A stretch of 64,000 nucleotides of DNA from NCBI GenBank assembly GCA_965214095.1, contig OZ243938.1, forward strand, positions 1,472,001 through 1,536,000, in the 5' to 3' direction. Numbering within the stretch: position 1 is the first letter of the stretch; each line of letters opens with the position of its first letter. Position numbers and translations under genes: made by a program. This stretch comes from Candidatus Poribacteria bacterium (GTDB taxonomy: Bacteria; Poribacteria; WGA-4E; WGA-3G). Below the pieces are notes generated by a model that saw only the letters and a list, made by a program, of their open reading frames with translations, was not told the DNA's origin and did no database searches. Shown here one piece after another: positions 1 through 64,000 of the stretch.

Positions 1-375
1 ATACAAGTTGAAGTGCCTGCAGTGAAATATGCCGAACTTTCCGCAGATGTGACAGGTGAACAGTCAGATGTGGTGCGTGAACGGGTTGAAGCAGCGCGCC
101 GCGTTCAACATCAACGTTTTGACGGCACTACGATACACGCAAACGCAAATATGGAATCTAAACAGATACGAGAATATTGCAAAATAGAAACGCAAGCACA
201 AGACCTGCTTCGTGTTGCCATCAATCAGTTAGGATTGAGTGCCCGAGCTTACGACCGTATTTTGAAGGTTTCCCGCACCATCGCCGATCTTGATGATAAC
301 CCGAGTATTGAAGCAGTTCACGTTTCTGAAGCAATACAATATCGGAGTTTAGATAGAAGTTTCTGGAAAAAATAA
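1..375 (+). CDS. comM: YifB/ComM-family Mg-chelatase-like AAA+ ATPase, C-terminal part (5' truncated by window)
   Basis: C-terminal signature 'VRERVEAARRVQ..LGLSARAYDRILKVSRTIADL..HVSEAIQYR'; ORF is open to the window edge. Confidence 0.85.
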   Translation: MQVEVPAVKYAELSADVTGEQSDVVRERVEAARRVQHQRFDGTTIHANANMESKQIREYCKIETQAQDLLRVAINQLGLSARAYDRILKVSRTIADLDDNPSIEAVHVSEAIQYRSLDRSFWKK

Positions 376-459
376 TAAAATTCAGATATGATAGCATGCA
401 CGCTTCTCTGTGTCGTAATCAATTTGAAAGTGTCGATAATCCAAGAATGAGGAGGACAA

Positions 460-1815
460 ATGCAACCCAATTTTATCATTTTCCTAACCGACGACCAAGG
501 TTACGGTGACCTTTCCTGTATGGGTGCCACAGATTTCAAAACGCCACATCTGGATAGAATGGCAGCTGAAGGCATCCAATTCTCAGATTGGTACTCCAAC
601 TCACCGGTATGCTCACCTTCACGGGCTGCGTTATTAACTGGACGGTATCCGTGCCATGCGGGTGTGCGATCAATTTTAGCCGGACATCGCACCGCTACAG
701 GATTGCCACCTTCCGTGCCAACGATTGCAACCGCACTGAAAGAACTCGGTTATTACTCCGCAATGTCAGGGAAATGGCATCTTGGACTCGCAGAGGGGTC
801 ACGACCTGAAGATCACGGATTTGACGATTGGTTCGGTTTTATGGCCGGATGCATTGACTTCTATTCTCATATCTTTTATTGGGCATTAGGACGACCCGAC
901 TTTGACCAAACACATGACCTGTGGGAAAACGGTGAAGAAATATACCGAAACGGTGAATACTTCACGGAGTTGATAACGGAATACGCGATAAAATATATAC
1001 GAAAATCCCTTGACCTCGGTAAACCATTTTTCCTATATGTGCCATACAATGCACCCCACTATCCGATGCATGCACCGCAGGAATATGTCGATAGGTTCCC
1101 AGATCTTCCGTGGGATAGACAGATTATGGCTGCAATGTTAAGTGCCGTTGATGACAGTGTCGGTGCAATTTTTGCTGAATTGGAACGGCAAGGAATCGCT
1201 GAAAATACCTTCTCTTACTTTCAAAGTGACAACGGTCCTTCGCGTGAAACACGAAATTGGTTAGATGGAACGCAAGACCCGTATTACGGCGGCAGTGCAG
1301 GTAAACTCAAAGGACATAAATTCAGTTTATATGAAGGAGGTATCCGTTCACCCGGGATTATGAAATGGCCTAAAGAAATTCCACCTGGAAACGTACTAAG
1401 TCACCCAAATCTATATGGTGCAGCAATGGATGTTTTTCCGACTTTTCTATCGGCAGCTGATGGAGATCTAACCAAATATGAACTGGATGGACTCAATCAA
1501 TTACCAGTGGTATGTGACGGTGGGTTTACACCGCATACTGATATTTTCTGGGAAATGGGGAAACAGACTGCTATGCGTCGGGATAAGTGGAAATTAGTGC
1601 TCAATGGTCAATTGGTGGAAGGTGCACCTCCCGAAGATGATGTACACCTCGCAAACCTTGAGACAGACATGGGAGAAACGACTAATTTGAAAGACGAATA
1701 TCCTGAAATCACTGCTGAGTTAACAGAAGCGGCGCAAACATGGCGACAAGATATTGAAGATTATTGGGAAACACATAAGGAAGAACGGAACGGGACAACT
1801 GGATATGTTAAATAA
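460..1815 (+). CDS. Arylsulfatase A-like sulfatase
   Basis: PNFIIFLTDDQGYGD; formylglycine motif CSPSRAALLTGR; GKWHLG; SDNG; RBS GAGGAGG upstream. Confidence 0.92.
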   Translation: MQPNFIIFLTDDQGYGDLSCMGATDFKTPHLDRMAAEGIQFSDWYSNSPVCSPSRAALLTGRYPCHAGVRSILAGHRTATGLPPSVPTIATALKELGYYSAMSGKWHLGLAEGSRPEDHGFDDWFGFMAGCIDFYSHIFYWALGRPDFDQTHDLWENGEEIYRNGEYFTELITEYAIKYIRKSLDLGKPFFLYVPYNAPHYPMHAPQEYVDRFPDLPWDRQIMAAMLSAVDDSVGAIFAELERQGIAENTFSYFQSDNGPSRETRNWLDGTQDPYYGGSAGKLKGHKFSLYEGGIRSPGIMKWPKEIPPGNVLSHPNLYGAAMDVFPTFLSAADGDLTKYELDGLNQLPVVCDGGFTPHTDIFWEMGKQTAMRRDKWKLVLNGQLVEGAPPEDDVHLANLETDMGETTNLKDEYPEITAELTEAAQTWRQDIEDYWETHKEERNGTTGYVK

Positions 1816-1966
1816 CCTAAGTTGCTACCTACAAGATTTTAGACCTACGGATACCGTATTATTAATAATAGGGCATTATTCTCCAAATTTTGTAGCGTAA
1901 ACTGCCAGTTTGCGCATTCATAGGCACAATCTAACAGATTGTACTACAAGGTGGCAACTTGGGTTA
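1813..1966. repeat. MITE-like element with terminal inverted repeats enclosing two inverted GTAG hairpins
   Basis: TAACCTAAGTTGCTACCT (1813-1830) vs AGGTGGCAACTTGGGTTA (1949-1966); internal GTAGCGTAAACTGCCAGTTTGCGC and, on the minus strand, GTAGTACAATCTGTTAGATTGTGC; TAAATA on both sides (1809-1814, 1965-1970); related left end at ~45739. Confidence 0.7.
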
Positions 1967-2021
1967 AATAGTATTACCGTGAGAGATTTTGATTTCAAAT
2001 TCTGTAACAATGAGATAATTT

Positions 2022-2915
2022 ATGACACCCTTTAAGTTCGCTTTTATCACAGACACACATCTTTATCCAGATGCACCACAAAATTTTGCTGGTGGATTGC
2101 AACAGCAAGAAAAAAGTTACGCATTATACGAAAAATTGATTGAACAACTCAATGCTTTTGATCCCGCATTTGTAGTGCATGGCGGAGATATTGTTTGCGG
2201 AGGACAAAGTTTTGATATGTCGGCAGAGGAATATGTTGTAGCCTTAAATATAGCGCAATCGCTTGGTGAAAAACTAAATATGCCGTGTTATTATATCCCA
2301 GGGAACCATGATCTAAATCCTGAAACCGGCACCAAGGACATGTATATAGAACGATTCGGCATTAACGGCATGGGATCCGTGAGTTTCGTCAAGGAAAATA
2401 TACGATTTATTTTGATGGATGCACAAGAAGTGCATGAAGATATGACCCACGGATATGTCAGTACGAATCAACTTGCATGGGTGGAACGTGAGATGAAAAA
2501 AGCTGCGGATTACGAAGAGGATATAATCTTTTTTACGCACCAGCTGCCTTTTCCAAATGTGGAATTTCAAGGACTTGGTTCAAGAATAGCAAATTCCGCA
2601 GAGATACTTGAAATCGTTGCACCATTTGAAAAACAGATTATAGGTTTCTTTTGTGGACATCTACACCTTAACCGTGTCTTTAGAGAACAAGGCTTATTGT
2701 GCATCGTCTCATCGGGAATTATATGCTATCCAATGATGTGGCGGCAAGTTCATGTTTATCCTGACAGAATCGAGGTAAAGTCCGTTCCTGTTGACCTACC
2801 AGAAGTCCTTGCCGAATCTGAAGCTGTTAATCCAGACAATAATCCGTATCTGTCTGGCCGTCCAAGAGATCAAGAATTTACTATCCAACGGCATACTGAA
2901 GGAGTCAATAGTTAA
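2022..2915 (+). CDS. Calcineurin-like metallophosphoesterase (Icc/CpdA-like)
   Basis: Motifs DTH, GD, PGNHD, THQ, GHLH. Confidence 0.85.
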   Translation: MTPFKFAFITDTHLYPDAPQNFAGGLQQQEKSYALYEKLIEQLNAFDPAFVVHGGDIVCGGQSFDMSAEEYVVALNIAQSLGEKLNMPCYYIPGNHDLNPETGTKDMYIERFGINGMGSVSFVKENIRFILMDAQEVHEDMTHGYVSTNQLAWVEREMKKAADYEEDIIFFTHQLPFPNVEFQGLGSRIANSAEILEIVAPFEKQIIGFFCGHLHLNRVFREQGLLCIVSSGIICYPMMWRQVHVYPDRIEVKSVPVDLPEVLAESEAVNPDNNPYLSGRPRDQEFTIQRHTEGVNS

Positions 2916-2977
2916 TGGGTATACGAGCAAATCTATAGTCGGTTCTTACATTTTGGAAATGAAAGGATCTTAAGATA

Positions 2978-3487
2978 ATGTCGAAAATCGCACAAATTCT
3001 CCTTGGTGGTATTGCTAATAAACTCGTAGGAAAACTTACGGATCAACTTTTAGATCCTCCCATCAAAAGTCGGACACCACGAAAGAAATCAAGCAAAACA
3101 CCGCGTTCCAAGAAGTCTTCACATTTAGACAAACAACTTGACGAATTAGCAAAAGCTTTTATCACAGATAAAACTACAAAAAAGAAAGTAATTCGTAAAG
3201 TTGATCCACCTACCTTACCGCAGAATAACGAATATTGGGCAGAACTCTCAAACTGGTATCGTAAGCAACGTGGTTGGACATGTGAGACGTGTAATCTCAA
3301 TCTGAAAAAGGATAAGAGATTCCTTGATACACACCACATATTAGGCAGAGGCTATAACAGTCCAGAACATTTGAAAGCACTTTGTGTTGGCTGTCATGCC
3401 GAACAAAAAACACCGAGTGACCACAGCTTCATGAAAAATGATGAAAGATATAGGAAATTTGTGAGAGCATATAGAAAAAGGAGATAA
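2978..3487 (+). CDS. HNH-endonuclease-domain protein
   Basis: CETC..LDTHH..N..LKALCVGCH zinc/HNH motif after a basic low-complexity N-terminus. Confidence 0.75.
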   Translation: MSKIAQILLGGIANKLVGKLTDQLLDPPIKSRTPRKKSSKTPRSKKSSHLDKQLDELAKAFITDKTTKKKVIRKVDPPTLPQNNEYWAELSNWYRKQRGWTCETCNLNLKKDKRFLDTHHILGRGYNSPEHLKALCVGCHAEQKTPSDHSFMKNDERYRKFVRAYRKRR

Positions 3488-3523
3488 TGTGAAAAAACTC
3501 TGGATTCCTCAAGTAATTTTATA

Positions 3524-3568
3524 ACTGACTACTGATTACTGACTACTGACTACTGACAACCGACAACT
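3524..3568 (+). repeat. Heptamer tandem repeat (ACTGACT)n, about 6 imperfect units
   Basis: actgact actgatt actgact actgact actgaca accgaca act, immediately upstream of the ABC ATPase gene. Confidence 0.85.
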
Positions 3569-3579
3569 AAAAACCAAAG

Positions 3580-4554
3580 ATGATTGAAGTACAAGATCTC
3601 TCAAAAAACTACGGACCTTTTCAAGCACTAACGGATATATCATTCAGTGTTGACAAAGGACAAATTGTAGGATTTCTTGGTCCCAACGGTGCTGGAAAAA
3701 CCACTACAATGCGGATCCTAACCTGCTTTATGCCAGCAAGTCGCGGAAAGGTAACCGTGGCAGGATTTGATGTATTCAAAGAATCGCGCGAGGTGCGAAA
3801 ACGTATTGGATACCTACCCGAAAATATACCGCTTTATACAGAGATGACCGTCACCAAGTATCTCACCTATATGGGAAAAATCCGAAACGTTCCGCGCAAA
3901 CACATGAAAGAACGGTTGGACATTGTGATTGAATCCTGCGGTCTAAGCGAAAGACGTAATCAGATTATTGGACAACTCTCACGCGGTTTCCGGCAACGCG
4001 TCGGATTAGCACAAGCACTCGTTCACGACCCCGAAGTGCTTATACTTGACGAACCCACATCCGGTCTAGACCCACGCCAAATCGTAGAAATACGAGATTT
4101 GATCAAAGAACTGGGGAAAGAACGTACTATTCTTTTCAGCACACACATCCTCCCTGAAGCAAGAATGACCTGTGAACGGCTATTGATTATTAGTAAAGGT
4201 AAAATCACTGGTGACCTTAAAATATCCAATGGAAGTGCTGTTTCAAACCTTACTTCGAATACAGATGAAAGCGAGACACCTCAACAGATGCTCACACTCG
4301 TTGTGTCCGGTGGACAACCTGATATAATAAAGGAAACGCTTGAACGTATTCCAGATATTATTGCCGTAGAACAGACACCGACAAATGTTGAAGAAACACT
4401 GTCCTTCCATATCCAATACACTTACACAAATGATATACGATCAAAAGTCGCGAAAACAATCGTTGATCAGGGATGGAACTTGCTTGAAATGCGTTCTGAT
4501 GAGATGAGTTTAGAGGAATTATTCCTATCCTTAACTGCGGAAATTGTTGAGTAG
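3580..4554 (+). CDS. ABC-2 type transporter ATP-binding protein (GldA-like)
   Basis: Walker A GPNGAGKTT, signature LSRGFRQRV, Walker B LILDEPTSGLDP, H-loop STH. Confidence 0.92.
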   Translation: MIEVQDLSKNYGPFQALTDISFSVDKGQIVGFLGPNGAGKTTTMRILTCFMPASRGKVTVAGFDVFKESREVRKRIGYLPENIPLYTEMTVTKYLTYMGKIRNVPRKHMKERLDIVIESCGLSERRNQIIGQLSRGFRQRVGLAQALVHDPEVLILDEPTSGLDPRQIVEIRDLIKELGKERTILFSTHILPEARMTCERLLIISKGKITGDLKISNGSAVSNLTSNTDESETPQQMLTLVVSGGQPDIIKETLERIPDIIAVEQTPTNVEETLSFHIQYTYTNDIRSKVAKTIVDQGWNLLEMRSDEMSLEELFLSLTAEIVE

Positions 4555-4599
4555 AGAACGCATTCATCTACATACGAACATTACGCTAATTTAGGCAAT

Positions 4600-4702
4600 T
4601 ATAGTGAATTATAAATATAAGTTGACACTTTCGTCCCACGGTAGGCGAGGTTTCCTAACCTCGCCGATGCAGAGTATTCAAGTAATTTCAAAATCTACTA
4701 TA
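4600..4702. repeat. 103-bp MITE-like element, type M1 (copy 1 of 3)
   Basis: TATAGT...ACTATA ends; central GTAGGCGAGGTT-TCCT-AACCTCGCC hairpin; near-identical to 9317-9419 and 29788-29890. Confidence 0.9.
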
Positions 4703-4781
4703 CCAAAACAATGATGTGTGAAGATTTTGTACAAATACATTAGCATCAATTTAAGGAGAATTACGCGTTATTCCCGTGACG

Positions 4782-4806
4782 GTAGGTTCGGTTTCCTAAC
4801 CGAACC
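4782..4806 (+). repeat. GTAG-type REP-like hairpin
   Basis: GTAGGTTCGGTT-TCCT-AACCGAACC. Confidence 0.85.
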
Positions 4807-4879
4807 AGATCTTCCGCTGCCTCTTATCGTAGTGAGATGTAAGTGCAAAAAACTTGACACAACCCTAAATAATATCAAC

Positions 4880-4908
4880 TTGACATTGGGCAAAATGCAT
4901 GTTAAAAT
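4880..4908 (+). promoter_or_regulatory. Putative sigma70 promoter for 5034-5795
   Basis: TTGACA-17 bp-TAAAAT with an extended TG. Confidence 0.6.
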
Positions 4909-5033
4909 TACATCAATAGACTACACAAATAAAAATATTGAACCTTTTTTGATTAAATCAGTCAAACATATTAAATAGCATAGTCTGAATGTAAAATAAT
5001 GCGTCTCTTGCACGATGGAATAAGGAGAAGAAT

Positions 5034-5795
5034 GTGAAGTTATCGAAAATCCTGATTATTTTAGGGATAGGGTGTGTCGCTGGTTTACTACTTGTATATG
5101 GGGTGAAGCTGCAAGCACAAAATCGTCCTGATCGAGATGCTCTCATAGCGAAAATGGGTGAGATGAACCCAGACATGACATCTCGGATGGCACAATTCCG
5201 TAACCGGCAACAAGGTTCTAATAGAGGATCTCAAAACCCTTCAAATAAGGAAGAATCTAAAGAGAACACAGATTATTATCGGACAATCGTTGACAATAAT
5301 ATCTTCCGACCGCTGGGTTGGAGACCACCTAACAAAGAACCCGAATATACGTTCGTTGGAACCTCTGTTAATGAAAATGGTGCAAAGTTAGATGCTTACG
5401 TGAATGAACGACGTTCAGGTAAATTTTATATGGTTACTATCGGGGATAAAGTCGGTGATGCAGTCGTAAAGGAAATCAGTGAGAAAGAGATTATCTTGGA
5501 TAAAAATGGTGAATCCATTAAACTCCGAGGTGGAAACATGTCGTTCCTCAAAGCAAGCGGTTCAAATCGGAGTTCCTCAAGATCTGATGACCGTGACGAG
5601 AATAACAATAATGACTCTTCCAAATCTCGTGATAGAGAAGCTGAAGCGAAAGCAAAGGCTGAAGCGAGAATGAAAGCTGAGATGGAGAAAAGGCAACAAG
5701 AAATGCGTAGGAGATTTGAAAGTGTATCACGCGAACAAAGAGACCGTATGATACGGGCGTTCCGTGAACGCGGTGGTTCCAGAAGAGGACGTTAA
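5034..5795 (+). CDS. Membrane-anchored protein with GspC/PilP-like beta domain and charged helical tail
   Basis: N-terminal TM helix; 'NNIFRP..YTFVGT..AYV..VTIGDKVGDAVVKEISEKEIILDKNG' resembles the T2SS protein C HR domain. Confidence 0.55.
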   Translation: MKLSKILIILGIGCVAGLLLVYGVKLQAQNRPDRDALIAKMGEMNPDMTSRMAQFRNRQQGSNRGSQNPSNKEESKENTDYYRTIVDNNIFRPLGWRPPNKEPEYTFVGTSVNENGAKLDAYVNERRSGKFYMVTIGDKVGDAVVKEISEKEIILDKNGESIKLRGGNMSFLKASGSNRSSSRSDDRDENNNNDSSKSRDREAEAKAKAEARMKAEMEKRQQEMRRRFESVSREQRDRMIRAFRERGGSRRGR

Positions 5796-5837
5796 GGAGA
5801 TCGTTAGTTCAAATTGATTGATCTTATTATTAGTGGA

Positions 5838-5892
5838 AAACACAACAAAACCCCTAATGACCAGAAAAGTCATTAGGGGTTTTGTTGTGTTT
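5838..5892. terminator. Long perfect hairpin, probable bidirectional terminator
   Basis: 24-bp stem AAACACAACAAAACCCCTAATGAC / GTCATTAGGGGTTTTGTTGTGTTT with a 7-nt loop, between convergent genes. Confidence 0.8.
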
Positions 5893-5907
5893 ATGAGTTT
5901 TCAAAAA

Positions 5908-6726
5908 CTACGCAACGTGCGGGACATTCTCTGGCATATTTTCAAGACGAGATAACCAATAACCCACATCGTAGGATTCATCTCCGATGAGAAAACGCCA
6001 TAACTTAATCCGATTTACAATTTCAAGTCGGACATCGTTACCATACCATCTATGGTTCCGACTAAGAATACCTCGAATTCCACCTGTATCCATGTCATCC
6101 GTGTTCCATAACTTGAGTTGGCGCACAGTCGGATTGAGACGCAACTTGAACATATAACGTGTGTCTTCAGTCAAGTTCGGTTGTGCGCAGTGCCACATTC
6201 CGTGATGCACGACGACAAGTGTGCCTGCGTTACAAACTATCGGATGTTGTCCGAGGAAGTTCTGATAACGTGCAACATCGGTTTCACAGACACGTCTGAA
6301 GTGGCTCCCAGGTAGAATCATTGTGCCACCCATTTCTCGTGGTGTATCGTGGGAGAAATAGAAAAACTGAATGTCAAAATGCATCCGTATGTCAATGATT
6401 GCATCTGCATGCCAAATTTGCCCATGTTCACTTTGTGGACGCACAATATGAACCGCATGATGGTCATACAACGGATTCTCACCAACGAGACTCTCGACAA
6501 TTCCTTGAACTTTGGGTAAACGGAAAACCTTGCCAACAGCGGACTCATCATGCCAGACATTATCTAAGACAGTGCCACCGCCACCGCGAACTGACATACC
6601 TGATGCCATCTCTTCATGAGCGGCTTTGTTTAATTCATCGGGAATAAAATCATCAAAGCGAAGGTAGCCATCGGCTACGAAACTCGCCATCTGTTCTGTG
6701 GTTAGGAGATGCTGTTTATCAACCAT
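5908..6726 (-). CDS. Phytanoyl-CoA dioxygenase (PhyH) family Fe(II)/2OG oxygenase
   Basis: 'QMASFVADGYL', WHAD (HxD), GGTMILPGSH, distal WHC, R in TRYMFK. Confidence 0.85.
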   Translation of the reverse strand: MVDKQHLLTTEQMASFVADGYLRFDDFIPDELNKAAHEEMASGMSVRGGGGTVLDNVWHDESAVGKVFRLPKVQGIVESLVGENPLYDHHAVHIVRPQSEHGQIWHADAIIDIRMHFDIQFFYFSHDTPREMGGTMILPGSHFRRVCETDVARYQNFLGQHPIVCNAGTLVVVHHGMWHCAQPNLTEDTRYMFKLRLNPTVRQLKLWNTDDMDTGGIRGILSRNHRWYGNDVRLEIVNRIKLWRFLIGDESYDVGYWLSRLENMPENVPHVA

Positions 6727-7001
6727 TAGATTTCCTCCAACTTCTCTAAGATATATTCAAATCTTAGATACGAAGTGTTATACTCCATCCCAGGATATGC
6801 AGGAAACTGTTGTGGAAACTGAATAACCCGCCAACCATCTTGCATTGCTTCAACAACTGAGTTGTAGGGAGGAGTTTCACTATCACCAGTGGTGTAGCGT
6901 TTTTGACCAGTGCCATCATACATTGCCCATGCAACGACGTGACTGTTTAGGTCTGGTGTATGTAAATGTAAAACCAGAAGCTGCTGTCTTAATTCAGCCA
7001 T
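6726..7001 (-). CDS. Small hypothetical protein translationally coupled to PhyH gene
   Basis: 91 aa; its TAA overlaps the downstream ATG (TAATG); 'AMQDGWRVIQ..FEYILEK'. Confidence 0.75.
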   Translation of the reverse strand: MAELRQQLLVLHLHTPDLNSHVVAWAMYDGTGQKRYTTGDSETPPYNSVVEAMQDGWRVIQFPQQFPAYPGMEYNTSYLRFEYILEKLEEI

Positions 7002-7103
7002 ATAAAAGGTACGCCTTCCATGTAATGTTTTCTATGTTCACATTATTCTAAATATACCAACTAAGGCAAGTTTTTAGATTTCGTAAATCTGATTATTATA
7101 TTA

Positions 7104-8396
7104 TTAGATAACCGTATCCGGTGGAATCGCTGCGTCCTTCGGTACAATTACTATTCCATCACGAATATAATAGTTATCCGAATCAAAATTGTCAAGGTTT
7201 TTTGTGTTTGCTATGACAGCATTATCACCAATTCTCGCATTTTTGTCAATAATTGCATTCTGTATTAAGCATTTTTCGCCAATACCTACATTCGGTCTGC
7301 CCGACTTTTCGTTTTCTGACTTAAGCGCATCCGACTCATAGAAATCAGCACCCATCAACACTGATTGATATACACGACTACCACTTGAGATGATACTACG
7401 TATGCCAACGATTGTTCTATCCAGTTCCGAATCATCAATGATAGAGCCTTCAGCGAGAATAGATGAGCGAATACTACTGCTGTTTACTTTTGTGCTTGGT
7501 AAATGCCTTCTGTTTGTATAGATGGGTGCTTGTTCATCGTAAAAATTAAATTCAGGAGATACATCAGTGAGCGCGATATTTGCAGAATAGAAGGAACGGA
7601 TAGTACCGATATCCTCCCAATACCCATCAAAGAAGTATGCAGACACTGTATGGGTCTCTATGCATTTCGGTATTATGTCTCTACCAAAGTCCACATTTGA
7701 ATCGTCTTGAAGCACTTCCTGAAGCACATTCCGATTAAAGATGTAAATACCCATTGAGGCGATATATTCTCTACCTTTGGGTTCAATACCACGCGAAGTA
7801 AATACATTTGGTTCTACCTTCAACTTTTGCAGTTCCTCATCGGTTTGTGGTTTTTCCACAAAATCGGTAATACATCCGCTTGCATCCGCTTGGAGAATAC
7901 CCAATCCACTTGTAACCTCTTTGTCTACAGGGATAACTGAAACTGTAATGTCCGCATCTGTTTCATTGTGAACTGCCAACATCTTCCGATAATCCATACG
8001 ATAGAGATGATCTCCTGCAAGGATCAGCACATGTTCGTCTGCAAAACGTGGGTTGAGAATGTAGGGTTGGTTATGCTTAATCGCATCCGCTGTTCCCTGA
8101 TACCATTCATCACCCTGGAGTGTTTGTTGTGCTGCCAAAATCTGTACGAACCCGCGCCGATAACTATCAAATCGATACGCCTGTGCAATGTGTCTGTTTA
8201 GAGAAACAGAGTTAAACTGTGTCAGGACATAGATACGATCCATCCCCGAATGGAGGCAGTTGCTAATCGGAATATCAACGAGTCTAAATTTTCCCGCAAT
8301 TGGGACACTCGGTTTTGCACGGTCGCGCGTCAAAGGAAAAAGTCGTGCACCGCGACCACCACCAAGTATTACAGCAATAACACTTCCATTATTCAT
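7104..8396 (-). CDS. glgC: Glucose-1-phosphate adenylyltransferase (ADP-glucose pyrophosphorylase)
   Basis: GGGRGARLFPLTRDRAKPSVP, LTQFNS, WYQGTADA, FVEKP, DFGRDIIP, YWEDIGT. Confidence 0.96.
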   Translation of the reverse strand: MNNGSVIAVILGGGRGARLFPLTRDRAKPSVPIAGKFRLVDIPISNCLHSGMDRIYVLTQFNSVSLNRHIAQAYRFDSYRRGFVQILAAQQTLQGDEWYQGTADAIKHNQPYILNPRFADEHVLILAGDHLYRMDYRKMLAVHNETDADITVSVIPVDKEVTSGLGILQADASGCITDFVEKPQTDEELQKLKVEPNVFTSRGIEPKGREYIASMGIYIFNRNVLQEVLQDDSNVDFGRDIIPKCIETHTVSAYFFDGYWEDIGTIRSFYSANIALTDVSPEFNFYDEQAPIYTNRRHLPSTKVNSSSIRSSILAEGSIIDDSELDRTIVGIRSIISSGSRVYQSVLMGADFYESDALKSENEKSGRPNVGIGEKCLIQNAIIDKNARIGDNAVIANTKNLDNFDSDNYYIRDGIVIVPKDAAIPPDTVI

Positions 8397-8414
8397 AACT
8401 TCTCCTGTGTTTTC

Positions 8415-9002
8415 TTACAAACTTCCTTTGGTAGAATGCACACCCGTGATACGATTATCCATCTGGGTTGCAATATCTAATGCTTTTGCCACTGCCTTAA
8501 AAATCGCTTCAATAATGTGGTGCTGATTTGTGCCATACGGAACATTGATGTGTAGTGTTGTCCCACTGTTGTTGACAAATCCGTGGAAGAATTCTTCCGC
8601 TAATTCTATATCAAACTCACCGATTTTGCCGAAATCAAGCGGGGTTTCATAGTGGAGATAGGGTCTTCCACAGATATCCAAATCAACTTTTGCAAGGGAT
8701 TCATACATTGGCACAGTGAAGCTGCCGAAACGCCGCATGCCGGCTTTGTCCCCTACAGCCTTTTGAATGGCTTGTCCTAAACAGATACCGACATCTTCTG
8801 TGGTATGATGTGCGTCAACGTGCAAATCACCCTTCGCTTCAATCTCCAGATCAAAGAACCCGTGTTTTGCAAAGAGTTCTAACATGTGATCTAAAAAGCC
8901 GACACTTGTGTTTATTTTAGATGTGCCAGCTCCATCAAGGTTGAGACAAAGATGGATTTGTGTTTCATTGGTTTCGCGTGTAATTTCTGCTGTTCTGTCC
9001 AT
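8415..9002 (-). CDS. hisB: Imidazoleglycerol-phosphate dehydratase
   Basis: [40 protein letters not shown]. Confidence 0.97.
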
Positions 9003-9040
9003 TTTGTTGCATGTCTCTATTGTGTGATTGAATCAGTCTT

Positions 9041-9225
9041 ATACCATTTCTAAAAAAGAACATACCATTAAAGAAATAGATGGTTCGTAGTCGCGCAATT
9101 CATTGCGCCTCGGACATTCCAACTATGGTGAAATATGAAAATTATTATACACTTTCCTCCCACGGTAGGCGAGGTTTCCTAACCTCGCTAGTGTTGAGAG
9201 TATAAATAATTCTAAAATCTACCAT
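9041..9225. repeat. Nested repeats: ATACCATTTCTA-shell element interrupted by a TATGGT..ACCATA (M1-variant) element
   Basis: 9041 ATACCATTTCTA..GTAGTCGCGCAATTCATTGCGC, then 9124 TATGGTGAAAT..GTAGGCGAGGTTTCCTAACCTCGC..CTACCATA. Confidence 0.8.
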
Positions 9226-9316
9226 AAAATTGGAATATCATTTATATATCTGGTCTTATGTTGTGGTTACTCAATTATACGTTCAAAAGATGGCATAAGC
9301 AACGGAAAACCTTATT

Positions 9317-9419
9317 TATAGTGAATTATAAATCTAAGTTGACACTTTCGACCCACGGTAGGCGAGGTTTCCTAACCTCGCCGATGCAGAGTGCTCAAGT
9401 AATTTCAAAATCTACTATA
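9317..9419. repeat. 103-bp MITE-like element M1 (copy 2)
   Basis: Near-identical to 4600-4702. Confidence 0.9.
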
Positions 9420-9444
9420 ACACAGTATTGACAACATCTTCCTG

Positions 9445-12048
9445 TCATGCCCAAGTCAATAACCCGAGTTCATAGATAGATTGTAAATCCTCATGTGATG
9501 GTAGAACCCGTAGTGTATAGCCATGCAAACCTGTCTGATCCAGAATGAGAGTTCCTTCAAACAGATATTTTCCACCACCCAAATCTTCTCGGTATTCCAT
9601 TTCAGTAACGCTGCCGTCCTGTATTTCACCCGCGGAATCCAACACGCCATGATATATTTGGACAGCGAGTTCATTGGGAAAAAGCGCGTCAGTATGAACG
9701 ACTGCTTGAATTGAAACTGACTCTCCGACCGAAAGAGAGGACACACTCTTTTGAGATATATCTACATCTGCTTTGCGAGTTCGTTCCTCAATACGTAAAT
9801 TACTCCAGTGCTTGCGGACGTTTGCTTTCCAATTTGCAAGTGCAATGCTGCGTCGTGAATCATCTTTATTCAATTTTGACCATCTTTGGTGTGCTGGAAA
9901 ATAGAGACGTTCTGCATATTCTGCGACCATCCGCTTTGTATTGAACACAGGTGCTAAGTTTTGCATTGCTGTCTTCATCTTTGTCACCCACCCGTAAGGA
10001 ATATCGTCCACCGGATCACGGTCATAAAAGAGCGGTACTACCTCTTTCTCAAGCAGTTCATAGATAGCGTTTGCATGTGCTTTGTCGGTAGATTTGGTAT
10101 CGTCTGATTCAGGAGTTGCTTCAATAGTCCACCCACCACCGAGATTTTCTGCTTCTGCCCACCATCCATCTGCCATACTAAGATTAAGCGCGCCGTTGGC
10201 TGCTGCCTTCATCCCGCTTGTGCCACTTGCTTCGTTTGGTGGCAGTGGTGTGTTTAGCCAAACATCAACACCTTCAACAAGGTATCTTCCTACACAGATG
10301 TCGTAATTCTCAATGAATAGGATTTTATGACGGAACTGTGGCTGTGATGCGATCTTATGTATATTCTGTATAAACACCTTACCTTCATAGTCGTGCGGAT
10401 GCGCTTTTCCTGCAAAGATGAGTTGCACGGGACGGTCTGGGTCATTGAGTATCTTTGCAAGTCGCTCAATATCGTTGAAAAGTAGTGTAGCGCGTTTATA
10501 GGTCGCAAATCTCCGAGCAAATCCGATAGTCAATGCAGCAGAATTTAGAATCGTAGTGCTAGCTTCTCTCGCTTGATCATCAGCATTCTGTTTACTTTGC
10601 CTTCTCAACCGCTTTTGGTTATTTCTGTTGCGTGCAAATGCGATCAAACGTTCGCGCCGACGTTCATGTGTTCGCCATAGTTCCGTGTCAGGTATTTGCG
10701 ATATCTGTGTCCAAACATCTTGGTTTGTGAGATCCACGATCCACTTCGGGCCGAGATACCGATCAAATAGACTCTGCATATCTTCTGATACCCAAGAACG
10801 TGTATGGATACCATTGGTTATCGCTTTGATGGGAACTTCATGCCCAGGAAGATTGTTCCATAAACCTTTCCACATGTCACGTGAAACGCGCCCGTGTAAT
10901 TGACTTACACCGTTTGACATTGTTGAGAGCCTTAACGCGACCAACGCTGGACTAAACTCACTGCTACTATCTGCGGGATTCTTCCTTCCTATTCCCAAAA
11001 ACTTCTCTTCTGAAATACCGAGTGTGCTGTAGTACCGATTGAAATAGTGTTTGACTAAATCTGGTGGAAACCAGTCAATTCCAGCGGGTACAGGTGTATG
11101 TGTTGTAAATATATTACCAGCTGAAGTTGCTTCGCGTGCCTCATCAAAACCGATGCCGGTTTCATCCATCAATTGACGTATCCGCTCCAATGCTAAGAAG
11201 GCAGCATGTCCCTCGTTCATGTGGCACACAGTTGGACGAATACCAAGTGCATCTAATGCTCGATACCCACCGATTCCAAGCAGAATTTCCTGCTTAATCC
11301 GCATACGTTCATCACCACCGTAAAGATAGTCAGTGATATCGCGCAAACCTGTGTTCTCATTTTCCGGTATATTCGTATCCAGCAAATATAAAGGGACACG
11401 TCCAATCTGTGCACGCCACACTTTAGCAAACGTTTTACCTTCAGGATAATCTACCTCAATTAGAAGCGGACTACCATCTGCTTTATGCTCAGGTTGGATT
11501 GGCATATTGTAGAAGTCATTCTCAGGATAATCCGCCATCTGCCATCCATCTGATGTAAGCGTTTGCCTAAAATAACCGTGCTGATATAACAAACCAACAG
11601 CAACAAACGGCAGTCCAAGATAGCTTGTGGATTTGAGATGGTCACCTGCTAAGACACCCAAACCACCAGAATAAAGCGGCATACATTCTGTTAGTCCAAA
11701 TTCCATGGAAAAATATGCAATTTGTAGATTATCAAGTGGTTTTTCGTTTGAATAGTCTTCAAACCAAGATGAAGCGGCAAGGTAGGATTTAAACTTTTTG
11801 TGGATTACATCCAGATGTGCTAAAAACACCTCGTTTTTCGCTGCTGCTTGCAACTGTTCCTGTGAAATCTTACCAAGCATTGCGACTGGGTTGTGATAGG
11901 TTTCTTCCCAAAGTTCTGAGTCGAGGTGGCGAAATAGACTAAGTGCTTCATTATCCCAAGTCCACCACAAGTTAAATGCTAACTCTCGTAGGGGTTCAAG
12001 GTTCTCAGGGAGTGTAGGCACAACAGATAATTGACGAATTGGCTTCAT
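9445..12048 (-). CDS. glgP: Alpha-glucan (glycogen) phosphorylase, GT35
   Basis: AYFSMEFGL, YSGGLGVLAGD, HMNEGH, FARRFATYKRA, EASGTSGMKAAANG (PLP lysine). Confidence 0.96.
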   Translation of the reverse strand: MKPIRQLSVVPTLPENLEPLRELAFNLWWTWDNEALSLFRHLDSELWEETYHNPVAMLGKISQEQLQAAAKNEVFLAHLDVIHKKFKSYLAASSWFEDYSNEKPLDNLQIAYFSMEFGLTECMPLYSGGLGVLAGDHLKSTSYLGLPFVAVGLLYQHGYFRQTLTSDGWQMADYPENDFYNMPIQPEHKADGSPLLIEVDYPEGKTFAKVWRAQIGRVPLYLLDTNIPENENTGLRDITDYLYGGDERMRIKQEILLGIGGYRALDALGIRPTVCHMNEGHAAFLALERIRQLMDETGIGFDEAREATSAGNIFTTHTPVPAGIDWFPPDLVKHYFNRYYSTLGISEEKFLGIGRKNPADSSSEFSPALVALRLSTMSNGVSQLHGRVSRDMWKGLWNNLPGHEVPIKAITNGIHTRSWVSEDMQSLFDRYLGPKWIVDLTNQDVWTQISQIPDTELWRTHERRRERLIAFARNRNNQKRLRRQSKQNADDQAREASTTILNSAALTIGFARRFATYKRATLLFNDIERLAKILNDPDRPVQLIFAGKAHPHDYEGKVFIQNIHKIASQPQFRHKILFIENYDICVGRYLVEGVDVWLNTPLPPNEASGTSGMKAAANGALNLSMADGWWAEAENLGGGWTIEATPESDDTKSTDKAHANAIYELLEKEVVPLFYDRDPVDDIPYGWVTKMKTAMQNLAPVFNTKRMVAEYAERLYFPAHQRWSKLNKDDSRRSIALANWKANVRKHWSNLRIEERTRKADVDISQKSVSSLSVGESVSIQAVVHTDALFPNELAVQIYHGVLDSAGEIQDGSVTEMEYREDLGGGKYLFEGTLILDQTGLHGYTLRVLPSHEDLQSIYELGLLTWA

Positions 12049-12284
12049 TCTACAGCATTCTCCCCATTATTTTCTGCTGCGGAAGAGTTATTCAACGTGA
12101 AATAGGTGGCTCTCTGTCGTTTTATGGTGTCTAACTTTCCTTCTCGTGCTAACCAACCGAGTCCGAGCAATATCATGCGGTCAGTATGTTTGAGTTCTTT
12201 CGTTAGCTTTCCGATAGATGCTTCACTGTTTTCTTCAAGATAGTGCCAAATTTCGCCAGCAGTAATTCCGATCTCTTCAAGCAT
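12045..12284 (-). CDS. Small winged-helix protein (DUF2582-like)
   Basis: 'EEIGITAGEIWHYL..LGLGWLAREGKL'; 4-nt overlap with the glgP start. Confidence 0.8.
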   Translation of the reverse strand: MLEEIGITAGEIWHYLEENSEASIGKLTKELKHTDRMILLGLGWLAREGKLDTIKRQRATYFTLNNSSAAENNGENAVE

Positions 12285-12307
12285 ATTTCCCTCCGAAGTA
12301 TGTTGTT

Positions 12308-12422
12308 ATACCATTTCTAATAAAGGCTATACCAATAAAGAAATAGTTGGTTCGTAGTCGCGCAATGAATTGCGCCTCTTACATTATAAATGAAAAGAGA
12401 AAATCATTTTTAGAAATGGTAT
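12308..12422. repeat. 115-bp MITE-like element, ATACCATTTCTA shell with GCGCAAT hairpin core
   Basis: ATACCATTTCTA...TAGAAATGGTAT; core GTAGTCGCGCAATGAATTGCGC; homologous to 9041, 29894, 44451. Confidence 0.85.
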
Positions 12423-12445
12423 TATATGTGTGATGTTATGACAGA

Positions 12446-12474
12446 ATTATACTTTCGATTCGGATATGTGTCAA
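12446..12474 (-). promoter_or_regulatory. Consensus sigma70 promoter for the wHTH-glgP operon
   Basis: Minus strand TTGACA (12474-12469)-17 bp-TATAAT (12451-12446). Confidence 0.75.
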
Positions 12475-12505
12475 GAATTTAACCTGTAATGCAATCCAAA
12501 ACGTC

Positions 12506-12535
12506 TTGACACTTGGATATCATACATGGTATTTT
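12506..12535 (+). promoter_or_regulatory. Divergent putative sigma70 promoter for the glycogen-synthase-like gene
   Basis: TTGACA-18 bp-TATTTT with an extended TGn. Confidence 0.5.
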
Positions 12536-12572
12536 AAGACATCCTAATTTCTTTACTTTGCGAGGTGAAATC

Positions 12573-14321
12573 TTGAGTATTGTTGTCCACGTCACGCACG
12601 AAGCCATTCAGAAGATAGGAGGTATCGGTGCAGTATTAGATGGTTTGTTGACTACACGCAGTTACAATGATGCAATTGAACGCACATTTCTCGTCGGTCC
12701 GCTATTTTCTGGTGCAGATTTGGGAGCATTTGAAGCAGTGATGTATCACGCAGCCGAAGGCATAAAATCAACACCTCACGCAGCAGCACTCCACGATATT
12801 GAAAAGACTTACCATGTTGAAATTGTTTACGGACAACGACGGTTTGAAAATAAAGACCAGAACGTTACTACACTCACAGATGTGATTTTGATTAATGTTG
12901 CTGACAGCAATGAAGACCTGACGGGTCAGTTCAAGTGGCAACTCTACGAACACTTCGGTATAGACTCAACTCGCTATGAAAGCGAATGGGAGTATGAGGA
13001 ATATGTGCGTCTTGCCGAACCTGCATACCAAGCACTGCAGGCGATTATCGGTGAAGAAACAGAAACGCCTATTTATATCATCTCACATGAATTTATGGGT
13101 ATGCCACTTGCACTTAAAACGCAGATTGAACGGAAAAATGGCAACGGTTCAGCAAATATGCGTACCGTTTTCTACGCACACGAAGTTGCAACGATACGAC
13201 CTATTGTTGAAGGACATCCGGGACATGATGTTCGTTTTTACAACGCGTTACAGCAGTCAAAAGAAAATGGAATGTTAATCCGGGATACATTCGGTGATCC
13301 GTTCTGGTATTTCAAACATGCGTTGATTGACAAAGCACATCTCTGCGATACCATCTTCGCTGTTGGTGATCTTGTCGTTGATGAACTCCGATTTTTGGCA
13401 CAACCATTTGAATCCTTCCCCATCAACCTTGTGTATAATGGAATTCCCGCTTTTGAAATGAGTTTAGAGGATAAATTAGAATCAAAAGCGAAACTGCAAA
13501 AGTATGCAAGAACACTGCTTGATTATCGTCCGGATTATGTCTTTACGCACGTAACCCGTCTTGTCAAAAGCAAAGGGCTGTGGCGGGACTTACAGGTGCT
13601 CACTCATTTAGATTCGTTGCTTGCATCTAATGATAAAACTGCTGTGTTGTTTATCCTCTCAACTGAAATTGCTACGGGACGACCTCATGAAAATATACAT
13701 GAGATGGAGCGCGAATATGGATGGCCTGTATTTCACAAAATCGGATACCCCGATTTGGTTGGTGCAGAGATTGAGTTGAACAACGGTGTTTCTGCATTCA
13801 ACCTTCAATCAAAGGCAATAAAGGTCGTCTTTGTCAATCAGTTTGGGTGGAGTCAAGCAGCTTGTGGAACTCGTATGCCGATGGATATGGAATTTATGGA
13901 CATCCGAAAAGGGAGTGATGCAGAATTTGGGCAGTCCATCTATGAGCCTTTTGGTATTGCACAGGTGGAGCCGTTGAGTTTCGGTGCTATCTGTGTTGTG
14001 AGTAATGTATGTGGTTGTTGCGGTTTTATTCAACGTGCTACGGACAATCGTGAAGTGCCAAATGTGGTTATTGCGGATTACACACACCTTAACTCTGCAC
14101 CGAGGTCATTAGAAGATGTGATGAATATAGGATTAACTGAAAGAACACAGATTGAGGTAGAAAACAGTCGGGACATTGCTGCGAAGCTGCTTGGTCGACT
14201 ACCACGAAAACCGCGCGATGTTGAGGATATTATAAAGGAAGGTTATGAAATTGCATCGCGTATGAGTTGGGAAGTTGTTGTTAAGGATTATTTCTTGCCT
14301 GGATTAAAACAGGCATTATAA
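12573..14321 (+). CDS. GT-B glycosyltransferase, divergent GT3-like glycogen synthase
   Basis: 'HVTHEAIQKIGGIGAV' (KxGG; compare GT3 WEVxNKVGGI), SHEFM, KSKG, 'SIYEPFG..EPL'; likely TTG start at 12573 after RBS GAGGTG; lies among glg genes. Confidence 0.7.
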   Translation: MSIVVHVTHEAIQKIGGIGAVLDGLLTTRSYNDAIERTFLVGPLFSGADLGAFEAVMYHAAEGIKSTPHAAALHDIEKTYHVEIVYGQRRFENKDQNVTTLTDVILINVADSNEDLTGQFKWQLYEHFGIDSTRYESEWEYEEYVRLAEPAYQALQAIIGEETETPIYIISHEFMGMPLALKTQIERKNGNGSANMRTVFYAHEVATIRPIVEGHPGHDVRFYNALQQSKENGMLIRDTFGDPFWYFKHALIDKAHLCDTIFAVGDLVVDELRFLAQPFESFPINLVYNGIPAFEMSLEDKLESKAKLQKYARTLLDYRPDYVFTHVTRLVKSKGLWRDLQVLTHLDSLLASNDKTAVLFILSTEIATGRPHENIHEMEREYGWPVFHKIGYPDLVGAEIELNNGVSAFNLQSKAIKVVFVNQFGWSQAACGTRMPMDMEFMDIRKGSDAEFGQSIYEPFGIAQVEPLSFGAICVVSNVCGCCGFIQRATDNREVPNVVIADYTHLNSAPRSLEDVMNIGLTERTQIEVENSRDIAAKLLGRLPRKPRDVEDIIKEGYEIASRMSWEVVVKDYFLPGLKQAL

Positions 14322-14357
14322 TGCCTCAATTTGTTTAACTATAAAGGAACTAAGTGT

Positions 14358-15218
14358 ATGCAAGAAATACGTGATTCTAATGATCCAATGCCATTGGCTC
14401 CAGGTGAGAAGTTGATGACGCCTGAACAAAAGTTCTTCTTTGATCTGCGTGGTTGGATTTTATTACCATCAGTCTTGTCGGAAGCGGAAATCGAAGAGAT
14501 GAAAACGGAAGTGTATGCAGGTGCCAGACATAGTTATGAAGGCACACTTCAGAATTTGCTTGATCATCCTGCTGTTGTTGGTATTCTAAACGAACTTGTT
14601 GCTGACGAACGTTTTATTTTTGATGATTGCTACGGCTTTCGTTGTGAGAATTCGTTTACTACGGTCAGGCAACCCGGGTGGAAAACCCCATCTGAAAGAG
14701 GCACTTCTGTGCCGCATGTCGTGAGACCACCACAGCAAGCAAATGCAGTACGGTATCAGGTAGCAGGTGGAAAGATATTCGCAGGACTTACACGTGTGGT
14801 ATGGGAACTTGAAGAAGTTAAAAGAGGTCAGGGAGGTACCACTTTTCTCACTGGTTCACATAAGGCACATTTCAACTACGGTGGACCAGATCCACACCGT
14901 CCGAATATCAGTGAATCCCCTTATGAGGATAAGATAAAGGATATGATGGAAGACTATAGTTGTCCACCTGGGTCAGCACTTGTGTTCACTGAAAGCCTTA
15001 TTCATGCCACCAACAACTGGACAAATCCTGATAATCCGAGATGTGCTGTGTTTAACTGTTACAATTCAATATGGGCGCAATGGTATCGGTTGAATCTAAG
15101 CCATGAAATAATAGAAAGAATGCCGACAAAACGCCAATCCTTATTCCGTGGAACTTGGGCAATAGGCGGTGGTCCCGGTGGAAACCGTCAGTATTCGTTG
15201 GATAATACCACCAAATAA
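14358..15218 (+). CDS. PhyH-family dioxygenase-like protein, paralog 1
   Basis: 'EQKFFFDLRGW', GGTTFLTGSHK, PGSALVFTESLIH; start chosen at MQEIRD. Confidence 0.8.
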   Translation: MQEIRDSNDPMPLAPGEKLMTPEQKFFFDLRGWILLPSVLSEAEIEEMKTEVYAGARHSYEGTLQNLLDHPAVVGILNELVADERFIFDDCYGFRCENSFTTVRQPGWKTPSERGTSVPHVVRPPQQANAVRYQVAGGKIFAGLTRVVWELEEVKRGQGGTTFLTGSHKAHFNYGGPDPHRPNISESPYEDKIKDMMEDYSCPPGSALVFTESLIHATNNWTNPDNPRCAVFNCYNSIWAQWYRLNLSHEIIERMPTKRQSLFRGTWAIGGGPGGNRQYSLDNTTK

Positions 15219-15243
15219 TTCTAATACCTTTAAGGAGATATCA

Positions 15244-16083
15244 ATGTCAAAAGAAACGTTAAATGATGTACCTGTGCCAATGACTGAAGAACAGAAGTTT
15301 TTCTTTGATTTACGCGGTTGGATTTTATTACCGTCAATATTGTCTGACTCAGAAATAGAAGAGATGAAAGCGGAAGTGTATGATGGTGCAAGACAAGGTT
15401 ATCATGGAGCACTGCAGAACTTGCTTGATCATCCTGCAATTGTAGGTGTACTGAATGAAATCCTATCCGAAAATCCTTTTGTACACGATGACAGTTATGG
15501 ATTTCGGTGTGAAGGATCCTTTACGACAGTGCGTGAACCTGGATGGAGTAAATCGTCACGAGGTGACAACGGTTTGCCACACGTTGTGCGACCACCACAA
15601 CAGGCAAATGCAATGCGGTATCAGGTAGCAGGTGGAAAGATATTTGCTGGATTGACACGTGTCGTATGGGAACTTGAGGAAGTGAAGGAAGGACAAGGCG
15701 GTACCTCTTTTCTTAGTGGGTCTCATAAGGCACATTTCAACTACGGTGGCCCCGACCCGTTTCGTCCGAATATCAGTGAATCGCCGTGGGAAGGTAGCAT
15801 GCGTGATATAATGGATGAATATAGTTGTCCACCCGGATCTGTGGTTATCTTCACGGAAAGCCTTGTGCATGCTGCGAATGATTGGAGTAATCCTGACAAT
15901 CCGAGATGCGCGGTTTTCAATTGCTATAACTCTATTTGGGCACAGTGGCATCGGTTGAACTTGAGTCATGAGGTTATTGAGACGATGCCACCAAGACGGC
16001 AATCGTTATTCCGTGGGACGTGGGCGATTGGCGGGGGTCCTGGTGGTAATCGTGTGTATTCGCTGGAGAATAATACGACGTGA
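15244..16083 (+). CDS. PhyH-family dioxygenase-like protein, paralog 2 (tandem duplicate)
   Basis: Highly similar to the upstream gene; RBS AAGGAG before ATG 15244. Confidence 0.8.
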   Translation: MSKETLNDVPVPMTEEQKFFFDLRGWILLPSILSDSEIEEMKAEVYDGARQGYHGALQNLLDHPAIVGVLNEILSENPFVHDDSYGFRCEGSFTTVREPGWSKSSRGDNGLPHVVRPPQQANAMRYQVAGGKIFAGLTRVVWELEEVKEGQGGTSFLSGSHKAHFNYGGPDPFRPNISESPWEGSMRDIMDEYSCPPGSVVIFTESLVHAANDWSNPDNPRCAVFNCYNSIWAQWHRLNLSHEVIETMPPRRQSLFRGTWAIGGGPGGNRVYSLENNTT

Positions 16084-16276
16084 TTGTTGAAAAAAGTTAT
16101 TGTGGTTACCACTCCAACTGTTAAATAAAAATGCCAGAGTGTCTGGCTCTGGCAACCCAACATAGACATACTATCATGTAGAGGTCACGGTTGGCTGTCC
16201 CTATCTTTTCCAACGGAAAAGCACCGTCCATACGGCACGTATTCGGGCAAAGGTATTAACCTTATATGTGTGACTA

Positions 16277-17050
16277 TCACTTTCTACAAACCACTGACAA
16301 ACCACTGTCATTCATTGGATCGAACTCCCTAATTTCGCGTTTTTTGTAGAAATCAAAATCTGTAAATCCAGCCGTCACAATATTGTCCTTGAGTTCGTGT
16401 GGTCGTAGGTGCATATTAAAATATTCGCACTTGTAATGTATCTGCGTTTCCAAATCTATTCTAACCCAAACACATCTTTCCCCTCCACCCTTTTCGTCAT
16501 ATTCTGCCATTTCCAGAACATAGACGTTTTTCTGTATCTCATTCAAATTAACCATAGGAAATTGCTGTTTTCGTATATGAGGGTTTGAATGAACAAAATA
16601 CAACCTGCCATCTGGTGTAAGGTTATTGTGACTTTGCTTTAAGAGGATAAATGAACCACCCCTTGATTCATAGAAGAATGACCCCTCAAAGAAAATTACA
16701 GAAAACGGTTGTTCAAAGGCCATTTCATTATAATCCTCTAAGACATATTCAATCTCTAATCCTTCCTCTTGGGTGATTTTCTGTGCTTCAGATAGGAAAT
16801 GTGGGGACTTGTCCATTCCAACAACATGATAACCCCGTCTTGCAAATTCACGCGTATAACTCCCAATTCCGCAACCTGCATCCAAGATTCTATCATTTTT
16901 GGTAAGTTGTAGAACCTCTTCATAGAATGCAAAGTGCTTTCGGACAAAGTCGGGTGCTTCAAAATTGTGTCTGGCATGCTCAAGATACCATCTATCATAC
17001 ACCTCGTGTCCAAAATCTGTTCTAAGTAATTGACTGGGTAGACTATTCAT
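16277..17050 (-). CDS. Class I SAM-dependent methyltransferase
   Basis: Motif I ILDAGCGIG, VVGMDKS, LTPDGRL; start overlaps the glgB stop. Confidence 0.85.
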   Translation of the reverse strand: MNSLPSQLLRTDFGHEVYDRWYLEHARHNFEAPDFVRKHFAFYEEVLQLTKNDRILDAGCGIGSYTREFARRGYHVVGMDKSPHFLSEAQKITQEEGLEIEYVLEDYNEMAFEQPFSVIFFEGSFFYESRGGSFILLKQSHNNLTPDGRLYFVHSNPHIRKQQFPMVNLNEIQKNVYVLEMAEYDEKGGGERCVWVRIDLETQIHYKCEYFNMHLRPHELKDNIVTAGFTDFDFYKKREIREFDPMNDSGLSVVCRK

Positions 17051-19094
17051 TTTTTCTCCTAACAGGCACTAAAACCTGTGCGCTTCTGGCAGGGAGATAA
17101 AGCTGAATGGATTGGGTATATCCTTCCATTTCAACATCTTGCCAAGGATAATGGATATTTTCTACAGCACCGTAACCACCAAATTTTGTATCATCGGAGT
17201 TGAGGATGATGCGATAATCTGTCTTTTCAGGGATAGGGATACGCCAATCCGTGGCAGATACGGTCGGATGCAAGTTGAATGCAAACACAAGTCCACCGCG
17301 AGTATATACAATCTGTTTCGCGTCCTCGTGAATAAACAACAACTGAATATCCTCATCTGAAAGCAAGTGATAATGTTTGTCAAGGTGCTGCATTGCAATA
17401 TCAAAAACATTTAGGGGTTTGTAATACAAAGTATCATCGTCAACAAGATGCCACTGCCTACGTGCATACCAATAGGAATTGTTGTTCCCCGCCCGCGGGA
17501 AGTCAATCCATTCGGGGTGTCCAAACTCATTTCCCATGAAGTTAAGATACCCTTCACCACCCAAACTAAACGTGAGTAAACGGATCAATTTGTGCAATGC
17601 AACGCCACGTGCAATCTTCAGACTTGGCGTAACAACACTCATATTTGTATAGAGTTCAGCATCCATGAGTTGCATAGCAAGTGTCTTGTCACCGACAATG
17701 CTCTGGTCGTGGCTTTCAACGTACGCGATATGTTTCTCACCTGCGCGACGATTGCGTAACATGCCGTAAATCTCACCGATGTGCCAATCTTCATCCTTTT
17801 TCTCCTTCAACAACCGAATCCAATAATCAGGAATCCCCATCGCTAAGCGATAATCAAAACCGAGTCCGCCTTCGTCAATAGGACGTGCAAGTCCTGGCAT
17901 TCCACTCATATCTTCAGCGATGGAAATGGCGTTCGGATTGACAGCATGGACGACCTCGTTTACCAACATCAGATAGGCAATTGCATCTAACTCAACGTTA
18001 GCATTGAAGTAATCAGAATAGCCTGTGAATTCCCGACCAAGTCCGTGATCATTGTAAAGCATGCTGGTGACACCATCAAATCTGAAACCATCAAACCTAT
18101 AGGTCTCCAACCAATAGCGGATATTGCTCAACAGAAATCGTTGCACTTCGTATTTGCTATAATCAAAACAGAGTGAGTCCCAAGCAATATGTTCCCCTTT
18201 TGTCCCCGCATGAAAATAGTGATGATCAGTGCCATCAAAGTGGTTCAAACCCTCGTTGATATTCTTTACAGCATGACTATGCACCAAATCCATGACGACC
18301 AACAAACCCATGCCGTGTGCAGTATCAACGAGTTCTTTTAAATCTTCTGGTGTTCCGAAACGACTTGATACTGCGAAGAAATTGCTAACGTGATATCCAA
18401 AGCTTGCATAATACGGGTGTTCCTTAATTGCCATGAGTTGGATTGTGTTGTATCCTAAATCAGCAATTCTTGGCAGCACATTTTGTGTGAACTCAGTGAA
18501 AGTTCCGACCTTTTCATCTTCTTGTGCCATACCAACATGTGCTTCGTAAATCCTTAGTCCTTCTGTGTTGATATCAAGTTGTGGAGATTTATGTTCCCAT
18601 TGATATGCCTTCAGTGGAGACCAATACTGTCCTGTAAACTCCGTTTCGGTTTCTTGAATAACACGTTGGATATAGGCGGGAATTCTATCATGTTCACCAA
18701 GTGCGGATTTGACATGCACTTTGACTCGGCTACCGTGTGTCAATCGGTCAGAATAGTCTTTATCAGGCAGGAAAAGATGCCATATCCCCCAGTCATCAAT
18801 GGACATAGGGTTAGCATCACGGTTCCAATCGTTGAAATCCCCTATGAGGGAGAGGGAATGTGCAGAGGGTGCCCATTCACGATACCAGACACCAGACTCA
18901 CCCTCTTTTTCACCACAATTGAAACCGAAATAACGGTGTCCTTGACTTATCTCACCTAAAACCCCACCGGTTTTCTCAATAATTGATTTAAAATGTAAAT
19001 ATTGTTTAAACCGTTCACGCAATTGGGAAACGTAAGGCTTTAGATACGGATCAAGTTCTATGAGACGTGTACCATCTGGTTGATGTTTGCCCAT
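17043..19094 (-). CDS. glgB: 1,4-alpha-glucan branching enzyme (GH13, eukaryote/Bacteroidetes-like type)
   Basis: YREWAP, IYEAHVGM, DLVHSH, FDGFRFDGVTSMLY, AEDMSG, YVESHDQ, LNFMGNEFGHPEWIDFPR. Confidence 0.95.
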   Translation of the reverse strand: MGKHQPDGTRLIELDPYLKPYVSQLRERFKQYLHFKSIIEKTGGVLGEISQGHRYFGFNCGEKEGESGVWYREWAPSAHSLSLIGDFNDWNRDANPMSIDDWGIWHLFLPDKDYSDRLTHGSRVKVHVKSALGEHDRIPAYIQRVIQETETEFTGQYWSPLKAYQWEHKSPQLDINTEGLRIYEAHVGMAQEDEKVGTFTEFTQNVLPRIADLGYNTIQLMAIKEHPYYASFGYHVSNFFAVSSRFGTPEDLKELVDTAHGMGLLVVMDLVHSHAVKNINEGLNHFDGTDHHYFHAGTKGEHIAWDSLCFDYSKYEVQRFLLSNIRYWLETYRFDGFRFDGVTSMLYNDHGLGREFTGYSDYFNANVELDAIAYLMLVNEVVHAVNPNAISIAEDMSGMPGLARPIDEGGLGFDYRLAMGIPDYWIRLLKEKKDEDWHIGEIYGMLRNRRAGEKHIAYVESHDQSIVGDKTLAMQLMDAELYTNMSVVTPSLKIARGVALHKLIRLLTFSLGGEGYLNFMGNEFGHPEWIDFPRAGNNNSYWYARRQWHLVDDDTLYYKPLNVFDIAMQHLDKHYHLLSDEDIQLLFIHEDAKQIVYTRGGLVFAFNLHPTVSATDWRIPIPEKTDYRIILNSDDTKFGGYGAVENIHYPWQDVEMEGYTQSIQLYLPARSAQVLVPVRRKNE

Positions 19095-19226
19095 AATGAG
19101 GGTGAAATACCGATACTATTGGTTTGTCTACCTTTATTTTAAGGGTAATATGATCGTAGGGGCGAGGTCACCTCGCCCTCTTCCAAATCATATACCCGTA
19201 ATTTTAGAGTGGACATTCCACTATTC

Positions 19227-20069
19227 TTAGAAGGATGTAAACAACAGCTCTATTGCTTCGGTTCTCTCAGTCTTACTGAACGTTGAAAGTCTTTGGAATT
19301 CCTCATCGGTCAGTTCTTTAAAGAGACGATCGATTTTGGAGTACAATTCGGTGGTTCCCTCTGTCATGCCAGTATCTGCAGGAGAATCAAGGTCAACCGT
19401 ATACTCTTTACCATACATATCAATAATGTGAACCACACCGTGCTTTCCACCTTCTGGAAAATGAAACGATCCATCTGCCTCCATGACCCATTGGTCAGCT
19501 CCTATTATCCCAGAAGTTTGGATTCCAAAGGCATGAGCTGGTAGTTTCGGATTTGGACCTAGAGGTATATCTGCAATCTTTTCAATGTATGTCTCAACAC
19601 TGTTTTTTACCAGTCTTTTATTGAGTGATTCAAGATGCTGGATCATCAGTTTCCTACTATCTGCTGGCATATCCACTAATTTGGTTTTTGCAATCAGTGC
19701 CAGGAGTCCGAAGTGTCGTTGATAAGGTTTGACATCTGTATCAGCAGGGAATGATTCCTGTCCCATTAAGTACATTTCAGGGTTGTTACGATATAAAGTC
19801 ATTGTATGTGCTTCTAACGCCAATTGTTCACGCTGCGGCAGTCTATATTTTTTCGCAACATCAGGTGAGACGTTCATAAGTGATTCAGCAAGTTCTGAAT
19901 ATTCTTTTTGCTGCGCTGGTGTGAGTTTTCCTGAATAGGTATATATTGGCGCAAATACTTCACGTGTTTTGGCAAAGTTCTTTTGACGTTGGGTGTGAAC
20001 ATAAAACACGCCAATGCCTATTATAATTACAGCCGAAAGTATTGTATAGTATAACCTTTTTTTATTCAT
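19227..20069 (-). CDS. Hypothetical membrane-anchored protein
   Basis: N-terminal KKR followed by a TM helix; no recognisable family. Confidence 0.6.
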   Translation of the reverse strand: MNKKRLYYTILSAVIIIGIGVFYVHTQRQKNFAKTREVFAPIYTYSGKLTPAQQKEYSELAESLMNVSPDVAKKYRLPQREQLALEAHTMTLYRNNPEMYLMGQESFPADTDVKPYQRHFGLLALIAKTKLVDMPADSRKLMIQHLESLNKRLVKNSVETYIEKIADIPLGPNPKLPAHAFGIQTSGIIGADQWVMEADGSFHFPEGGKHGVVHIIDMYGKEYTVDLDSPADTGMTEGTTELYSKIDRLFKELTDEEFQRLSTFSKTERTEAIELLFTSF

Positions 20070-20158
20070 GCCGCTTCCTTCCAACAGAGATGGTGGATTT
20101 CTTATGTGTCCATGATACTCTTATTCTTGTTGTTTGTCAATGATGTTTGTAACTCTGG

Positions 20159-20830
20159 CAGGGTTATTTATAGTAAAGTTTAGAATTAAGAAGACATTTC
20201 AATGTGCTTGTTTCAAAATGAGCAGCCCCAGCGGGGCGACAGGTGTATAGAAAAATGTACCCCACAAGCGTCAATTTAGCATCCTTCCAAGTACCGGTAG
20301 GTTCGGTTTCCTAACCGAACCGTATTTGTGCCAAATACCTTTATAGAGGTTCTCGCACAGGTTCCGTGCGGTTAGGAAACCGCACCTACCGGCCTGGGGA
20401 AAACGCCTAATTTACACTAAATTGACGCCTATGGTGTATAGAAAACTGTGCCCCGACCAATGCAAGTCCCAGCGGGGCAGCATGCGCGTGTGGCATGCTG
20501 CATGAGGTGTATCATTGAAGAAATAGATATGATGACTGTGATACTCCTTGTCCAGAGCACTGTTCAAGTCCTCAAAAAACTGTCCAAACTATAGTAAAGT
20601 TAAGAGGCTGGATCGAACTCGTCACTGGATTTATTGATTCTTGTCTGAACCAGGATTTACAGGATTTACAGATCAACGGTATGAATGCGCGTGTGGCATT
20701 CCCCGGGATAAGCGTCTGAAACATCAAAGTGCCATCCAGAGAATAAACGCCAAATTGGGGATAAGAACTTTGCAGAGCCAAACTCATAATCCTGAAAATC
20801 TAAAAATCCTGAAAATCCTGGTTCAGACAA
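20159..20830. repeat. Gene-free cluster of several repeat families (inverted REP pair 20297-20389, CCCCAGCGGGGC hairpins, CTATAGTTTGGACA arm, 190-bp TTGTCTGAACCAGGATTT element 20641-20830)
   Basis: Each motif recurs elsewhere in the window; 20641-20830 has 18-bp perfect terminal inverted repeats. Confidence 0.85.
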
Positions 20831-20857
20831 ATAGGACTAAAAACATCTTAATTTCTC

Positions 20858-20886
20858 TTGCCATTGTTCCTAAATTTGATTATACT
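20858..20886 (+). promoter_or_regulatory. Putative sigma70 promoter, probably the native radC promoter
   Basis: TTGCCA-17 bp-TATACT pointing toward radC across the IS. Confidence 0.6.
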
Positions 20887-20914
20887 ATAACCTAACTTAT
20901 ACATTCATATTTAA

Positions 20915-21918
20915 TTGAACTCATAGCGAGTAACATCTAAGCATCGTTGAAAGTTGCTCGAAAATTTATCATTGAATATGCTAAATTACGAAAACCTAAA
21001 CGTGTTTCTTTGAGTTTATCATAACTTAGAACGAGTCTTCGGTAAGTATCTTGCCACCCGAAAGTTCGCTCTACTTTATACCGGTCTTTGTATATATCTT
21101 TTCTAAACCACCGGAACTTGCGAGCGATAGCGATAGGTTCTTTAGTGTTTCGTTTGTTAGGGTAGATCACTGGGATCAGTCCTTGTTCTTTAATAATCTT
21201 ATGATTCACCTTGGAATCAAAACCAGAATCCAGCGTTAGCGCGGAACCATCAAGTGCCATGCCAATCCGATTGCTGAAGGAGATGAGTTCGGTCAATGCC
21301 TCGGGCAAAATCGTTGTATCATGTTGGTTCACTGGTTTGAGGGTTATTGGACCAATGATAAAACCTTTATTGTCGGTGATAGCCACCTCTTTTTCACCTT
21401 TTTGATGTTTATGACCTGAATACCCTATGGTGTCACCCCTTTTTTTACAACAGTGTTTGAACCATCACCATGTAAACAAGAGGTGTCAAGTTGATCACTA
21501 TCATGAAGATGTATGACAGATGCTTCAAAAAGTTTCTCATAAGAACCATCTTTTGACCAACGATTATGCCATTTATAGACGTTAGACCAATGGAGTTCAT
21601 TACGCCGTGTGCGGAGTTGATCCCATTGAATACCGGTATGTAAAACATAGAGGATATAGTTGAATATCTTATAGAAAGACAGTTTCGGTTTGGGACCTTT
21701 TATGCGTTTCTTTAGATGAGGTTTGATATAACGATTAAAATCCTTACGTGAAACCTGCTTCGGAATACCATTGTATCTGAGGGGCTCTTGAACCTTGTCT
21801 GCCATAACAACACCTTTCAATAAGTTATAGATATATGAAGTGAAAGAATAGGACATAAATAAACTCTTGTGTTTCCCTATTATATAGCATTATTATGTTT
21901 TACTCAATATGAGTTCAT
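20915..21918 (-). mobile_element. IS5-family insertion sequence (~1.0 kb)
   Basis: Imperfect IRs TGAACTCATAGCGAGTAA / TTACTCAATATGAGTTCA; flanked by TTAA at 20911-20914 and 21919-21922; encodes a split transposase. Confidence 0.85.
20937..21805 (-). CDS. IS5-family DDE transposase in two ORFs joined by a -1 frameshift
   Basis: OrfA 'ILYVLHTGIQW..W..VYKWHNRWSKDG..LHGDGS'; A7G4 slippery run at 21446-21436; -1 frame reads KKGGDTIGYSGHKHQKGEKEVAITD..LDSGFD..RYKVERTFGW. Confidence 0.88.
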
Positions 21919-21932
21919 TTAAAAGGAATGAG

Positions 21933-22682
21933 ATGTACTCTGTTGACAAATTAAAATTAAAAGATTTACCTAAAGATGAACGTCCCAGAGAACGACTTTA
22001 CAAACACGGTCCATCACAACTAAAAACTTCAGAACTGATCGCACTCATTCTCAAAAGCGGCTACAAAGGCACAACTGCTATTGAACTCGGTGAACGAATA
22101 CTTGCAGAGTATAATAGTGATCTAAAACGGATGGCTGAAAACCGTCCTAAACAATTTGAATCCATCAAAGGCATTGGTGCTGCCAAAGCGGCACAACTTG
22201 CCGCTGCTTTTGAATTGGGAAGACGTTTAGCGCGTTCACATGCTGAACGAGTGAAGATTTCCTCGCCGAGCGATGTTGCCGACCTATTGATGCCACTGAT
22301 GCGAGATCTCAGAAAAGAAGTTGTCTGTGTGATGTGCCTTGACACGAAAGGTGGTATCACCACGCAGGGAATTGCTGGTGACTCCGATAACGAAATTCAG
22401 TGGGGCAAAAGACTACTGTCTGAAGAAAATGTATTTCAGGGAACTTTAAACTCAAGCGTATTTCATCCCAGAGAGATTTTCCGCTTTGCCATTGAGGAAT
22501 CCGCAAACTCCATAGTCTTAGCACATAACCACCCTTCTGGTGACCCACAACCGAGCCAAGAAGATATTCGTGCTACCAAACAACTGATCGAAGCTGGCGA
22601 TTATGTTGGCATCAAAGTGTTAGATCACATCATTATCGGTGATGGTATATTTTACAGCTTGAAAGAGGAAGGTGTTATATAG
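21933..22682 (+). CDS. radC: RadC/JAB-domain protein
   Basis: LKDLPKDERPRERL, HhH IKGIGAAKA, HPREIF, AHNHPSGDPQPSQED, LDHIIIG; ATG 21933 follows AAGGA (ATG 21909 lies inside the IS end). Confidence 0.93.
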   Translation: MYSVDKLKLKDLPKDERPRERLYKHGPSQLKTSELIALILKSGYKGTTAIELGERILAEYNSDLKRMAENRPKQFESIKGIGAAKAAQLAAAFELGRRLARSHAERVKISSPSDVADLLMPLMRDLRKEVVCVMCLDTKGGITTQGIAGDSDNEIQWGKRLLSEENVFQGTLNSSVFHPREIFRFAIEESANSIVLAHNHPSGDPQPSQEDIRATKQLIEAGDYVGIKVLDHIIIGDGIFYSLKEEGVI

Positions 22683-23412
22683 CAGAACGTTGTCTGAGAA
22701 CTTCATACAACAGAACTCCAGTTGTGACAGATACATTCAACGTTTGTATTTTACCTAACATCGGGAGATGTACGAGGTAGTCACATTTTTGTTTGACAAG
22801 TCTTCGTATACCATCACCCTCATTACCCAAGACGATACACAACGGCACAGTGAAGTCAGCCGAAGTATAGGACATTTCAGCATCCTCATCTGTGCCAACT
22901 ATCCATATACCGTTCCCCTTTAGTTTCTCAATGGTTTGTGCGAGATTTGTCACCTTTGAAATTGGGGTGTACTCTGTGCTGCCTGCTGCTGCTTTGTGAA
23001 CGGAAGCAGTAATATCAACGGAGTTGTTTTTGGGAATTAGCACACCATCTGCATCGGTCGCGTTAGCAGTTCGAATGATCGCGCCTAAATTTCTCGGATC
23101 ATGTATCTGGTCTAACATGATTAGAACCGCAGGGGTATTCTCTTTCTTCCGAACATTCTCAAGAAGTGTTGGTAACGCTGTGTACCGGAACCCACTGATG
23201 TGTGCTATGACACCTTGATGGTTTGGGTGAAGTTTGTCAAGATAATGTCTTGGATGCCGTTGATACGGAATATCTTTCCGAGCCGCAGCATCAATTATCT
23301 GACGAAGACGAGGATGTTCATTGTCTTTAACGATTAGTATCGTTTCTACCTGCCTTGCACCGCTTCGGAGTGCTTCCATAACCGGATTTCTACCTACAAT
23401 CATATCTGGCAT
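22675..23412 (-). CDS. rlmB: 23S rRNA (Gm2251) 2'-O-methyltransferase, TrmH/SpoU family
   Basis: GRNPVMEAL, HQGV, LDQIHDPRNLGAIIRT, LGNEGDG, LNVSV. Confidence 0.9.
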   Translation of the reverse strand: MPDMIVGRNPVMEALRSGARQVETILIVKDNEHPRLRQIIDAAARKDIPYQRHPRHYLDKLHPNHQGVIAHISGFRYTALPTLLENVRKKENTPAVLIMLDQIHDPRNLGAIIRTANATDADGVLIPKNNSVDITASVHKAAAGSTEYTPISKVTNLAQTIEKLKGNGIWIVGTDEDAEMSYTSADFTVPLCIVLGNEGDGIRRLVKQKCDYLVHLPMLGKIQTLNVSVTTGVLLYEVLRQRSAI

Positions 23413-23437
23413 AGAGGCATGTCTCCCGCACTACATT

Positions 23438-23575
23438 TATAGTAAAAACCATAATTATTTACACACGATGGTAGGTTCGGTTTCCTAACCGAACCGGTGT
23501 TTGTTCAGTCTCATTGATGCGGTTAGGAAACCGCATCTACCGGGGAGTGTGCACGTGTTTTTACATTTCACTATA
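23438..23575. repeat. 138-bp MITE-like element M2 containing an inverted REP pair (copy 1 of 3)
   Basis: TATAGT..ACTATA ends; GTAGGTTCGGTTTCCTAACCGAACC plus inverted GTAGATGCGGTTTCCTAACCGCATC; homologous to 35739-35915 and 50775-50912. Confidence 0.9.
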
Positions 23576-23598
23576 AAGTGTGTTTGGTTTATAAGAAA

Positions 23599-23838
23599 CT
23601 AATCTCCACGGACGAATTTGACATCGGGTCCGCGCGGTGTAATCTTTATATCAGGATCGTCAATTTGACACTGAACACAAGTAATATCTCCAACATTTGC
23701 ATTTTCCATGCGTGGGGCAAGTTTTCCTAATTTGAATGCGAACTTCATCATTTCATCTGCTGGAATTTCACCTGCACAGTTACTGCACGGAATCGCTTCA
23801 CCTGCTTTAAGTTTCTCTAAGAGTTCTGATGCTTTCAT
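23599..23838 (-). CDS. Small putative zinc-binding protein (2x CxxC)
   Basis: CSNC..CVQC; RBS AGGAG before ATG 23838. Confidence 0.6.
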   Translation of the reverse strand: MKASELLEKLKAGEAIPCSNCAGEIPADEMMKFAFKLGKLAPRMENANVGDITCVQCQIDDPDIKITPRGPDVKFVRGD

Positions 23839-23912
23839 AATTATCGTTTCTCCTATACAAAACATGCTTGTTGATCAAATGAGTCTATATGTAAGAATCT
23901 GGAGACTCCACG

Positions 23913-25781
23913 CTATCCAAGGAAATACCGCTCTTTCTGCTTCGCTTTTTGATACTCTTGGAATGCCTGTTTTGCACTCTCTACTTCTGACACCTCCGCA
24001 ACGGGAACATCCCACCACGATTCATATTGCGGCACCCTTGTGTCATAATCCACATCTATTTTGACAACGGTTGTGCGATCAGCATCACGAGCATCTTGCA
24101 AGGCATTCTTTAATTCCTGTGGAGTTGCAACCTCAATGACATTAGCACCGAGACTTTCTGCATTCGCCGCAAGGTCAACCGGTAATATATCACCTTTAAG
24201 TTCTCCTGTGTTATCATCACGATATCGGAATCGAGTTGCAAACCCTTGTGCACCCGTTGCCTCCGACAAACCTCCGATGCTGCTGTGTCCATCGTTATTT
24301 ATCAGCACAATAATCAATTTATAGTCTTCCTGAATTGAGGTGATAATCTCCTGTGCCAACATCAGATATGAACCGTCTCCGACAAGGACATAGACATCAC
24401 GCGTTGGATCCGCCATTTTGATACCTAAGCCACCAGCGATTTCATACCCCATGCAGGAGTAACCGTACTCAAGATGGAATTGCTTTGGATTACGTGTCCG
24501 CCATAGTTTGTGGAGATCCCCTGGTAGACTTCCCGCTGCACAGACAACGACATCTTCTGGTCGCGAAAATGCGTTAACAACACCGATGACTTCACTCTGA
24601 CTTGGTAATGGTCGGTTATCCAGATGAAACAACCTTTCTACTTCTTCATGCCAAGCATCTCGGTAGTTTTCAATTTGTGCCGCATAGTCACTATTTATAC
24701 GATATGTTCCAACAGCATTAGATAGTTCAGTAAGTGTGACACGAGCATCTGCGACTAACGGTAAAGCTGCATGTTTCGCTGCATCAAAATCAGCAATGTT
24801 GATGTTGATAAACCGAACATTCGGATTTTGAAAGGCTGTTTTTGATGCCGTAGTGAAGTCACTCAGACGGGTTCCAATAGCGATGACCAAATCTGCATCA
24901 CGGGCAGCGATATTGGCACCCGGTGTGCCAGTCGCACCAACAGCACCCAAGTTTTGCGGATGGTCATACCGAAGCGAACCTTTTCCAGCAAATGTTTCAC
25001 CGACTGGAATGCCGATTTGTTCCACGAATTCTGCTAACTGTTCTGTTGCCTCACTGTAGATGACTCCACCACCAGCAATAATCAAAGGTTTTTCACTCTT
25101 TGATATCCATGCAACTGCTTGTTTGAACAGCCCCTCATCTGCACGCGGTCTTGGAATAGAATAAACCCGTTTTTCAAATAGTCGTTCAGGATAGTCGAAT
25201 GCTTCCGCTTGAACATCTTGGGGTAAGGCTAAAGTCACAGTCCCTGTTTCCGCTTGTGATGTGAGAACACGCATCGCCTCCGGTAAGGCAGTGATAATTT
25301 GTTCAGGACGATTGATACGATCCCAATAGCGAGAAACTGGTTTGAAACAATCGTTGACAGAGAAGTCTTGTGAATTCGGAGATTCTAACTGCTGCAGCAC
25401 AGGCGCGACTAAACGCGTTGAGAAAATATCACCCGGCAATAACAGAATGGGAAGTCGATTTATTGTTGCACCCGCAGCCCCAGTAAGCATATTCGTTGCC
25501 CCCGGTCCGATAGATGATGTACAAGCAAATGTACTGAGACGATTACTCATTTTTGCGTAAGCGGCAGCAGTATGTACCATAGATTGTTCGTTACGTGTTT
25601 GATAAAAACGAAACTCATCCGAATATTGATGCAATGCTTGACCGATACCTGCTACATTCCCATGTCCGAATATCCCAAACATGCCTGCGAAAAATGCTCG
25701 CTCATTTCCATCACGTTCAACATATTGTTGAGTAAGAAATTGAACTACCGCTTGCCCCATTGTTTGTTTACGCGTTTTCAT
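23913..25781 (-). CDS. iolD: 3D-(3,5/4)-trihydroxycyclohexane-1,2-dione acylhydrolase
   Basis: GIFGHGNVAGIG, RNEQSM, TSSIGPGATN, EYGYSCMGYEIAG, ThDP motif GDGSYLM, WWDVPV. Confidence 0.95.
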   Translation of the reverse strand: MKTRKQTMGQAVVQFLTQQYVERDGNERAFFAGMFGIFGHGNVAGIGQALHQYSDEFRFYQTRNEQSMVHTAAAYAKMSNRLSTFACTSSIGPGATNMLTGAAGATINRLPILLLPGDIFSTRLVAPVLQQLESPNSQDFSVNDCFKPVSRYWDRINRPEQIITALPEAMRVLTSQAETGTVTLALPQDVQAEAFDYPERLFEKRVYSIPRPRADEGLFKQAVAWISKSEKPLIIAGGGVIYSEATEQLAEFVEQIGIPVGETFAGKGSLRYDHPQNLGAVGATGTPGANIAARDADLVIAIGTRLSDFTTASKTAFQNPNVRFININIADFDAAKHAALPLVADARVTLTELSNAVGTYRINSDYAAQIENYRDAWHEEVERLFHLDNRPLPSQSEVIGVVNAFSRPEDVVVCAAGSLPGDLHKLWRTRNPKQFHLEYGYSCMGYEIAGGLGIKMADPTRDVYVLVGDGSYLMLAQEIITSIQEDYKLIIVLINNDGHSSIGGLSEATGAQGFATRFRYRDDNTGELKGDILPVDLAANAESLGANVIEVATPQELKNALQDARDADRTTVVKIDVDYDTRVPQYESWWDVPVAEVSEVESAKQAFQEYQKAKQKERYFLG

Positions 25782-25812
25782 AGTATTCTACCTCTAAGTT
25801 GCTCAGTTATAA

Positions 25813-26823
25813 TTATAATCCACCCTTTTGTTCCACAAAGTCGTTAACTTCAGGCATTGTAGGCATAAAGTTTGCACAACCGTGTCGCGTGACAACAATC
25901 GCACCCGTTGCATTACCAAGTCTTGCTGATTTTTGCCAGTCCCACCCGTTTAAGATTCCGTAGATGAAACCGCTGGCAAAGGCATCACCTGCACCAAGTG
26001 TATTGTAGATTTCAACTGGAAAGGGTGGCGCGTGAATAACTTTTCCATCCTTCAAATGAATGTCAGCACCATCGCTACCACGTTTTACGACTAATGCCTT
26101 TGGTCCGGCATTTAGAATGTTTGCGATTGCAGCGTTCATATCTCCTTCAATATTTGGATTTGAGATCTGAGAATCCTCAACTGAAACTTGCGAGACTTCT
26201 GTAAGTGATGCAGCCTTAATCTCCTCTTCTGTTCCGATTGCGATGTCAATGTTACGCAATGCTAATCTTATATTTATGCCATAAGCGCGCGGATCATGCC
26301 ACTGGTCAGCACGAAAATCCAAATCCAAGAACACTTGCCGTTCCATACATTTCGCTTGTTCTGCTGCAAACAGTGTTGCACTCCGACTCGGTTCTTTGCT
26401 GAGACCTGTGCCTGAAATCAACACAGCACGACTATCTACTATTGGAGATGCAATCACATCATCAATTGTCAATTCAATATCTGCACAATTGTCACGATAA
26501 TAGATGAGGGGGAATTTATCAGGTGGTTCAATTCCGAGAACGACAGCACTCGTACGATAACCAGGTTTCTTGATAATAAACCGTGTTTCAACTTTCTCGT
26601 CGTTCAAAAACTTTAATAGGAATTCACCTACTGGATCATCCCCTATCGCAGTCAGAAGGATTGATCGTAATCCAAGCCGTCGTGTCCCCACACTGATATT
26701 GGTAGGACACCCACCAACGAATGCTCCAAAACTCGTAATTTCTGGAAACGGAGTTCCGACATCGTTAGAATATAGGTCTATTGAACTTCTTCCGATGGCA
26801 AGAATATCATACTTTTGTTCCAT
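25813..26823 (-). CDS. iolC: 5-dehydro-2-deoxygluconokinase (PfkB family)
   Basis: IGRSSIDLY, GGCPTN, YYRDNCAD, DLDFRADQW, GAGDAF; adjacent to iolD. Confidence 0.92.
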   Translation of the reverse strand: MEQKYDILAIGRSSIDLYSNDVGTPFPEITSFGAFVGGCPTNISVGTRRLGLRSILLTAIGDDPVGEFLLKFLNDEKVETRFIIKKPGYRTSAVVLGIEPPDKFPLIYYRDNCADIELTIDDVIASPIVDSRAVLISGTGLSKEPSRSATLFAAEQAKCMERQVFLDLDFRADQWHDPRAYGINIRLALRNIDIAIGTEEEIKAASLTEVSQVSVEDSQISNPNIEGDMNAAIANILNAGPKALVVKRGSDGADIHLKDGKVIHAPPFPVEIYNTLGAGDAFASGFIYGILNGWDWQKSARLGNATGAIVVTRHGCANFMPTMPEVNDFVEQKGGL

Positions 26824-26890
26824 TCACTACCCAATTAAGTTAAACCTTAGGTTCAGCTAATACCCTTAACCGGGTATTTCACACAAGCAC

Positions 26891-28882
26891 TCATCCTACA
26901 TTCTCTTTCTGAATTTGATTGACTAATTTTTGTGCTTCCTTGACTGCCCGTGGAGGATTTTGCAATTTCTCACCGATAGAAATAATTCGGAGATAATGGT
27001 CGTAAGCAGTTTGGAGATCACCCAGGAGATGAGCACTTTCTGCTGTATTGAAATAGCAGACAGTTGCCGAAGCTTCACATTTTTCAACATCTATGTTAAG
27101 TTGAGCGTAGCGATAATTATCTGCAGCGAGAATGTAAGATTTGCCTGCCTCTGTCCAAGCGCGTTGCATTTCTAACTGACGTGCAAGATGGACATAATAC
27201 ACCGCCCCATACCGGGCATATTTCCTTGCTGTTCGGGGGGTATCAGCTGCAGCGTATGAGAATCTTGCACGCGTATAGCAATTGGCTACAAGTTCCGCTT
27301 CATTCATTTTCATGAACTTTTTGGCATATCTGTTGTAGAACGCTCCAAGCCTCTTGTATTGTCTCTGACATTGATGTTGTTTATCTTGCTGAGTATAAAT
27401 CTGTGCTTGCTGATAGATATAAGCCGCTTCTTCTTCATGTGGATATTGTATATCTTCATGAACTTTATCCAATAGAAATTCAGGTGATGCTTCTTCAATT
27501 AGAACACGGTAATCACTTGTGGAATGGATTTGGTCTATCGACGGATAGGGTTTAATAATATCTTCTTGATGTATCTCTTGGTCATACATCTCATCTGACC
27601 GTATGATTTCATCCGATTCAAATGGTTCAACGTGAATGGTCAATTCATCAATAAGTTGAGATTTATCTGCCTCTGATAACGTTGCAATCATATCAATGAT
27701 TTTTTCAATACTTGAATGATTGGAATCTGGAACAACCGCACTCATTTCCCTGAACAGAATATCGGCTTGTTCAACAAGTTCTTCATCTTGAAAATAGAAT
27801 TTATGTGCTTTATGAAGTTCCTGGAGAGTTGCGTCAATATCTCTGTTACGGGCATAATTTATTGCATCTGTGTAGTGCTGCTGAAGTCGAATCTTAAGTT
27901 TTTCACGATTCTCCTTTTCAACTTTGTTCCGTAATTCGAAGAAAAGGGTTTGGTTAATGCGCTCTGCGACATCAATTTGCAATTTAAAAGTTTTCCTAAA
28001 TCGTTCAAGTGCCCTTGCTAAGTCGGTAGCAGGTGAATCAGCACTATCAGCAATTAATGCTTCCGCTTGCTGTTCGTATTGCCAGCTGCGGATACGGTCC
28101 AGTTCATCATACATCTCAGATGCAGTTTGATAGCGTTTATCAACTTCTCTATGTAATGCTTTTAAAAAGAAATTGCGAAAAATCTCTGGACATCTGTCAA
28201 GATTTTCTATATCTCCAGAGGCTTTTTTTCTATCAATTTCATCTGCTTCACCAGTAAAAGGGAACTGTTTGGTAATTGCTTCATAAAGCACCAAACCTGT
28301 GGCATAGAGATCAGCGCGATAATCATAAGCACCATAGTTCTGTTCTGGTGCCATATACCGTCTGGTGCCGGTCATAGTGACTGCAAATTCGGTGGATTCA
28401 CCAAAAATACGGGCTATGCTGAAATCTGCTATTTTCGCGATCTTTTTTGATGTAAGTAATATATTTTGGGGTTTGATATCACGGTGCAAAATATTCTGTG
28501 CATGTGCTGCTTTTAGTCCATTGCAGATATCTATACCAATATTGAGGACATCATTTAATGTCAAATCCCCTTGTTGAACGAGTTGATGTAAGTTCTTTCC
28601 TTCAATAAATTCCATAACTATCCAAGCAAGATAGTCATCTTTGCCGGGTTCAACAGTATGGATTGAAACAATGTTTGGATGCCCGGATATATTTGACATC
28701 GCTTGCAGTTCTGTTAAGAGATAACGCATTCTGTCTGCTGGGTAAGCATCTTTGGAAAGTGCTTTGAGAGCAACTATCCGATTCGTCATTTCTTCGCGGG
28801 CACGAAAAACAGACGAAAAACTACCTGAACTCAGGTACTCAAGCAGTCTATATTTACCTAATATTTTTTCGTTAATTTTCAT
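26891..28882 (-). CDS. Hanks-type Ser/Thr protein kinase with helical/TPR-like C-terminal region
   Basis: VALK, HPNIV, HRDIKPQN, DFS (for DFG), GTRRYMAPE, DLYATG. Confidence 0.88.
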   Translation of the reverse strand: MKINEKILGKYRLLEYLSSGSFSSVFRAREEMTNRIVALKALSKDAYPADRMRYLLTELQAMSNISGHPNIVSIHTVEPGKDDYLAWIVMEFIEGKNLHQLVQQGDLTLNDVLNIGIDICNGLKAAHAQNILHRDIKPQNILLTSKKIAKIADFSIARIFGESTEFAVTMTGTRRYMAPEQNYGAYDYRADLYATGLVLYEAITKQFPFTGEADEIDRKKASGDIENLDRCPEIFRNFFLKALHREVDKRYQTASEMYDELDRIRSWQYEQQAEALIADSADSPATDLARALERFRKTFKLQIDVAERINQTLFFELRNKVEKENREKLKIRLQQHYTDAINYARNRDIDATLQELHKAHKFYFQDEELVEQADILFREMSAVVPDSNHSSIEKIIDMIATLSEADKSQLIDELTIHVEPFESDEIIRSDEMYDQEIHQEDIIKPYPSIDQIHSTSDYRVLIEEASPEFLLDKVHEDIQYPHEEEAAYIYQQAQIYTQQDKQHQCQRQYKRLGAFYNRYAKKFMKMNEAELVANCYTRARFSYAAADTPRTARKYARYGAVYYVHLARQLEMQRAWTEAGKSYILAADNYRYAQLNIDVEKCEASATVCYFNTAESAHLLGDLQTAYDHYLRIISIGEKLQNPPRAVKEAQKLVNQIQKENVG

Positions 28883-29113
28883 AGCAGAGTACGTCTAATG
28901 ATTGAAGGTGCGTTGAAACTGTCAGGGATATATCGTTCTATCTAATGAAATTAGCAAAAAATGCCTAAACTGTCAACAAAAATTGGTTGAAAAAATAAAT
29001 TAATGTAGATGAAGCACCAATTTATGCACTTTTCAGGTAATAGAGTCGACAAAATTAGCATGAATGACGTATGTTACGGATGAGACGTTTATTATAATAC
29101 TTTTGTTTATCAA

Positions 29114-29755
29114 CTACTTTGCAGATTTAACAGCGGCAACTAAGGTCTTCGCCCTTTCTGTAAGAGTCGAAAAATCTCCAGAATCTATCGTGTCTTGACT
29201 AACAAGAGCACTTCCGACGCCGAGTGCAGATGCACCTGCTTTTATGAATTCCGACGCATTTTCAGCAGTTACACCCCCTGTTGGAATAAGTGGTATTTGT
29301 GGTAAAGGTGCTTTTATATCCTTGATATAGGATGGTCCGACTCCACTTGATGGGAACACTTTTACATAATCCGCGCCTGTTTCCCAGGCACATAAAATCT
29401 CTGTGGGTGTAAATGCCCCTGGTATAACGACATTACCATAGCGATTACAGATTTCAATTATATCTGTTTTCGTAACGGGACTGACGACAAATTCTGCCCC
29501 AGCAAGCATCGCTGCACGCGCAGTCTCTGCATCCAAAACTGACCCAACACCGATCAACACAGTATCCCCTAAACGGTCTGATACATCACCAATAACTTGT
29601 AACGCATCAGGAGTTGTCATTGTTATTTCAATTACATCCACACCTCCGTTTCTTATTGCGACTGCTGTATCAAAAAGTTCCTTTGAACTATTTGCACGAA
29701 TAATCGCGACTATACCACATTCCTCAATACGTTGCATCTGTTCTAATTTTGTCAT
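29114..29755 (-). CDS. eda: KHG/KDPG aldolase
   Basis: IVAIIR, IEITMTTP, GAEFVVSP, TPTEI, VKVFP, PTGGV. Confidence 0.9.
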   Translation of the reverse strand: MTKLEQMQRIEECGIVAIIRANSSKELFDTAVAIRNGGVDVIEITMTTPDALQVIGDVSDRLGDTVLIGVGSVLDAETARAAMLAGAEFVVSPVTKTDIIEICNRYGNVVIPGAFTPTEILCAWETGADYVKVFPSSGVGPSYIKDIKAPLPQIPLIPTGGVTAENASEFIKAGASALGVGSALVSQDTIDSGDFSTLTERAKTLVAAVKSAK

Positions 29756-29787
29756 ACGCTGCCTCATTAATCTGATAGCTATCAATC

Positions 29788-30238
29788 TATAGTGAATTAT
29801 AAATATAAGTTGACACTTTCGACCCACGGTAGGCGAGGTTTCCTAACCTCGCCGATGCAGAGTGTTCAAGTAATTTCAAAATCTACTATAATAATACCAT
29901 CTCTAATAAAGAATATACCAATAAAGAAATAACTGGTTCGTAGTCGCGCAATTCATTGCGCCTCTTACATTTATGGTGAAGTATGAAATTATATCTACAC
30001 TTTCTTTCTACGGTAGGTGAGGTTTCCTAACCTCACCTTATGCATCAATTTAAGGGGAATTACGCTATAATCCCAGACCGGTAGGTTCGGTTTCCTAACC
30101 AAACCATATCCTACGCGAAAACCTTTATGAACGCCATTGGCACAAATCCGGTCCGGTTAGGAAACCGAACCTACCGGCTTGGGTGTTAACTTTCAGTAAA
30201 TCTCTGTTTTGGAAAATACTTAAAACTAAATAACCCTG
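29788..30238. repeat. Repeat pile-up: M1 copy 3 (29788-29890), ATACCAT-shell element, TATGGT element, inverted REP pair 30081-30174, TAAATAACCCTG end
   Basis: Direct sequence matches to 4600, 9041/12308, 9124 and 63274-63493. Confidence 0.85.
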
Positions 30239-30395
30239 TCTTGTTGGTAATTTTATTTGCCTTTAATATCATAACATGTTATGATTAATAATCAAATTGT
30301 TCACAATGTATTTGAACACGCTCTACATTAACATCAGAAACTGATGTTTAGCATCTCGGACGAACATATATCAATCATCGTCCCCCTTAAAAAGA

Positions 30396-31739
30396 ATGGA
30401 AGTTCCACTACTATCTTATTTGATCGGATTGGCAGGTCTACTCATCCTTTCCGGTTTTTTCTCTGGTTCTGAGACAGCTCTATGTGCACTTACACGTGTA
30501 CAGGTTGAAAAGATACGTCTCAAACGGGGAAACGCATCGGCAATTGTCAATTTTGTTGACAACCCACGCCGATTATTTATTACCGTCCTCCTTGGAAATA
30601 ATCTGGTAAATGTCACTTTTGCAATACTGATGGCAAGTCTTGTTGCACAACAACTTGATCAATTCTCCGATACCATTGAGTTCATAATGGCAACAGGATT
30701 AAGTGTCATACCGATGCTTATATTCGGTGAGATGACACCGAAAACGATTGCAATTAAACATGCAGAGACTTTTTCCAAAATTACCGCACCACCTTTATGG
30801 ATATTTTCTATTCTAATTACGCCTTTACGCAACCTACTACGCAAAATTATTGACATCCTTGTCCCAATATTTGGCGGACAGCCGCCACCTTCAGATACCC
30901 TGACTACATCTGAATTACAAGAATTATTCAAAACATATCATGAGGAAGCACTTCCTGAAGATGAACGTGAAATTGTAAGTAATATCCTACAAATGCGAGA
31001 CATTGAAGCAAGAGAAATTATGGTACCCAGAACTGAAGTAATTGCAGTACCTACCTCAAACACAATTCAAGCTTCACTCTCACTGGCAAAAGAACACGGT
31101 TTTTCAAGAATACCTGTATACCGAGAACAAATTGATAAAATCTATGGTATCTTCTATGTCAAAGATTTCGTGCAATTGCGGCAGTCGGGAATCGGCTCCC
31201 TTACGATTGATGAATTCCTTGAAAAACGTGATCAGATCGTAGGAAACACAAACAGCACATTGTTAATACGTGATCCTATTTTAGCACTTGAAACTCGTAA
31301 AATCGGGGTACTATTGCTCCAACTCAAACGTGAAAAAACCAAAATTGCAATCCTTCATGATGAATACGGCGGCACTTCAGGTATTGTTACCACAGAAGAC
31401 ATTATAGAACAAGTCGTCGGAGACATTGCTGACGAACATGACAAAGACGATTCTCCACCTGAATATATCAAACATTCAGATGAGCCTTTAGTTATTGAAA
31501 CTACCGGACGTATGAGTATTCGCGAACTCAACCAACAATTTGATCTCAGACTCGCAGATGATGCCGTAGATACAATCGGCGGTTATGTCATAGGCCTCAT
31601 TGGTTACATCCCATCAGTCGGTGAAACACAAGTTGACGAAAGTGGAATAGTATTTGAAATAACCGCAACAGAAGCAAACCAAATTACAAATTTGTTGATA
31701 CGAGTCCCTTCACCTAAAACACCTGAAATGGACATATAA
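30396..31739 (+). CDS. CNNM/CorB (DUF21-CBS-CorC) hemolysin-family membrane protein
   Basis: SGFFSGSETAL, LLGNNLVN, IFGEMTPK, MVPR, FSRIPVY, DEYGGTSG. Confidence 0.9.
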   Translation: MEVPLLSYLIGLAGLLILSGFFSGSETALCALTRVQVEKIRLKRGNASAIVNFVDNPRRLFITVLLGNNLVNVTFAILMASLVAQQLDQFSDTIEFIMATGLSVIPMLIFGEMTPKTIAIKHAETFSKITAPPLWIFSILITPLRNLLRKIIDILVPIFGGQPPPSDTLTTSELQELFKTYHEEALPEDEREIVSNILQMRDIEAREIMVPRTEVIAVPTSNTIQASLSLAKEHGFSRIPVYREQIDKIYGIFYVKDFVQLRQSGIGSLTIDEFLEKRDQIVGNTNSTLLIRDPILALETRKIGVLLLQLKREKTKIAILHDEYGGTSGIVTTEDIIEQVVGDIADEHDKDDSPPEYIKHSDEPLVIETTGRMSIRELNQQFDLRLADDAVDTIGGYVIGLIGYIPSVGETQVDESGIVFEITATEANQITNLLIRVPSPKTPEMDI

Positions 31740-31753
31740 TTGGGGCAACTAAA

Positions 31754-33079
31754 TTGGATCCATTTTTACTCTCTCTCATAATATTCGGGGCAGATAGTTC
31801 TATACACAGTGCAATACTGATCAGTTCATTTGTCCTTGCTGTACTTGTCTGCCTCGTGCTGTCTGCATTTTATTCTGGTTCAGAAACCGCTCTTGTTTCA
31901 GTCAACAAAATCCGAATAAATCAACTTGTTCAGGAAGATGATTCTCAGGCAAAAATCATACATCGGTTGGTAGACTCTCCTCATAGAATGCTTGCTCTTA
32001 CACTTGTAGGAACAAATCTTGCCAATGTCTTGATTTCACTATTCGGAGAACGGTTGACAATAAATGTCCTTCCAGGTCTCAATGAAAATATACAGGATGT
32101 AATTGCAATTGTTTATATAACAGTTTTACTCCTGATTTTTGGAGAAATTTTACCGAAAACGATTTTCCGTGTCAAGGCAGATATACTTGCACTACGATTC
32201 GCTTATGTTTTGCGATTATCTGAATATGTATTAGCTCCACTTATTTATTTTGTGCAGACTGTGACAAGATTTCTTGTCATCGTTATTGATAGAGGTCCAA
32301 GTTCTCCTAATCCAGAAGCACAACGTGAAGAATTACGCCTAATGGCAACTATGGGTGAAGAATCTGGAAACTTGCTTGCAGAACAGCGACGTATGATCCA
32401 CAGTCTGCTCAACTTTCAAAATCGTACAGTCGCACAAGTTATGGTGCCACTTGTTGATATCGTTGCTATTGAAAAAACAACAACATGTGATAATTTCTTA
32501 CAAATCGCAGCTGAATCTGGATATTCCCGTATTCCTGTCTATGATGGACGTGTCTACGACATTATCGGCATAGTCAATCTTTTAGATGTAATATATTCTG
32601 AAAACCTACCTGAAACGATAGAACCTTTTATCCGCACAGATGTACAGGTTGTACCTGAGTCAAAGAATATAAATGCTCTCCTAAAAGAGATTCAGGATAC
32701 GCAACATACGATGGTCTTTGCAGTTAATGAATACGGTGGCACTGTAGGACTTGTCACCGTGGAGGATCTTGTTGAAGAGATCGTCGGTGAATTTGCCGAT
32801 GAACGTGATGAAACGGATATGATCCGTATTGTTGCACCTGATATTATGGAATGTGGCGGAAGAACCGAGGTCGATACTTTGGAAGAACATTATGGATTTT
32901 CTATTCCTCAAGGGGATTATGAAACAATTGCAGGTTATATACTTGATCGTATCGGGACAATCCCAGAAACAGGAACAGAAATCGATCTCAACAATTCAGT
33001 TGTCACTATTCTAGATGCTGATACACGTGCTATCAAGAAAGTTCGTATTCGTCTCCGTCTTGGACGTTTTAATCCCTAA
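31754..33079 (+). CDS. CNNM/CorB (DUF21-CBS-CorC) hemolysin-family membrane protein, paralog
   Basis: SAFYSGSETAL, IFGEILPK, YSRIPVY, NEYGGTVGLVTVEDLVEEIVGE. Confidence 0.9.
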   Translation: MDPFLLSLIIFGADSSIHSAILISSFVLAVLVCLVLSAFYSGSETALVSVNKIRINQLVQEDDSQAKIIHRLVDSPHRMLALTLVGTNLANVLISLFGERLTINVLPGLNENIQDVIAIVYITVLLLIFGEILPKTIFRVKADILALRFAYVLRLSEYVLAPLIYFVQTVTRFLVIVIDRGPSSPNPEAQREELRLMATMGEESGNLLAEQRRMIHSLLNFQNRTVAQVMVPLVDIVAIEKTTTCDNFLQIAAESGYSRIPVYDGRVYDIIGIVNLLDVIYSENLPETIEPFIRTDVQVVPESKNINALLKEIQDTQHTMVFAVNEYGGTVGLVTVEDLVEEIVGEFADERDETDMIRIVAPDIMECGGRTEVDTLEEHYGFSIPQGDYETIAGYILDRIGTIPETGTEIDLNNSVVTILDADTRAIKKVRIRLRLGRFNP

Positions 33080-33151
33080 ACGGCATAGATGTCAGGTCTT
33101 TTCTCCGTTGCTTGCACAACTGTCGTTATTATACAAGTCATTGACATACAT

Positions 33152-33898
33152 CTACAATATACCGAGTGGAGGCATCACCACTATTTCTTCCGTTACCATT
33201 CCAATAGATTGTTGACAAACAGAGAGTACTGTTTGGGCAACATGTTCAGGTTTTAGCATCTTATCAAAATCTGGATGTTGAGGTATATCCTCCCAAAACG
33301 GTGTTTCAACAGAGCCGGGTAGAACTGCTGTCACCCGTATGTTTTTGTCTCGCACTTCTGCGGCTAGTACCTTGGTTAATGCAAGTGCCCCTGCCTTTGC
33401 TGCACAATATGCACCTGATGCGGGAAAAGCAACCTTAGCAGCGATAGAAAGCACATTGATAATCTGCCCACCACCTTCTGTCAATAAAGATGGAAGAGCA
33501 TATTTGGCACAGAGATATATCCCTTTCAAATTGGAATTGATGACACTATCCCAATCATTCGGATCAAAATCCGCAACCGGACCAAAAATACCATTCCCCG
33601 CATTGTTGATCAATATATCCAACTTCTGATAGGTATCCAATGTGCGTTGGATAAGGTTTTGCACAGCGTCAACGTCAGTGACATCAGCCGGAATTGCAGT
33701 TGCCTCAGTTCCCAAGTTCCTTAGTTCAGCTGCGACTTGTTCTACAGTGTGTTGTGTCCGTGCAGCAAGTACAACCTTAACCCCTACATCTGCTAAGGAT
33801 GTCGCGATTGCCTTGCCAATACCTTTTGATGCACCGGTGACAATCGCTACTTTTCCTTCAAGGTCATTTATCTGTAGGTTGTTAGTAGTGTTTTGCAT
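33152..33898 (-). CDS. SDR oxidoreductase, probable sepiapterin reductase
   Basis: TGASKGIG, NNAG, YCAAK, 'PGSVETPFW', 'EEIVVMPPLG'; directly downstream of folE and PTPS. Confidence 0.7.
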   Translation of the reverse strand: MQNTTNNLQINDLEGKVAIVTGASKGIGKAIATSLADVGVKVVLAARTQHTVEQVAAELRNLGTEATAIPADVTDVDAVQNLIQRTLDTYQKLDILINNAGNGIFGPVADFDPNDWDSVINSNLKGIYLCAKYALPSLLTEGGGQIINVLSIAAKVAFPASGAYCAAKAGALALTKVLAAEVRDKNIRVTAVLPGSVETPFWEDIPQHPDFDKMLKPEHVAQTVLSVCQQSIGMVTEEIVVMPPLGIL

Positions 33899-33956
33899 AC
33901 TTAATATGGGAACATCTGAAGGGCAAACGTGGTGTGTTTACCATCTATTGCAATTC

Positions 33957-34538
33957 TTAGATACATCTAAGAAATTCTGCACGGGTTGAACTGTCTTCAC
34001 GGAATGTACCCCGCATAGAGTTTGTAGTCATTCTTGAGGTCTGCTTTTCAACACCACGTGCCATCATGCACATGTGTTGCGCCTCCATAACAACACCGAT
34101 ACCTGTGGGGTTCAAGGCTGTTTCTAATGCTTCGGCAATCTCCCGTGTTAACCGCTCCTGCACCTGTAAACGTCGAGCAAACATATCCACAATCCTCGGT
34201 ATCTTGCTGAGACCAATAATCCGTTTTCGTGGAAGATAACCGACATGACACTTACCCCAAAACGGCAGAATGTGGTGTTCACATAAACTATAGAATTCGA
34301 TATCCTTAACGATAACCATGTCGTCATTATCTTCGTCAAAAATAGCCTGATTTAATACCGTATTTAAGTCCTTATCGTAGCCGCTTGTCAAAAACTCCAT
34401 CGCCTTTGCCGCACGAGTTGGTGTTCTTATTAACCCTTGACGGGTTTTATCTTCTCCTATATTGTCAATAATCTGTGAATAAAGCGTTTCTAACATTTCA
34501 GGGTTGCGATCTGATTCACTAACCTGTTGAGTGTCCAT
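33957..34538 (-). CDS. folE: GTP cyclohydrolase I
   Basis: [43 protein letters not shown]. Confidence 0.97.
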
Positions 34539-34541
34539 AAA

Positions 34542-35411
34542 TTAAGAAGATTCTCCATAATAATCAAAGTGATTTTTGGGTGTTTCTCGCAAGCGGAGTC
34601 GGTGTAAAACTACCGGCTGCAAATTCGGTTCTATCACATCCCAAAGTACTTTCACAAAGTTTTCTGAAGTTGGGTTAAGGGTTTCAAATTCCGGTGTGTC
34701 AAGATTAAGATGTTTGTAATCAAAACGTGAATAAACCTGTTTTTCAACTACATCATCAAGTTGATTCAATCCTGCAACCAAGCCTGTTTTGGCATCTACA
34801 TCGCCTTTTACGGTGACTTCAAGTACATAGTTATGTCCATGTCCAGCAGGATTGTTACACTTTCCGAAGATGTCGCGGTTTTCGGCATCACTGAGAGAAT
34901 GACTATGCAAACGGTGCGCAGCACTAAATTCATAGACTTTGGTGAGATAAACCATCAAACCTTCTCCGTAGTAGTCAGTAAAACATTTTGTGTTTTCATA
35001 GAGGCGAACCCGATGGAGTAGATTAGAAGGTAGCGAGGATTCAAGCCGTTTCCAAATCTCAATCGTGATGTTTTCACATGTAGGTTGTAGATCTGGATTC
35101 TTTGAAAAAACTGGATGTTGACGATTCAGGTGTTTGTGGTCATAATTCGCATGCACTTCTGTTTTCAACAGCGCATCTAATGTCGTCAAATTAATGACCA
35201 TACCGTCATCAGCATCTACATCACCTTTGACCATTACTTCAAGGACATAGTTATGTCCGTGACTATTTGGATTCGCTGCAGCACCGAACAACGCATAATT
35301 TTCAGAATCACTTAATTCAGGAATGCGATTGTAATGAGATGCCTCAAAAGCGGTTTGCCGTGTTAGGTAATACATCGGTTTTTTGAAATGCTGTGTTTCA
35401 CCAATAGGCAC
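34542..35411 (-). CDS. Tandem-domain 6-pyruvoyl-tetrahydropterin synthase (PTPS/QueD family)
   Basis: Two T-fold domains: 'FEASH..GAAANPNSHGHNY..PTCEN' and 'FSAAHRL..GKCNNPAGHGHNY..PTSEN'. Confidence 0.88.
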   Translation of the reverse strand: MPIGETQHFKKPMYYLTRQTAFEASHYNRIPELSDSENYALFGAAANPNSHGHNYVLEVMVKGDVDADDGMVINLTTLDALLKTEVHANYDHKHLNRQHPVFSKNPDLQPTCENITIEIWKRLESSLPSNLLHRVRLYENTKCFTDYYGEGLMVYLTKVYEFSAAHRLHSHSLSDAENRDIFGKCNNPAGHGHNYVLEVTVKGDVDAKTGLVAGLNQLDDVVEKQVYSRFDYKHLNLDTPEFETLNPTSENFVKVLWDVIEPNLQPVVLHRLRLRETPKNHFDYYGESS

Positions 35412-35699
35412 CTAATTCCTTTGTCCAACTACTTCAAGTTTATCGTCAACCGATTCATATTGAACGGACATGACCCACTCACCTGTGCCGCGTATTTGCA
35501 CGTTGCACTTCTTCAACCATTCAATTAATGTCAACTTGTCAGATGCCTCCCACTCACAGACCATTCTCCCTGATAAAGTATCACAGAGCACCCGGATGTT
35601 GCTGACATCTTCGTTTCCTTCTTCTTGAAAACGTTTCAGCAGTCGTGCTACATCTTGCCGTGTCATACATGCGATCGCATGGGCAGAAACAAATCTCAT
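35412..35699 (-). CDS. Small protein, DUF4242-like
   Basis: 'MRFVSAH..GRMVCEWEASD'; stop abuts the PTPS start. Confidence 0.55.
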   Translation of the reverse strand: MRFVSAHAIACMTRQDVARLLKRFQEEGNEDVSNIRVLCDTLSGRMVCEWEASDKLTLIEWLKKCNVQIRGTGEWVMSVQYESVDDKLEVVGQRN

Positions 35700-35738
35700 A
35701 TTTCAATCTTTCACTTTTGACAAGAAATTTAGGACGAT

Positions 35739-35915
35739 TATAGTTAAAACCACAATTATTTACACACGACGGTAGGTTCGGTTTCCTAACCGAACCGCTT
35801 ACACACGACGGTAGGTTCGGTTTCCTAACCGAACCGGTGTTTGTTCTGTCTCATAGATGCGGTTAGGAAACCACATCTACCGAGGAGTGTGCACGTATTC
35901 TTACATATCACTATA
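35739..35915. repeat. M2 element (copy 2) with an internal 39-bp tandem duplication of the REP arm
   Basis: TTACACACGACGGTAGGTTCGGTTTCCTAACCGAACCG present twice (35760, 35799); length 177 = 138 + 39. Confidence 0.9.
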
Positions 35916-35937
35916 GTATATCGTCTCTTCACAAGAA

Positions 35938-36786
35938 CTAATCACGAGCAATGGGTGCACCGACAAGATTACCCCATTCTGTCCAGCTACCATCATAGTT
36001 GCGAACCTTCTCATAACCGAGTAGGTATTTCAACACAAACCATGTATGAGATGAACGTTCACCGATACGGCAGTATGCGATGGTCTCTTTGCTGTCATCA
36101 ACCCCTTCACCACCGTAAATAGATTGGAGTTCGTCGTGGGACTTAAACGTTCCATCTTCTGCAACAGCGGTCGCCCACGGGATATTTGCTGCTCCCGGAA
36201 TATGTCCACCACGTTGTGCGGTTTCACTCATGCCTGGCGGTGCAATCACTTCACCCGTAAATTCTGCTGGAGAACGCACATCAACGAGATTAATAACACC
36301 TTGTTCAAGTGTGGGTAGAATGTTGTCCTTTGTTGCACGGACGTTGTCATCTGGGAATTTCGCCTGATAGCCAGTACTCGGATAGGAAGGCACATCTGTA
36401 ACCAGATCTCTACCTTCATCAATCCATTTCTGTCGACCACCATTCATCACTTTCAAAAGACTTTCATCGTGTCCATAGTAGCGAAATTGCCAAAGCGCGT
36501 AAGTTGCGAACCAGTTATTGTTATCACCATAGAATATCACTGTCGTATCAGTAGCAATACCACAATCATTGCAGAGTGCTTCAAACTGTTCTTTTGTGAG
36601 AATGTCGCGTCGGATTTGATCACATAGTTGTGTCTGCCAATTCAAACCGACTGCTCCTGTGATGTGTCCTTCGCCATAAGCTGAGGTATCTACATCAACT
36701 TCAAGTAGACGGATACCAGCATCACCACCATGTTCTGCAACCCATTCTGTACTTACCAATACATCAGAATTAGCGTAATCAGCCAT
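35938..36786 (-). CDS. Tandem-domain rhodanese/thiosulfate sulfurtransferase (CysA/SseA-like)
   Basis: GHITGA, DVRSPAEF, GHIPGA, active site YCRIGERSS, YDGSWTEW. Confidence 0.92.
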   Translation of the reverse strand: MADYANSDVLVSTEWVAEHGGDAGIRLLEVDVDTSAYGEGHITGAVGLNWQTQLCDQIRRDILTKEQFEALCNDCGIATDTTVIFYGDNNNWFATYALWQFRYYGHDESLLKVMNGGRQKWIDEGRDLVTDVPSYPSTGYQAKFPDDNVRATKDNILPTLEQGVINLVDVRSPAEFTGEVIAPPGMSETAQRGGHIPGAANIPWATAVAEDGTFKSHDELQSIYGGEGVDDSKETIAYCRIGERSSHTWFVLKYLLGYEKVRNYDGSWTEWGNLVGAPIARD

Positions 36787-37050
36787 ATCTAACTTCCCTC
36801 CTGTTTCCGGTCTGTAACCGAAAGAATATATAAAAACAACCTAAACAAGTAAATATCAAACTTTTAATTAATGCTTGAATATATTTATATTATAAGGTTT
36901 TGTGTTATATTTGTCAAATATAGATGTTGTTTCTTAGTTACACAAGATTACTCAAGAAAGAACGATTTCATTAAAAAAAATGGCGAGGTGCGGATACCTC
37001 GCGCATTTAGAATTCATTGAAATTAGTTGATAATTTACAATATGGTCATC

Positions 37051-37515
37051 TTACTCAAGCTTTTCACCACACCTTGGACAATCATCTCCCCAAATAGAAC
37101 GTCTACCTTCTCCACATCCAGAACATTCACCGAAGGGATGTTCGTCAGGTTTGGCACGAGCACCACCCTTCTTGTATGTGATGATACGCCAGACCGTCTC
37201 GCCATCCTCTTCCCAACAGTGCCACACACCTTCTTTCCTGCCATCAGAAGACGTACCATCATGCATCTTATAAGGACCACCCCATTTGCGATTGCCATTT
37301 TCATGATAACAAATATAATCACCTTCATACTTATTATCACGATAGTATGCCACGCTGGAGATGTTTCCATTCTTGTGATATAGAATCCATTTCCCATCCT
37401 TCTTGCCGTGAATAAAGTTACCCTCACTTCGTTTCTGTCCGTTCGCGAAGTAGGTAATCCAATATCCATGCTTTTTGCCATTGGCCATTTCACCAGTATC
37501 TCGTGCGCTTGCCAT
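37051..37515 (-). CDS. MORN-variant repeat (YwqK-like) protein with C-terminal zinc ribbon
   Basis: Repeats 'GKKHGYWITYFANGQKRSEG..GKKDGKWILYHKNG'; terminal CSGC..CPRCG. Confidence 0.85.
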   Translation of the reverse strand: MASARDTGEMANGKKHGYWITYFANGQKRSEGNFIHGKKDGKWILYHKNGNISSVAYYRDNKYEGDYICYHENGNRKWGGPYKMHDGTSSDGRKEGVWHCWEEDGETVWRIITYKKGGARAKPDEHPFGECSGCGEGRRSIWGDDCPRCGEKLE

Positions 37516-37543
37516 AATTCCACCTTATGTTTAGCAATACTCT

Positions 37544-37999
37544 CTACAGATTTTCTTTAAGGTATTCCTCAAAATTTTCTATAGTTTTTTTACCGATACC
37601 TTTGATTCCTTTTAACTTATCATCATCAATTGCGGTTCGTAGAGATTGAAGACTGTCAACCCCTGCTTCCTGATATAGAAGCTTAATTGTTTTTGGTCCG
37701 AGACCGGGGATAAGAATGAGTTCCGTAATTGTTTCAGGTATCTCACTCGCGTATTCCTGTAATTTAGAACATGTTCCATTTTCAACATATTCGGTAATGA
37801 TAGTAGCAACTATATCACCAACTCCCGGTATCTCCTCTTGTAATCGTCCTTGAGCAACCAGTTCTGCAACGGATTCCTCCATACGAGAAATTGTATATGC
37901 CAAACGCGGGTAACGTGTAGCATGATCTTCTGGATAGTCAGCTACAATTAGAATGGTATGAAGTTCCATTAGTTTTTGGGCAATTTCATTGTTTGTCAT
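37544..37999 (-). CDS. Stand-alone PolX N-terminal (8-kDa + HhH) domain protein
   Basis: 'MTNNEIAQKL..IPGVG..ENGT..LILIPGLGPKT..LYQE.GVDSL..L..IKGIGKKT'; ends before any polymerase palm. Confidence 0.8.
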   Translation of the reverse strand: MTNNEIAQKLMELHTILIVADYPEDHATRYPRLAYTISRMEESVAELVAQGRLQEEIPGVGDIVATIITEYVENGTCSKLQEYASEIPETITELILIPGLGPKTIKLLYQEAGVDSLQSLRTAIDDDKLKGIKGIGKKTIENFEEYLKENL

Positions 38000-38032
38000 G
38001 AGTAGATGTATTCTCCGTCGTAGAATTCTATA

Positions 38033-38497
38033 CTAATCAATCTCTGCACCACACTTTGGACAATTATCTGTCCAATTAAGACGTTTAACTTCGCCGCAGC
38101 CGTGACATGTCCCAAGCGGATATTCATCCGGTTTTGCGCGGGAACCACCTTTCTTATAAGTAACAATCATCCACACCGTCTCACCATCTTCTTCATAACC
38201 GTAAAATGGTCCTTCCTTCTTACCATCGTAAGATTTTCCCGTATGTTTAGGATATGCACCTTTAGATCTAAGGTTCCCGTTCTCATGATACGTGATACAT
38301 TCCCCCTCGTATTTCCCATCTCGGAAAGATGCTTCACCCGATTTATTTCCATTCTTGTGGTAATTGATCCAAAGTCCATCCTTTTTGCCATGAATATAGT
38401 TGCCTTCGCTCCGTTTTCCGCCATTTGCATAATAGGTAATCCAATATCCATGTTTTTTACCATCAACCATTTCACCGGTTGTTTGTGAATCTGCCAT
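38033..38497 (-). CDS. MORN-variant repeat protein with C-terminal zinc ribbon, paralog
   Basis: Same 154-aa length and motifs as 37051-37515; CHGC..CPKCG. Confidence 0.85.
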   Translation of the reverse strand: MADSQTTGEMVDGKKHGYWITYYANGGKRSEGNYIHGKKDGLWINYHKNGNKSGEASFRDGKYEGECITYHENGNLRSKGAYPKHTGKSYDGKKEGPFYGYEEDGETVWMIVTYKKGGSRAKPDEYPLGTCHGCGEVKRLNWTDNCPKCGAEID

Positions 38498-38577
38498 AGT
38501 ATTCCTCTCAGGTTTATTGAGATTTACATGTCCAGGGTTATTTATGATGGAGTATGAAAATAAATAGACACGCCACG

Positions 38578-38704
38578 GTAGGAGCGATCTCCAAATCGCG
38601 ATTTAATGGTCTTAAAAGTAGTAGGCACGCTCCGCGTGCCGTCCAAAAGACAAGCATCTCAAATATGGTCTTAAAAGTAGTAGGCACGCTCCGCGTGCCG
38701 TCCA
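38578..38704 (+). repeat. GTAG hairpins and a duplicated ~40-bp unit
   Basis: GTAGGAGCGATCTCCAAATCGCGATTT (also ~50928); ATGGTCTTAAAAGTAGTAGGCACGCTCCGCGTGCCGTCCA twice (38606, 38664). Confidence 0.75.
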
Positions 38705-38841
38705 CAAGATCAAAATGTCTCAATAGATTATACTGCCACAAAGGGAACAATTACATATAAAGAATACTTGATGAGAGACGCAACCAATGTTGGCACATAA
38801 TATATTTATGCACACCCTCAAAATGTATATTGACCTTAACG

Positions 38842-40122
38842 TCAGTCGTAGAGGCGAATGGTCCCGTCTCCACTCCCACTTATGAGTCGACTTCCATCGG
38901 GACTGAACGAAACACTTGGGATCCATTCTGAATGTCCTGTGAATTTTTGAAGTTCTATCCCTGTCTCAGCATCCCAAAGAATAACATTGTCAAGTGAATC
39001 TCCAGTAACGATGGTCTTCCCATTTGGACTGAACGACACACTGGTGATTTGCGCAGCACCGGTATTAGTTGTTCGGAGCCGCTTACCCGTGGCAACATCC
39101 CAAAGAGTAAGAGCAACTCCACTGCCACTTGCGATTGTTTTTCCATCTGGACTGAATGAGACACTGTGGGCTATATTTGAACCATCTGTAAGTGTTTGGA
39201 GATGTGCACCTGTCGCAGTATCCCAAAGGCGGATGGTACCGTCACGACTTGCACTTGCGAGTAATTTACCGTCCGGACTAAATGAGACACACCATATAGA
39301 CTCTGTATGACCTGTAAGTGCATGGAGTTCATTTGCTGTACCAGCATCCCAAATACGCACGGTACTGTCCAAATGTCCACCACCGCTTGCGATTGTTTTT
39401 CCATCCGGACTAAATGAGACGCTCAGGAAGTCAGAAAGTTCTTGGAAGTGATCCGCATCACCTGTGATTGTTTGCAGACGTGTCCCCGCCGCAATATCCC
39501 AAAAATAGATTCTTGACCCACTTGCAGCAGCGATTGTTTTTCCATCCGGACTGAATGAAATGCTCGTAATCCAACTCTTATGTCCTGTAATTGTTTGCAG
39601 ATGTCGACCTGTCGCAGTGTCCCAAAAACGAATAGTCTTATCCCGACTCCCACTTGCGATTGTTTTTCCATCCGGACTGAATGAAACGCTAAACACTTTG
39701 TCAGTATGTGCTGTGAGCACTTGGGCACGATGTCCTGTGAAAGTATTTGGTTGGGAATTTAGGATCATCTTATTTGCAACTATAGGTTTACCAACTTTAT
39801 CACTCACAGAGACAATGACATTAACAGAACTAAAACCCTCAGGGGCAGTCCATTTTACTTTTGTTCCCGATATCGTGTCTAATTCTCCAGCATCCACTTC
39901 CCATGTGTATGTCAATACGTCACCATCTTTGTCGTGAGCAATAATACTAAATTCAAGAGTTTCTCCAGGATCAAACAAGGTTGGAACACTAAAATCTTCA
40001 ACAGTAGGTAAATTATTATTCAGTGGTTTGACGACACTATCAACTAATAATGCACAACCTATCATACAAAAAGTGATTAAACACGTACTAACAATAATCA
40101 GAAACTGAAATGTACTCTTCAT
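38842..40122 (-). CDS. Putative lipoprotein with Ig/PKD-like domain and 7 WD40 repeats
   Basis: Signal ending MIGC; 'DKDGDVLTYTW..WTAP'; repeated GH..VSFSPDG..ASGS.D.TIR.WD. Confidence 0.9.
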   Translation of the reverse strand: MKSTFQFLIIVSTCLITFCMIGCALLVDSVVKPLNNNLPTVEDFSVPTLFDPGETLEFSIIAHDKDGDVLTYTWEVDAGELDTISGTKVKWTAPEGFSSVNVIVSVSDKVGKPIVANKMILNSQPNTFTGHRAQVLTAHTDKVFSVSFSPDGKTIASGSRDKTIRFWDTATGRHLQTITGHKSWITSISFSPDGKTIAAASGSRIYFWDIAAGTRLQTITGDADHFQELSDFLSVSFSPDGKTIASGGGHLDSTVRIWDAGTANELHALTGHTESIWCVSFSPDGKLLASASRDGTIRLWDTATGAHLQTLTDGSNIAHSVSFSPDGKTIASGSGVALTLWDVATGKRLRTTNTGAAQITSVSFSPNGKTIVTGDSLDNVILWDAETGIELQKFTGHSEWIPSVSFSPDGSRLISGSGDGTIRLYD

Positions 40123-40520
40123 TTCTTTCTCCTTAAATTATCTCTTCACTCCATATTTATTGTAAAATTATAACAAATTGAACAATAAAGGTCAACACAC
40201 CCTATGTTGTATTTTTGGGTTGAAAATATGGTCCCCTTAAAAATATTTTGCATTAATTGCATTATAATTTGGTGTTTTTGGAAAAAATAATAATAAAAAC
40301 CTTCGCGAAAAAGGGTGGTTGAATGCGGTTGCCACAAGAGTTTATTGCTGATCTGGCTGTGTTGCTAAGGCGCACTTCTGTGAGTTTAGCATGTGAAGAA
40401 GGGGGTGTGAGTGTTGGATCGTAGCATCAAGTTCAGCCTATCCCACCAACGGCACTTTGAAACGTCAGACGCCTAATCCTGAAAATCCTATTATCCTGAA
40501 AATCATGGTTCAGACAAAAA

Positions 40521-41255
40521 TCAATATCTCCAGTTTTCATACGCAAGTGGTGCTGCATTTAGTTCATCTCGATAGGTGCGCCATTGTGGTAAAAACGTGT
40601 CCATCAACTCACGAAATCGATCGTTATGGTGACGTTCCAAAAGATGTGTCATCTCATGAACCAGGACATATACCAGACACGATTTCGGTTTTTTCGCCAG
40701 TTCAAGATTTAGCCAGATACGTTTCGCCTGGATATTACATGAACCCCAGACCGTTTTCATTTTCCTAATACGTACCTCATTGACAGACACTCCCATCTTA
40801 GGTTCCCACTTATCAACGAGTGGCGGCAACTGAGCGCGGAGATGTTCACGATACCATTCATATAGCACAGCCTCACGTTTGTCACGATTTGTGTTTGGAC
40901 GCACTGTAAGACCGATTCTGGAGTTGTTGAGCAGTTTAACTTTTGGTGGACATTCCTGTTCAGTTACTTTCAGTCTGTAACGTTTACCAGCAAAATAGTG
41001 GCTTTCACCTGAAACATATTCTCGCTGTGATTGGCGTTGCTGTTTCGAAAACTTCGCCTGCTTCCGACGTATCCATCCGAGTCGTGAAATGATTGCCATT
41101 CGCACAGCATCATCGTCAAGACGTAGCGGTGCAGACACACGTATCTGTCCGTTCGGAGGGTGGACACCAATATAGAAATGCTTAATATCTTTATGAACTA
41201 CCTCAATAGACAGACCATTTACTTCAATATGATAATTTTCGGTTTTAGTATTCAT
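40521..41255 (-). CDS. M48/YgjP (DUF45, SprT-like) zinc metallohydrolase
   Basis: MKTVWGSC, LNLEL, YVLVHEMTHL..HNDRF; start overlaps the hsdR stop. Confidence 0.9.
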   Translation of the reverse strand: MNTKTENYHIEVNGLSIEVVHKDIKHFYIGVHPPNGQIRVSAPLRLDDDAVRMAIISRLGWIRRKQAKFSKQQRQSQREYVSGESHYFAGKRYRLKVTEQECPPKVKLLNNSRIGLTVRPNTNRDKREAVLYEWYREHLRAQLPPLVDKWEPKMGVSVNEVRIRKMKTVWGSCNIQAKRIWLNLELAKKPKSCLVYVLVHEMTHLLERHHNDRFRELMDTFLPQWRTYRDELNAAPLAYENWRY

Positions 41256-44200
41256 CTTGGCTTTTTGCGATATTAAAAATATTCTCAATGTCAATGGTGT
41301 CGTAGCCAAATTCATCCGAGATGGTTCTTGTTATGGCATAACAAACTTCACGTTCTTTGAATTCATTCCCTCTCCATTCATCGCTTCTTGTCTCATAGAT
41401 AGCCTCATCTATTGCTATTGCCATTTCAGTTCTCTGATCAACTGACATATCATCCGGTAAGTTATCAAAGAAAGCACGTCGTGCTTGTGTATTGATGTTC
41501 GGTGAATAGTCTCCGGTGGGAGGATTAGTAACCTGATTGCTCAACCTCGTAACTTTGGATAAGTATTCCCTATAATTGCTTGCGTCTTGTCTCCGCTGTT
41601 GAATTAGGTCATCAAGCAATCGTGACATATCTTCATAATATCTTGGATTGATGTCTGTTCTGTCAACGATGACGCGCCGAAGGTTGTTTTCTATCGTGGC
41701 TGCCATCGCCTCCTTGTTTGTGCGGATGCCTTCAGGTAGCCTTTCAATGGCAGCATCTGCACCCCTATCAACAATCAATTGCACAAGCGGAATATTGTCA
41801 AATATTTCGACCGTCTCACTATCTTCAGCCTGAATATATGTGTCCAATAGATGTCGCATATCAGGTTCAAACATCTTGAGGTCAATATAATCCCCACTTG
41901 CCAGTTTAACCTGTTGTCGCACATATTCGTAGTCTTCCACCTCTTTTTTGATTTCCCTTGCTTCGGTTGCACTATATTCTGCTTGCTCCATCTCATTGGC
42001 GAGGTTAGAATATGCACGCACCAAGGCTGCTGTCAACTTATAAAGGTGGACGCGTTTCTGCTCTTTGGTTTTGATCTGCTCAGGAGTGGCACTCTCGTCA
42101 CTACAGAAATAACGGATATAATCGTTGATATGTTTCGGTGGATCAACCGGTTCGCACAACGCTTTAATTGCTTCACGCGCCTCCTCCAACCGTTCTTTCC
42201 CTTTCTCCAGTCTATCCTTCAAGAGTCCTTCAACATCTTCAGCATCAAAGTTATCAAATGCCTCTCCTGTGTAGTCTGTCATCGCTTCTTCCAGAGACTT
42301 AAACAGGTCTTTGTAATCAACGATGTAGCCGAATTCCTTGTCATCAGTGTCAATCCGATTGACGCGACATATCGCTTGAAACAACCCGTGATCCTGCATG
42401 TTTTTGTCAATGTAGAGATAGGTAGCAGGTGGCGCATCAAAACCTGTAAGTAACTTGTCCACGACGATGAGGAGTTTCACCTGTGCAGGTTCATTAATAA
42501 AACGCCGCTTTACTTCCAATTCAAACTGATCAACCTTTGACATTGTTGTATCTGCTGGTTCGTCAAAGTGAGCAGCGAGCATTTCTCGATAGGTGTTGTA
42601 TTTTTGCTGGTTTTCGGTAAGTCCTTCACCGGTCTCCTCTAATCTGATAGAGTCTGTGGTAGGTCTATAGGATGTTACGACTGCACATTTACCCCGCAAT
42701 TCGGTCTCTTGAAAAAGGTTATAGAGCCGACAGGCTGAGAGGATTGTGTTTGCAACAAGCATGGCGTTCCCTTTTCCACTTTTCAACCGATCGCGTGTTT
42801 CCATATCTAATACTACGTCTGCCACAATTTTCCGTAAACGATTCATTGAACTTTCTACATTTAACATCGTTCCCCAACGTTGTTTAAGCTGTGCTTTCAC
42901 TACATCGTTTAACCCGCGTGTTTTGCTATCAAAAAATTGGTCAATCCGATCCTGTGAAGTGATATCCTGGTCAATATCGCGTGCCTCATACCGCAGGTCA
43001 AGCACTACTTCATCATGGACAGCCTCATCATATTTATAGGTGTCAATATATTTGCCGAAGGTTTCAATACTCCGTTGTTTGTCGCTTTTTAGCAAGGGGG
43101 TGCCTGTGAAGCCGATCAGCATTGCATCGGGTAGCAGTGCCTTCATCGCTTTGTGCAGTTTGCCTGACTGTGTGCGGTGGCATTCGTCTACGAAGACAAA
43201 GAAATCACCTTTTGCCTGAAAATCATCTGGTAGATGCCGCTTAAATTCCGCTACATAACCATCAATATCGGTCTCGCTGGTTTCCTCGTTACTGCCGAAC
43301 TTGTGAACAAGTGAACAAGTTAACCTTTCTGAAGCATCGGTAAGCACTTGGACTAAATGTTCACCGCTTTGTGTACGTTTGATGTCCTCGCTGACACCTT
43401 TGAAAACTCCTTCAATTTGTTCGTCCAATTCTGTGCGGTCGGTGATGATGAGCACTCGGGCGTTAGAGATCTTCTCCAGAATCCATTTTGCCAACCAGAC
43501 CATCGTCAAACTTTTGCCGCTCCCTTGTGTGTGCCATATAATCCCGCCTTCCCTGCTTTGGACGCGTTCCTGGGCTGCCTTCACACCGAAGTATTGATTG
43601 TGTCGGCAAATCTTCTTTATCCCCGAATCAAATACGATGAAGTGGCGTAGTATTTCAAGTATTCGTTCTTTGTTGCAAAAGTGACTGAGTTCTCTGAGTA
43701 AGGGATTGGGTTCAGTCTCTGCATCTGCATCGCGTTCTTTCCATCGCAACCAGTATTTTTCGGGTGTCTTGATAACACCGTAACGCATACCTTCTGTTTC
43801 ATTTCCTGCCATCACAAGTTGCACGGTGCTGAAAAACCACTCTATAAAATCCTCTGTTTGGTTGGTTAGATTTTGACGGATACCTTCAGAAACAGAGACG
43901 ATGGAACGTTTCAGTTCTAACACCCCGATTGCGATGCCATTGATATAGAGCACGAGGTCGGGACGTTTGTTGTGTTTTCCGCTGAGTGCGACCTCTTCCG
44001 CGATACCGAAGTCGTTATTTTCTGGAGTGTCCCAATCTATGAGCCAGACGGTTTTATGTTGTTTGCTGACATCCGGTTGCACCTTCACGCCGTAGCGTAA
44101 AAGGTCATAGACTTCAAGGTTCGCGTCATAAAGCGTTCTGCTCCCGCCGAATTTTGATGTTTGTTGTAGTTGATACACCGCTCTGTTGATGCGTTCAGAG

Positions 44201-44367
44201 TCGTTCCCTTGCTGAAAAAGCCAGTTTTTAAGATCTTCTTCAATGATATTGCTATTTTCTTCAATGCTATCTGCCCAGTTGCCGAGGTAATCATATTGCA
44301 AGGTATCTTGGAAGAACTCTATGACCTTTTTTTGTGTATCTTGCTCTGTCTCGCGAATGATGTGCAT
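41245..44367 (-). CDS. hsdR: Type I restriction endonuclease R subunit
   Basis: PD..ELK nuclease motif, Walker A WHTQGSGKS, DECHR, GFTGTP, LLTGFDAP, QAICRVNR. Confidence 0.95.
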   Translation of the reverse strand: MHIIRETEQDTQKKVIEFFQDTLQYDYLGNWADSIEENSNIIEEDLKNWLFQQGNDSERINRAVYQLQQTSKFGGSRTLYDANLEVYDLLRYGVKVQPDVSKQHKTVWLIDWDTPENNDFGIAEEVALSGKHNKRPDLVLYINGIAIGVLELKRSIVSVSEGIRQNLTNQTEDFIEWFFSTVQLVMAGNETEGMRYGVIKTPEKYWLRWKERDADAETEPNPLLRELSHFCNKERILEILRHFIVFDSGIKKICRHNQYFGVKAAQERVQSREGGIIWHTQGSGKSLTMVWLAKWILEKISNARVLIITDRTELDEQIEGVFKGVSEDIKRTQSGEHLVQVLTDASERLTCSLVHKFGSNEETSETDIDGYVAEFKRHLPDDFQAKGDFFVFVDECHRTQSGKLHKAMKALLPDAMLIGFTGTPLLKSDKQRSIETFGKYIDTYKYDEAVHDEVVLDLRYEARDIDQDITSQDRIDQFFDSKTRGLNDVVKAQLKQRWGTMLNVESSMNRLRKIVADVVLDMETRDRLKSGKGNAMLVANTILSACRLYNLFQETELRGKCAVVTSYRPTTDSIRLEETGEGLTENQQKYNTYREMLAAHFDEPADTTMSKVDQFELEVKRRFINEPAQVKLLIVVDKLLTGFDAPPATYLYIDKNMQDHGLFQAICRVNRIDTDDKEFGYIVDYKDLFKSLEEAMTDYTGEAFDNFDAEDVEGLLKDRLEKGKERLEEAREAIKALCEPVDPPKHINDYIRYFCSDESATPEQIKTKEQKRVHLYKLTAALVRAYSNLANEMEQAEYSATEAREIKKEVEDYEYVRQQVKLASGDYIDLKMFEPDMRHLLDTYIQAEDSETVEIFDNIPLVQLIVDRGADAAIERLPEGIRTNKEAMAATIENNLRRVIVDRTDINPRYYEDMSRLLDDLIQQRRQDASNYREYLSKVTRLSNQVTNPPTGDYSPNINTQARRAFFDNLPDDMSVDQRTEMAIAIDEAIYETRSDEWRGNEFKEREVCYAITRTISDEFGYDTIDIENIFNIAKSQDEY

Positions 44368-44450
44368 TCTGTCTCTCCCCTTGTGATTCTTGCACTTCTT
44401 TATACCGTAAACTTTTAATGTGTCTTTCCAACCTACTATTACTGTATCTT

Positions 44451-44587
44451 ATACCATTTATAAATAATAACCTATCATTATCAAATCAGGTGTTCGTAGT
44501 CGCGCAATTCATTGCGCCTCGGACATTCTCTATTTTAAGTTAGAATTCATACTCTTATAATGAGATATTCTCTACTAGAAATGGTAT
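44451..44587. repeat. ATACCATT-shell MITE-like element
   Basis: ATACCATTTATA..GTAGTCGCGCAATTCATTGCGC..TAGAAATGGTAT. Confidence 0.8.
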
Positions 44588-44732
44588 AACTTATGCTTCT
44601 TTTCAATGAGTGTAGTTGATATTACAAATAACAATGCTAGGGAACGGATAGGATGTAGGTCGATCTTGGTAGGTCGGAGCGGGCAAAGCGACCTCCGACC
44701 TACCAAGAGTTGAGGAAATCGCGGACGCAATG

Positions 44733-45722
44733 TTACTGTTTTATTTTACCCCACAGGGTCGTGAGACGGTCAACAGGTTCAACAAGATATGCACCCACGT
44801 GTGTCCAATCATAAGTAACGATAGTCTGGTCAAAAATACCCTGATCCAGAAATGCTTCCTGAGTTCCTAACCGTCTGGTTCTTCTATCAAAAGGAAACGC
44901 ATAACGCCTGCGACCAACAAGCGTTGTGACGACAATGTGCCCTCCATCTGGGGACCATTTGAAGTCGGCAAGAAACTCAGTAAAGGTAGGTTCAATTTTG
45001 TCGATTAGATTATGGGAAGGAAGTGAATATATTTCAATTTGATACACCGCACCAAAAAAAGTCTTACCCACAACCATATAACGACCATCTGGTGATACTG
45101 TCGGATAATTCCCAAATAAATCAAAAATCACCCTCTCACCTGTGTCAATCGTCTGTACATATATTTTGCGGTGTTCAACGAAAGCGACCCTTTCCCCATC
45201 AGGCAGCCAAGAAGGTTGAAAAGCGTTAAGTGCTATCAATGTGGCACGAGGTGCATCATTCAGAAATTCTGACTGTGGTATCAGATACACACCTTTCTTT
45301 ACACCATCGGGTGGGTGTTTGCATGCGAAGATAACATCACCGTTCTTAGATATGTCAAAATCTCGTTCAAATATCTCACCAAAGCGATCTTGAGTGATGT
45401 TCACTGCTTGTTTATCAGGCATAAATTTATTTGTGATATAGATATTCAATAGATGTATCCCTGTGGCTTCGTCTCCAGAACGGGCTAAGAATGCGGTATA
45501 TTTTCCATTTTTTTGCGTGACTATATCTAAAATACGGAAATTGGGTTCAGGGTCATGTTCATAAATCTGTCTTGTCGTGCCACCGACGTTCAAGTGCGTC
45601 ACCCAGAGTTCACGTGCTTTCAATGGATGCGCAATGACTATTTCACCAGAAACCTCAGCACTTATTGTAACTGGCATAACAACAGCCACACATAAACATA
45701 GTGCGATAATTATCTTTTTCAT
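44733..45722 (-). CDS. Secreted TolB-like beta-propeller protein with C-terminal WGxIK motif
   Basis: Signal peptide MKKIIIALCL; PSWLPDG, PTVSPDG, KWSPDG; ends VEPVDRLTTLWGKIKQ. Confidence 0.75.
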   Translation of the reverse strand: MKKIIIALCLCVAVVMPVTISAEVSGEIVIAHPLKARELWVTHLNVGGTTRQIYEHDPEPNFRILDIVTQKNGKYTAFLARSGDEATGIHLLNIYITNKFMPDKQAVNITQDRFGEIFERDFDISKNGDVIFACKHPPDGVKKGVYLIPQSEFLNDAPRATLIALNAFQPSWLPDGERVAFVEHRKIYVQTIDTGERVIFDLFGNYPTVSPDGRYMVVGKTFFGAVYQIEIYSLPSHNLIDKIEPTFTEFLADFKWSPDGGHIVVTTLVGRRRYAFPFDRRTRRLGTQEAFLDQGIFDQTIVTYDWTHVGAYLVEPVDRLTTLWGKIKQ

Positions 45723-45990
45723 GTGAATTTCCCTAATATAACTCAAGTTGCTAACTATTGTAGCACAATCTGTCAGATTGTGCCGATGCCCCTTCATCGT
45801 CCTCCGCGTAATCCGTGCTTCAAACAAACCCTAACACCCACAAAAATCCTCTTCTCTTATCTCGGGGAATGCCTAAATGGAATTCATACCTTTGATTTGG
45901 CGTATTCGGCGTTGATTTGGGGAATGCTATATAGCATTCATACCGTCGATTTCTTGATTTGGTAAATCCTGATTCAGACAATAATAAATA

Positions 45991-46941
45991 CTAACGTCTA
46001 CCCTTCAGTTCACCCCAGACCATAGGCAGCTTACCAGCCGGTACAACTGCAAGAAAGTCTTGAGATAAATAATTGTTCGTAACTTCATCATGAGTCAACG
46101 CACGGTTATACACGCGCACCTCATCAATAACGCCTTTATAATACCCGTGTGCTCTACCATTCGTGTTCGTTGCACCGAGATAGACTGGGAGCGTATGCGG
46201 AAGAAAAATCTGTGTTTTATTGCCCATTGCTCTTAATAATTCCATGAAAGGATTAGGAAAATGTAAGTTATCTATATAAAGATGATTTATTTCCCATACA
46301 CTATCTGTCTCGTCAATAAAAAGTGCATTTGTAACCAAAACAATGTGATGCCATTCACCATCCGAGATTGAGTGTCTGAAAGGGATTATAGTGGAAGAAC
46401 TACAGGTATGCCCCTTTTGTAACCGAGTATTTTCGTGAAGCACATGCCCTTCTTTGAAAACAACTTTTCTCTCTTGGTTAGGGAATGGCATATTTTGAAC
46501 AACACCCGGTAAAGGAGGAGGATTCCTTTGTATTGATCCGTTGACAGTCAACCCCCAACTTCTATTTTTAACGACACAGCTTTCGTCAACTATTCTAAAG
46601 AGTGTTCTATAAGTGGAGGTATCATTGGTTTTCATCCAGAATTCAATAGTTGATGGACCGATACGTGATTGAAAATTGCCGACATCTGATAAGACAACAT
46701 AATCTCCTGCGCCATCAAATTCGAGACCTTGTCTAAAAATCCCGGTTGTTAATGTCGGATTTCCCATAATTGTCGCATCATTTTCACCCCAACTATCTAC
46801 TGCGATACCATCGTCAATCGTATTTCTGTCAAAAGTCCAGTAACTGAGCAATCCATCAGTAATAAAGGTTGATGCGTGTGTAGTGCTATTGCCAAATATG
46901 CATAAGATCGTTAATATCAGAAGAAATATTAGTTTTTTCAT
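45991..46941 (-). CDS. Secreted LamG/concanavalin-A-like domain protein with C-terminal WGxLK motif
   Basis: Signal peptide; GLLSYWTFD, LEFDG, DGEWHHIV, YKGVIDEVRVYNRALT; ends AVVPAGKLPMVWGELKGRR. Confidence 0.85.
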   Translation of the reverse strand: MKKLIFLLILTILCIFGNSTTHASTFITDGLLSYWTFDRNTIDDGIAVDSWGENDATIMGNPTLTTGIFRQGLEFDGAGDYVVLSDVGNFQSRIGPSTIEFWMKTNDTSTYRTLFRIVDESCVVKNRSWGLTVNGSIQRNPPPLPGVVQNMPFPNQERKVVFKEGHVLHENTRLQKGHTCSSSTIIPFRHSISDGEWHHIVLVTNALFIDETDSVWEINHLYIDNLHFPNPFMELLRAMGNKTQIFLPHTLPVYLGATNTNGRAHGYYKGVIDEVRVYNRALTHDEVTNNYLSQDFLAVVPAGKLPMVWGELKGRR

Positions 46942-47211
46942 AGTATTCTCCTGTGTTTGATGCTGGGAAGTGGCTTATGTGGTTTAATGTTAAGACACAA
47001 TATTTGTTGCTTTTGGTTGCATTTTACCAAACAGCAGCATAAATATCTATCTTTTTCTAAACCAGCCGGATCATCCTTATTTTATCATATTTGTTCATGA
47101 GTTAATCTCCAAAGCATAATTTTCTTTATTATGCCAGAAATCAACTGTAATTTAAATTTATATAATGTCTATTATACACAAACGTTAAATTCAGTATGGG
47201 TTTGTATTCCT

Positions 47212-48433
47212 ATTTGTCTGGACCAGGATTTTCAGGATTAGTAGATTTACAGGATAAGAGTTTGTCACACTGAAGCGGCTATCTAAAGGGTGCGTAAAGT
47301 TTTGTCACACAGTACTTTGTAGACCTGTATATCTATGCTTAATCCATAGATGCCAACTATCAATATTCTTGTCCTGTAAGTATTACTCTTTAGTCCCTAA
47401 TGAAGATTAATTTATTAAACGGGTAATTCTCATTTACCCAAACCCGGTAGGTGCGGTTTCCTAACCGCACTATAGGTGTCAATTTAAGGATATATTCACC
47501 TGTGAAGGATTTTGAAAGTCTATTTTTCTCATACACACCTTTCGCACCGCTGGTGCTTGGTTTCTTGTGGTGAATATTTTCTATACACCTTTCGCACCGC
47601 TGGTGCTGATATGTGATTTATGAAAGCCTCGGAGAGGCAGCATGCGCGTGTGGCATGCTGCATGAGGTGTATCATAAGCACAAACTTTACCCACTATAGT
47701 AAAACGGACAATTAATGAAACATATTGTCCCAATTGCATATTCATATAATGTCCGAGGCGCAATGATGGGGATTAATTTATTCTTTCGGTAATTCATAGA
47801 CTTTTTAGATGCGATTAGGAAAATGTCTTCTGCGTCACTTGAGCCTATGTTATGGACTAAAAGGTGCTGGTATTTGAAGACAGCAGCACCAGCGGTGCAG
47901 AATGTGTATAGAAAATGTATCGGACCTATAAGCAAGCACCAGCGGTGCGAAAGGTGTATCCCCCTAATTCCATATACGGACACCTGTCGCCCCTCTGGGC
48001 TTGTGTGATGGGTAGTATCGCCTTCCTATACACCTTTCGTCCCGCTGGGACTGAGGACACGCATGAAATGAGTTGATCCTCTAAAATGACGGTTTTGGTG
48101 TGGTTAGGCAACCGGACCTAAGGAACTCGGGATTACCCAATTAATAAATTAATCTTCATAATTGCGCGACTACAAACGCGTTATTCTAAATGGAAAGTGT
48201 ATTGTTAATTTCATATTTTACTATAAATTGATGTATAAGGTGAGGTTTTCTAACTTCACCTAAGCAATGTGTAGAATTAATTCAATAATTTACCATAGTA
48301 GATGGACAGGATGGATACATGGTGTTTCCAAGTGCCACTAAAAAAAACAGTTAATCTTTTAGATAGCCACTATGGCGTGCCAAACTCTTATCCTGGAAAT
48401 CTACTAATCCTGCAAATCCTGGTTCAGACAAAT
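47212..48433. mobile_element. 1.2-kb non-coding composite element with ~60-75-bp terminal inverted repeats and nested inner repeats
   Basis: 47214-47270 is the reverse complement of 48375-48431 with 5 mismatches; inner perfect 19-bp IR 47400-47418 / 48141-48159; REP and CACCAGCGGTG hairpins inside. Confidence 0.75.
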
Positions 48434-48495
48434 TCGCCTTCCCAACCTACTATTACTGCAACATGGGCTGCAGCCTAAGATGCAGCCCATGCAAT

Positions 48496-48952
48496 TCAAG
48501 CAGTTTTTCCTGATTTCAGATTCGTAAGTTCGGTCCTCCCTTTGTTTGTCAAACGATACTTCTGCAACCGACTGTTGGGTTTATCAGGTATTGTATATTC
48601 GATTAACTGTTCTGTTAGAAGTTCTCGTACAACTGCGTTAAGTCGTGCAGAAATTGCTTTCTGTCCTAAACTCTTGGACAATTCGGGTTTTTGCATGGGA
48701 CCGTTAGCAAGCAGCACTATCACTCTGGATTGTAGTGACTCTGGCAGTGACTCTGGCAGTGACTCTGGTTTGGCACGCCAAATCGTTATCTTAAATCCAC
48801 TACTGTCGTCGAATTCCGGTTCGGGTAAGTCAGCATCACTGCAACGGTTGATCATGTCTAATGTCCCTGTTCCCATCCGTTCAATGTATTGCGCCAAATA
48901 TAAAGATTCAGCGAGTAACGGATTATTAGGAATTGACGTGTGCGCGACCCTT
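48496..48952 (-). pseudogene. 3' remnant of an ATP-binding RecG-C/HATPase_c_4 + wHTH protein, truncated by a repeat element
   Basis: In-frame 'LRVAHTSIPNNPLLAESLYLAQYIERMGTG..PEPEF..TIPDKPNSRLQKYRLT'; similarity stops at TTAA ~48951 where a REP element begins; (PESL)x3 from a 12-bp tandem repeat. Confidence 0.75.
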
Positions 48953-49082
48953 AAAGGAAAATTATGCGTTATTCCCCGTGACGGTAGGTTCGGTTTCCTA
49001 ACCGAATCGGTGTTTGTTCAGCCTCACAGATGCAGTTAGGAAACCGCATCACTCATAATCCTGAAAATCCTGGTTCAGACAA
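48951..49082. repeat. REP-pair element plus AATCCTGGTTCAGACAA arm
   Basis: Matches 4751-4806 and the M2 interior; right part matches 20782-20830. Confidence 0.75.
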
Positions 49083-49151
49083 ATGGGAGGACAAAACAAT
49101 AACAAAATTTCAACTGCTATGATTGAACTGTTCGCCACACCCGGGCATTCA

Positions 49152-49655
49152 TTATAGATTTTCATCAAGATATTCTTCAATTTTCTCCAATGTTTTCTTT
49201 CCAATTCCTTTGAAACCTTTAAGTTTACCCTCATCAATCGCAGTCCGTAGGGATGCAAGACTATCAATCTCAACTTCCTCGTATAACCGTTTAATCGTCT
49301 TTGCTCCCAACCCAGGAATAGGCACAAGTTCTGTGATTGACTGAGGTATGGTACCCGCAAATTCGTCTATTTTTTTGCAAGTTCCAGTTTCAAGATATTG
49401 TGTGATGATAGTTGCGACTATATCCCCAACCCCACCGATTTCTTCAATTAACCTGTCTTGCTCAACAAGGTCTGCGATAGATTCAGGAAAACGTGAGATG
49501 GAATGTGCTAAACGTGGATATCGCGAAGCATGGTCTTCAGGATAATCTGCCATTATCAGGAAGGTATGTAGCTCCATCAACCTTAATGCTATTTCATCAT
49601 TGACGTGCCATCGGGTACGCCCCTTTTCGTCTGTATATGATCCTTTATTGTCCAT
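49152..49655 (-). CDS. Stand-alone PolX N-terminal HhH protein, paralog of 37544-37999
   Basis: Shared 'LMELHT.LI.ADYPEDHA.RYPRLA..ISR', GVGDIVATIIT, IPGLG.KT, KGIGKKT. Confidence 0.8.
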   Translation of the reverse strand: MDNKGSYTDEKGRTRWHVNDEIALRLMELHTFLIMADYPEDHASRYPRLAHSISRFPESIADLVEQDRLIEEIGGVGDIVATIITQYLETGTCKKIDEFAGTIPQSITELVPIPGLGAKTIKRLYEEVEIDSLASLRTAIDEGKLKGFKGIGKKTLEKIEEYLDENL

Positions 49656-50751
49656 TGGTTTTCCACCTTAATATTTGAATTGTAGTATCCCACAACGCGA
49701 CTGCCAAATACTTACCATCAGGTGAGAAGGCTAATGCTTGGATGCCGGTTGGATAAGTCACCCAAAATACTGGGTCACCACCAGGGATTTTCCATATTCG
49801 GAGATTCCCTTTCTCGTCTCCAGAAGCAATGTATTCAGTAGAATTAGGTTTTTCCCTCGGTGCGAATGCAAGTGCACGTGTCCAATACGCTTCAAACCCA
49901 TATTTATTTAGAAGTTGTGCACCAGTGTGTACATCCCAAACACGAATACCGGATTTTGCATTGAGTTGTGTGTCTGCTGCAAGCATGCTACCCTCCTGTG
50001 AAAAAATCAGATTCCACACCCCTAAAATCTCACCAGTATTGATAACACGAATAGGTTGATCCGGACCCGTTGTATTCCAAATCTCAATAATTGCGGTATG
50101 TCCTTCATCGTCTCGGTAAGTTCCTTCTGCTGCAGCGAAGTATTGATTATCTGAAGAAAACGTAAGTCCATTCCGAACAGGTAAAGTTGTGTTGAGAGTA
50201 TACAGTTTCTGGGGCGTGAAATTGATACGTGTTGTTTTATTAGGAATCTCTTTAGATCTATCAACCCCATTGCGAGGCATTACAATCACCTTTTCCTGAG
50301 GGCGGATATCCCAAAGTTCAATTTCGTTATTCCCTCGCGACAAAACTGCCAGATTACCACGTTCTGTAAGGCTGCAATGTTCGTAAGCACTACTTATTAG
50401 TTTTTCAACATGCCCCTTAATTAAGTCAACAGTAACGACTAAATCATCAGATATTGGGACAAGTAAATAATTCAACGCATTTGAAAACCCAAAGCGACAC
50501 ATCTTAGGGTTAGTGTATACAATTTGCTTTACTTGGGTCTTTATATCCCATGATACAACAGTCCCTCCCATCCCTTCTGCAATCAACTTCGTGTTATCTC
50601 TGTTGAATGCTATCTGTTGTGCTACATCAGGGAGTAATCTGTCAAGTCGTGGGTTCTGTCTTTCACCGAGTTGAAATGCAGACTCTAACGAAACAGCGTG
50701 AGCAGACATGTATAATAGTGTAAGGAGAATGGTCAGTAAGAACTTTTTCAT
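49645..50751 (-). CDS. Secreted WD40-repeat protein
   Basis: Signal peptide; ALAFSPDGKYLA, IASGDEKGNLRIW, IRVWD; stop overlaps the HhH gene start. Confidence 0.8.
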   Translation of the reverse strand: MKKFLLTILLTLLYMSAHAVSLESAFQLGERQNPRLDRLLPDVAQQIAFNRDNTKLIAEGMGGTVVSWDIKTQVKQIVYTNPKMCRFGFSNALNYLLVPISDDLVVTVDLIKGHVEKLISSAYEHCSLTERGNLAVLSRGNNEIELWDIRPQEKVIVMPRNGVDRSKEIPNKTTRINFTPQKLYTLNTTLPVRNGLTFSSDNQYFAAAEGTYRDDEGHTAIIEIWNTTGPDQPIRVINTGEILGVWNLIFSQEGSMLAADTQLNAKSGIRVWDVHTGAQLLNKYGFEAYWTRALAFAPREKPNSTEYIASGDEKGNLRIWKIPGGDPVFWVTYPTGIQALAFSPDGKYLAVALWDTTIQILRWKTNGQ

Positions 50752-50774
50752 CAGACAAAGGTAGACTTCAAAAT

Positions 50775-50912
50775 TATTGTGAAATGTAAAAATACGTGCA
50801 CACTCCCCGGTAGATGCGGTTTCCTAACCGCATCTATAACACTGAACAAACACCGGTTCGGTTAGGAAACCGAACCTACCGTCGTGTGTAAATAATTATG
50901 ATTCTTACTATA
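50775..50912. repeat. M2 element (copy 3, inverted orientation)
   Basis: Reverse-complement match to 23438-23575; 138 bp. Confidence 0.88.
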
Positions 50913-51034
50913 ATTGTGAACTTTTCTGTAGGAGCGATCTCCGAATCGCGATTTAACTCAGAGATAATCGGGAAGCGGAGTTCATTCCTACAGAAAAGAG
51001 TCGTCCAATTATATCGGAATCCTCATTTTTACTG

Positions 51035-52783
51035 CTACTCGTAAAGCTCCGTAGCAGTTTCACCTTTAGCGAAACGGTGTGCAGTTTGCACAGCGGAATC
51101 GTTCCCTGCGTTTCTGCGGACATCCGTTGCCCATCGTGCTAACCCAACTATCAGTTGATTTCTTGCAGGATGGTCCTCGCAGTAATGCCACTCTCTATCC
51201 ACGATGTGAATTGTGCTGAGGAGATGACCACCGTTATCATCCTTGAGGATACATTGTCCCATTTCTCTCATTAATCGTTCAGCAGAACAACCTGAGTTCA
51301 GATATTCACGGGTTCGTCGTCCGATTTCTTGGATACGGACAGATTCTATCCCATCAATAATTGCGTCAAGTGCCATATCTTCATCAAGCACTTTCGTGGT
51401 TGACGTCGTTCTTGCTTCTGAAATCGGTTGATGACGTATGTTGAGCCATCGGTTTACATAGAACGTCCATCCACAATGGAAGAGTGCCCTTGCGGCAATT
51501 TTGGTGCCACCAAAACGGAGTACCTTCCTGATATTGGCTGCACATTCCATCTCTTCTTGTAATTCCCCCCAACCTGGACTCATGTTAACTGGTGTTCTTG
51601 CCATCCTATCAGCAGTGGTCATGACCATAGTTGTAGCAATTTTGTCTATAGAAGCACCCGCTGTGAGCACTTTCGTAATTGCATCAAAAATAGTGTCTAT
51701 ATCTCCACTGACCAGATCGGCAGATAATGCATCTTCATCAAAGTCAACATCAGAATCCGGTGATTTTTCCTGCGGAAGCTCATCAAAGATGTGCTCAATT
51801 TCTTCTAGTTTTTGGAGTGCTTCTCGGAGACGTTCACCGGGTCTTCCCCTACCTTGTCCAAGTATCTTTGCACTAAGGTTGCAGACTAATTCACCCGTCA
51901 TGTCCCAACCCCATTTTTCGAGCAATTCAGCCAAATGACATAGGTCAATAAGATTCCTGGGACTACTAAGGAAGAACCATTCGGATGCACAATCCAAGAA
52001 AAGCGGTATGTATTTATCCTCATGCCCACCTAATTCTCTTGCTGTGATCAGACATTTTTCAATACCTTCCCACTCTTTATCATAGGTGAAGACTCTAATC
52101 CAGTTTTCGAGTTTTTCCCAGTCGACAGGGGGTGGAAGAGGTCTTCGGTCAGGACGATCATTATGTCCACCTGCAGCATGTGCCGCAGCCATCATCAGTG
52201 GTATAAGTCGGTCGTCTGTTTCATACATATGTGCGACCTTAATGCCGTGCATAAATGTTGCGACACGACCACCGCCAAATCGAAATCCTTCAGCTGTTGT
52301 GATATGACGCACCATATGCTTGACCATAATCTCTAAAGTCTCTTCTTCTGAAACACCTTTAGCTAACATTATGGCGATAGCTTTGGAAAGCGTCCAACTA
52401 TCGTTGGAGAATAACCCCTCTTTCAACAAAAGAAAATGTGCGTCATCCCGTTTTTTTCCACCTTTTTCAATATCTACATAGATATCACCATTTCGGACAT
52501 CAACGGGGAACGTAGCAAGATCATCACAACCACCAGTGAAGCATCCACCACCTTCCATGTCGTAACTCCAACCGTGCCAGTCACACGCCAATACTCCTCT
52601 TTTGACATGTCCTCTTATGAGTGGATACCCCATGTGCGGACACTGATTGTCTGTAGCGAACACATTTCCTTCATGCTCAAAGAGGGCAATACTATGACCT
52701 TCAACTCTAACTGCCCTCGGCTTACCCTCTGCTATATCACTTCGGGCAGCGACTTTTACATAATTTCCATTTTCTGATAACAC
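51035..52783 (-). CDS. Rieske [2Fe-2S] domain fused to a large all-helical domain, paralog B
   Basis: CPHMGYPL..CDWH Rieske motif, then GGGCFTGGCDDL. Confidence 0.85.
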   Translation of the reverse strand: MLSENGNYVKVAARSDIAEGKPRAVRVEGHSIALFEHEGNVFATDNQCPHMGYPLIRGHVKRGVLACDWHGWSYDMEGGGCFTGGCDDLATFPVDVRNGDIYVDIEKGGKKRDDAHFLLLKEGLFSNDSWTLSKAIAIMLAKGVSEEETLEIMVKHMVRHITTAEGFRFGGGRVATFMHGIKVAHMYETDDRLIPLMMAAAHAAGGHNDRPDRRPLPPPVDWEKLENWIRVFTYDKEWEGIEKCLITARELGGHEDKYIPLFLDCASEWFFLSSPRNLIDLCHLAELLEKWGWDMTGELVCNLSAKILGQGRGRPGERLREALQKLEEIEHIFDELPQEKSPDSDVDFDEDALSADLVSGDIDTIFDAITKVLTAGASIDKIATTMVMTTADRMARTPVNMSPGWGELQEEMECAANIRKVLRFGGTKIAARALFHCGWTFYVNRWLNIRHQPISEARTTSTTKVLDEDMALDAIIDGIESVRIQEIGRRTREYLNSGCSAERLMREMGQCILKDDNGGHLLSTIHIVDREWHYCEDHPARNQLIVGLARWATDVRRNAGNDSAVQTAHRFAKGETATELYE

Positions 52784-52798
52784 TTTATTTTTCTCCTA

Positions 52799-54075
52799 TT
52801 ATTCCTGTGATAATTCAGTTAAAAACGTCGCGACAGATTTCCGCTTCGCCTTCTTTGCATAATCAAGTGGTGTTAGTCCCGCATCGTCACGGACATTGAC
52901 AGCCGCGCCGTGCTCAATCAACAACACAGCTTGGTTTTTGCCAACCCCTTTCTGCGCAATGAAGTGCAACGGTGTCTGCCCCTTATCATCAGTCACATTC
53001 GGATTAGCACCATTTTCCAATAAACAGGCAACGCCAACGGTCAAACCGCGTTGTGCGACCCAATGTAGCGGTGTCCACATGCCACGTCTATGCTTTTGAT
53101 GTGCGTTGATATCCAGACCTTTTGCTATGAAACCTTTCAGCAATCTATCAAATCGCTTGGGTCCTTGTCCAACCAGCATATACCAATCTCGCAAGTTAAT
53201 CTCATAACCTAAGTCAATGAGCAGATCAACGATTGCTGGTTGTTTATACTTAAGTGCCAGCTCAAGTAACGGCATAGTCGGTCCGACTTGATACGCATAG
53301 ACGTGTCCACCCGGAACTTCATTCTCCTGTTCAGTATTTACCTTAGAGGATTTCTCCGATGGTATAATGTAACCTGTAGGATCTTTTACATTAATCCGTA
53401 ATCTGAGAAGATCGGGATTTCTTTGAAATTCCTCTCTTGCTCGTTCAACGTCACCCATTGCACAATAGAGGACAACATCGGTTTCTGCCCCTTTTTCAAG
53501 CAGATATTTGCATACCTCAGGTCGTCTACTCATTGTCCATTGTGCTGCAGTTCCATTATGGTCCTGATCACGTAAATTTATGTCGGCACCGTGTTTGAGA
53601 AGCAAGTCAGCAATTCGGGGTGTGGCAGAGAAATGTAACGGAGACATGCCATCACTTCCCAGTGTGTGAACTACTTCTGGATTTCCACCAATCAACGTTT
53701 CAAGTGTATCCAGCATGTCCAACCCAGCAGCAGCATGTGCGTCAATCGTTGCTCCACGTTCAATCAGGTGTTCCGCCAATTCCTTGTTGTAACTTAGCAT
53801 TGAACCTGTTACATGCTGAAGTGCTGAAGTACCACCTGCCCACCAAGAACTCTTGACATCAATGTTTGCACCTGCATCCAGCAGCACATCAATAAACGGA
53901 CGATCTCCTCTGCCTGCTGCATGCACAATTGCAGGAGCATCAAAAGAAAACCAAGGTTCATCATGTGGTCTTTGAGGTCACTGTTATTTGCCAACAATGA
54001 CCTGACCTTTTCTGCTTCTCCATTATTCACTGCATCAATAAATGCTGTTCGCTGCAAGTGCCAACCTTGACTCAT
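52799..54075 (-). pseudogene. Ankyrin-repeat protein gene with a single-base frameshift near 53963
   Basis: ORF 54075 (MSQGW..LKDH) joins 'DEPWFSFDAPAIVHAAGRG' on adding one base; ankyrin motifs SPLHFSA, TPLHWVA, TPLHFIA, TPLDYA. Confidence 0.75.
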
Positions 54076-54081
54076 CAGAAA

Positions 54082-55818
54082 TTACTCCTCAAACACCTCA
54101 ATTGTTGTTCTACCTTCTGCAAAATTCATTGCTGTGGTAGCCGCGGACTTATTATCCGTATTGGAACGAATATCTGTTACATATCGTGCCAATCCGACTA
54201 ATAACTGAGGTTGTGCAGGATGTCCATCGGCATGCTTCCACTCTTCAAATACGGTACGTAATGTCGGCAACACTTCACTACCTGTATCATCCCATAGCAC
54301 AGAATGTCCAATCTCTTTTATCAGACGTTCACCTGAATATCCAGCATTGAGGTATCCAAGCACTTGTGGTCCCACATCTTGCACGTTAAGCGACTCAATC
54401 GTAGCAATAATCTGTTTGACACCTTCAGCCTCGTTCGCGACATCAAGTTTTCCTTCACTCAATGGTTCACTGAGAGGACGCGAGGTAATATTGATCCAAC
54501 GATTTGCAAAGATTTGCCATGCAACATGGAATAAACCTTTTGCTGCGACAAGGTTACCACCCATCTTTTGTGCACTTCTCAGAGAAGACGCAAGGTTAAG
54601 TTCCATCGTTAAGTTCCACCAACCCGCATCTACATTAACAGGTGTGTTCGCCATTCTATCCGCAGCAAGCAGTACGAGTGAAGTAATAACTCTATCTAAC
54701 TTGACACCGTCAACTAAAACTGCCTGAACTTCTTCAAAAGAACGTTGGAGATCAACACTGGTAAGTGATTCTACAAACACATCCTCATTAAATTTATTAG
54801 TACGTTCTAATGCGACATTTTCAATCGTTGGTAGCATCTCTTTCATAAGAGTGATAGCATCTCTACGGTACCGTTCTGGGTCTGCGGGATGATGTCCTAC
54901 AAGGTCTGCACCGAGATAGAAGAACAGATCCGCAGTGCGGTCCCATCCAAATTCATCAACCACTTCAGAAAGATAACTGACATAAAGCGGGATTTGTGGA
55001 TTATCAATAAAATTGGGTTCCACAGCACATTCAAAAAGTAACGGACGCAATTTGTCTGCATCGCCTTTATGATATGCAGTGTACAAACACCGTTCAATGC
55101 GTCCGGCTTGTCCTTCATAAGAGAAGATACGCACCCATTGTTCTATCTTTTCCCAACTGACAGGTTCCGGCAGGGGCACAGCTTCAAGCCGTTGACGTGC
55201 TTCTCCTGCAGCAGAACATGCAGCGGTAGTGACAGCAATGAGTCTGTCCTCGCCTTCATACCGACTTCCAACTCTAAGTCCATTTATGAGTTTTGAGACA
55301 TCTTCTCCACCTTCTGACCCGTGTTCACTGGGAATGTGTCGGGCAACGTGTTCAAGAATCGCTCCCATTACCTCTTCTTCTGGGACACCGCCTTTAAGTA
55401 ACAGTGCGATCGCTTTGGACATAGTCCATCTGTCTTCACTTAATAGACCTTCTCTAAGCAATTGCTTATGTTCATCAGCACGGCGATATACCATATCTCC
55501 AGGTTCAATCCAAATTTCTTCGCCTCGGATATCCACTGGAAAAACCTTCAAATCATCACATTCAACGTGGAAACACCCACCACCCTCTAAATCGAAACTA
55601 CGGCGGTGCCAATCACACGTTAAAATACCATTTCGTATTGTGCCGCGGGTCAATGGATAACCCATGTGCGGACACTGGTTATCCGTAGCATATATCTTCC
55701 CATCAACGTTAAAGAGGGCTATGCTACGTCCTTCTTCCATCTTGATTGCCTTCGGTTTCCCTTCAGGCACTTCGCTCAATGTTGCCACCTTCACCCAATC
55801 GGGTGTTTGATTTTGCAT
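54082..55818 (-). CDS. Rieske [2Fe-2S] domain fused to a large all-helical domain, paralog A
   Basis: CPHMGYPL..CDWH, GGGCFHVECDDL; colinear with 51035-52783 (ADRMA.TPVN, QL.VGLAR). Confidence 0.85.
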   Translation of the reverse strand: MQNQTPDWVKVATLSEVPEGKPKAIKMEEGRSIALFNVDGKIYATDNQCPHMGYPLTRGTIRNGILTCDWHRRSFDLEGGGCFHVECDDLKVFPVDIRGEEIWIEPGDMVYRRADEHKQLLREGLLSEDRWTMSKAIALLLKGGVPEEEVMGAILEHVARHIPSEHGSEGGEDVSKLINGLRVGSRYEGEDRLIAVTTAACSAAGEARQRLEAVPLPEPVSWEKIEQWVRIFSYEGQAGRIERCLYTAYHKGDADKLRPLLFECAVEPNFIDNPQIPLYVSYLSEVVDEFGWDRTADLFFYLGADLVGHHPADPERYRRDAITLMKEMLPTIENVALERTNKFNEDVFVESLTSVDLQRSFEEVQAVLVDGVKLDRVITSLVLLAADRMANTPVNVDAGWWNLTMELNLASSLRSAQKMGGNLVAAKGLFHVAWQIFANRWINITSRPLSEPLSEGKLDVANEAEGVKQIIATIESLNVQDVGPQVLGYLNAGYSGERLIKEIGHSVLWDDTGSEVLPTLRTVFEEWKHADGHPAQPQLLVGLARYVTDIRSNTDNKSAATTAMNFAEGRTTIEVFEE

Positions 55819-55977
55819 ATTTTGATTCCTTTTTGGTTTAGGTTTATCAGTTTAGAATTCAACTACCCATACAATTGGTAGAGGTGTAAAACGGATTTAC
55901 CAAACGTTGCTGTGTGAAAGCCCAATTCTTTAGATTTGGGAGCCGTCAGAATATCGAATAATCAAATAGATATGAAG

Positions 55978-57216
55978 TTAATTTAACGTGAAGCGGACTG
56001 TATCAAAACGACTTGCTAATTCTGCAACAATAGGTTTGATCTTTTCAGGGTCTTCACCGGAAAAAGCATCAACGATAACATCTGCTATGTCAGGTGCATC
56101 CTCAGGTGTCATCCCCATTCGCGTAATTTCTTGAACACCGAGTCTTAGTCCAGATTTTCCCACTTCAGGTGACAAACCTGCAGCACCTGCAATTATATTG
56201 CAGCTTTCCAATTGATCCGCAAGTTCTCCACCAATTCCATAGGCATCTACAATCGGAATCAAAGTGTGCGTTTCTGTGAATCCGAGTTCTGCCCCGAGAA
56301 TAGGCACATCGCGATCTAACAATGCTTGTCCCAATGCTTTTGCATTTGCAACGATTGCATCCGCATACGTTGAACCGCAGGTCATCCACTCCACAAATGT
56401 CCCTGCTAACGCGGGTAATCGACTCAGGTGATGATTGCTCATGAGTAATGGATAAAGTGTTGATGCAATTCGTTCCGCAATGGATTTGTCGTTTGTTAGA
56501 ATCATACCACCTTGCGGTCCTGCCAACGTTTTATGTGTGCTGGAAATGATCACATCAGCACCTTCTTCAAGGGGTGATTGAAAACGTCCACCAGCAATAA
56601 GTCCAATTACATGTGCCGCATCGTAAATTAGATATGACTCTGGATTTGCCTGTCGCATTGCGCTTTTCAATTCTGCAACAGGTTGTGGAAACAGGAAAAC
56701 AGCAGAACCGATATTTACGATTCTCGGTTTGTGTTGCTCAATCAATGAAATCGTTGCTGCAAGGTCAATGTTGGATCGGACACCGTCCCAAGGTATCGGA
56801 ATTGACTGTAAGTCTACCTTTAGAGGTGACACTGCAAGTTTATTTGCATAGCCGTGACCGTTATCTACTTCTAATGCAATACTACCCGGTTCAGCGAGTG
56901 CGAATGTCGTTGCAATTCCTGCGATATTACCTGACAACGGACGTAAATCAACGAATGCTGCATTGAACAACGTTTTTGCCAATTCCTGCGTATACGCCTC
57001 TATTTCTGCAATATAACGATTACCTTTGTAATGCCGATTATGTAGGTCAATACCGTTATAATTCCCGTATCGCTGTGCTAACCTTTCATCAAAGAGTTTT
57101 TCTACCAACGGAGAAGGCGTATTCTCTGAAGCAATAAGGTTCAAGCAAGTTTTGCGATATTCATGATGTTTATTGAGAAGCGTGACTAGTTTTTCTATGT
57201 CTTGATTAGGGTTCAT
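55978..57216 (-). CDS. Serine hydroxymethyltransferase-like PLP enzyme (divergent)
   Basis: LNLIASEN, YDAAH, PLP lysine in SSTHKTLAGPQGG, GLRLGVQEITRMG. Confidence 0.8.
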   Translation of the reverse strand: MNPNQDIEKLVTLLNKHHEYRKTCLNLIASENTPSPLVEKLFDERLAQRYGNYNGIDLHNRHYKGNRYIAEIEAYTQELAKTLFNAAFVDLRPLSGNIAGIATTFALAEPGSIALEVDNGHGYANKLAVSPLKVDLQSIPIPWDGVRSNIDLAATISLIEQHKPRIVNIGSAVFLFPQPVAELKSAMRQANPESYLIYDAAHVIGLIAGGRFQSPLEEGADVIISSTHKTLAGPQGGMILTNDKSIAERIASTLYPLLMSNHHLSRLPALAGTFVEWMTCGSTYADAIVANAKALGQALLDRDVPILGAELGFTETHTLIPIVDAYGIGGELADQLESCNIIAGAAGLSPEVGKSGLRLGVQEITRMGMTPEDAPDIADVIVDAFSGEDPEKIKPIVAELASRFDTVRFTLN

Positions 57217-57860
57217 TTAGAAGCATTCCCGAAAAAGAGTGTGGTTTTTCGATGGTTATTAATTGATAGATAGGTGTAATGTAGGTTCACACTGATATAT
57301 GTTAGAATGACGTTTCATGTCCCAGTGATCTCTACGAAATTATTAACGCTTTCAATAGATTAAAGTTTCTAAGAATGCCTAATAATCTGCGACATGAAGT
57401 ATGGTAGGAAATGTAGTCAATTTAGGTTGAAAGTATAAGAGGGATATATTCACTAAATTGACACCTATGGTGTTCCTGTTTTCTTACCTTAGTTCCAAGG
57501 TGTTCTGCCTTTAGCTGCTTCAGATATTTTCTTTCGCGTATAAATCTAAATAGTATTTGTGTATAGCACCAGCGGTGCGGAAGGTGTATAGAATCGTGCA
57601 ACTACACATACAAAGCCAGCGGGCGACAGGTGTATATTCAAAAAGTCTATCTTATGCAATACACTTAGAAAATAGAAACTCCCAATAATGAACGTACTAG
57701 TGGAGCGTCCATTCGGACAAGATAAGTGTAGACAGAATACTTGTGGAGGTGATATTATAGATGATATGGACGCTATGTCTTTCGGTCGTGGTTTTTACTG
57801 CTGTTTGCACAGTGTGTGAGTTGACGGTGAGGATTGTACGGAAGCTCAAATCGTAATGAC

Positions 57861-58079
57861 CTACTTGTCTTTATCTTGTCGTCCTTTATAGATCCAACGA
57901 ATAAAGTGGTATGATGCCCAGACAATAGCAACATAGAATAACCCAGTGATAAAACCCAGAAATATGTCTCCATAACCACTTCCAACTATCATGGAAACAA
58001 TAATAAAAACTATAATGGACAGGAATATTGTAATCCTGATAAAAAACTTTTTCCAATTTAGATTTTTATTTATTTTCAT
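57861..58079 (-). CDS. Small 2-TM membrane protein
   Basis: Two hydrophobic segments flanked by basic residues. Confidence 0.45.
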   Translation of the reverse strand: MKINKNLNWKKFFIRITIFLSIIVFIIVSMIVGSGYGDIFLGFITGLFYVAIVWASYHFIRWIYKGRQDKDK

Positions 58080-58276
58080 AGTAAAATGATATTGTGTAAA
58101 TGTCAATAAAGTTTGTAATATGGTTGCATTATACCAGATTTTATGTTGTTTACAATACAAAATAACGTACGGTGCTATGTGCCGGGCGTTTTTTCTTTAT
58201 CTACACATAATACTATTATCTATATCGTGTAAATATGGTATACTTATGCTTAATATATCCCGATAGACAAGGATTT

Positions 58277-58546
58277 ATGATGGCTGAAAGCAAAGCAATA
58301 CAGGTGAAAGTGCCACAGAGGACTTATGAGAAGTTAGTTGAATTTACTGGAAGTGAGGGTTTTGTCGGTTCATCTGGCAAGCCTATCGTTGCCCAAGCCG
58401 TGTTCAAGATGATCCGATTCTTTTTAGATGCTGAGAATGATCCCGAATGGGAAAAACTTCGAGAGAAATCCGGGGGGAATACCTTTGGCATGGTGGACGC
58501 AGCTGTGACAGAACATATCAAAAAACGGCAGAGAGGTCCCTATTAG
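58277..58546 (+). CDS. Small hypothetical protein, possible ribbon-helix-helix DNA binder
   Basis: 'SKAIQVKVPQRTYEKL' beta-helix pattern; RBS AAGGA. Confidence 0.45.
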   Translation: MMAESKAIQVKVPQRTYEKLVEFTGSEGFVGSSGKPIVAQAVFKMIRFFLDAENDPEWEKLREKSGGNTFGMVDAAVTEHIKKRQRGPY

Positions 58547-58577
58547 AGTACTCACCCGATTTATAAGTATTAAATTA

Positions 58578-58966
58578 CTATAGTTTGGACAGTTTTTTAT
58601 AGACTTGAATAATAGTCTGGACAAGGAGAATCACAGTCATCATACCTATTTCTTAAATGATACACCTGTCGCCCCGCTGGGGCTATAAATCGTTTGTTCA
58701 CGATGTACTATACACATTTCGCCCCGCTGGGGCTGCTCATTTTGATGTTTTCACACTTTTTCATCAAAGTATTATCCTATCCAAAACTCACAATATATTG
58801 CAAATGCCAGCAATATCATACCATTTCTATAAATGTTTATCCCATTAACATTTGTTAAGAATGTCTTGAAGGATGGCACAAACTGGCAGTTTGTGCTACA
58901 AAAATGCGGCGTTTTCTATTAGAAATGGTATCAGTATGTAACCAAGAGAAATTGTCCAAACTATAG
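58578..58966. mobile_element. 389-bp MITE with 14-bp perfect TIRs and a 10-bp target-site duplication
   Basis: CTATAGTTTGGACA / TGTCCAAACTATAG; TATTAAATTA at 58568-58577 and 58967-58976; nested ATACCATTTCTA..TAGAAATGGTAT element at 58818-58931. Confidence 0.85.
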
Positions 58967-59224
58967 TATTAAATTAGGGGAGGGTACTAAAAAAGTGACC
59001 ATCGGCAATTTTGACTGAATTGCGTCCGTATAGGCTTTATGGTATATTTGCATATTTCAAAAGTTTAGTACGCTGCTATTATATTCAGAAACAGAGAAAT
59101 GGATACAAAAATGACTTACCGTGAATTGTGGTTGCACTTTCCGCAAGGATTAGCATATCATTCACGATGTGAATGTTTAGTGTGGTCAACAACCTAAATA
59201 ACCCTGTCCTGATAAATCCTACTC

Positions 59225-59253
59225 TTGACACAAACAATTTTATCTGGTAATAT
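59225..59253 (+). promoter_or_regulatory. Putative sigma70 promoter of the sod operon
   Basis: TTGACA-17 bp-TAATAT. Confidence 0.5.
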
Positions 59254-59283
59254 ATTGTCAAAACTATTTTGTGAGGAAAAAAC

Positions 59284-60009
59284 GTGAACCGCAGAAAATT
59301 TTTGACGAATGGAAGTGCCCTATTAGCCGGCATATTTGTTGCTAAGAGTCCATTTAATGTCTTTGCAGACCATCATGAAAGTGACGATCATCCACATGGA
59401 CATGAACTACCAAAATTGCGTTACGACTATGACGCGCTTGAACCTTATATTGACAAACGCACAATGGAAATCCATCATGGGAAACACCATCAAGGTTATG
59501 TCAATAAGTTAAATGCAGCAATTGGCGACGATCATGCTTTAGCTGATCAATCTATTGAAGATTTATTGCGAGGTATAGATAAAGTTCCACAGAAAATTCG
59601 CCAAGCAGTAATCAACAGTGGTGGCGGACATGCTAACCACACTCTTTTCTGGAGCACAATGATCCCTGGTGGAAGAGAACTTAAGGGTAAAATTGCTGAA
59701 GACTTACAATCCACATTCGGTTCAATTGATGCTGCAAAAGAGAAATTCAACACCACAGCAAAAACGCGTTTCGGTTCAGGATGGGCATGGCTTGTTGTTG
59801 ATGACAAGAAGAAGTTACAGATATATTCAACTAAGAATCAGGATAGTCCACTGATGCAAGGTCACACACCTATCCTCGGATTAGATGTATGGGAACACGC
59901 ATACTACCTGAAATACCAGAACCGACGCGCAGATTATGTGGGTGCATGGGCAAATGTCGTTAATTGGACACAGGTTAACCTTAACTACACCACAGCAATG
60001 AAAGGTTAG
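59284..60009 (+). CDS. sodA: Mn/Fe superoxide dismutase (Mn-type signatures) with Tat signal peptide
   Basis: NRRKFL leader; [32 protein letters not shown]. Confidence 0.93.
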
Positions 60010-60019
60010 GGGTGTATCT

Positions 60020-61156
60020 ATGGATCGTAGAGATTTCTTAAGAAGCAGCGGCTTAACGCTAACTGCCTTTATGCTCAGTCCATGGGCGATTCATGCCTTT
60101 CCTAAAATTGAAGGTGAAGAACTAATTCCATTTCTGGATCAACCTACACAAACCGCATCAAATCGTGTTTTGCTTGATTGGCATGAATTTGATTCTTTCA
60201 TTACACCTAATGATGAATTCTTCAATGTATCACATTATGGGAAACCGAAAGTTGATCTTGAGAATTGGAAATTAGAAATTAGTGGGTTAGTTGAAAATCC
60301 GATGACGCTCACAATTGATGACATCAAAGCAAGACCAAAGCAAGATGTAAGCTTTACGTTGGAATGCTCTGGTAACCACGGTTTTCCAACATTTACAGGT
60401 GCTATTGGTACCGCAAAATGGGGTGGTACGCCACTTGCACCTATCCTCAAAGAAGCGGGAATAAAAGAGGATGGTATAGAGGTGATATTTTTCGGACATG
60501 ATTCAGGCGAAGAAAAATTGAGAAAAATTACCATGCGTCAGAACTTTGCAAGAAGCATGTCTGTTGAGGACGCATTAGAAGAGACGAATTTGTTATGTTA
60601 CGAAATGAACGGTGTTCCATTACCTCATGACAATGGTGCCCCGCTTCGGTTGATCGCTCCCGGTTGGTATGGGATTGCATGTGTCAAATGGCTCAAACGG
60701 ATTGAGGTGCGGAACACAAGGTTTATGGGTAGATTCATGGCACGCGATTATGTGACCATGCGTAAAGAAACCCGTCCTGATGGTGAAACTGTATGGATGG
60801 AAACATCTGTCGGCAGAACTCAGTTGAAATCGTTAGCAGCCAAAGTGACACGCAATACTGATCAATACCGAATCTACGGTGCTGCTTGGGGAGCACCTAT
60901 TCAGAAAGTTGAAGTGAGTATTAATGGTGGTCCTTGGCATGCAGCTACGATAGACCCAGAAGAAGATGCTGAATTTGCTTGGAAAATCTGGCACCTTGAT
61001 TGGGGAAATCCAGCAAAGGGTGAACATACCATCGTCTCACGTGCTATTGATACGAAAGGGAATGTCCAACCTGCAGCAGATTCAGACTACATAGAGGGAA
61101 AACACACCTATTGGGAAAGCAACGGGCAGGTTGTCCGCAAAATTAACATTGAATAG
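60020..61156 (+). CDS. Sulfite-oxidase-family molybdoenzyme (SorA/SoxC-like) with Tat signal
   Basis: DRRDFL leader; LECSGN Mo-ligating Cys; NGAPLRLIAPGWYG..VKWL; C-terminal dimerisation domain. Confidence 0.9.
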   Translation: MDRRDFLRSSGLTLTAFMLSPWAIHAFPKIEGEELIPFLDQPTQTASNRVLLDWHEFDSFITPNDEFFNVSHYGKPKVDLENWKLEISGLVENPMTLTIDDIKARPKQDVSFTLECSGNHGFPTFTGAIGTAKWGGTPLAPILKEAGIKEDGIEVIFFGHDSGEEKLRKITMRQNFARSMSVEDALEETNLLCYEMNGVPLPHDNGAPLRLIAPGWYGIACVKWLKRIEVRNTRFMGRFMARDYVTMRKETRPDGETVWMETSVGRTQLKSLAAKVTRNTDQYRIYGAAWGAPIQKVEVSINGGPWHAATIDPEEDAEFAWKIWHLDWGNPAKGEHTIVSRAIDTKGNVQPAADSDYIEGKHTYWESNGQVVRKINIE

Positions 61157-61167
61157 GAGAACCCGAT

Positions 61168-61938
61168 TTGATTAACATTACCGATGAACAGAAACAGCAG
61201 TACCAAGAAGAAGGTTATTTCATTTTGGAAAGTGTGATTCCTGATAATCTTTTAGAACTGCTGCGCGGGGAATGTGGTACCTTCATTAATCAGATGGATG
61301 AGCGAATGGAACGGGAAGGCAAGGATGTGATGGGACTTAATCATCGTAATAAACGTTATTTTGTCTCAAACTGCTTTAGACAACAACCGAAACTTCGCGA
61401 ATTCCTGTTCAGCGATCTTATGGCAGAGGTGTGTCGTGCAGCCTTAGGTGACAATGCATATCTCTTTTGGGAACAATATGTTGTCAAAGGTGCTGAAGCA
61501 GGCATGAAATTTAGTTGGCATCAAGACTCTGGTTATGTCGGATACCCTGATCACAAACCGTATTTAACCTGTTGGTGTGCACTTGATGATATGTCTGAAG
61601 AGAACGGGACAGTATACGTCATGCCGTATTCACATATCGGCATCCGTTCATGGGTGAAACACATCCGTGAAGAGGGTAGTAATGATCTAGTTGGTTATTT
61701 CGGACCGGAAAAGGGAGTGCCTGCCATTGTTCCTGCGGGGAGTATCGTTGCATTTACAAGTGTCAATTTTCATAGTAGTGGCACAAATACGACAAATTCC
61801 ATGCGTAGAGCTTATTTAGCACAGTATTCTGCTGAACCACTTTTGTCGCACGATGGAAGTCGTTTGTGGGGAAATGCTGAGCCGTTGTTGCGCGATGGTG
61901 AGTCTGCTGTGGGTGAACCGCCACCAGAGGTTTCGTAG
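61168..61938 (+). CDS. PhyH-family Fe(II)/2OG dioxygenase
   Basis: QYQEEGYF, WHQD, WCALDD..ENG, HSSGTN..RRA. Confidence 0.9.
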   Translation: MINITDEQKQQYQEEGYFILESVIPDNLLELLRGECGTFINQMDERMEREGKDVMGLNHRNKRYFVSNCFRQQPKLREFLFSDLMAEVCRAALGDNAYLFWEQYVVKGAEAGMKFSWHQDSGYVGYPDHKPYLTCWCALDDMSEENGTVYVMPYSHIGIRSWVKHIREEGSNDLVGYFGPEKGVPAIVPAGSIVAFTSVNFHSSGTNTTNSMRRAYLAQYSAEPLLSHDGSRLWGNAEPLLRDGESAVGEPPPEVS

Positions 61939-61957
61939 TGTGCTTAGACAAAATAAA

Positions 61958-63223
61958 CTATTTGGGATTTATTTGCCGGTTAAACTGAGTCAGATAATTC
62001 CCAATCTTATCTTGTATCCCACGTGCTACTGCAGCAGAACCAACATAATGACTGATGAGGATTCCAAAAGCAAACACTTCACCATCGGCTGTCCGAGTGT
62101 AGCCAGCAAGTGCCGAAACACCACTTAATGTTCCTGTTTTCGCACGCAGAACTTTCTCTGCATACATGCCTTGCATCCTATTTCTCAATGTGCCATCAAC
62201 ACCAGCAATCGGTAGTGATGCTGTAAATTCTGGCATCAGCTCAAAATTGAGATACATATAGACGAGTAGATTAGTAAGCAGTTCCACGTTGAGAAGGTTA
62301 TACCGTGAAAGTCCTGAGCCGTCAACAAACCGATGTGCAGGTGGTTCAGCCATAATTTCACCTAAAAAATCAGTAATAGAATCTCTTCCCTTTCGCCACG
62401 TCCCGGGTTCTCCTTTAACCTCCGCTCCGATGGTTTTGAATAAGAACTCGGCAATCCAATTATCACTCGGTTTATTCATCAATTTGATAATCTCTGCCAG
62501 TGGAGGGGATAAATGGGTCGCAACAATCTGGGCATCAGATGGCACAGTACCAGCAATCACATCACCAGATACTATCATACCCCTTTGAATGAGAGTTGTT
62601 TTCAGAAGATTACCGCAGGCGATTGCTCTACTGCCAGTTTTTACATCAGGTTCAAGATCGCGTATACTTAACGCACTCACATGAAAAGGTTTGTCATCCC
62701 ACATCCAACCCGGACCTTCGCGGACAGTATCAAAGTAAGTTTCATCAACGACGATGTCTCCGATAATTGATTTTATACCTGCTTTTGCTAAAACATCAGA
62801 TAATCGTAGAATAAAACCAGATTCAAGAACCGGATCACCTTTACCTTTGAGATATAGGTTTCCAATTACATGCGGGTCATCGGTTTTCACCGCATGTAAT
62901 GTTGTTTCAAATTGAAAGTTCGATCCTAATTTCGCTAAAGCAGTTGCTGCTGTAAAGAGTTTCGTTGTAGAAGCAGGATGGTGTAGTTTATGTGCATTAT
63001 TGACATATATCATCTCACCAGTCTCTACTGAAACCACTTTGATACCTACGCTTGCTGTCCTAAACAAGGAATCCTGTAATACTTCATCAATATCTGAACG
63101 TAATTGTTCAAGTGGATTGACACCTTCTGGCGGCGGATGTTTTTCCACAGGTTTCGTAGAAAATATTCCACAACCTGAAATTAGGATTACCCAGCAGATA
63201 AGAATTACGTTATATATTCTCAT
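61958..63223 (-). CDS. dacB: D-Ala-D-Ala carboxypeptidase/endopeptidase (PBP4, peptidase S13), lipoprotein
   Basis: Lipobox ISGC; PASTTK (SxxK), SDN (SxN), DGSGLSR, KTG. Confidence 0.92.
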   Translation of the reverse strand: MRIYNVILICWVILISGCGIFSTKPVEKHPPPEGVNPLEQLRSDIDEVLQDSLFRTASVGIKVVSVETGEMIYVNNAHKLHHPASTTKLFTAATALAKLGSNFQFETTLHAVKTDDPHVIGNLYLKGKGDPVLESGFILRLSDVLAKAGIKSIIGDIVVDETYFDTVREGPGWMWDDKPFHVSALSIRDLEPDVKTGSRAIACGNLLKTTLIQRGMIVSGDVIAGTVPSDAQIVATHLSPPLAEIIKLMNKPSDNWIAEFLFKTIGAEVKGEPGTWRKGRDSITDFLGEIMAEPPAHRFVDGSGLSRYNLLNVELLTNLLVYMYLNFELMPEFTASLPIAGVDGTLRNRMQGMYAEKVLRAKTGTLSGVSALAGYTRTADGEVFAFGILISHYVGSAAVARGIQDKIGNYLTQFNRQINPK

Positions 63224-63273
63224 AACATGTTAATATTATCACACATTTTGAGAATATGAAAGGAAAACACCCA

Positions 63274-63493
63274 AGGGTTATTTAGTTTTCGGTTTTTCTT
63301 GTCCTTTTTCACAAATGCTAAATGCCTCAAGTTGGTAGGTGCGGTTTCCTAACCGCACCGAATTTGTGATAAAACCTTTCATAGTCAGTTTTATTGTGGG
63401 TTCCGGTGCGGTTAGGAAACCGCACCTACCGGCTTGGGTATTAACTTTTAGTAAATCTCTATTTTGGAAAATACTTAGAACTAAATAACCCTG
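63274..63493. repeat. MITE-like element, AGGGTTATTTAG shell enclosing an inverted REP pair
   Basis: AGGGTTATTTAGTT / AACTAAATAACCCT; GTAGGTGCGGTTTCCTAACCGCACC at 63335 and its inverse at 63405-63429; right half matches 30151-30238. Confidence 0.85.
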
Positions 63494-63660
63494 CCCAGAA
63501 TAAGTTTTATACTAATCGTTGTTTTATTATTGCCATTATGCAACTTAAAATTGTATAATTTAAAAGTTGTTGAATTGGTCAGAGTAATAACTTAGTCAAT
63601 TTCTAAGATCATTCCCGTTCTTGAGAATATTAGTATACTGAATTAATATAAGGAGTAAAC

Positions 63661-64000
63661 ATGCGTAAAATAGTCTTACTTTTAGGAATTACTTGTTTGT
63701 TCGGTTCAATCTTACCACATATTGCTTCGGCTGAAATTGATCCTGAAAAAGCAGCCGGTATCTGGTTATTTGATGAGGGAGCAGGTAATGATGTTGAAGA
63801 TTTATCTGGAAAAGAGAACCATGGTGCTATTACAGGGGCAAAGTGGGTTGAAGGTAAGTTCGGTGATGGACTTGAATTTAATGGTGGACAATCCGTAGAA
63901 ATTGCTTCAACACCAGATCTACAACTTGGTGATGAGCATACAATGATGGCGTGGTTATATGTAACAAACATAGCCGAACATCGGCAACTCATCGCAAAAA
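63661..64000 (+). CDS. Secreted LamG-domain protein (3' truncated by window)
   Basis: RBS AAGGAG, ATG 63661; MRKIVLLLG signal; 'GIWLFDEG..DLSG..HG..WVEGKFGDGLEFNG'; absent from the ORF track because it has no stop in the window. Confidence 0.85.
   Translation, partial: MRKIVLLLGITCLFGSILPHIASAEIDPEKAAGIWLFDEGAGNDVEDLSGKENHGAITGAKWVEGKFGDGLEFNGGQSVEIASTPDLQLGDEHTMMAWLYVTNIAEHRQLIAK

Follow-up and report, generated by a model that had tools for sequence, protein, structure and literature searches.

Many copies of miniature transposon relics centred on small GTAG-tagged hairpins lie along the 64-kb stretch of Poribacteria DNA analysed here (herein referred to as the window), and they raise the question of how two kinds of bacterial repeat came to be nested and whether the outer and inner parts combine freely. 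Earlier work mentions such nesting only in passing. The original prediction described terminal inverted-repeat shells and GTAG hairpin cores as interchangeable parts of a modular system; the shells and cores that it named are real, all twelve sites carrying the expected termini and cores. We compared the window with 80 related loci (L-numbered; 1.53 Mb in total; 76 titled Poribacteria and four "uncultured bacterium"), among which L001, L002, L004, L009 and others are collinear with approximately positions 18–38 kb of the window at 70–94% nucleotide identity. The Poribacteria source is a sponge symbiont.

The cores are abundant and extragenic. The GGTAG-N4-GGTTTCCTAACC core has 21 exact matches on the two strands of the window (mean of 0.00 in 100 dinucleotide-preserving shuffles), and all 21 fall outside ORFs of at least 100 aa, which cover ~81% of the window, that is, in intergenic DNA. 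GTAG precedes a perfect hairpin with a stem of at least 6 at 33 places in the window versus 2–7 in 20 shuffles, and such hairpins recur about once per 2–7 kb in these Poribacteria genomes. The TCCT-loop core consists of a 9-bp stem and a TCCT tetraloop, with the final G of GTAG as the first paired base. Among 36 sequences picked by their 5′ arm and loop only, 96.2% of stem cells are paired versus 87.1% in shuffles (0 of 500 shuffles as high), and compensatory changes affect four of the nine stem pairs, which supports the predicted identity of the GTAG-tagged cores as REP-type hairpins.

The distribution of cores over shells (table 1) bears out two further expectations. The TCCT-loop core is found in three settings, namely TATAGT shells (4600, 9124, 9317, 23438, 29788, 35739, 50775), the GCGTCAATTTA element (20268) and the AGGGTTATTTAG element (63274), and the ATACCAT shell holds either the GCGCAAT core (9041, 12308, 29894, 44451) or the GCACAAACTG core (58818), a close variant of which sits in the element starting at 1814 (1813 in the original prediction). 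Copies absent from the earlier list were added at 4782, 9124, 9041, 29894, 29972, 30042–30238, 47446 and 48945–49088. Termini of the 1814 type enclose the same hairpin type in L014 and a GGTT-loop-AACC hairpin in L022. By arithmetic from the coordinates, hairpin and element midpoints lie ~1–5 nt apart at 4600, 9317, 12308, 20268, 23438 and 63274; the hairpins are off-centre by ~10–12 nt at 44451 and 58818 and by ~29 nt at 1814. One assignment did not survive: we rejected the GCGTCAATTTA...TAAATTGACGC module as a MITE shell, it being the spacer of a REP doublet that is itself flanked by inverted REPs in relatives.

Table 1. Repeat elements of the window, with their hairpins and, where available, fold z-scores.
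Position	Strand	Element	Contents and remarks
1814..1965	.	TA-flanked, ACCTAAGTTGC...GCAACTTGGGT termini	two inverted GCACAAACTG-type GTAG hairpins, ~1892-1915 (+) and 1926-1947 (-); folds as long hairpin, z = -5.8
4600..4702	+	subfamily A MITE, 103 bp, IS630-type arms	near-central TCCT-loop GTAG hairpin 4641-4665; fold z = -3.45
4743..4817	+	GCATCAATTTAAGG... module, then hairpin	TCCT-loop GTAG hairpin 4782-4806; without IS630-type arms; family D10
9041..9258	+	ATACCATTTCTA-type MITE	GCGCAAT GTAG hairpin 9087-9108; right arm degenerate (by eye)
9124-9226		103-bp IS630-type MITE, nested at TA in 9041..9258	hairpin 9165-9188; nesting read by eye
9317..9419	+	subfamily A MITE	hairpin 9358-9382
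12308..12422	+	ATACCATTTCTA-type MITE, 115 bp	near-central GCGCAAT GTAG hairpin 12354-12375; TTA on both flanks; fold z = -5.96
20268..20428	.	GCGTCAATTTA...TAAATTGACGC module	encloses inverted TCCT-loop hairpin doublet 20296-20390; doublet fold z = -7.85
23438..23575	+	subfamily B MITE, 138 bp, IS630-type arms	inverted TCCT-loop hairpins 23471-23495 (+) and 23516-23540 (-); fold z = -5.2
29788..30238	+	element chain	subfamily A MITE 29788-29890; left part of ATACCAT-type MITE 29894-29971; IS630-type left arm and hairpin 29972-30037; GCATCAATTTA module, hairpin doublet 30080-30175, 63274-type right arm to 30238
35739..35915	+	subfamily B MITE	39-bp internal tandem duplication giving a third hairpin
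44451..44587	+	ATACCAT-type MITE, 137 bp	GCGCAAT GTAG hairpin 44496-44517
47400..48297	.	repeat-dense spacer	includes TCCT-loop hairpin and GTCAATTTA module, 47446-47482
47695-48225		531-bp composite between IS630-type arms	in spacer 47400..48297
~48230-48297		IS630-type arm	adjoins hairpin without GTAG; in spacer 47400..48297
48945..49088	+	chimera	4743-type left flank; subfamily B hairpin, spacer, second degenerate hairpin; AATCCTG repeat right flank; families D9, D10, D12
50775..50912	-	subfamily B MITE, reverse orientation	hairpins 50810-50834 (+) and 50855-50879 (-)
50920..51010	.	GTAGGAGCGA-type hairpin doublet	type fills IS630-type shells in other Poribacteria
58818..58931	+	ATACCATTTCTA-type MITE, 114 bp	GCACAAACTG-type GTAG hairpin on minus strand, 58876-58899; TCA on both flanks; fold z = -4.59
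63274..63492	.	219-bp element, AGGGTTATTTAG...CTAAATAACCCT termini	central TCCT-loop hairpin doublet 63334-63430; not reached by any syntenic relative

The arm matches and TA duplications identify the TATAGT shells as MITEs that descend from an IS630-family insertion sequence, and the DDE-transposon origin proposed for them thus holds. The six predicted TATAGT sites share their termini and fall into two subfamilies, subfamily A (103 bp, one hairpin) and subfamily B (138 bp, two inverted hairpins). The 34 arms of 17 elements align over ~33 nt without internal gaps (the arms at 50776 are offset by one base), and each MITE pairs one left-type with one right-type arm, as does the IS. That IS, a 912-bp TA-flanked IS630 element at 17903–18814 of L008, encodes a transposase with HTH_Tnp_IS630 (E = 8.9e-30) and DDE_3 (E = 2.2e-31) domains that NCBIfam names IS630 family (111.5 bits; cutoff 100). 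Built only from the MITE arms, a profile matches both of its tips over their full length (E = 0.003–0.004), the link being drawn through this one IS from another species, and finds 53 matches at E ≤ 0.05 in the window and loci versus none in shuffled sequence. The right arm of subfamily A retains the transposase stop codon region. The proposed search for transposases with matching inverted repeats thus succeeded for TATAGT, through L008, but within the window it revealed neither an autonomous IS630 copy with matching ends nor a partner IS for the ATACCAT, 1813 or 63274 shells.

IS630-family elements duplicate TA on insertion, and TA duplication is seen in five insertion/empty-site comparisons. 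The element at 23438..23575 is missing at the orthologous site in L001, L002 and L004, and the alignment with L001 becomes gapless once the element and one TA are removed; L025 7882 shows a TA duplication against L023; and a single TA is kept at the empty sites of L017 14117 (vs L018, L015), L049 3304 (vs L066, L029, L073, with TG in L073) and L049 9758 (vs L034, L029). Empty sites in syntenic relatives thus exist, as the original prediction had anticipated, and they identify shell plus core as the unit of insertion. At the site orthologous to 35739..35915 the element is present in L001, absent from L004 and L009, while L002 has a different element, and the spacer that holds the chain at 29788..30238 measures 568 nt gene to gene in the window versus 148–464 nt between blast anchors in the 64 loci with both flanks (202 nt in L002). 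Three MITEs with the same IS630-type arms (one in L029, two in L049) carry no GTAG hairpin and are still mobile. None of 24 paired elements has its arms joined directly as an empty shell, the sole candidate (L041 10696) being a deletion derivative that retains half a hairpin; since no empty shell was found, at no point did we observe a core inserting into a shell that already existed.

Support extends to the ATACCATTTCTA shell, which behaves as a second MITE type with 3-bp TNA duplications. With up to one mismatch, TACCATTTCTA occurs eight times in the window (shuffle mean 1.69, largest 5); identical 3-nt flanks border six of the seven ATACCAT copies inspected (TTA three times, TAA twice, TCA once); and one empty site of this type was found, in the comparison of L024 with L025.

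How, then, did hairpins come to lie inside these shells? We think it rather probable that DDE-transposon MITEs colonised this segment in subfamilies paired with central REP-type hairpins, the cores possibly having been placed by an HUH-like enzyme. Non-autonomous relics would have spread along the chromosome segment, each with one or two GTAG REP-type hairpins at its centre and with outer stretches of ~33 nt per side that represent the left and right ends of an IS (IS630-family for TATAGT), on which the transposase would act; shell and core insert together, by cut and paste, into TA (IS630 type) or TNA (ATACCATTTCTA type), with duplication of the target. Each subfamily would descend from one origin of its shell–core pairing, followed by amplification, inheritance and divergence, so that divergence could yield the matrix seen across Poribacteria, where both shell superfamilies carry several kinds of GTAG hairpin and each kind recurs in several shells; later nesting, tandem duplication and recombination at shared hairpins may have produced the chimeras at 29788–30238 and 48945–49088. 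The results show what the shells are, what inserts, the target duplications, the constraint on the hairpin and its enrichment inside shells; how the hairpins entered is inferred. Here we prefer the view that single REPs or REP doublets are inserted into the middle of other palindromic elements, at which point extrusion would leave the DNA single-stranded. Such centre-targeted nesting is suggested because the hairpin doublet shows sharp homology ends in four distinct flanking contexts, because the GCRTCAATTTA module is found between inverted REPs and because the hairpin midpoints of the six elements named above are near-central. The candidate mover would be a RAYT-like HUH enzyme; no HUH/RAYT gene was seen in the 1.53 Mb of relatives or, as the original prediction had said, in the 64-kb window. 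That result counts against this reading, as do the off-centre hairpins, the lack of empty shells, the mobile MITEs that carry no GTAG hairpin and the dependence of the IS630 link on one IS from another species.

Mere coincidence, with MITEs and REPs both gathering in permissive spacers where they overlap fortuitously, would fit the hot-spot spacers whose elements vary from species to species, such as the aldolase/CNNM spacer and the site at 35738, but we give it hardly any credence: of 76 IS630-type arms, 37 have a GTAG hairpin within 110 nt on the inward side versus 6 on the outward side (Fisher p = 2e-8), the contrast persists among arms not used in the profile (18/45 vs 2/45) and is seen again at ATACCAT termini (14/46 vs 3/46), and hairpin and arms insert jointly at empty sites. 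Free interchange, with shells and cores continually recombined by a DDE plus HUH two-enzyme system or at shared hairpins, has more to recommend it and still strikes us as improbable. One hairpin type is shared by IS630-type, ATACCAT-type and 63274-type elements and by modules, and in two chimeras of the window (48945–49088 and 30042–30238) a left flank from one family runs into the spacer or right arm of a second family, the switch falling at or close to a hairpin. However, the nearest-neighbour arm carries the same core type in 20 of 23 comparisons, distant species share the same shell–core subfamilies (subfamily A in the window, L042, L038, L034, L044 and L025; the ATACCAT shell with the GCACAAACTG core in the window, L017, L015, L024 and L030), and shell and core moved together at every empty site. 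Because core type follows arm subfamily in most cases, the pairings look as though each arose in one ancient event rather than by ongoing shuffling; element counts include paralogues and orthologues, and independent pairings are estimated at about a dozen, far below the copy number. The predicted "interchangeable" is too strong a word for parts that insert as one unit and whose pairings look old and inherited as subfamilies.

It seems very doubtful to us that a RAYT moves these elements as entire REPINs whose "shells" are no more than conserved flanks. Such flanks have been described (PMC3116915 and PMC3337134), and both subfamily B and the 20296-type units consist of REP doublets with a long-hairpin fold; the reading is nonetheless at odds with the TA duplications in five comparisons, with arms that match two different ends of an IS630-family IS and keep its left/right asymmetry, with same-arm elements that insert likewise without a GTAG hairpin (L049) and with the two hairpins of one B element, which differ in stem, each being self-complementary and not complementary to its partner. 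Capture at birth is unlikely, though we take it more seriously: an IS would lose its interior, and repair of the gap left by excision would copy in some of the abundant hairpin DNA as filler, with no separate hairpin-inserting enzyme. Filler capture is known from eukaryotic transposons; its occurrence in bacteria is not a result of this analysis. The fixed arm–core junctions within subfamilies and their differences between subfamilies, the lack of empty shells among the 24 paired elements, the tracking of core type by arm subfamily and the stop codon region kept in the subfamily A right arm, as expected of an internal deletion, would all follow. Left unexplained are the choice of a GTAG hairpin as filler in nearly every subfamily, at the hairpin density given above, and the centre-in-centre nesting of modules not derived from an IS.

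Elhai and colleagues are said to have described very small hairpin repeats inserted in other repeated elements of Nostoc; the nesting of those small dispersed repeats is alike, but organism and sequences differ. Like IS630/Tc1-mariner MITEs, the IS630-type elements have terminal inverted repeats that match IS630 ends, a TA duplication, a length of 100–210 bp, no coding capacity and presence/absence polymorphism; unlike them, they have as their interior a GTAG REP-type hairpin or doublet in nearly every subfamily rather than a random IS remnant. To our knowledge, the motifs of BIMEs are not transposon ends, and we know of no BIMEs that insert with target duplications. Enterobacterial BIMEs (PMC2817692, PMC3184786) set REPs in a mosaic with other conserved motifs, a pattern shared by the elements here. 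With the REPIN/RAYT system (Bertels and Rainey 2011; PMC3116915, PMC3337134), the elements share inverted REP doublets that enclose a spacer and form a long hairpin, as well as sharp unit ends, extragenic location and abundance; they differ in that no RAYT accompanies them in the window and 80 loci, most doublets sit between transposon-derived arms with which they move, and their target duplication is not described for REPINs in the passages of those papers. A further parallel comes from Anabaena variabilis, in which many GTAG-15 dimers lie inside long palindromes, TATAGGA...TCCTATA, that are not found without REPs (Di Nocera et al. 2013, BMC Genomics 14:522, PMC3733652). The Poribacteria GTAG hairpins are likewise central in a TATAG...CTATA palindromic shell with no empty shells. 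PMC3733652 does not cover Poribacteria and gives no palindrome origin, target duplication or empty sites, whereas the Poribacteria shell is tied to IS630-family ends and TA duplications, holds several hairpin types per superfamily and is joined by a second superfamily that behaves likewise.

The unit of insertion is the shell (the terminal arms of a MITE-like element) together with its core (the GTAG-tagged hairpin inside it), and insertion duplicates the dinucleotide TA. We compared the window with 80 related loci (cited by L number followed by position) retrieved in a genome scan that used the KDPG aldolase (29114–29827) as query; 76 of them bear the title of a Poribacteria MAG, the other 4 that of an "uncultured bacterium," and the best match has 93% amino-acid identity. 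An origin in a heterocystous cyanobacterium, to which GC content and the style of the repeats had pointed, is rejected on these matches, and papers on Nostoc and Anabaena serve here as analogies only. Many of the loci are collinear with the window between ~18 and 38 kb, where nucleotide identity is 70–94%, and filled and empty sites can therefore be compared directly. The TA duplication at IS630-type shells (the TATAGT type) is read from four clean empty sites in the loci (L025 7882 vs. L023; L017 14117 vs. L018 and L015; L049 3304 vs. L066, L029, and L073; L049 9758 vs. L034 and L029) and from the element at 23438, which is missing from L001, L002, and L004 and whose removal along with one TA leaves a gapless alignment with L001. 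The 35739 copy is common to the window and L001 and missing from L004 and L009. Both empty sites and presence–absence polymorphism among relatives, on which the original prediction had been made to depend, are thus found, in five TA comparisons and in the elements at 23438 and 35739. At the spot in L002 that corresponds to the 35738 site (~3929–4047) lies an unrelated element of 118 bp, which contains a different GTAG hairpin, and no relative spans the site of the 63274 element.

Every shell and core named from the sequence is present, with the expected termini and hairpin at each site. The main core, GGTAG-N4-GGTTTCCTAACC, occurs 21 times in the window, on both strands (0 occurrences in 100 dinucleotide-preserving shuffles), and 21/21 copies are intergenic against a map of ORFs of at least 100 aa that covers ~81% of the window. 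GTAG with a perfect hairpin occurs 33 times, versus 2–7 times in 20 shuffles, and this set resolves into at least five sequence types. After GTA(G), the main core forms a 9-bp stem with a 4-nt TCCT tetraloop. Of the stem cells in 36 copies, taken from the window and from related loci and chosen by the 5′ arm and loop only, 96.2% are paired, compared with 87.1% in shuffles (0/500 reach the observed value), and four of the nine stem pairs show compensatory changes; the small TCCT-loop hairpin is therefore itself under constraint. Its stem-loop, GTAG end, compensatory changes, and many intergenic copies agree with the original assignment of the cores to the GTAG-tagged REPs. Members of the GTAG superfamily of Di Nocera et al. 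are short palindromes of 20–40 bp that fold into a stem-loop, have GTAG at one terminus, and are high in copy number and extragenic; the main core, with 21 copies in 64 kb, conforms to this description. Folded as single-stranded DNA, whole elements have z-scores of −3.5 to −7.9. The window has no Rfam match at gathering thresholds, the 23437–23576 element has none in a plasmid collection searched up to E = 10, and a literature search with the core motif returned nothing beyond unrelated primer matches. The exact core is rare in relatives (10 copies, in 8 of the 80 loci, 1.53 Mb), against 11 copies in the matching 20-kb stretch of the window; the family has hence undergone expansion in the lineage of the window.

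The TATAGT shells are the ends of an IS630-family insertion sequence. Their six sites form two subfamilies, A and B (see table), of which the 35739 copy carries a 39-bp internal duplication and the 50775 copy is reversed; elements of this type are small (103–177 bp), non-coding, and multi-copy, and their arms recur in many Poribacteria species. Over ~33 nt, the 34 arms of 17 elements can be aligned with no internal gap, both 50776 arms being offset by one base. One of the 17 is not miniature but a 912-bp, TA-flanked IS (L008 17903–18814) that encodes an HTH_Tnp_IS630 domain (E = 8.9e-30) and, in another frame after an A8 run, a DDE_3 domain (E = 2.2e-31); NCBIfam assigns it to the IS630 family transposases (111.5 bits, cutoff 100), and Pfam agrees. 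Over 33 nt the arms of subfamily A share 73–79% identity with both ends of this IS, and those of subfamily B 58–73% (64%/73% for 23438 and 58%/64% for 35739). Every MITE has one arm of the IS left-end type and one of the right-end type, and in subfamily A the right arm is still similar to the sequence around the transposase stop codon. A profile made from MITE arms alone matches both tips of the IS over its full length (E = 0.003–0.004 in 1.6 Mb); at E ≤ 0.05 the arm profile detects 53 arms, 14 of them in the window, and 0 in shuffled sequence. With arms that match both ends of the IS, TA duplications, and empty sites, these shells are DDE-type MITEs, as predicted. The IS630 with matching ends is that of L008, which belongs to another species, and no copy of it was found in the window.

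Subfamilies of TATAGT-type elements and other repeat families (window positions unless a locus is given)
Feature	Composition	Positions
Subfamily A	103 bp, one hairpin	4600, 9317, 29788; diverged copy 9124
Subfamily B	138 bp, two inverted hairpins	23438; 35739; 50775
TATACACCTTTCGCCCCGCTGGGGC repeat	hairpin repeat, usually 50-nt spacing	58655–58736, 47528–47609, 47882–47965, 20221–20254, 20440–20480
TATACACCTTTCGCCCCGCTGGGGC arrays, L001	perfect 50-nt tandem arrays, 6.1 and 2.8 copies, 100% identity	L001 5878–6181, 6587–6726
AATCCTG-like heptamer repeat	end TGGTTCAGACAAA, four copies	20767–20831, 40454–40518, 48368–48432, 49019–49083

The ATACCAT shell (ATACCATTTCTA) is a second type of MITE, with a 3-bp TNA duplication. 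Its termini are perfect inverted repeats of 11–12 nt, the 3-nt flanks are identical in 6/7 inspected copies (TTA, TAA, or TCA), and the copy at L024 3162 has an empty site in L025, all of which accords with its proposed status as a TIR-bounded MITE. For TATAGT, the DDE transposase with matching ends is the IS630 of L008; for ATACCAT, neither the window nor any of the 80 loci yielded a partner IS with ATACCATTTCTA termini. The window does contain an IS5-family IS (20913–21921, with two ORFs, DUF4096 and DDE_Tnp_1, and an NCBIfam IS5 family match below the cutoff) that is missing at the orthologous site of L001; its GAACTCATA..GAGTAA-type termini and TAA/TTAA flanks match no shell terminus, which rules it out as the partner of any of them.

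The GCGTCAATTTA...TAAATTGACGC element at 20268–20428 (the GCRTCAATTTA module), initially taken for another shell, proves not to be a MITE. Rather, it forms the spacer between the two REPs of a doublet, since in L021, L001, and L019 it lies between inverted REPs (...REP-ATAG-module-CTAT-REP...); in the window it encloses another doublet in turn. This inner doublet has common ends, CCCAGRCC...GGYCTGGG, at 20296, 63334, 30080, and L025 4749, in four different flanks, as an independently repeated unit would. Divergence or rearrangement of the flanks hides the precise ends of two bare REP insertions (L022 15300 and L021 9860), and no empty site was resolved at either. The 20268 element is flanked in the window by two copies of the TATACACCTTTCGCCCCGCTGGGGC hairpin repeat (see table); this 50-nt periodic repeat is not a CRISPR array, as the units are identical including the "spacers," and is instead a minisatellite. 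A small palindrome, AATGCAGAATACC...GTATTCTGC, directly follows GGTTTCCTAACC at L001 ~855, ~2600, and ~18100, L023 10743, and L025 8787, standing at several places where the 3′ arm of the TCCT-loop hairpin would be; its placement suggests that it may be an element that targets the TCCT-loop REP.

Several cores occur per shell and several shells per core. In the various species, IS630-type arms surround one or two TCCT-loop hairpins or GTAGGAGCGA-type doublets (L014, L017 twice, L023, L019, and L032); judged by eye from the sequence inward of solo arms, they also occur with GCACAAACT-type, GGGGCGAGG-type, and other hairpins. Three IS630-type MITEs (L049 3304–3473 and 9758–9966 and L029 10735–10872) enclose CCCCCT...AGGGGG hairpin modules and no GTAG hairpin, the two L049 copies, both with clean TA empty sites, differing by one additional 39-nt module. 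ATACCAT termini enclose the GCGCAAT, GCACAAACT, GTAGGTCGGG, and GGTT-loop-AACC types, and 1813-type termini enclose the GCACAAACT type in the window and L014 and the GGTT-loop-AACC type in L022. Of 34 non-coding GGTT-loop-AACC hairpins in an automatic table, 19 are near IS630-type arms, 10 near no listed shell, 2 near the GCRTCAATTTA module, 1 near ATACCAT, and 2 in the 63274-type element. That the hairpins are specifically inside the shells and not merely crowded around them follows from the excess of inward over outward hairpins: a GTAG hairpin is found ≤110 nt inward of IS630-type arms in 37/76 cases and outward in 6/76 (p = 2e-8), with 18/45 versus 2/45 for arms outside the profile-building set and 14/46 versus 3/46 for ATACCAT termini.

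The pairings themselves are more stable than the original idea of interchangeable shells and cores implied. When arms are concatenated and compared, the nearest neighbor shares the core type in 20/23 elements (the exceptions being L034, L017 3309, and L032; the comparison leaves out the L008 IS and one copy one base out of register), and the same shell–core subfamilies are common to distant species. It therefore appears that each pairing arose once, long ago, and was then amplified and inherited, and the system, although it does combine several cores with several shells, is less modular than first proposed. The reversed orientation of the GCACAAACTG core in the ATACCAT shell does not record independent insertions, because whole elements, when flipped, align as one subfamily. 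Secondary mosaics do exist, among them an IS630-type MITE nested at a TA within an ATACCAT-type MITE (9041–9258), a chain of four elements (29788–30238), and two chimeras with junctions at hairpins (48945–49088 and 30042–30238).

As to how a hairpin enters a shell, we favor insertion at the palindrome center, in which REP or REP-doublet units would be placed at the center of other palindromes, where extruded DNA would be single-stranded, by a putative single-strand-specific enzyme, of which none was seen in the window or loci. The midpoint of the hairpin is ~1–5 nt from that of the element at 4600, 9317, 12308, 20268, 23438, and 63274, ~10–12 nt from it at 44451 and 58818, and ~29 nt from it at 1814. 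The main rival is capture at birth, whereby hairpin DNA was taken as filler when an internal deletion formed each MITE. Such capture would fit the fixed arm–core junctions and the count of 0 empty shells among 24 paired elements, the one candidate (L041 10696–10772) retaining the 3′ half of the hairpin and thus being a deletion derivative; however, it offers no reason for the filler to be a GTAG hairpin in nearly all cases.

A RAYT would be a cognate Y1/HUH transposase, usually with its own REPs on both sides. In line with the original observation that the window has no RAYT gene, none was found by Pfam among 50 window ORFs, by a crude six-frame HUH...Y motif scan of the window and 80 loci (1 spurious match), or as an ORF of >82 aa between inverted hairpins of the same type. 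These are weak negatives, since RAYTs are typically single-copy (PMC5581495).

We consider it possible, if rather doubtful, that in Poribacteria a functional coupling, beyond nesting, ties REP-type hairpins to DDE-transposon MITEs. A single-strand-specific HUH-type enzyme might target every extruded palindrome at its apex, in which case hairpin units would systematically colonize MITE centers and one another's; alternatively, a central GTAG hairpin may be needed for the mobilization or tolerance of the MITE. By either route, two transposition chemistries would jointly assemble composite elements and disperse them throughout a phylum, and, by analogy, the TATAGGA palindromes of Anabaena may be another case of this coupling. 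Were the coupling mechanistic, it would offer a testable handle on how REPs choose their targets, a matter treated as open in the part of the REPIN literature considered here, and would explain the cyanobacterial association.

REPs and REPINs on the one hand and MITEs on the other are regarded as distinct classes, each with its own enzymes. Nested small repeats in Nostoc were reportedly described by Elhai and colleagues in 2008. BIMEs combine defined enterobacterial PU types with defined extra-PU motifs, and the window elements are like them in principle only. The accounts cited here (PMC3733652, PMC3116915, PMC3337134) cover GTAG-tagged REPs and REP doublets well, and the former are now extended to an uncultivated phylum of sponge symbionts. 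The closest precedent is a single paragraph of Di Nocera et al. (PMC3733652), according to which many GTAG-15 dimers of Anabaena variabilis lie inside long palindromes, TATAGGA...TCCTATA, that never occur without REPs, and which leaves the association unexplained. Here, REP-type hairpins lie in DDE-type MITEs for which the IS family, target duplications, and empty sites are now identified. A search of the accessible literature found nothing on REPs or MITEs in Poribacteria, where such repeats appear to be undescribed. A REP-type hairpin is central in nearly every MITE subfamily, across at least two transposase families, and the composites are demonstrably mobile units; they make up most of the size variation of intergenic spacers between close Poribacteria genomes and will break or confuse metagenome assemblies.

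The spacer between the aldolase and CNNM genes (window 29828–30395 and orthologous spacers) is an insertion hot spot. It measures 148–262 nt between blast anchors in 55/64 loci in which both flanks were found and 568 nt, gene to gene, in the window, and where it is expanded (L001, L003, L004, L012, L021, and L025), the palindromic element within it differs from locus to locus. The AATCCTG-like heptamer repeat (see table) forms a longer run in L001, where it adjoins an ATACCAT-type half element. Adjacent PhyH-like dioxygenase genes (14415–15009 and 15280–15874; 74–80% DNA identity) represent a tandem gene duplication. The window also encodes WD40 and ankyrin repeat proteins and a type I restriction R subunit (38842–40122, 49645–50751, 52799–53926, and 41245–44367), and eukaryote-like repeat proteins are consistent with a sponge symbiont.
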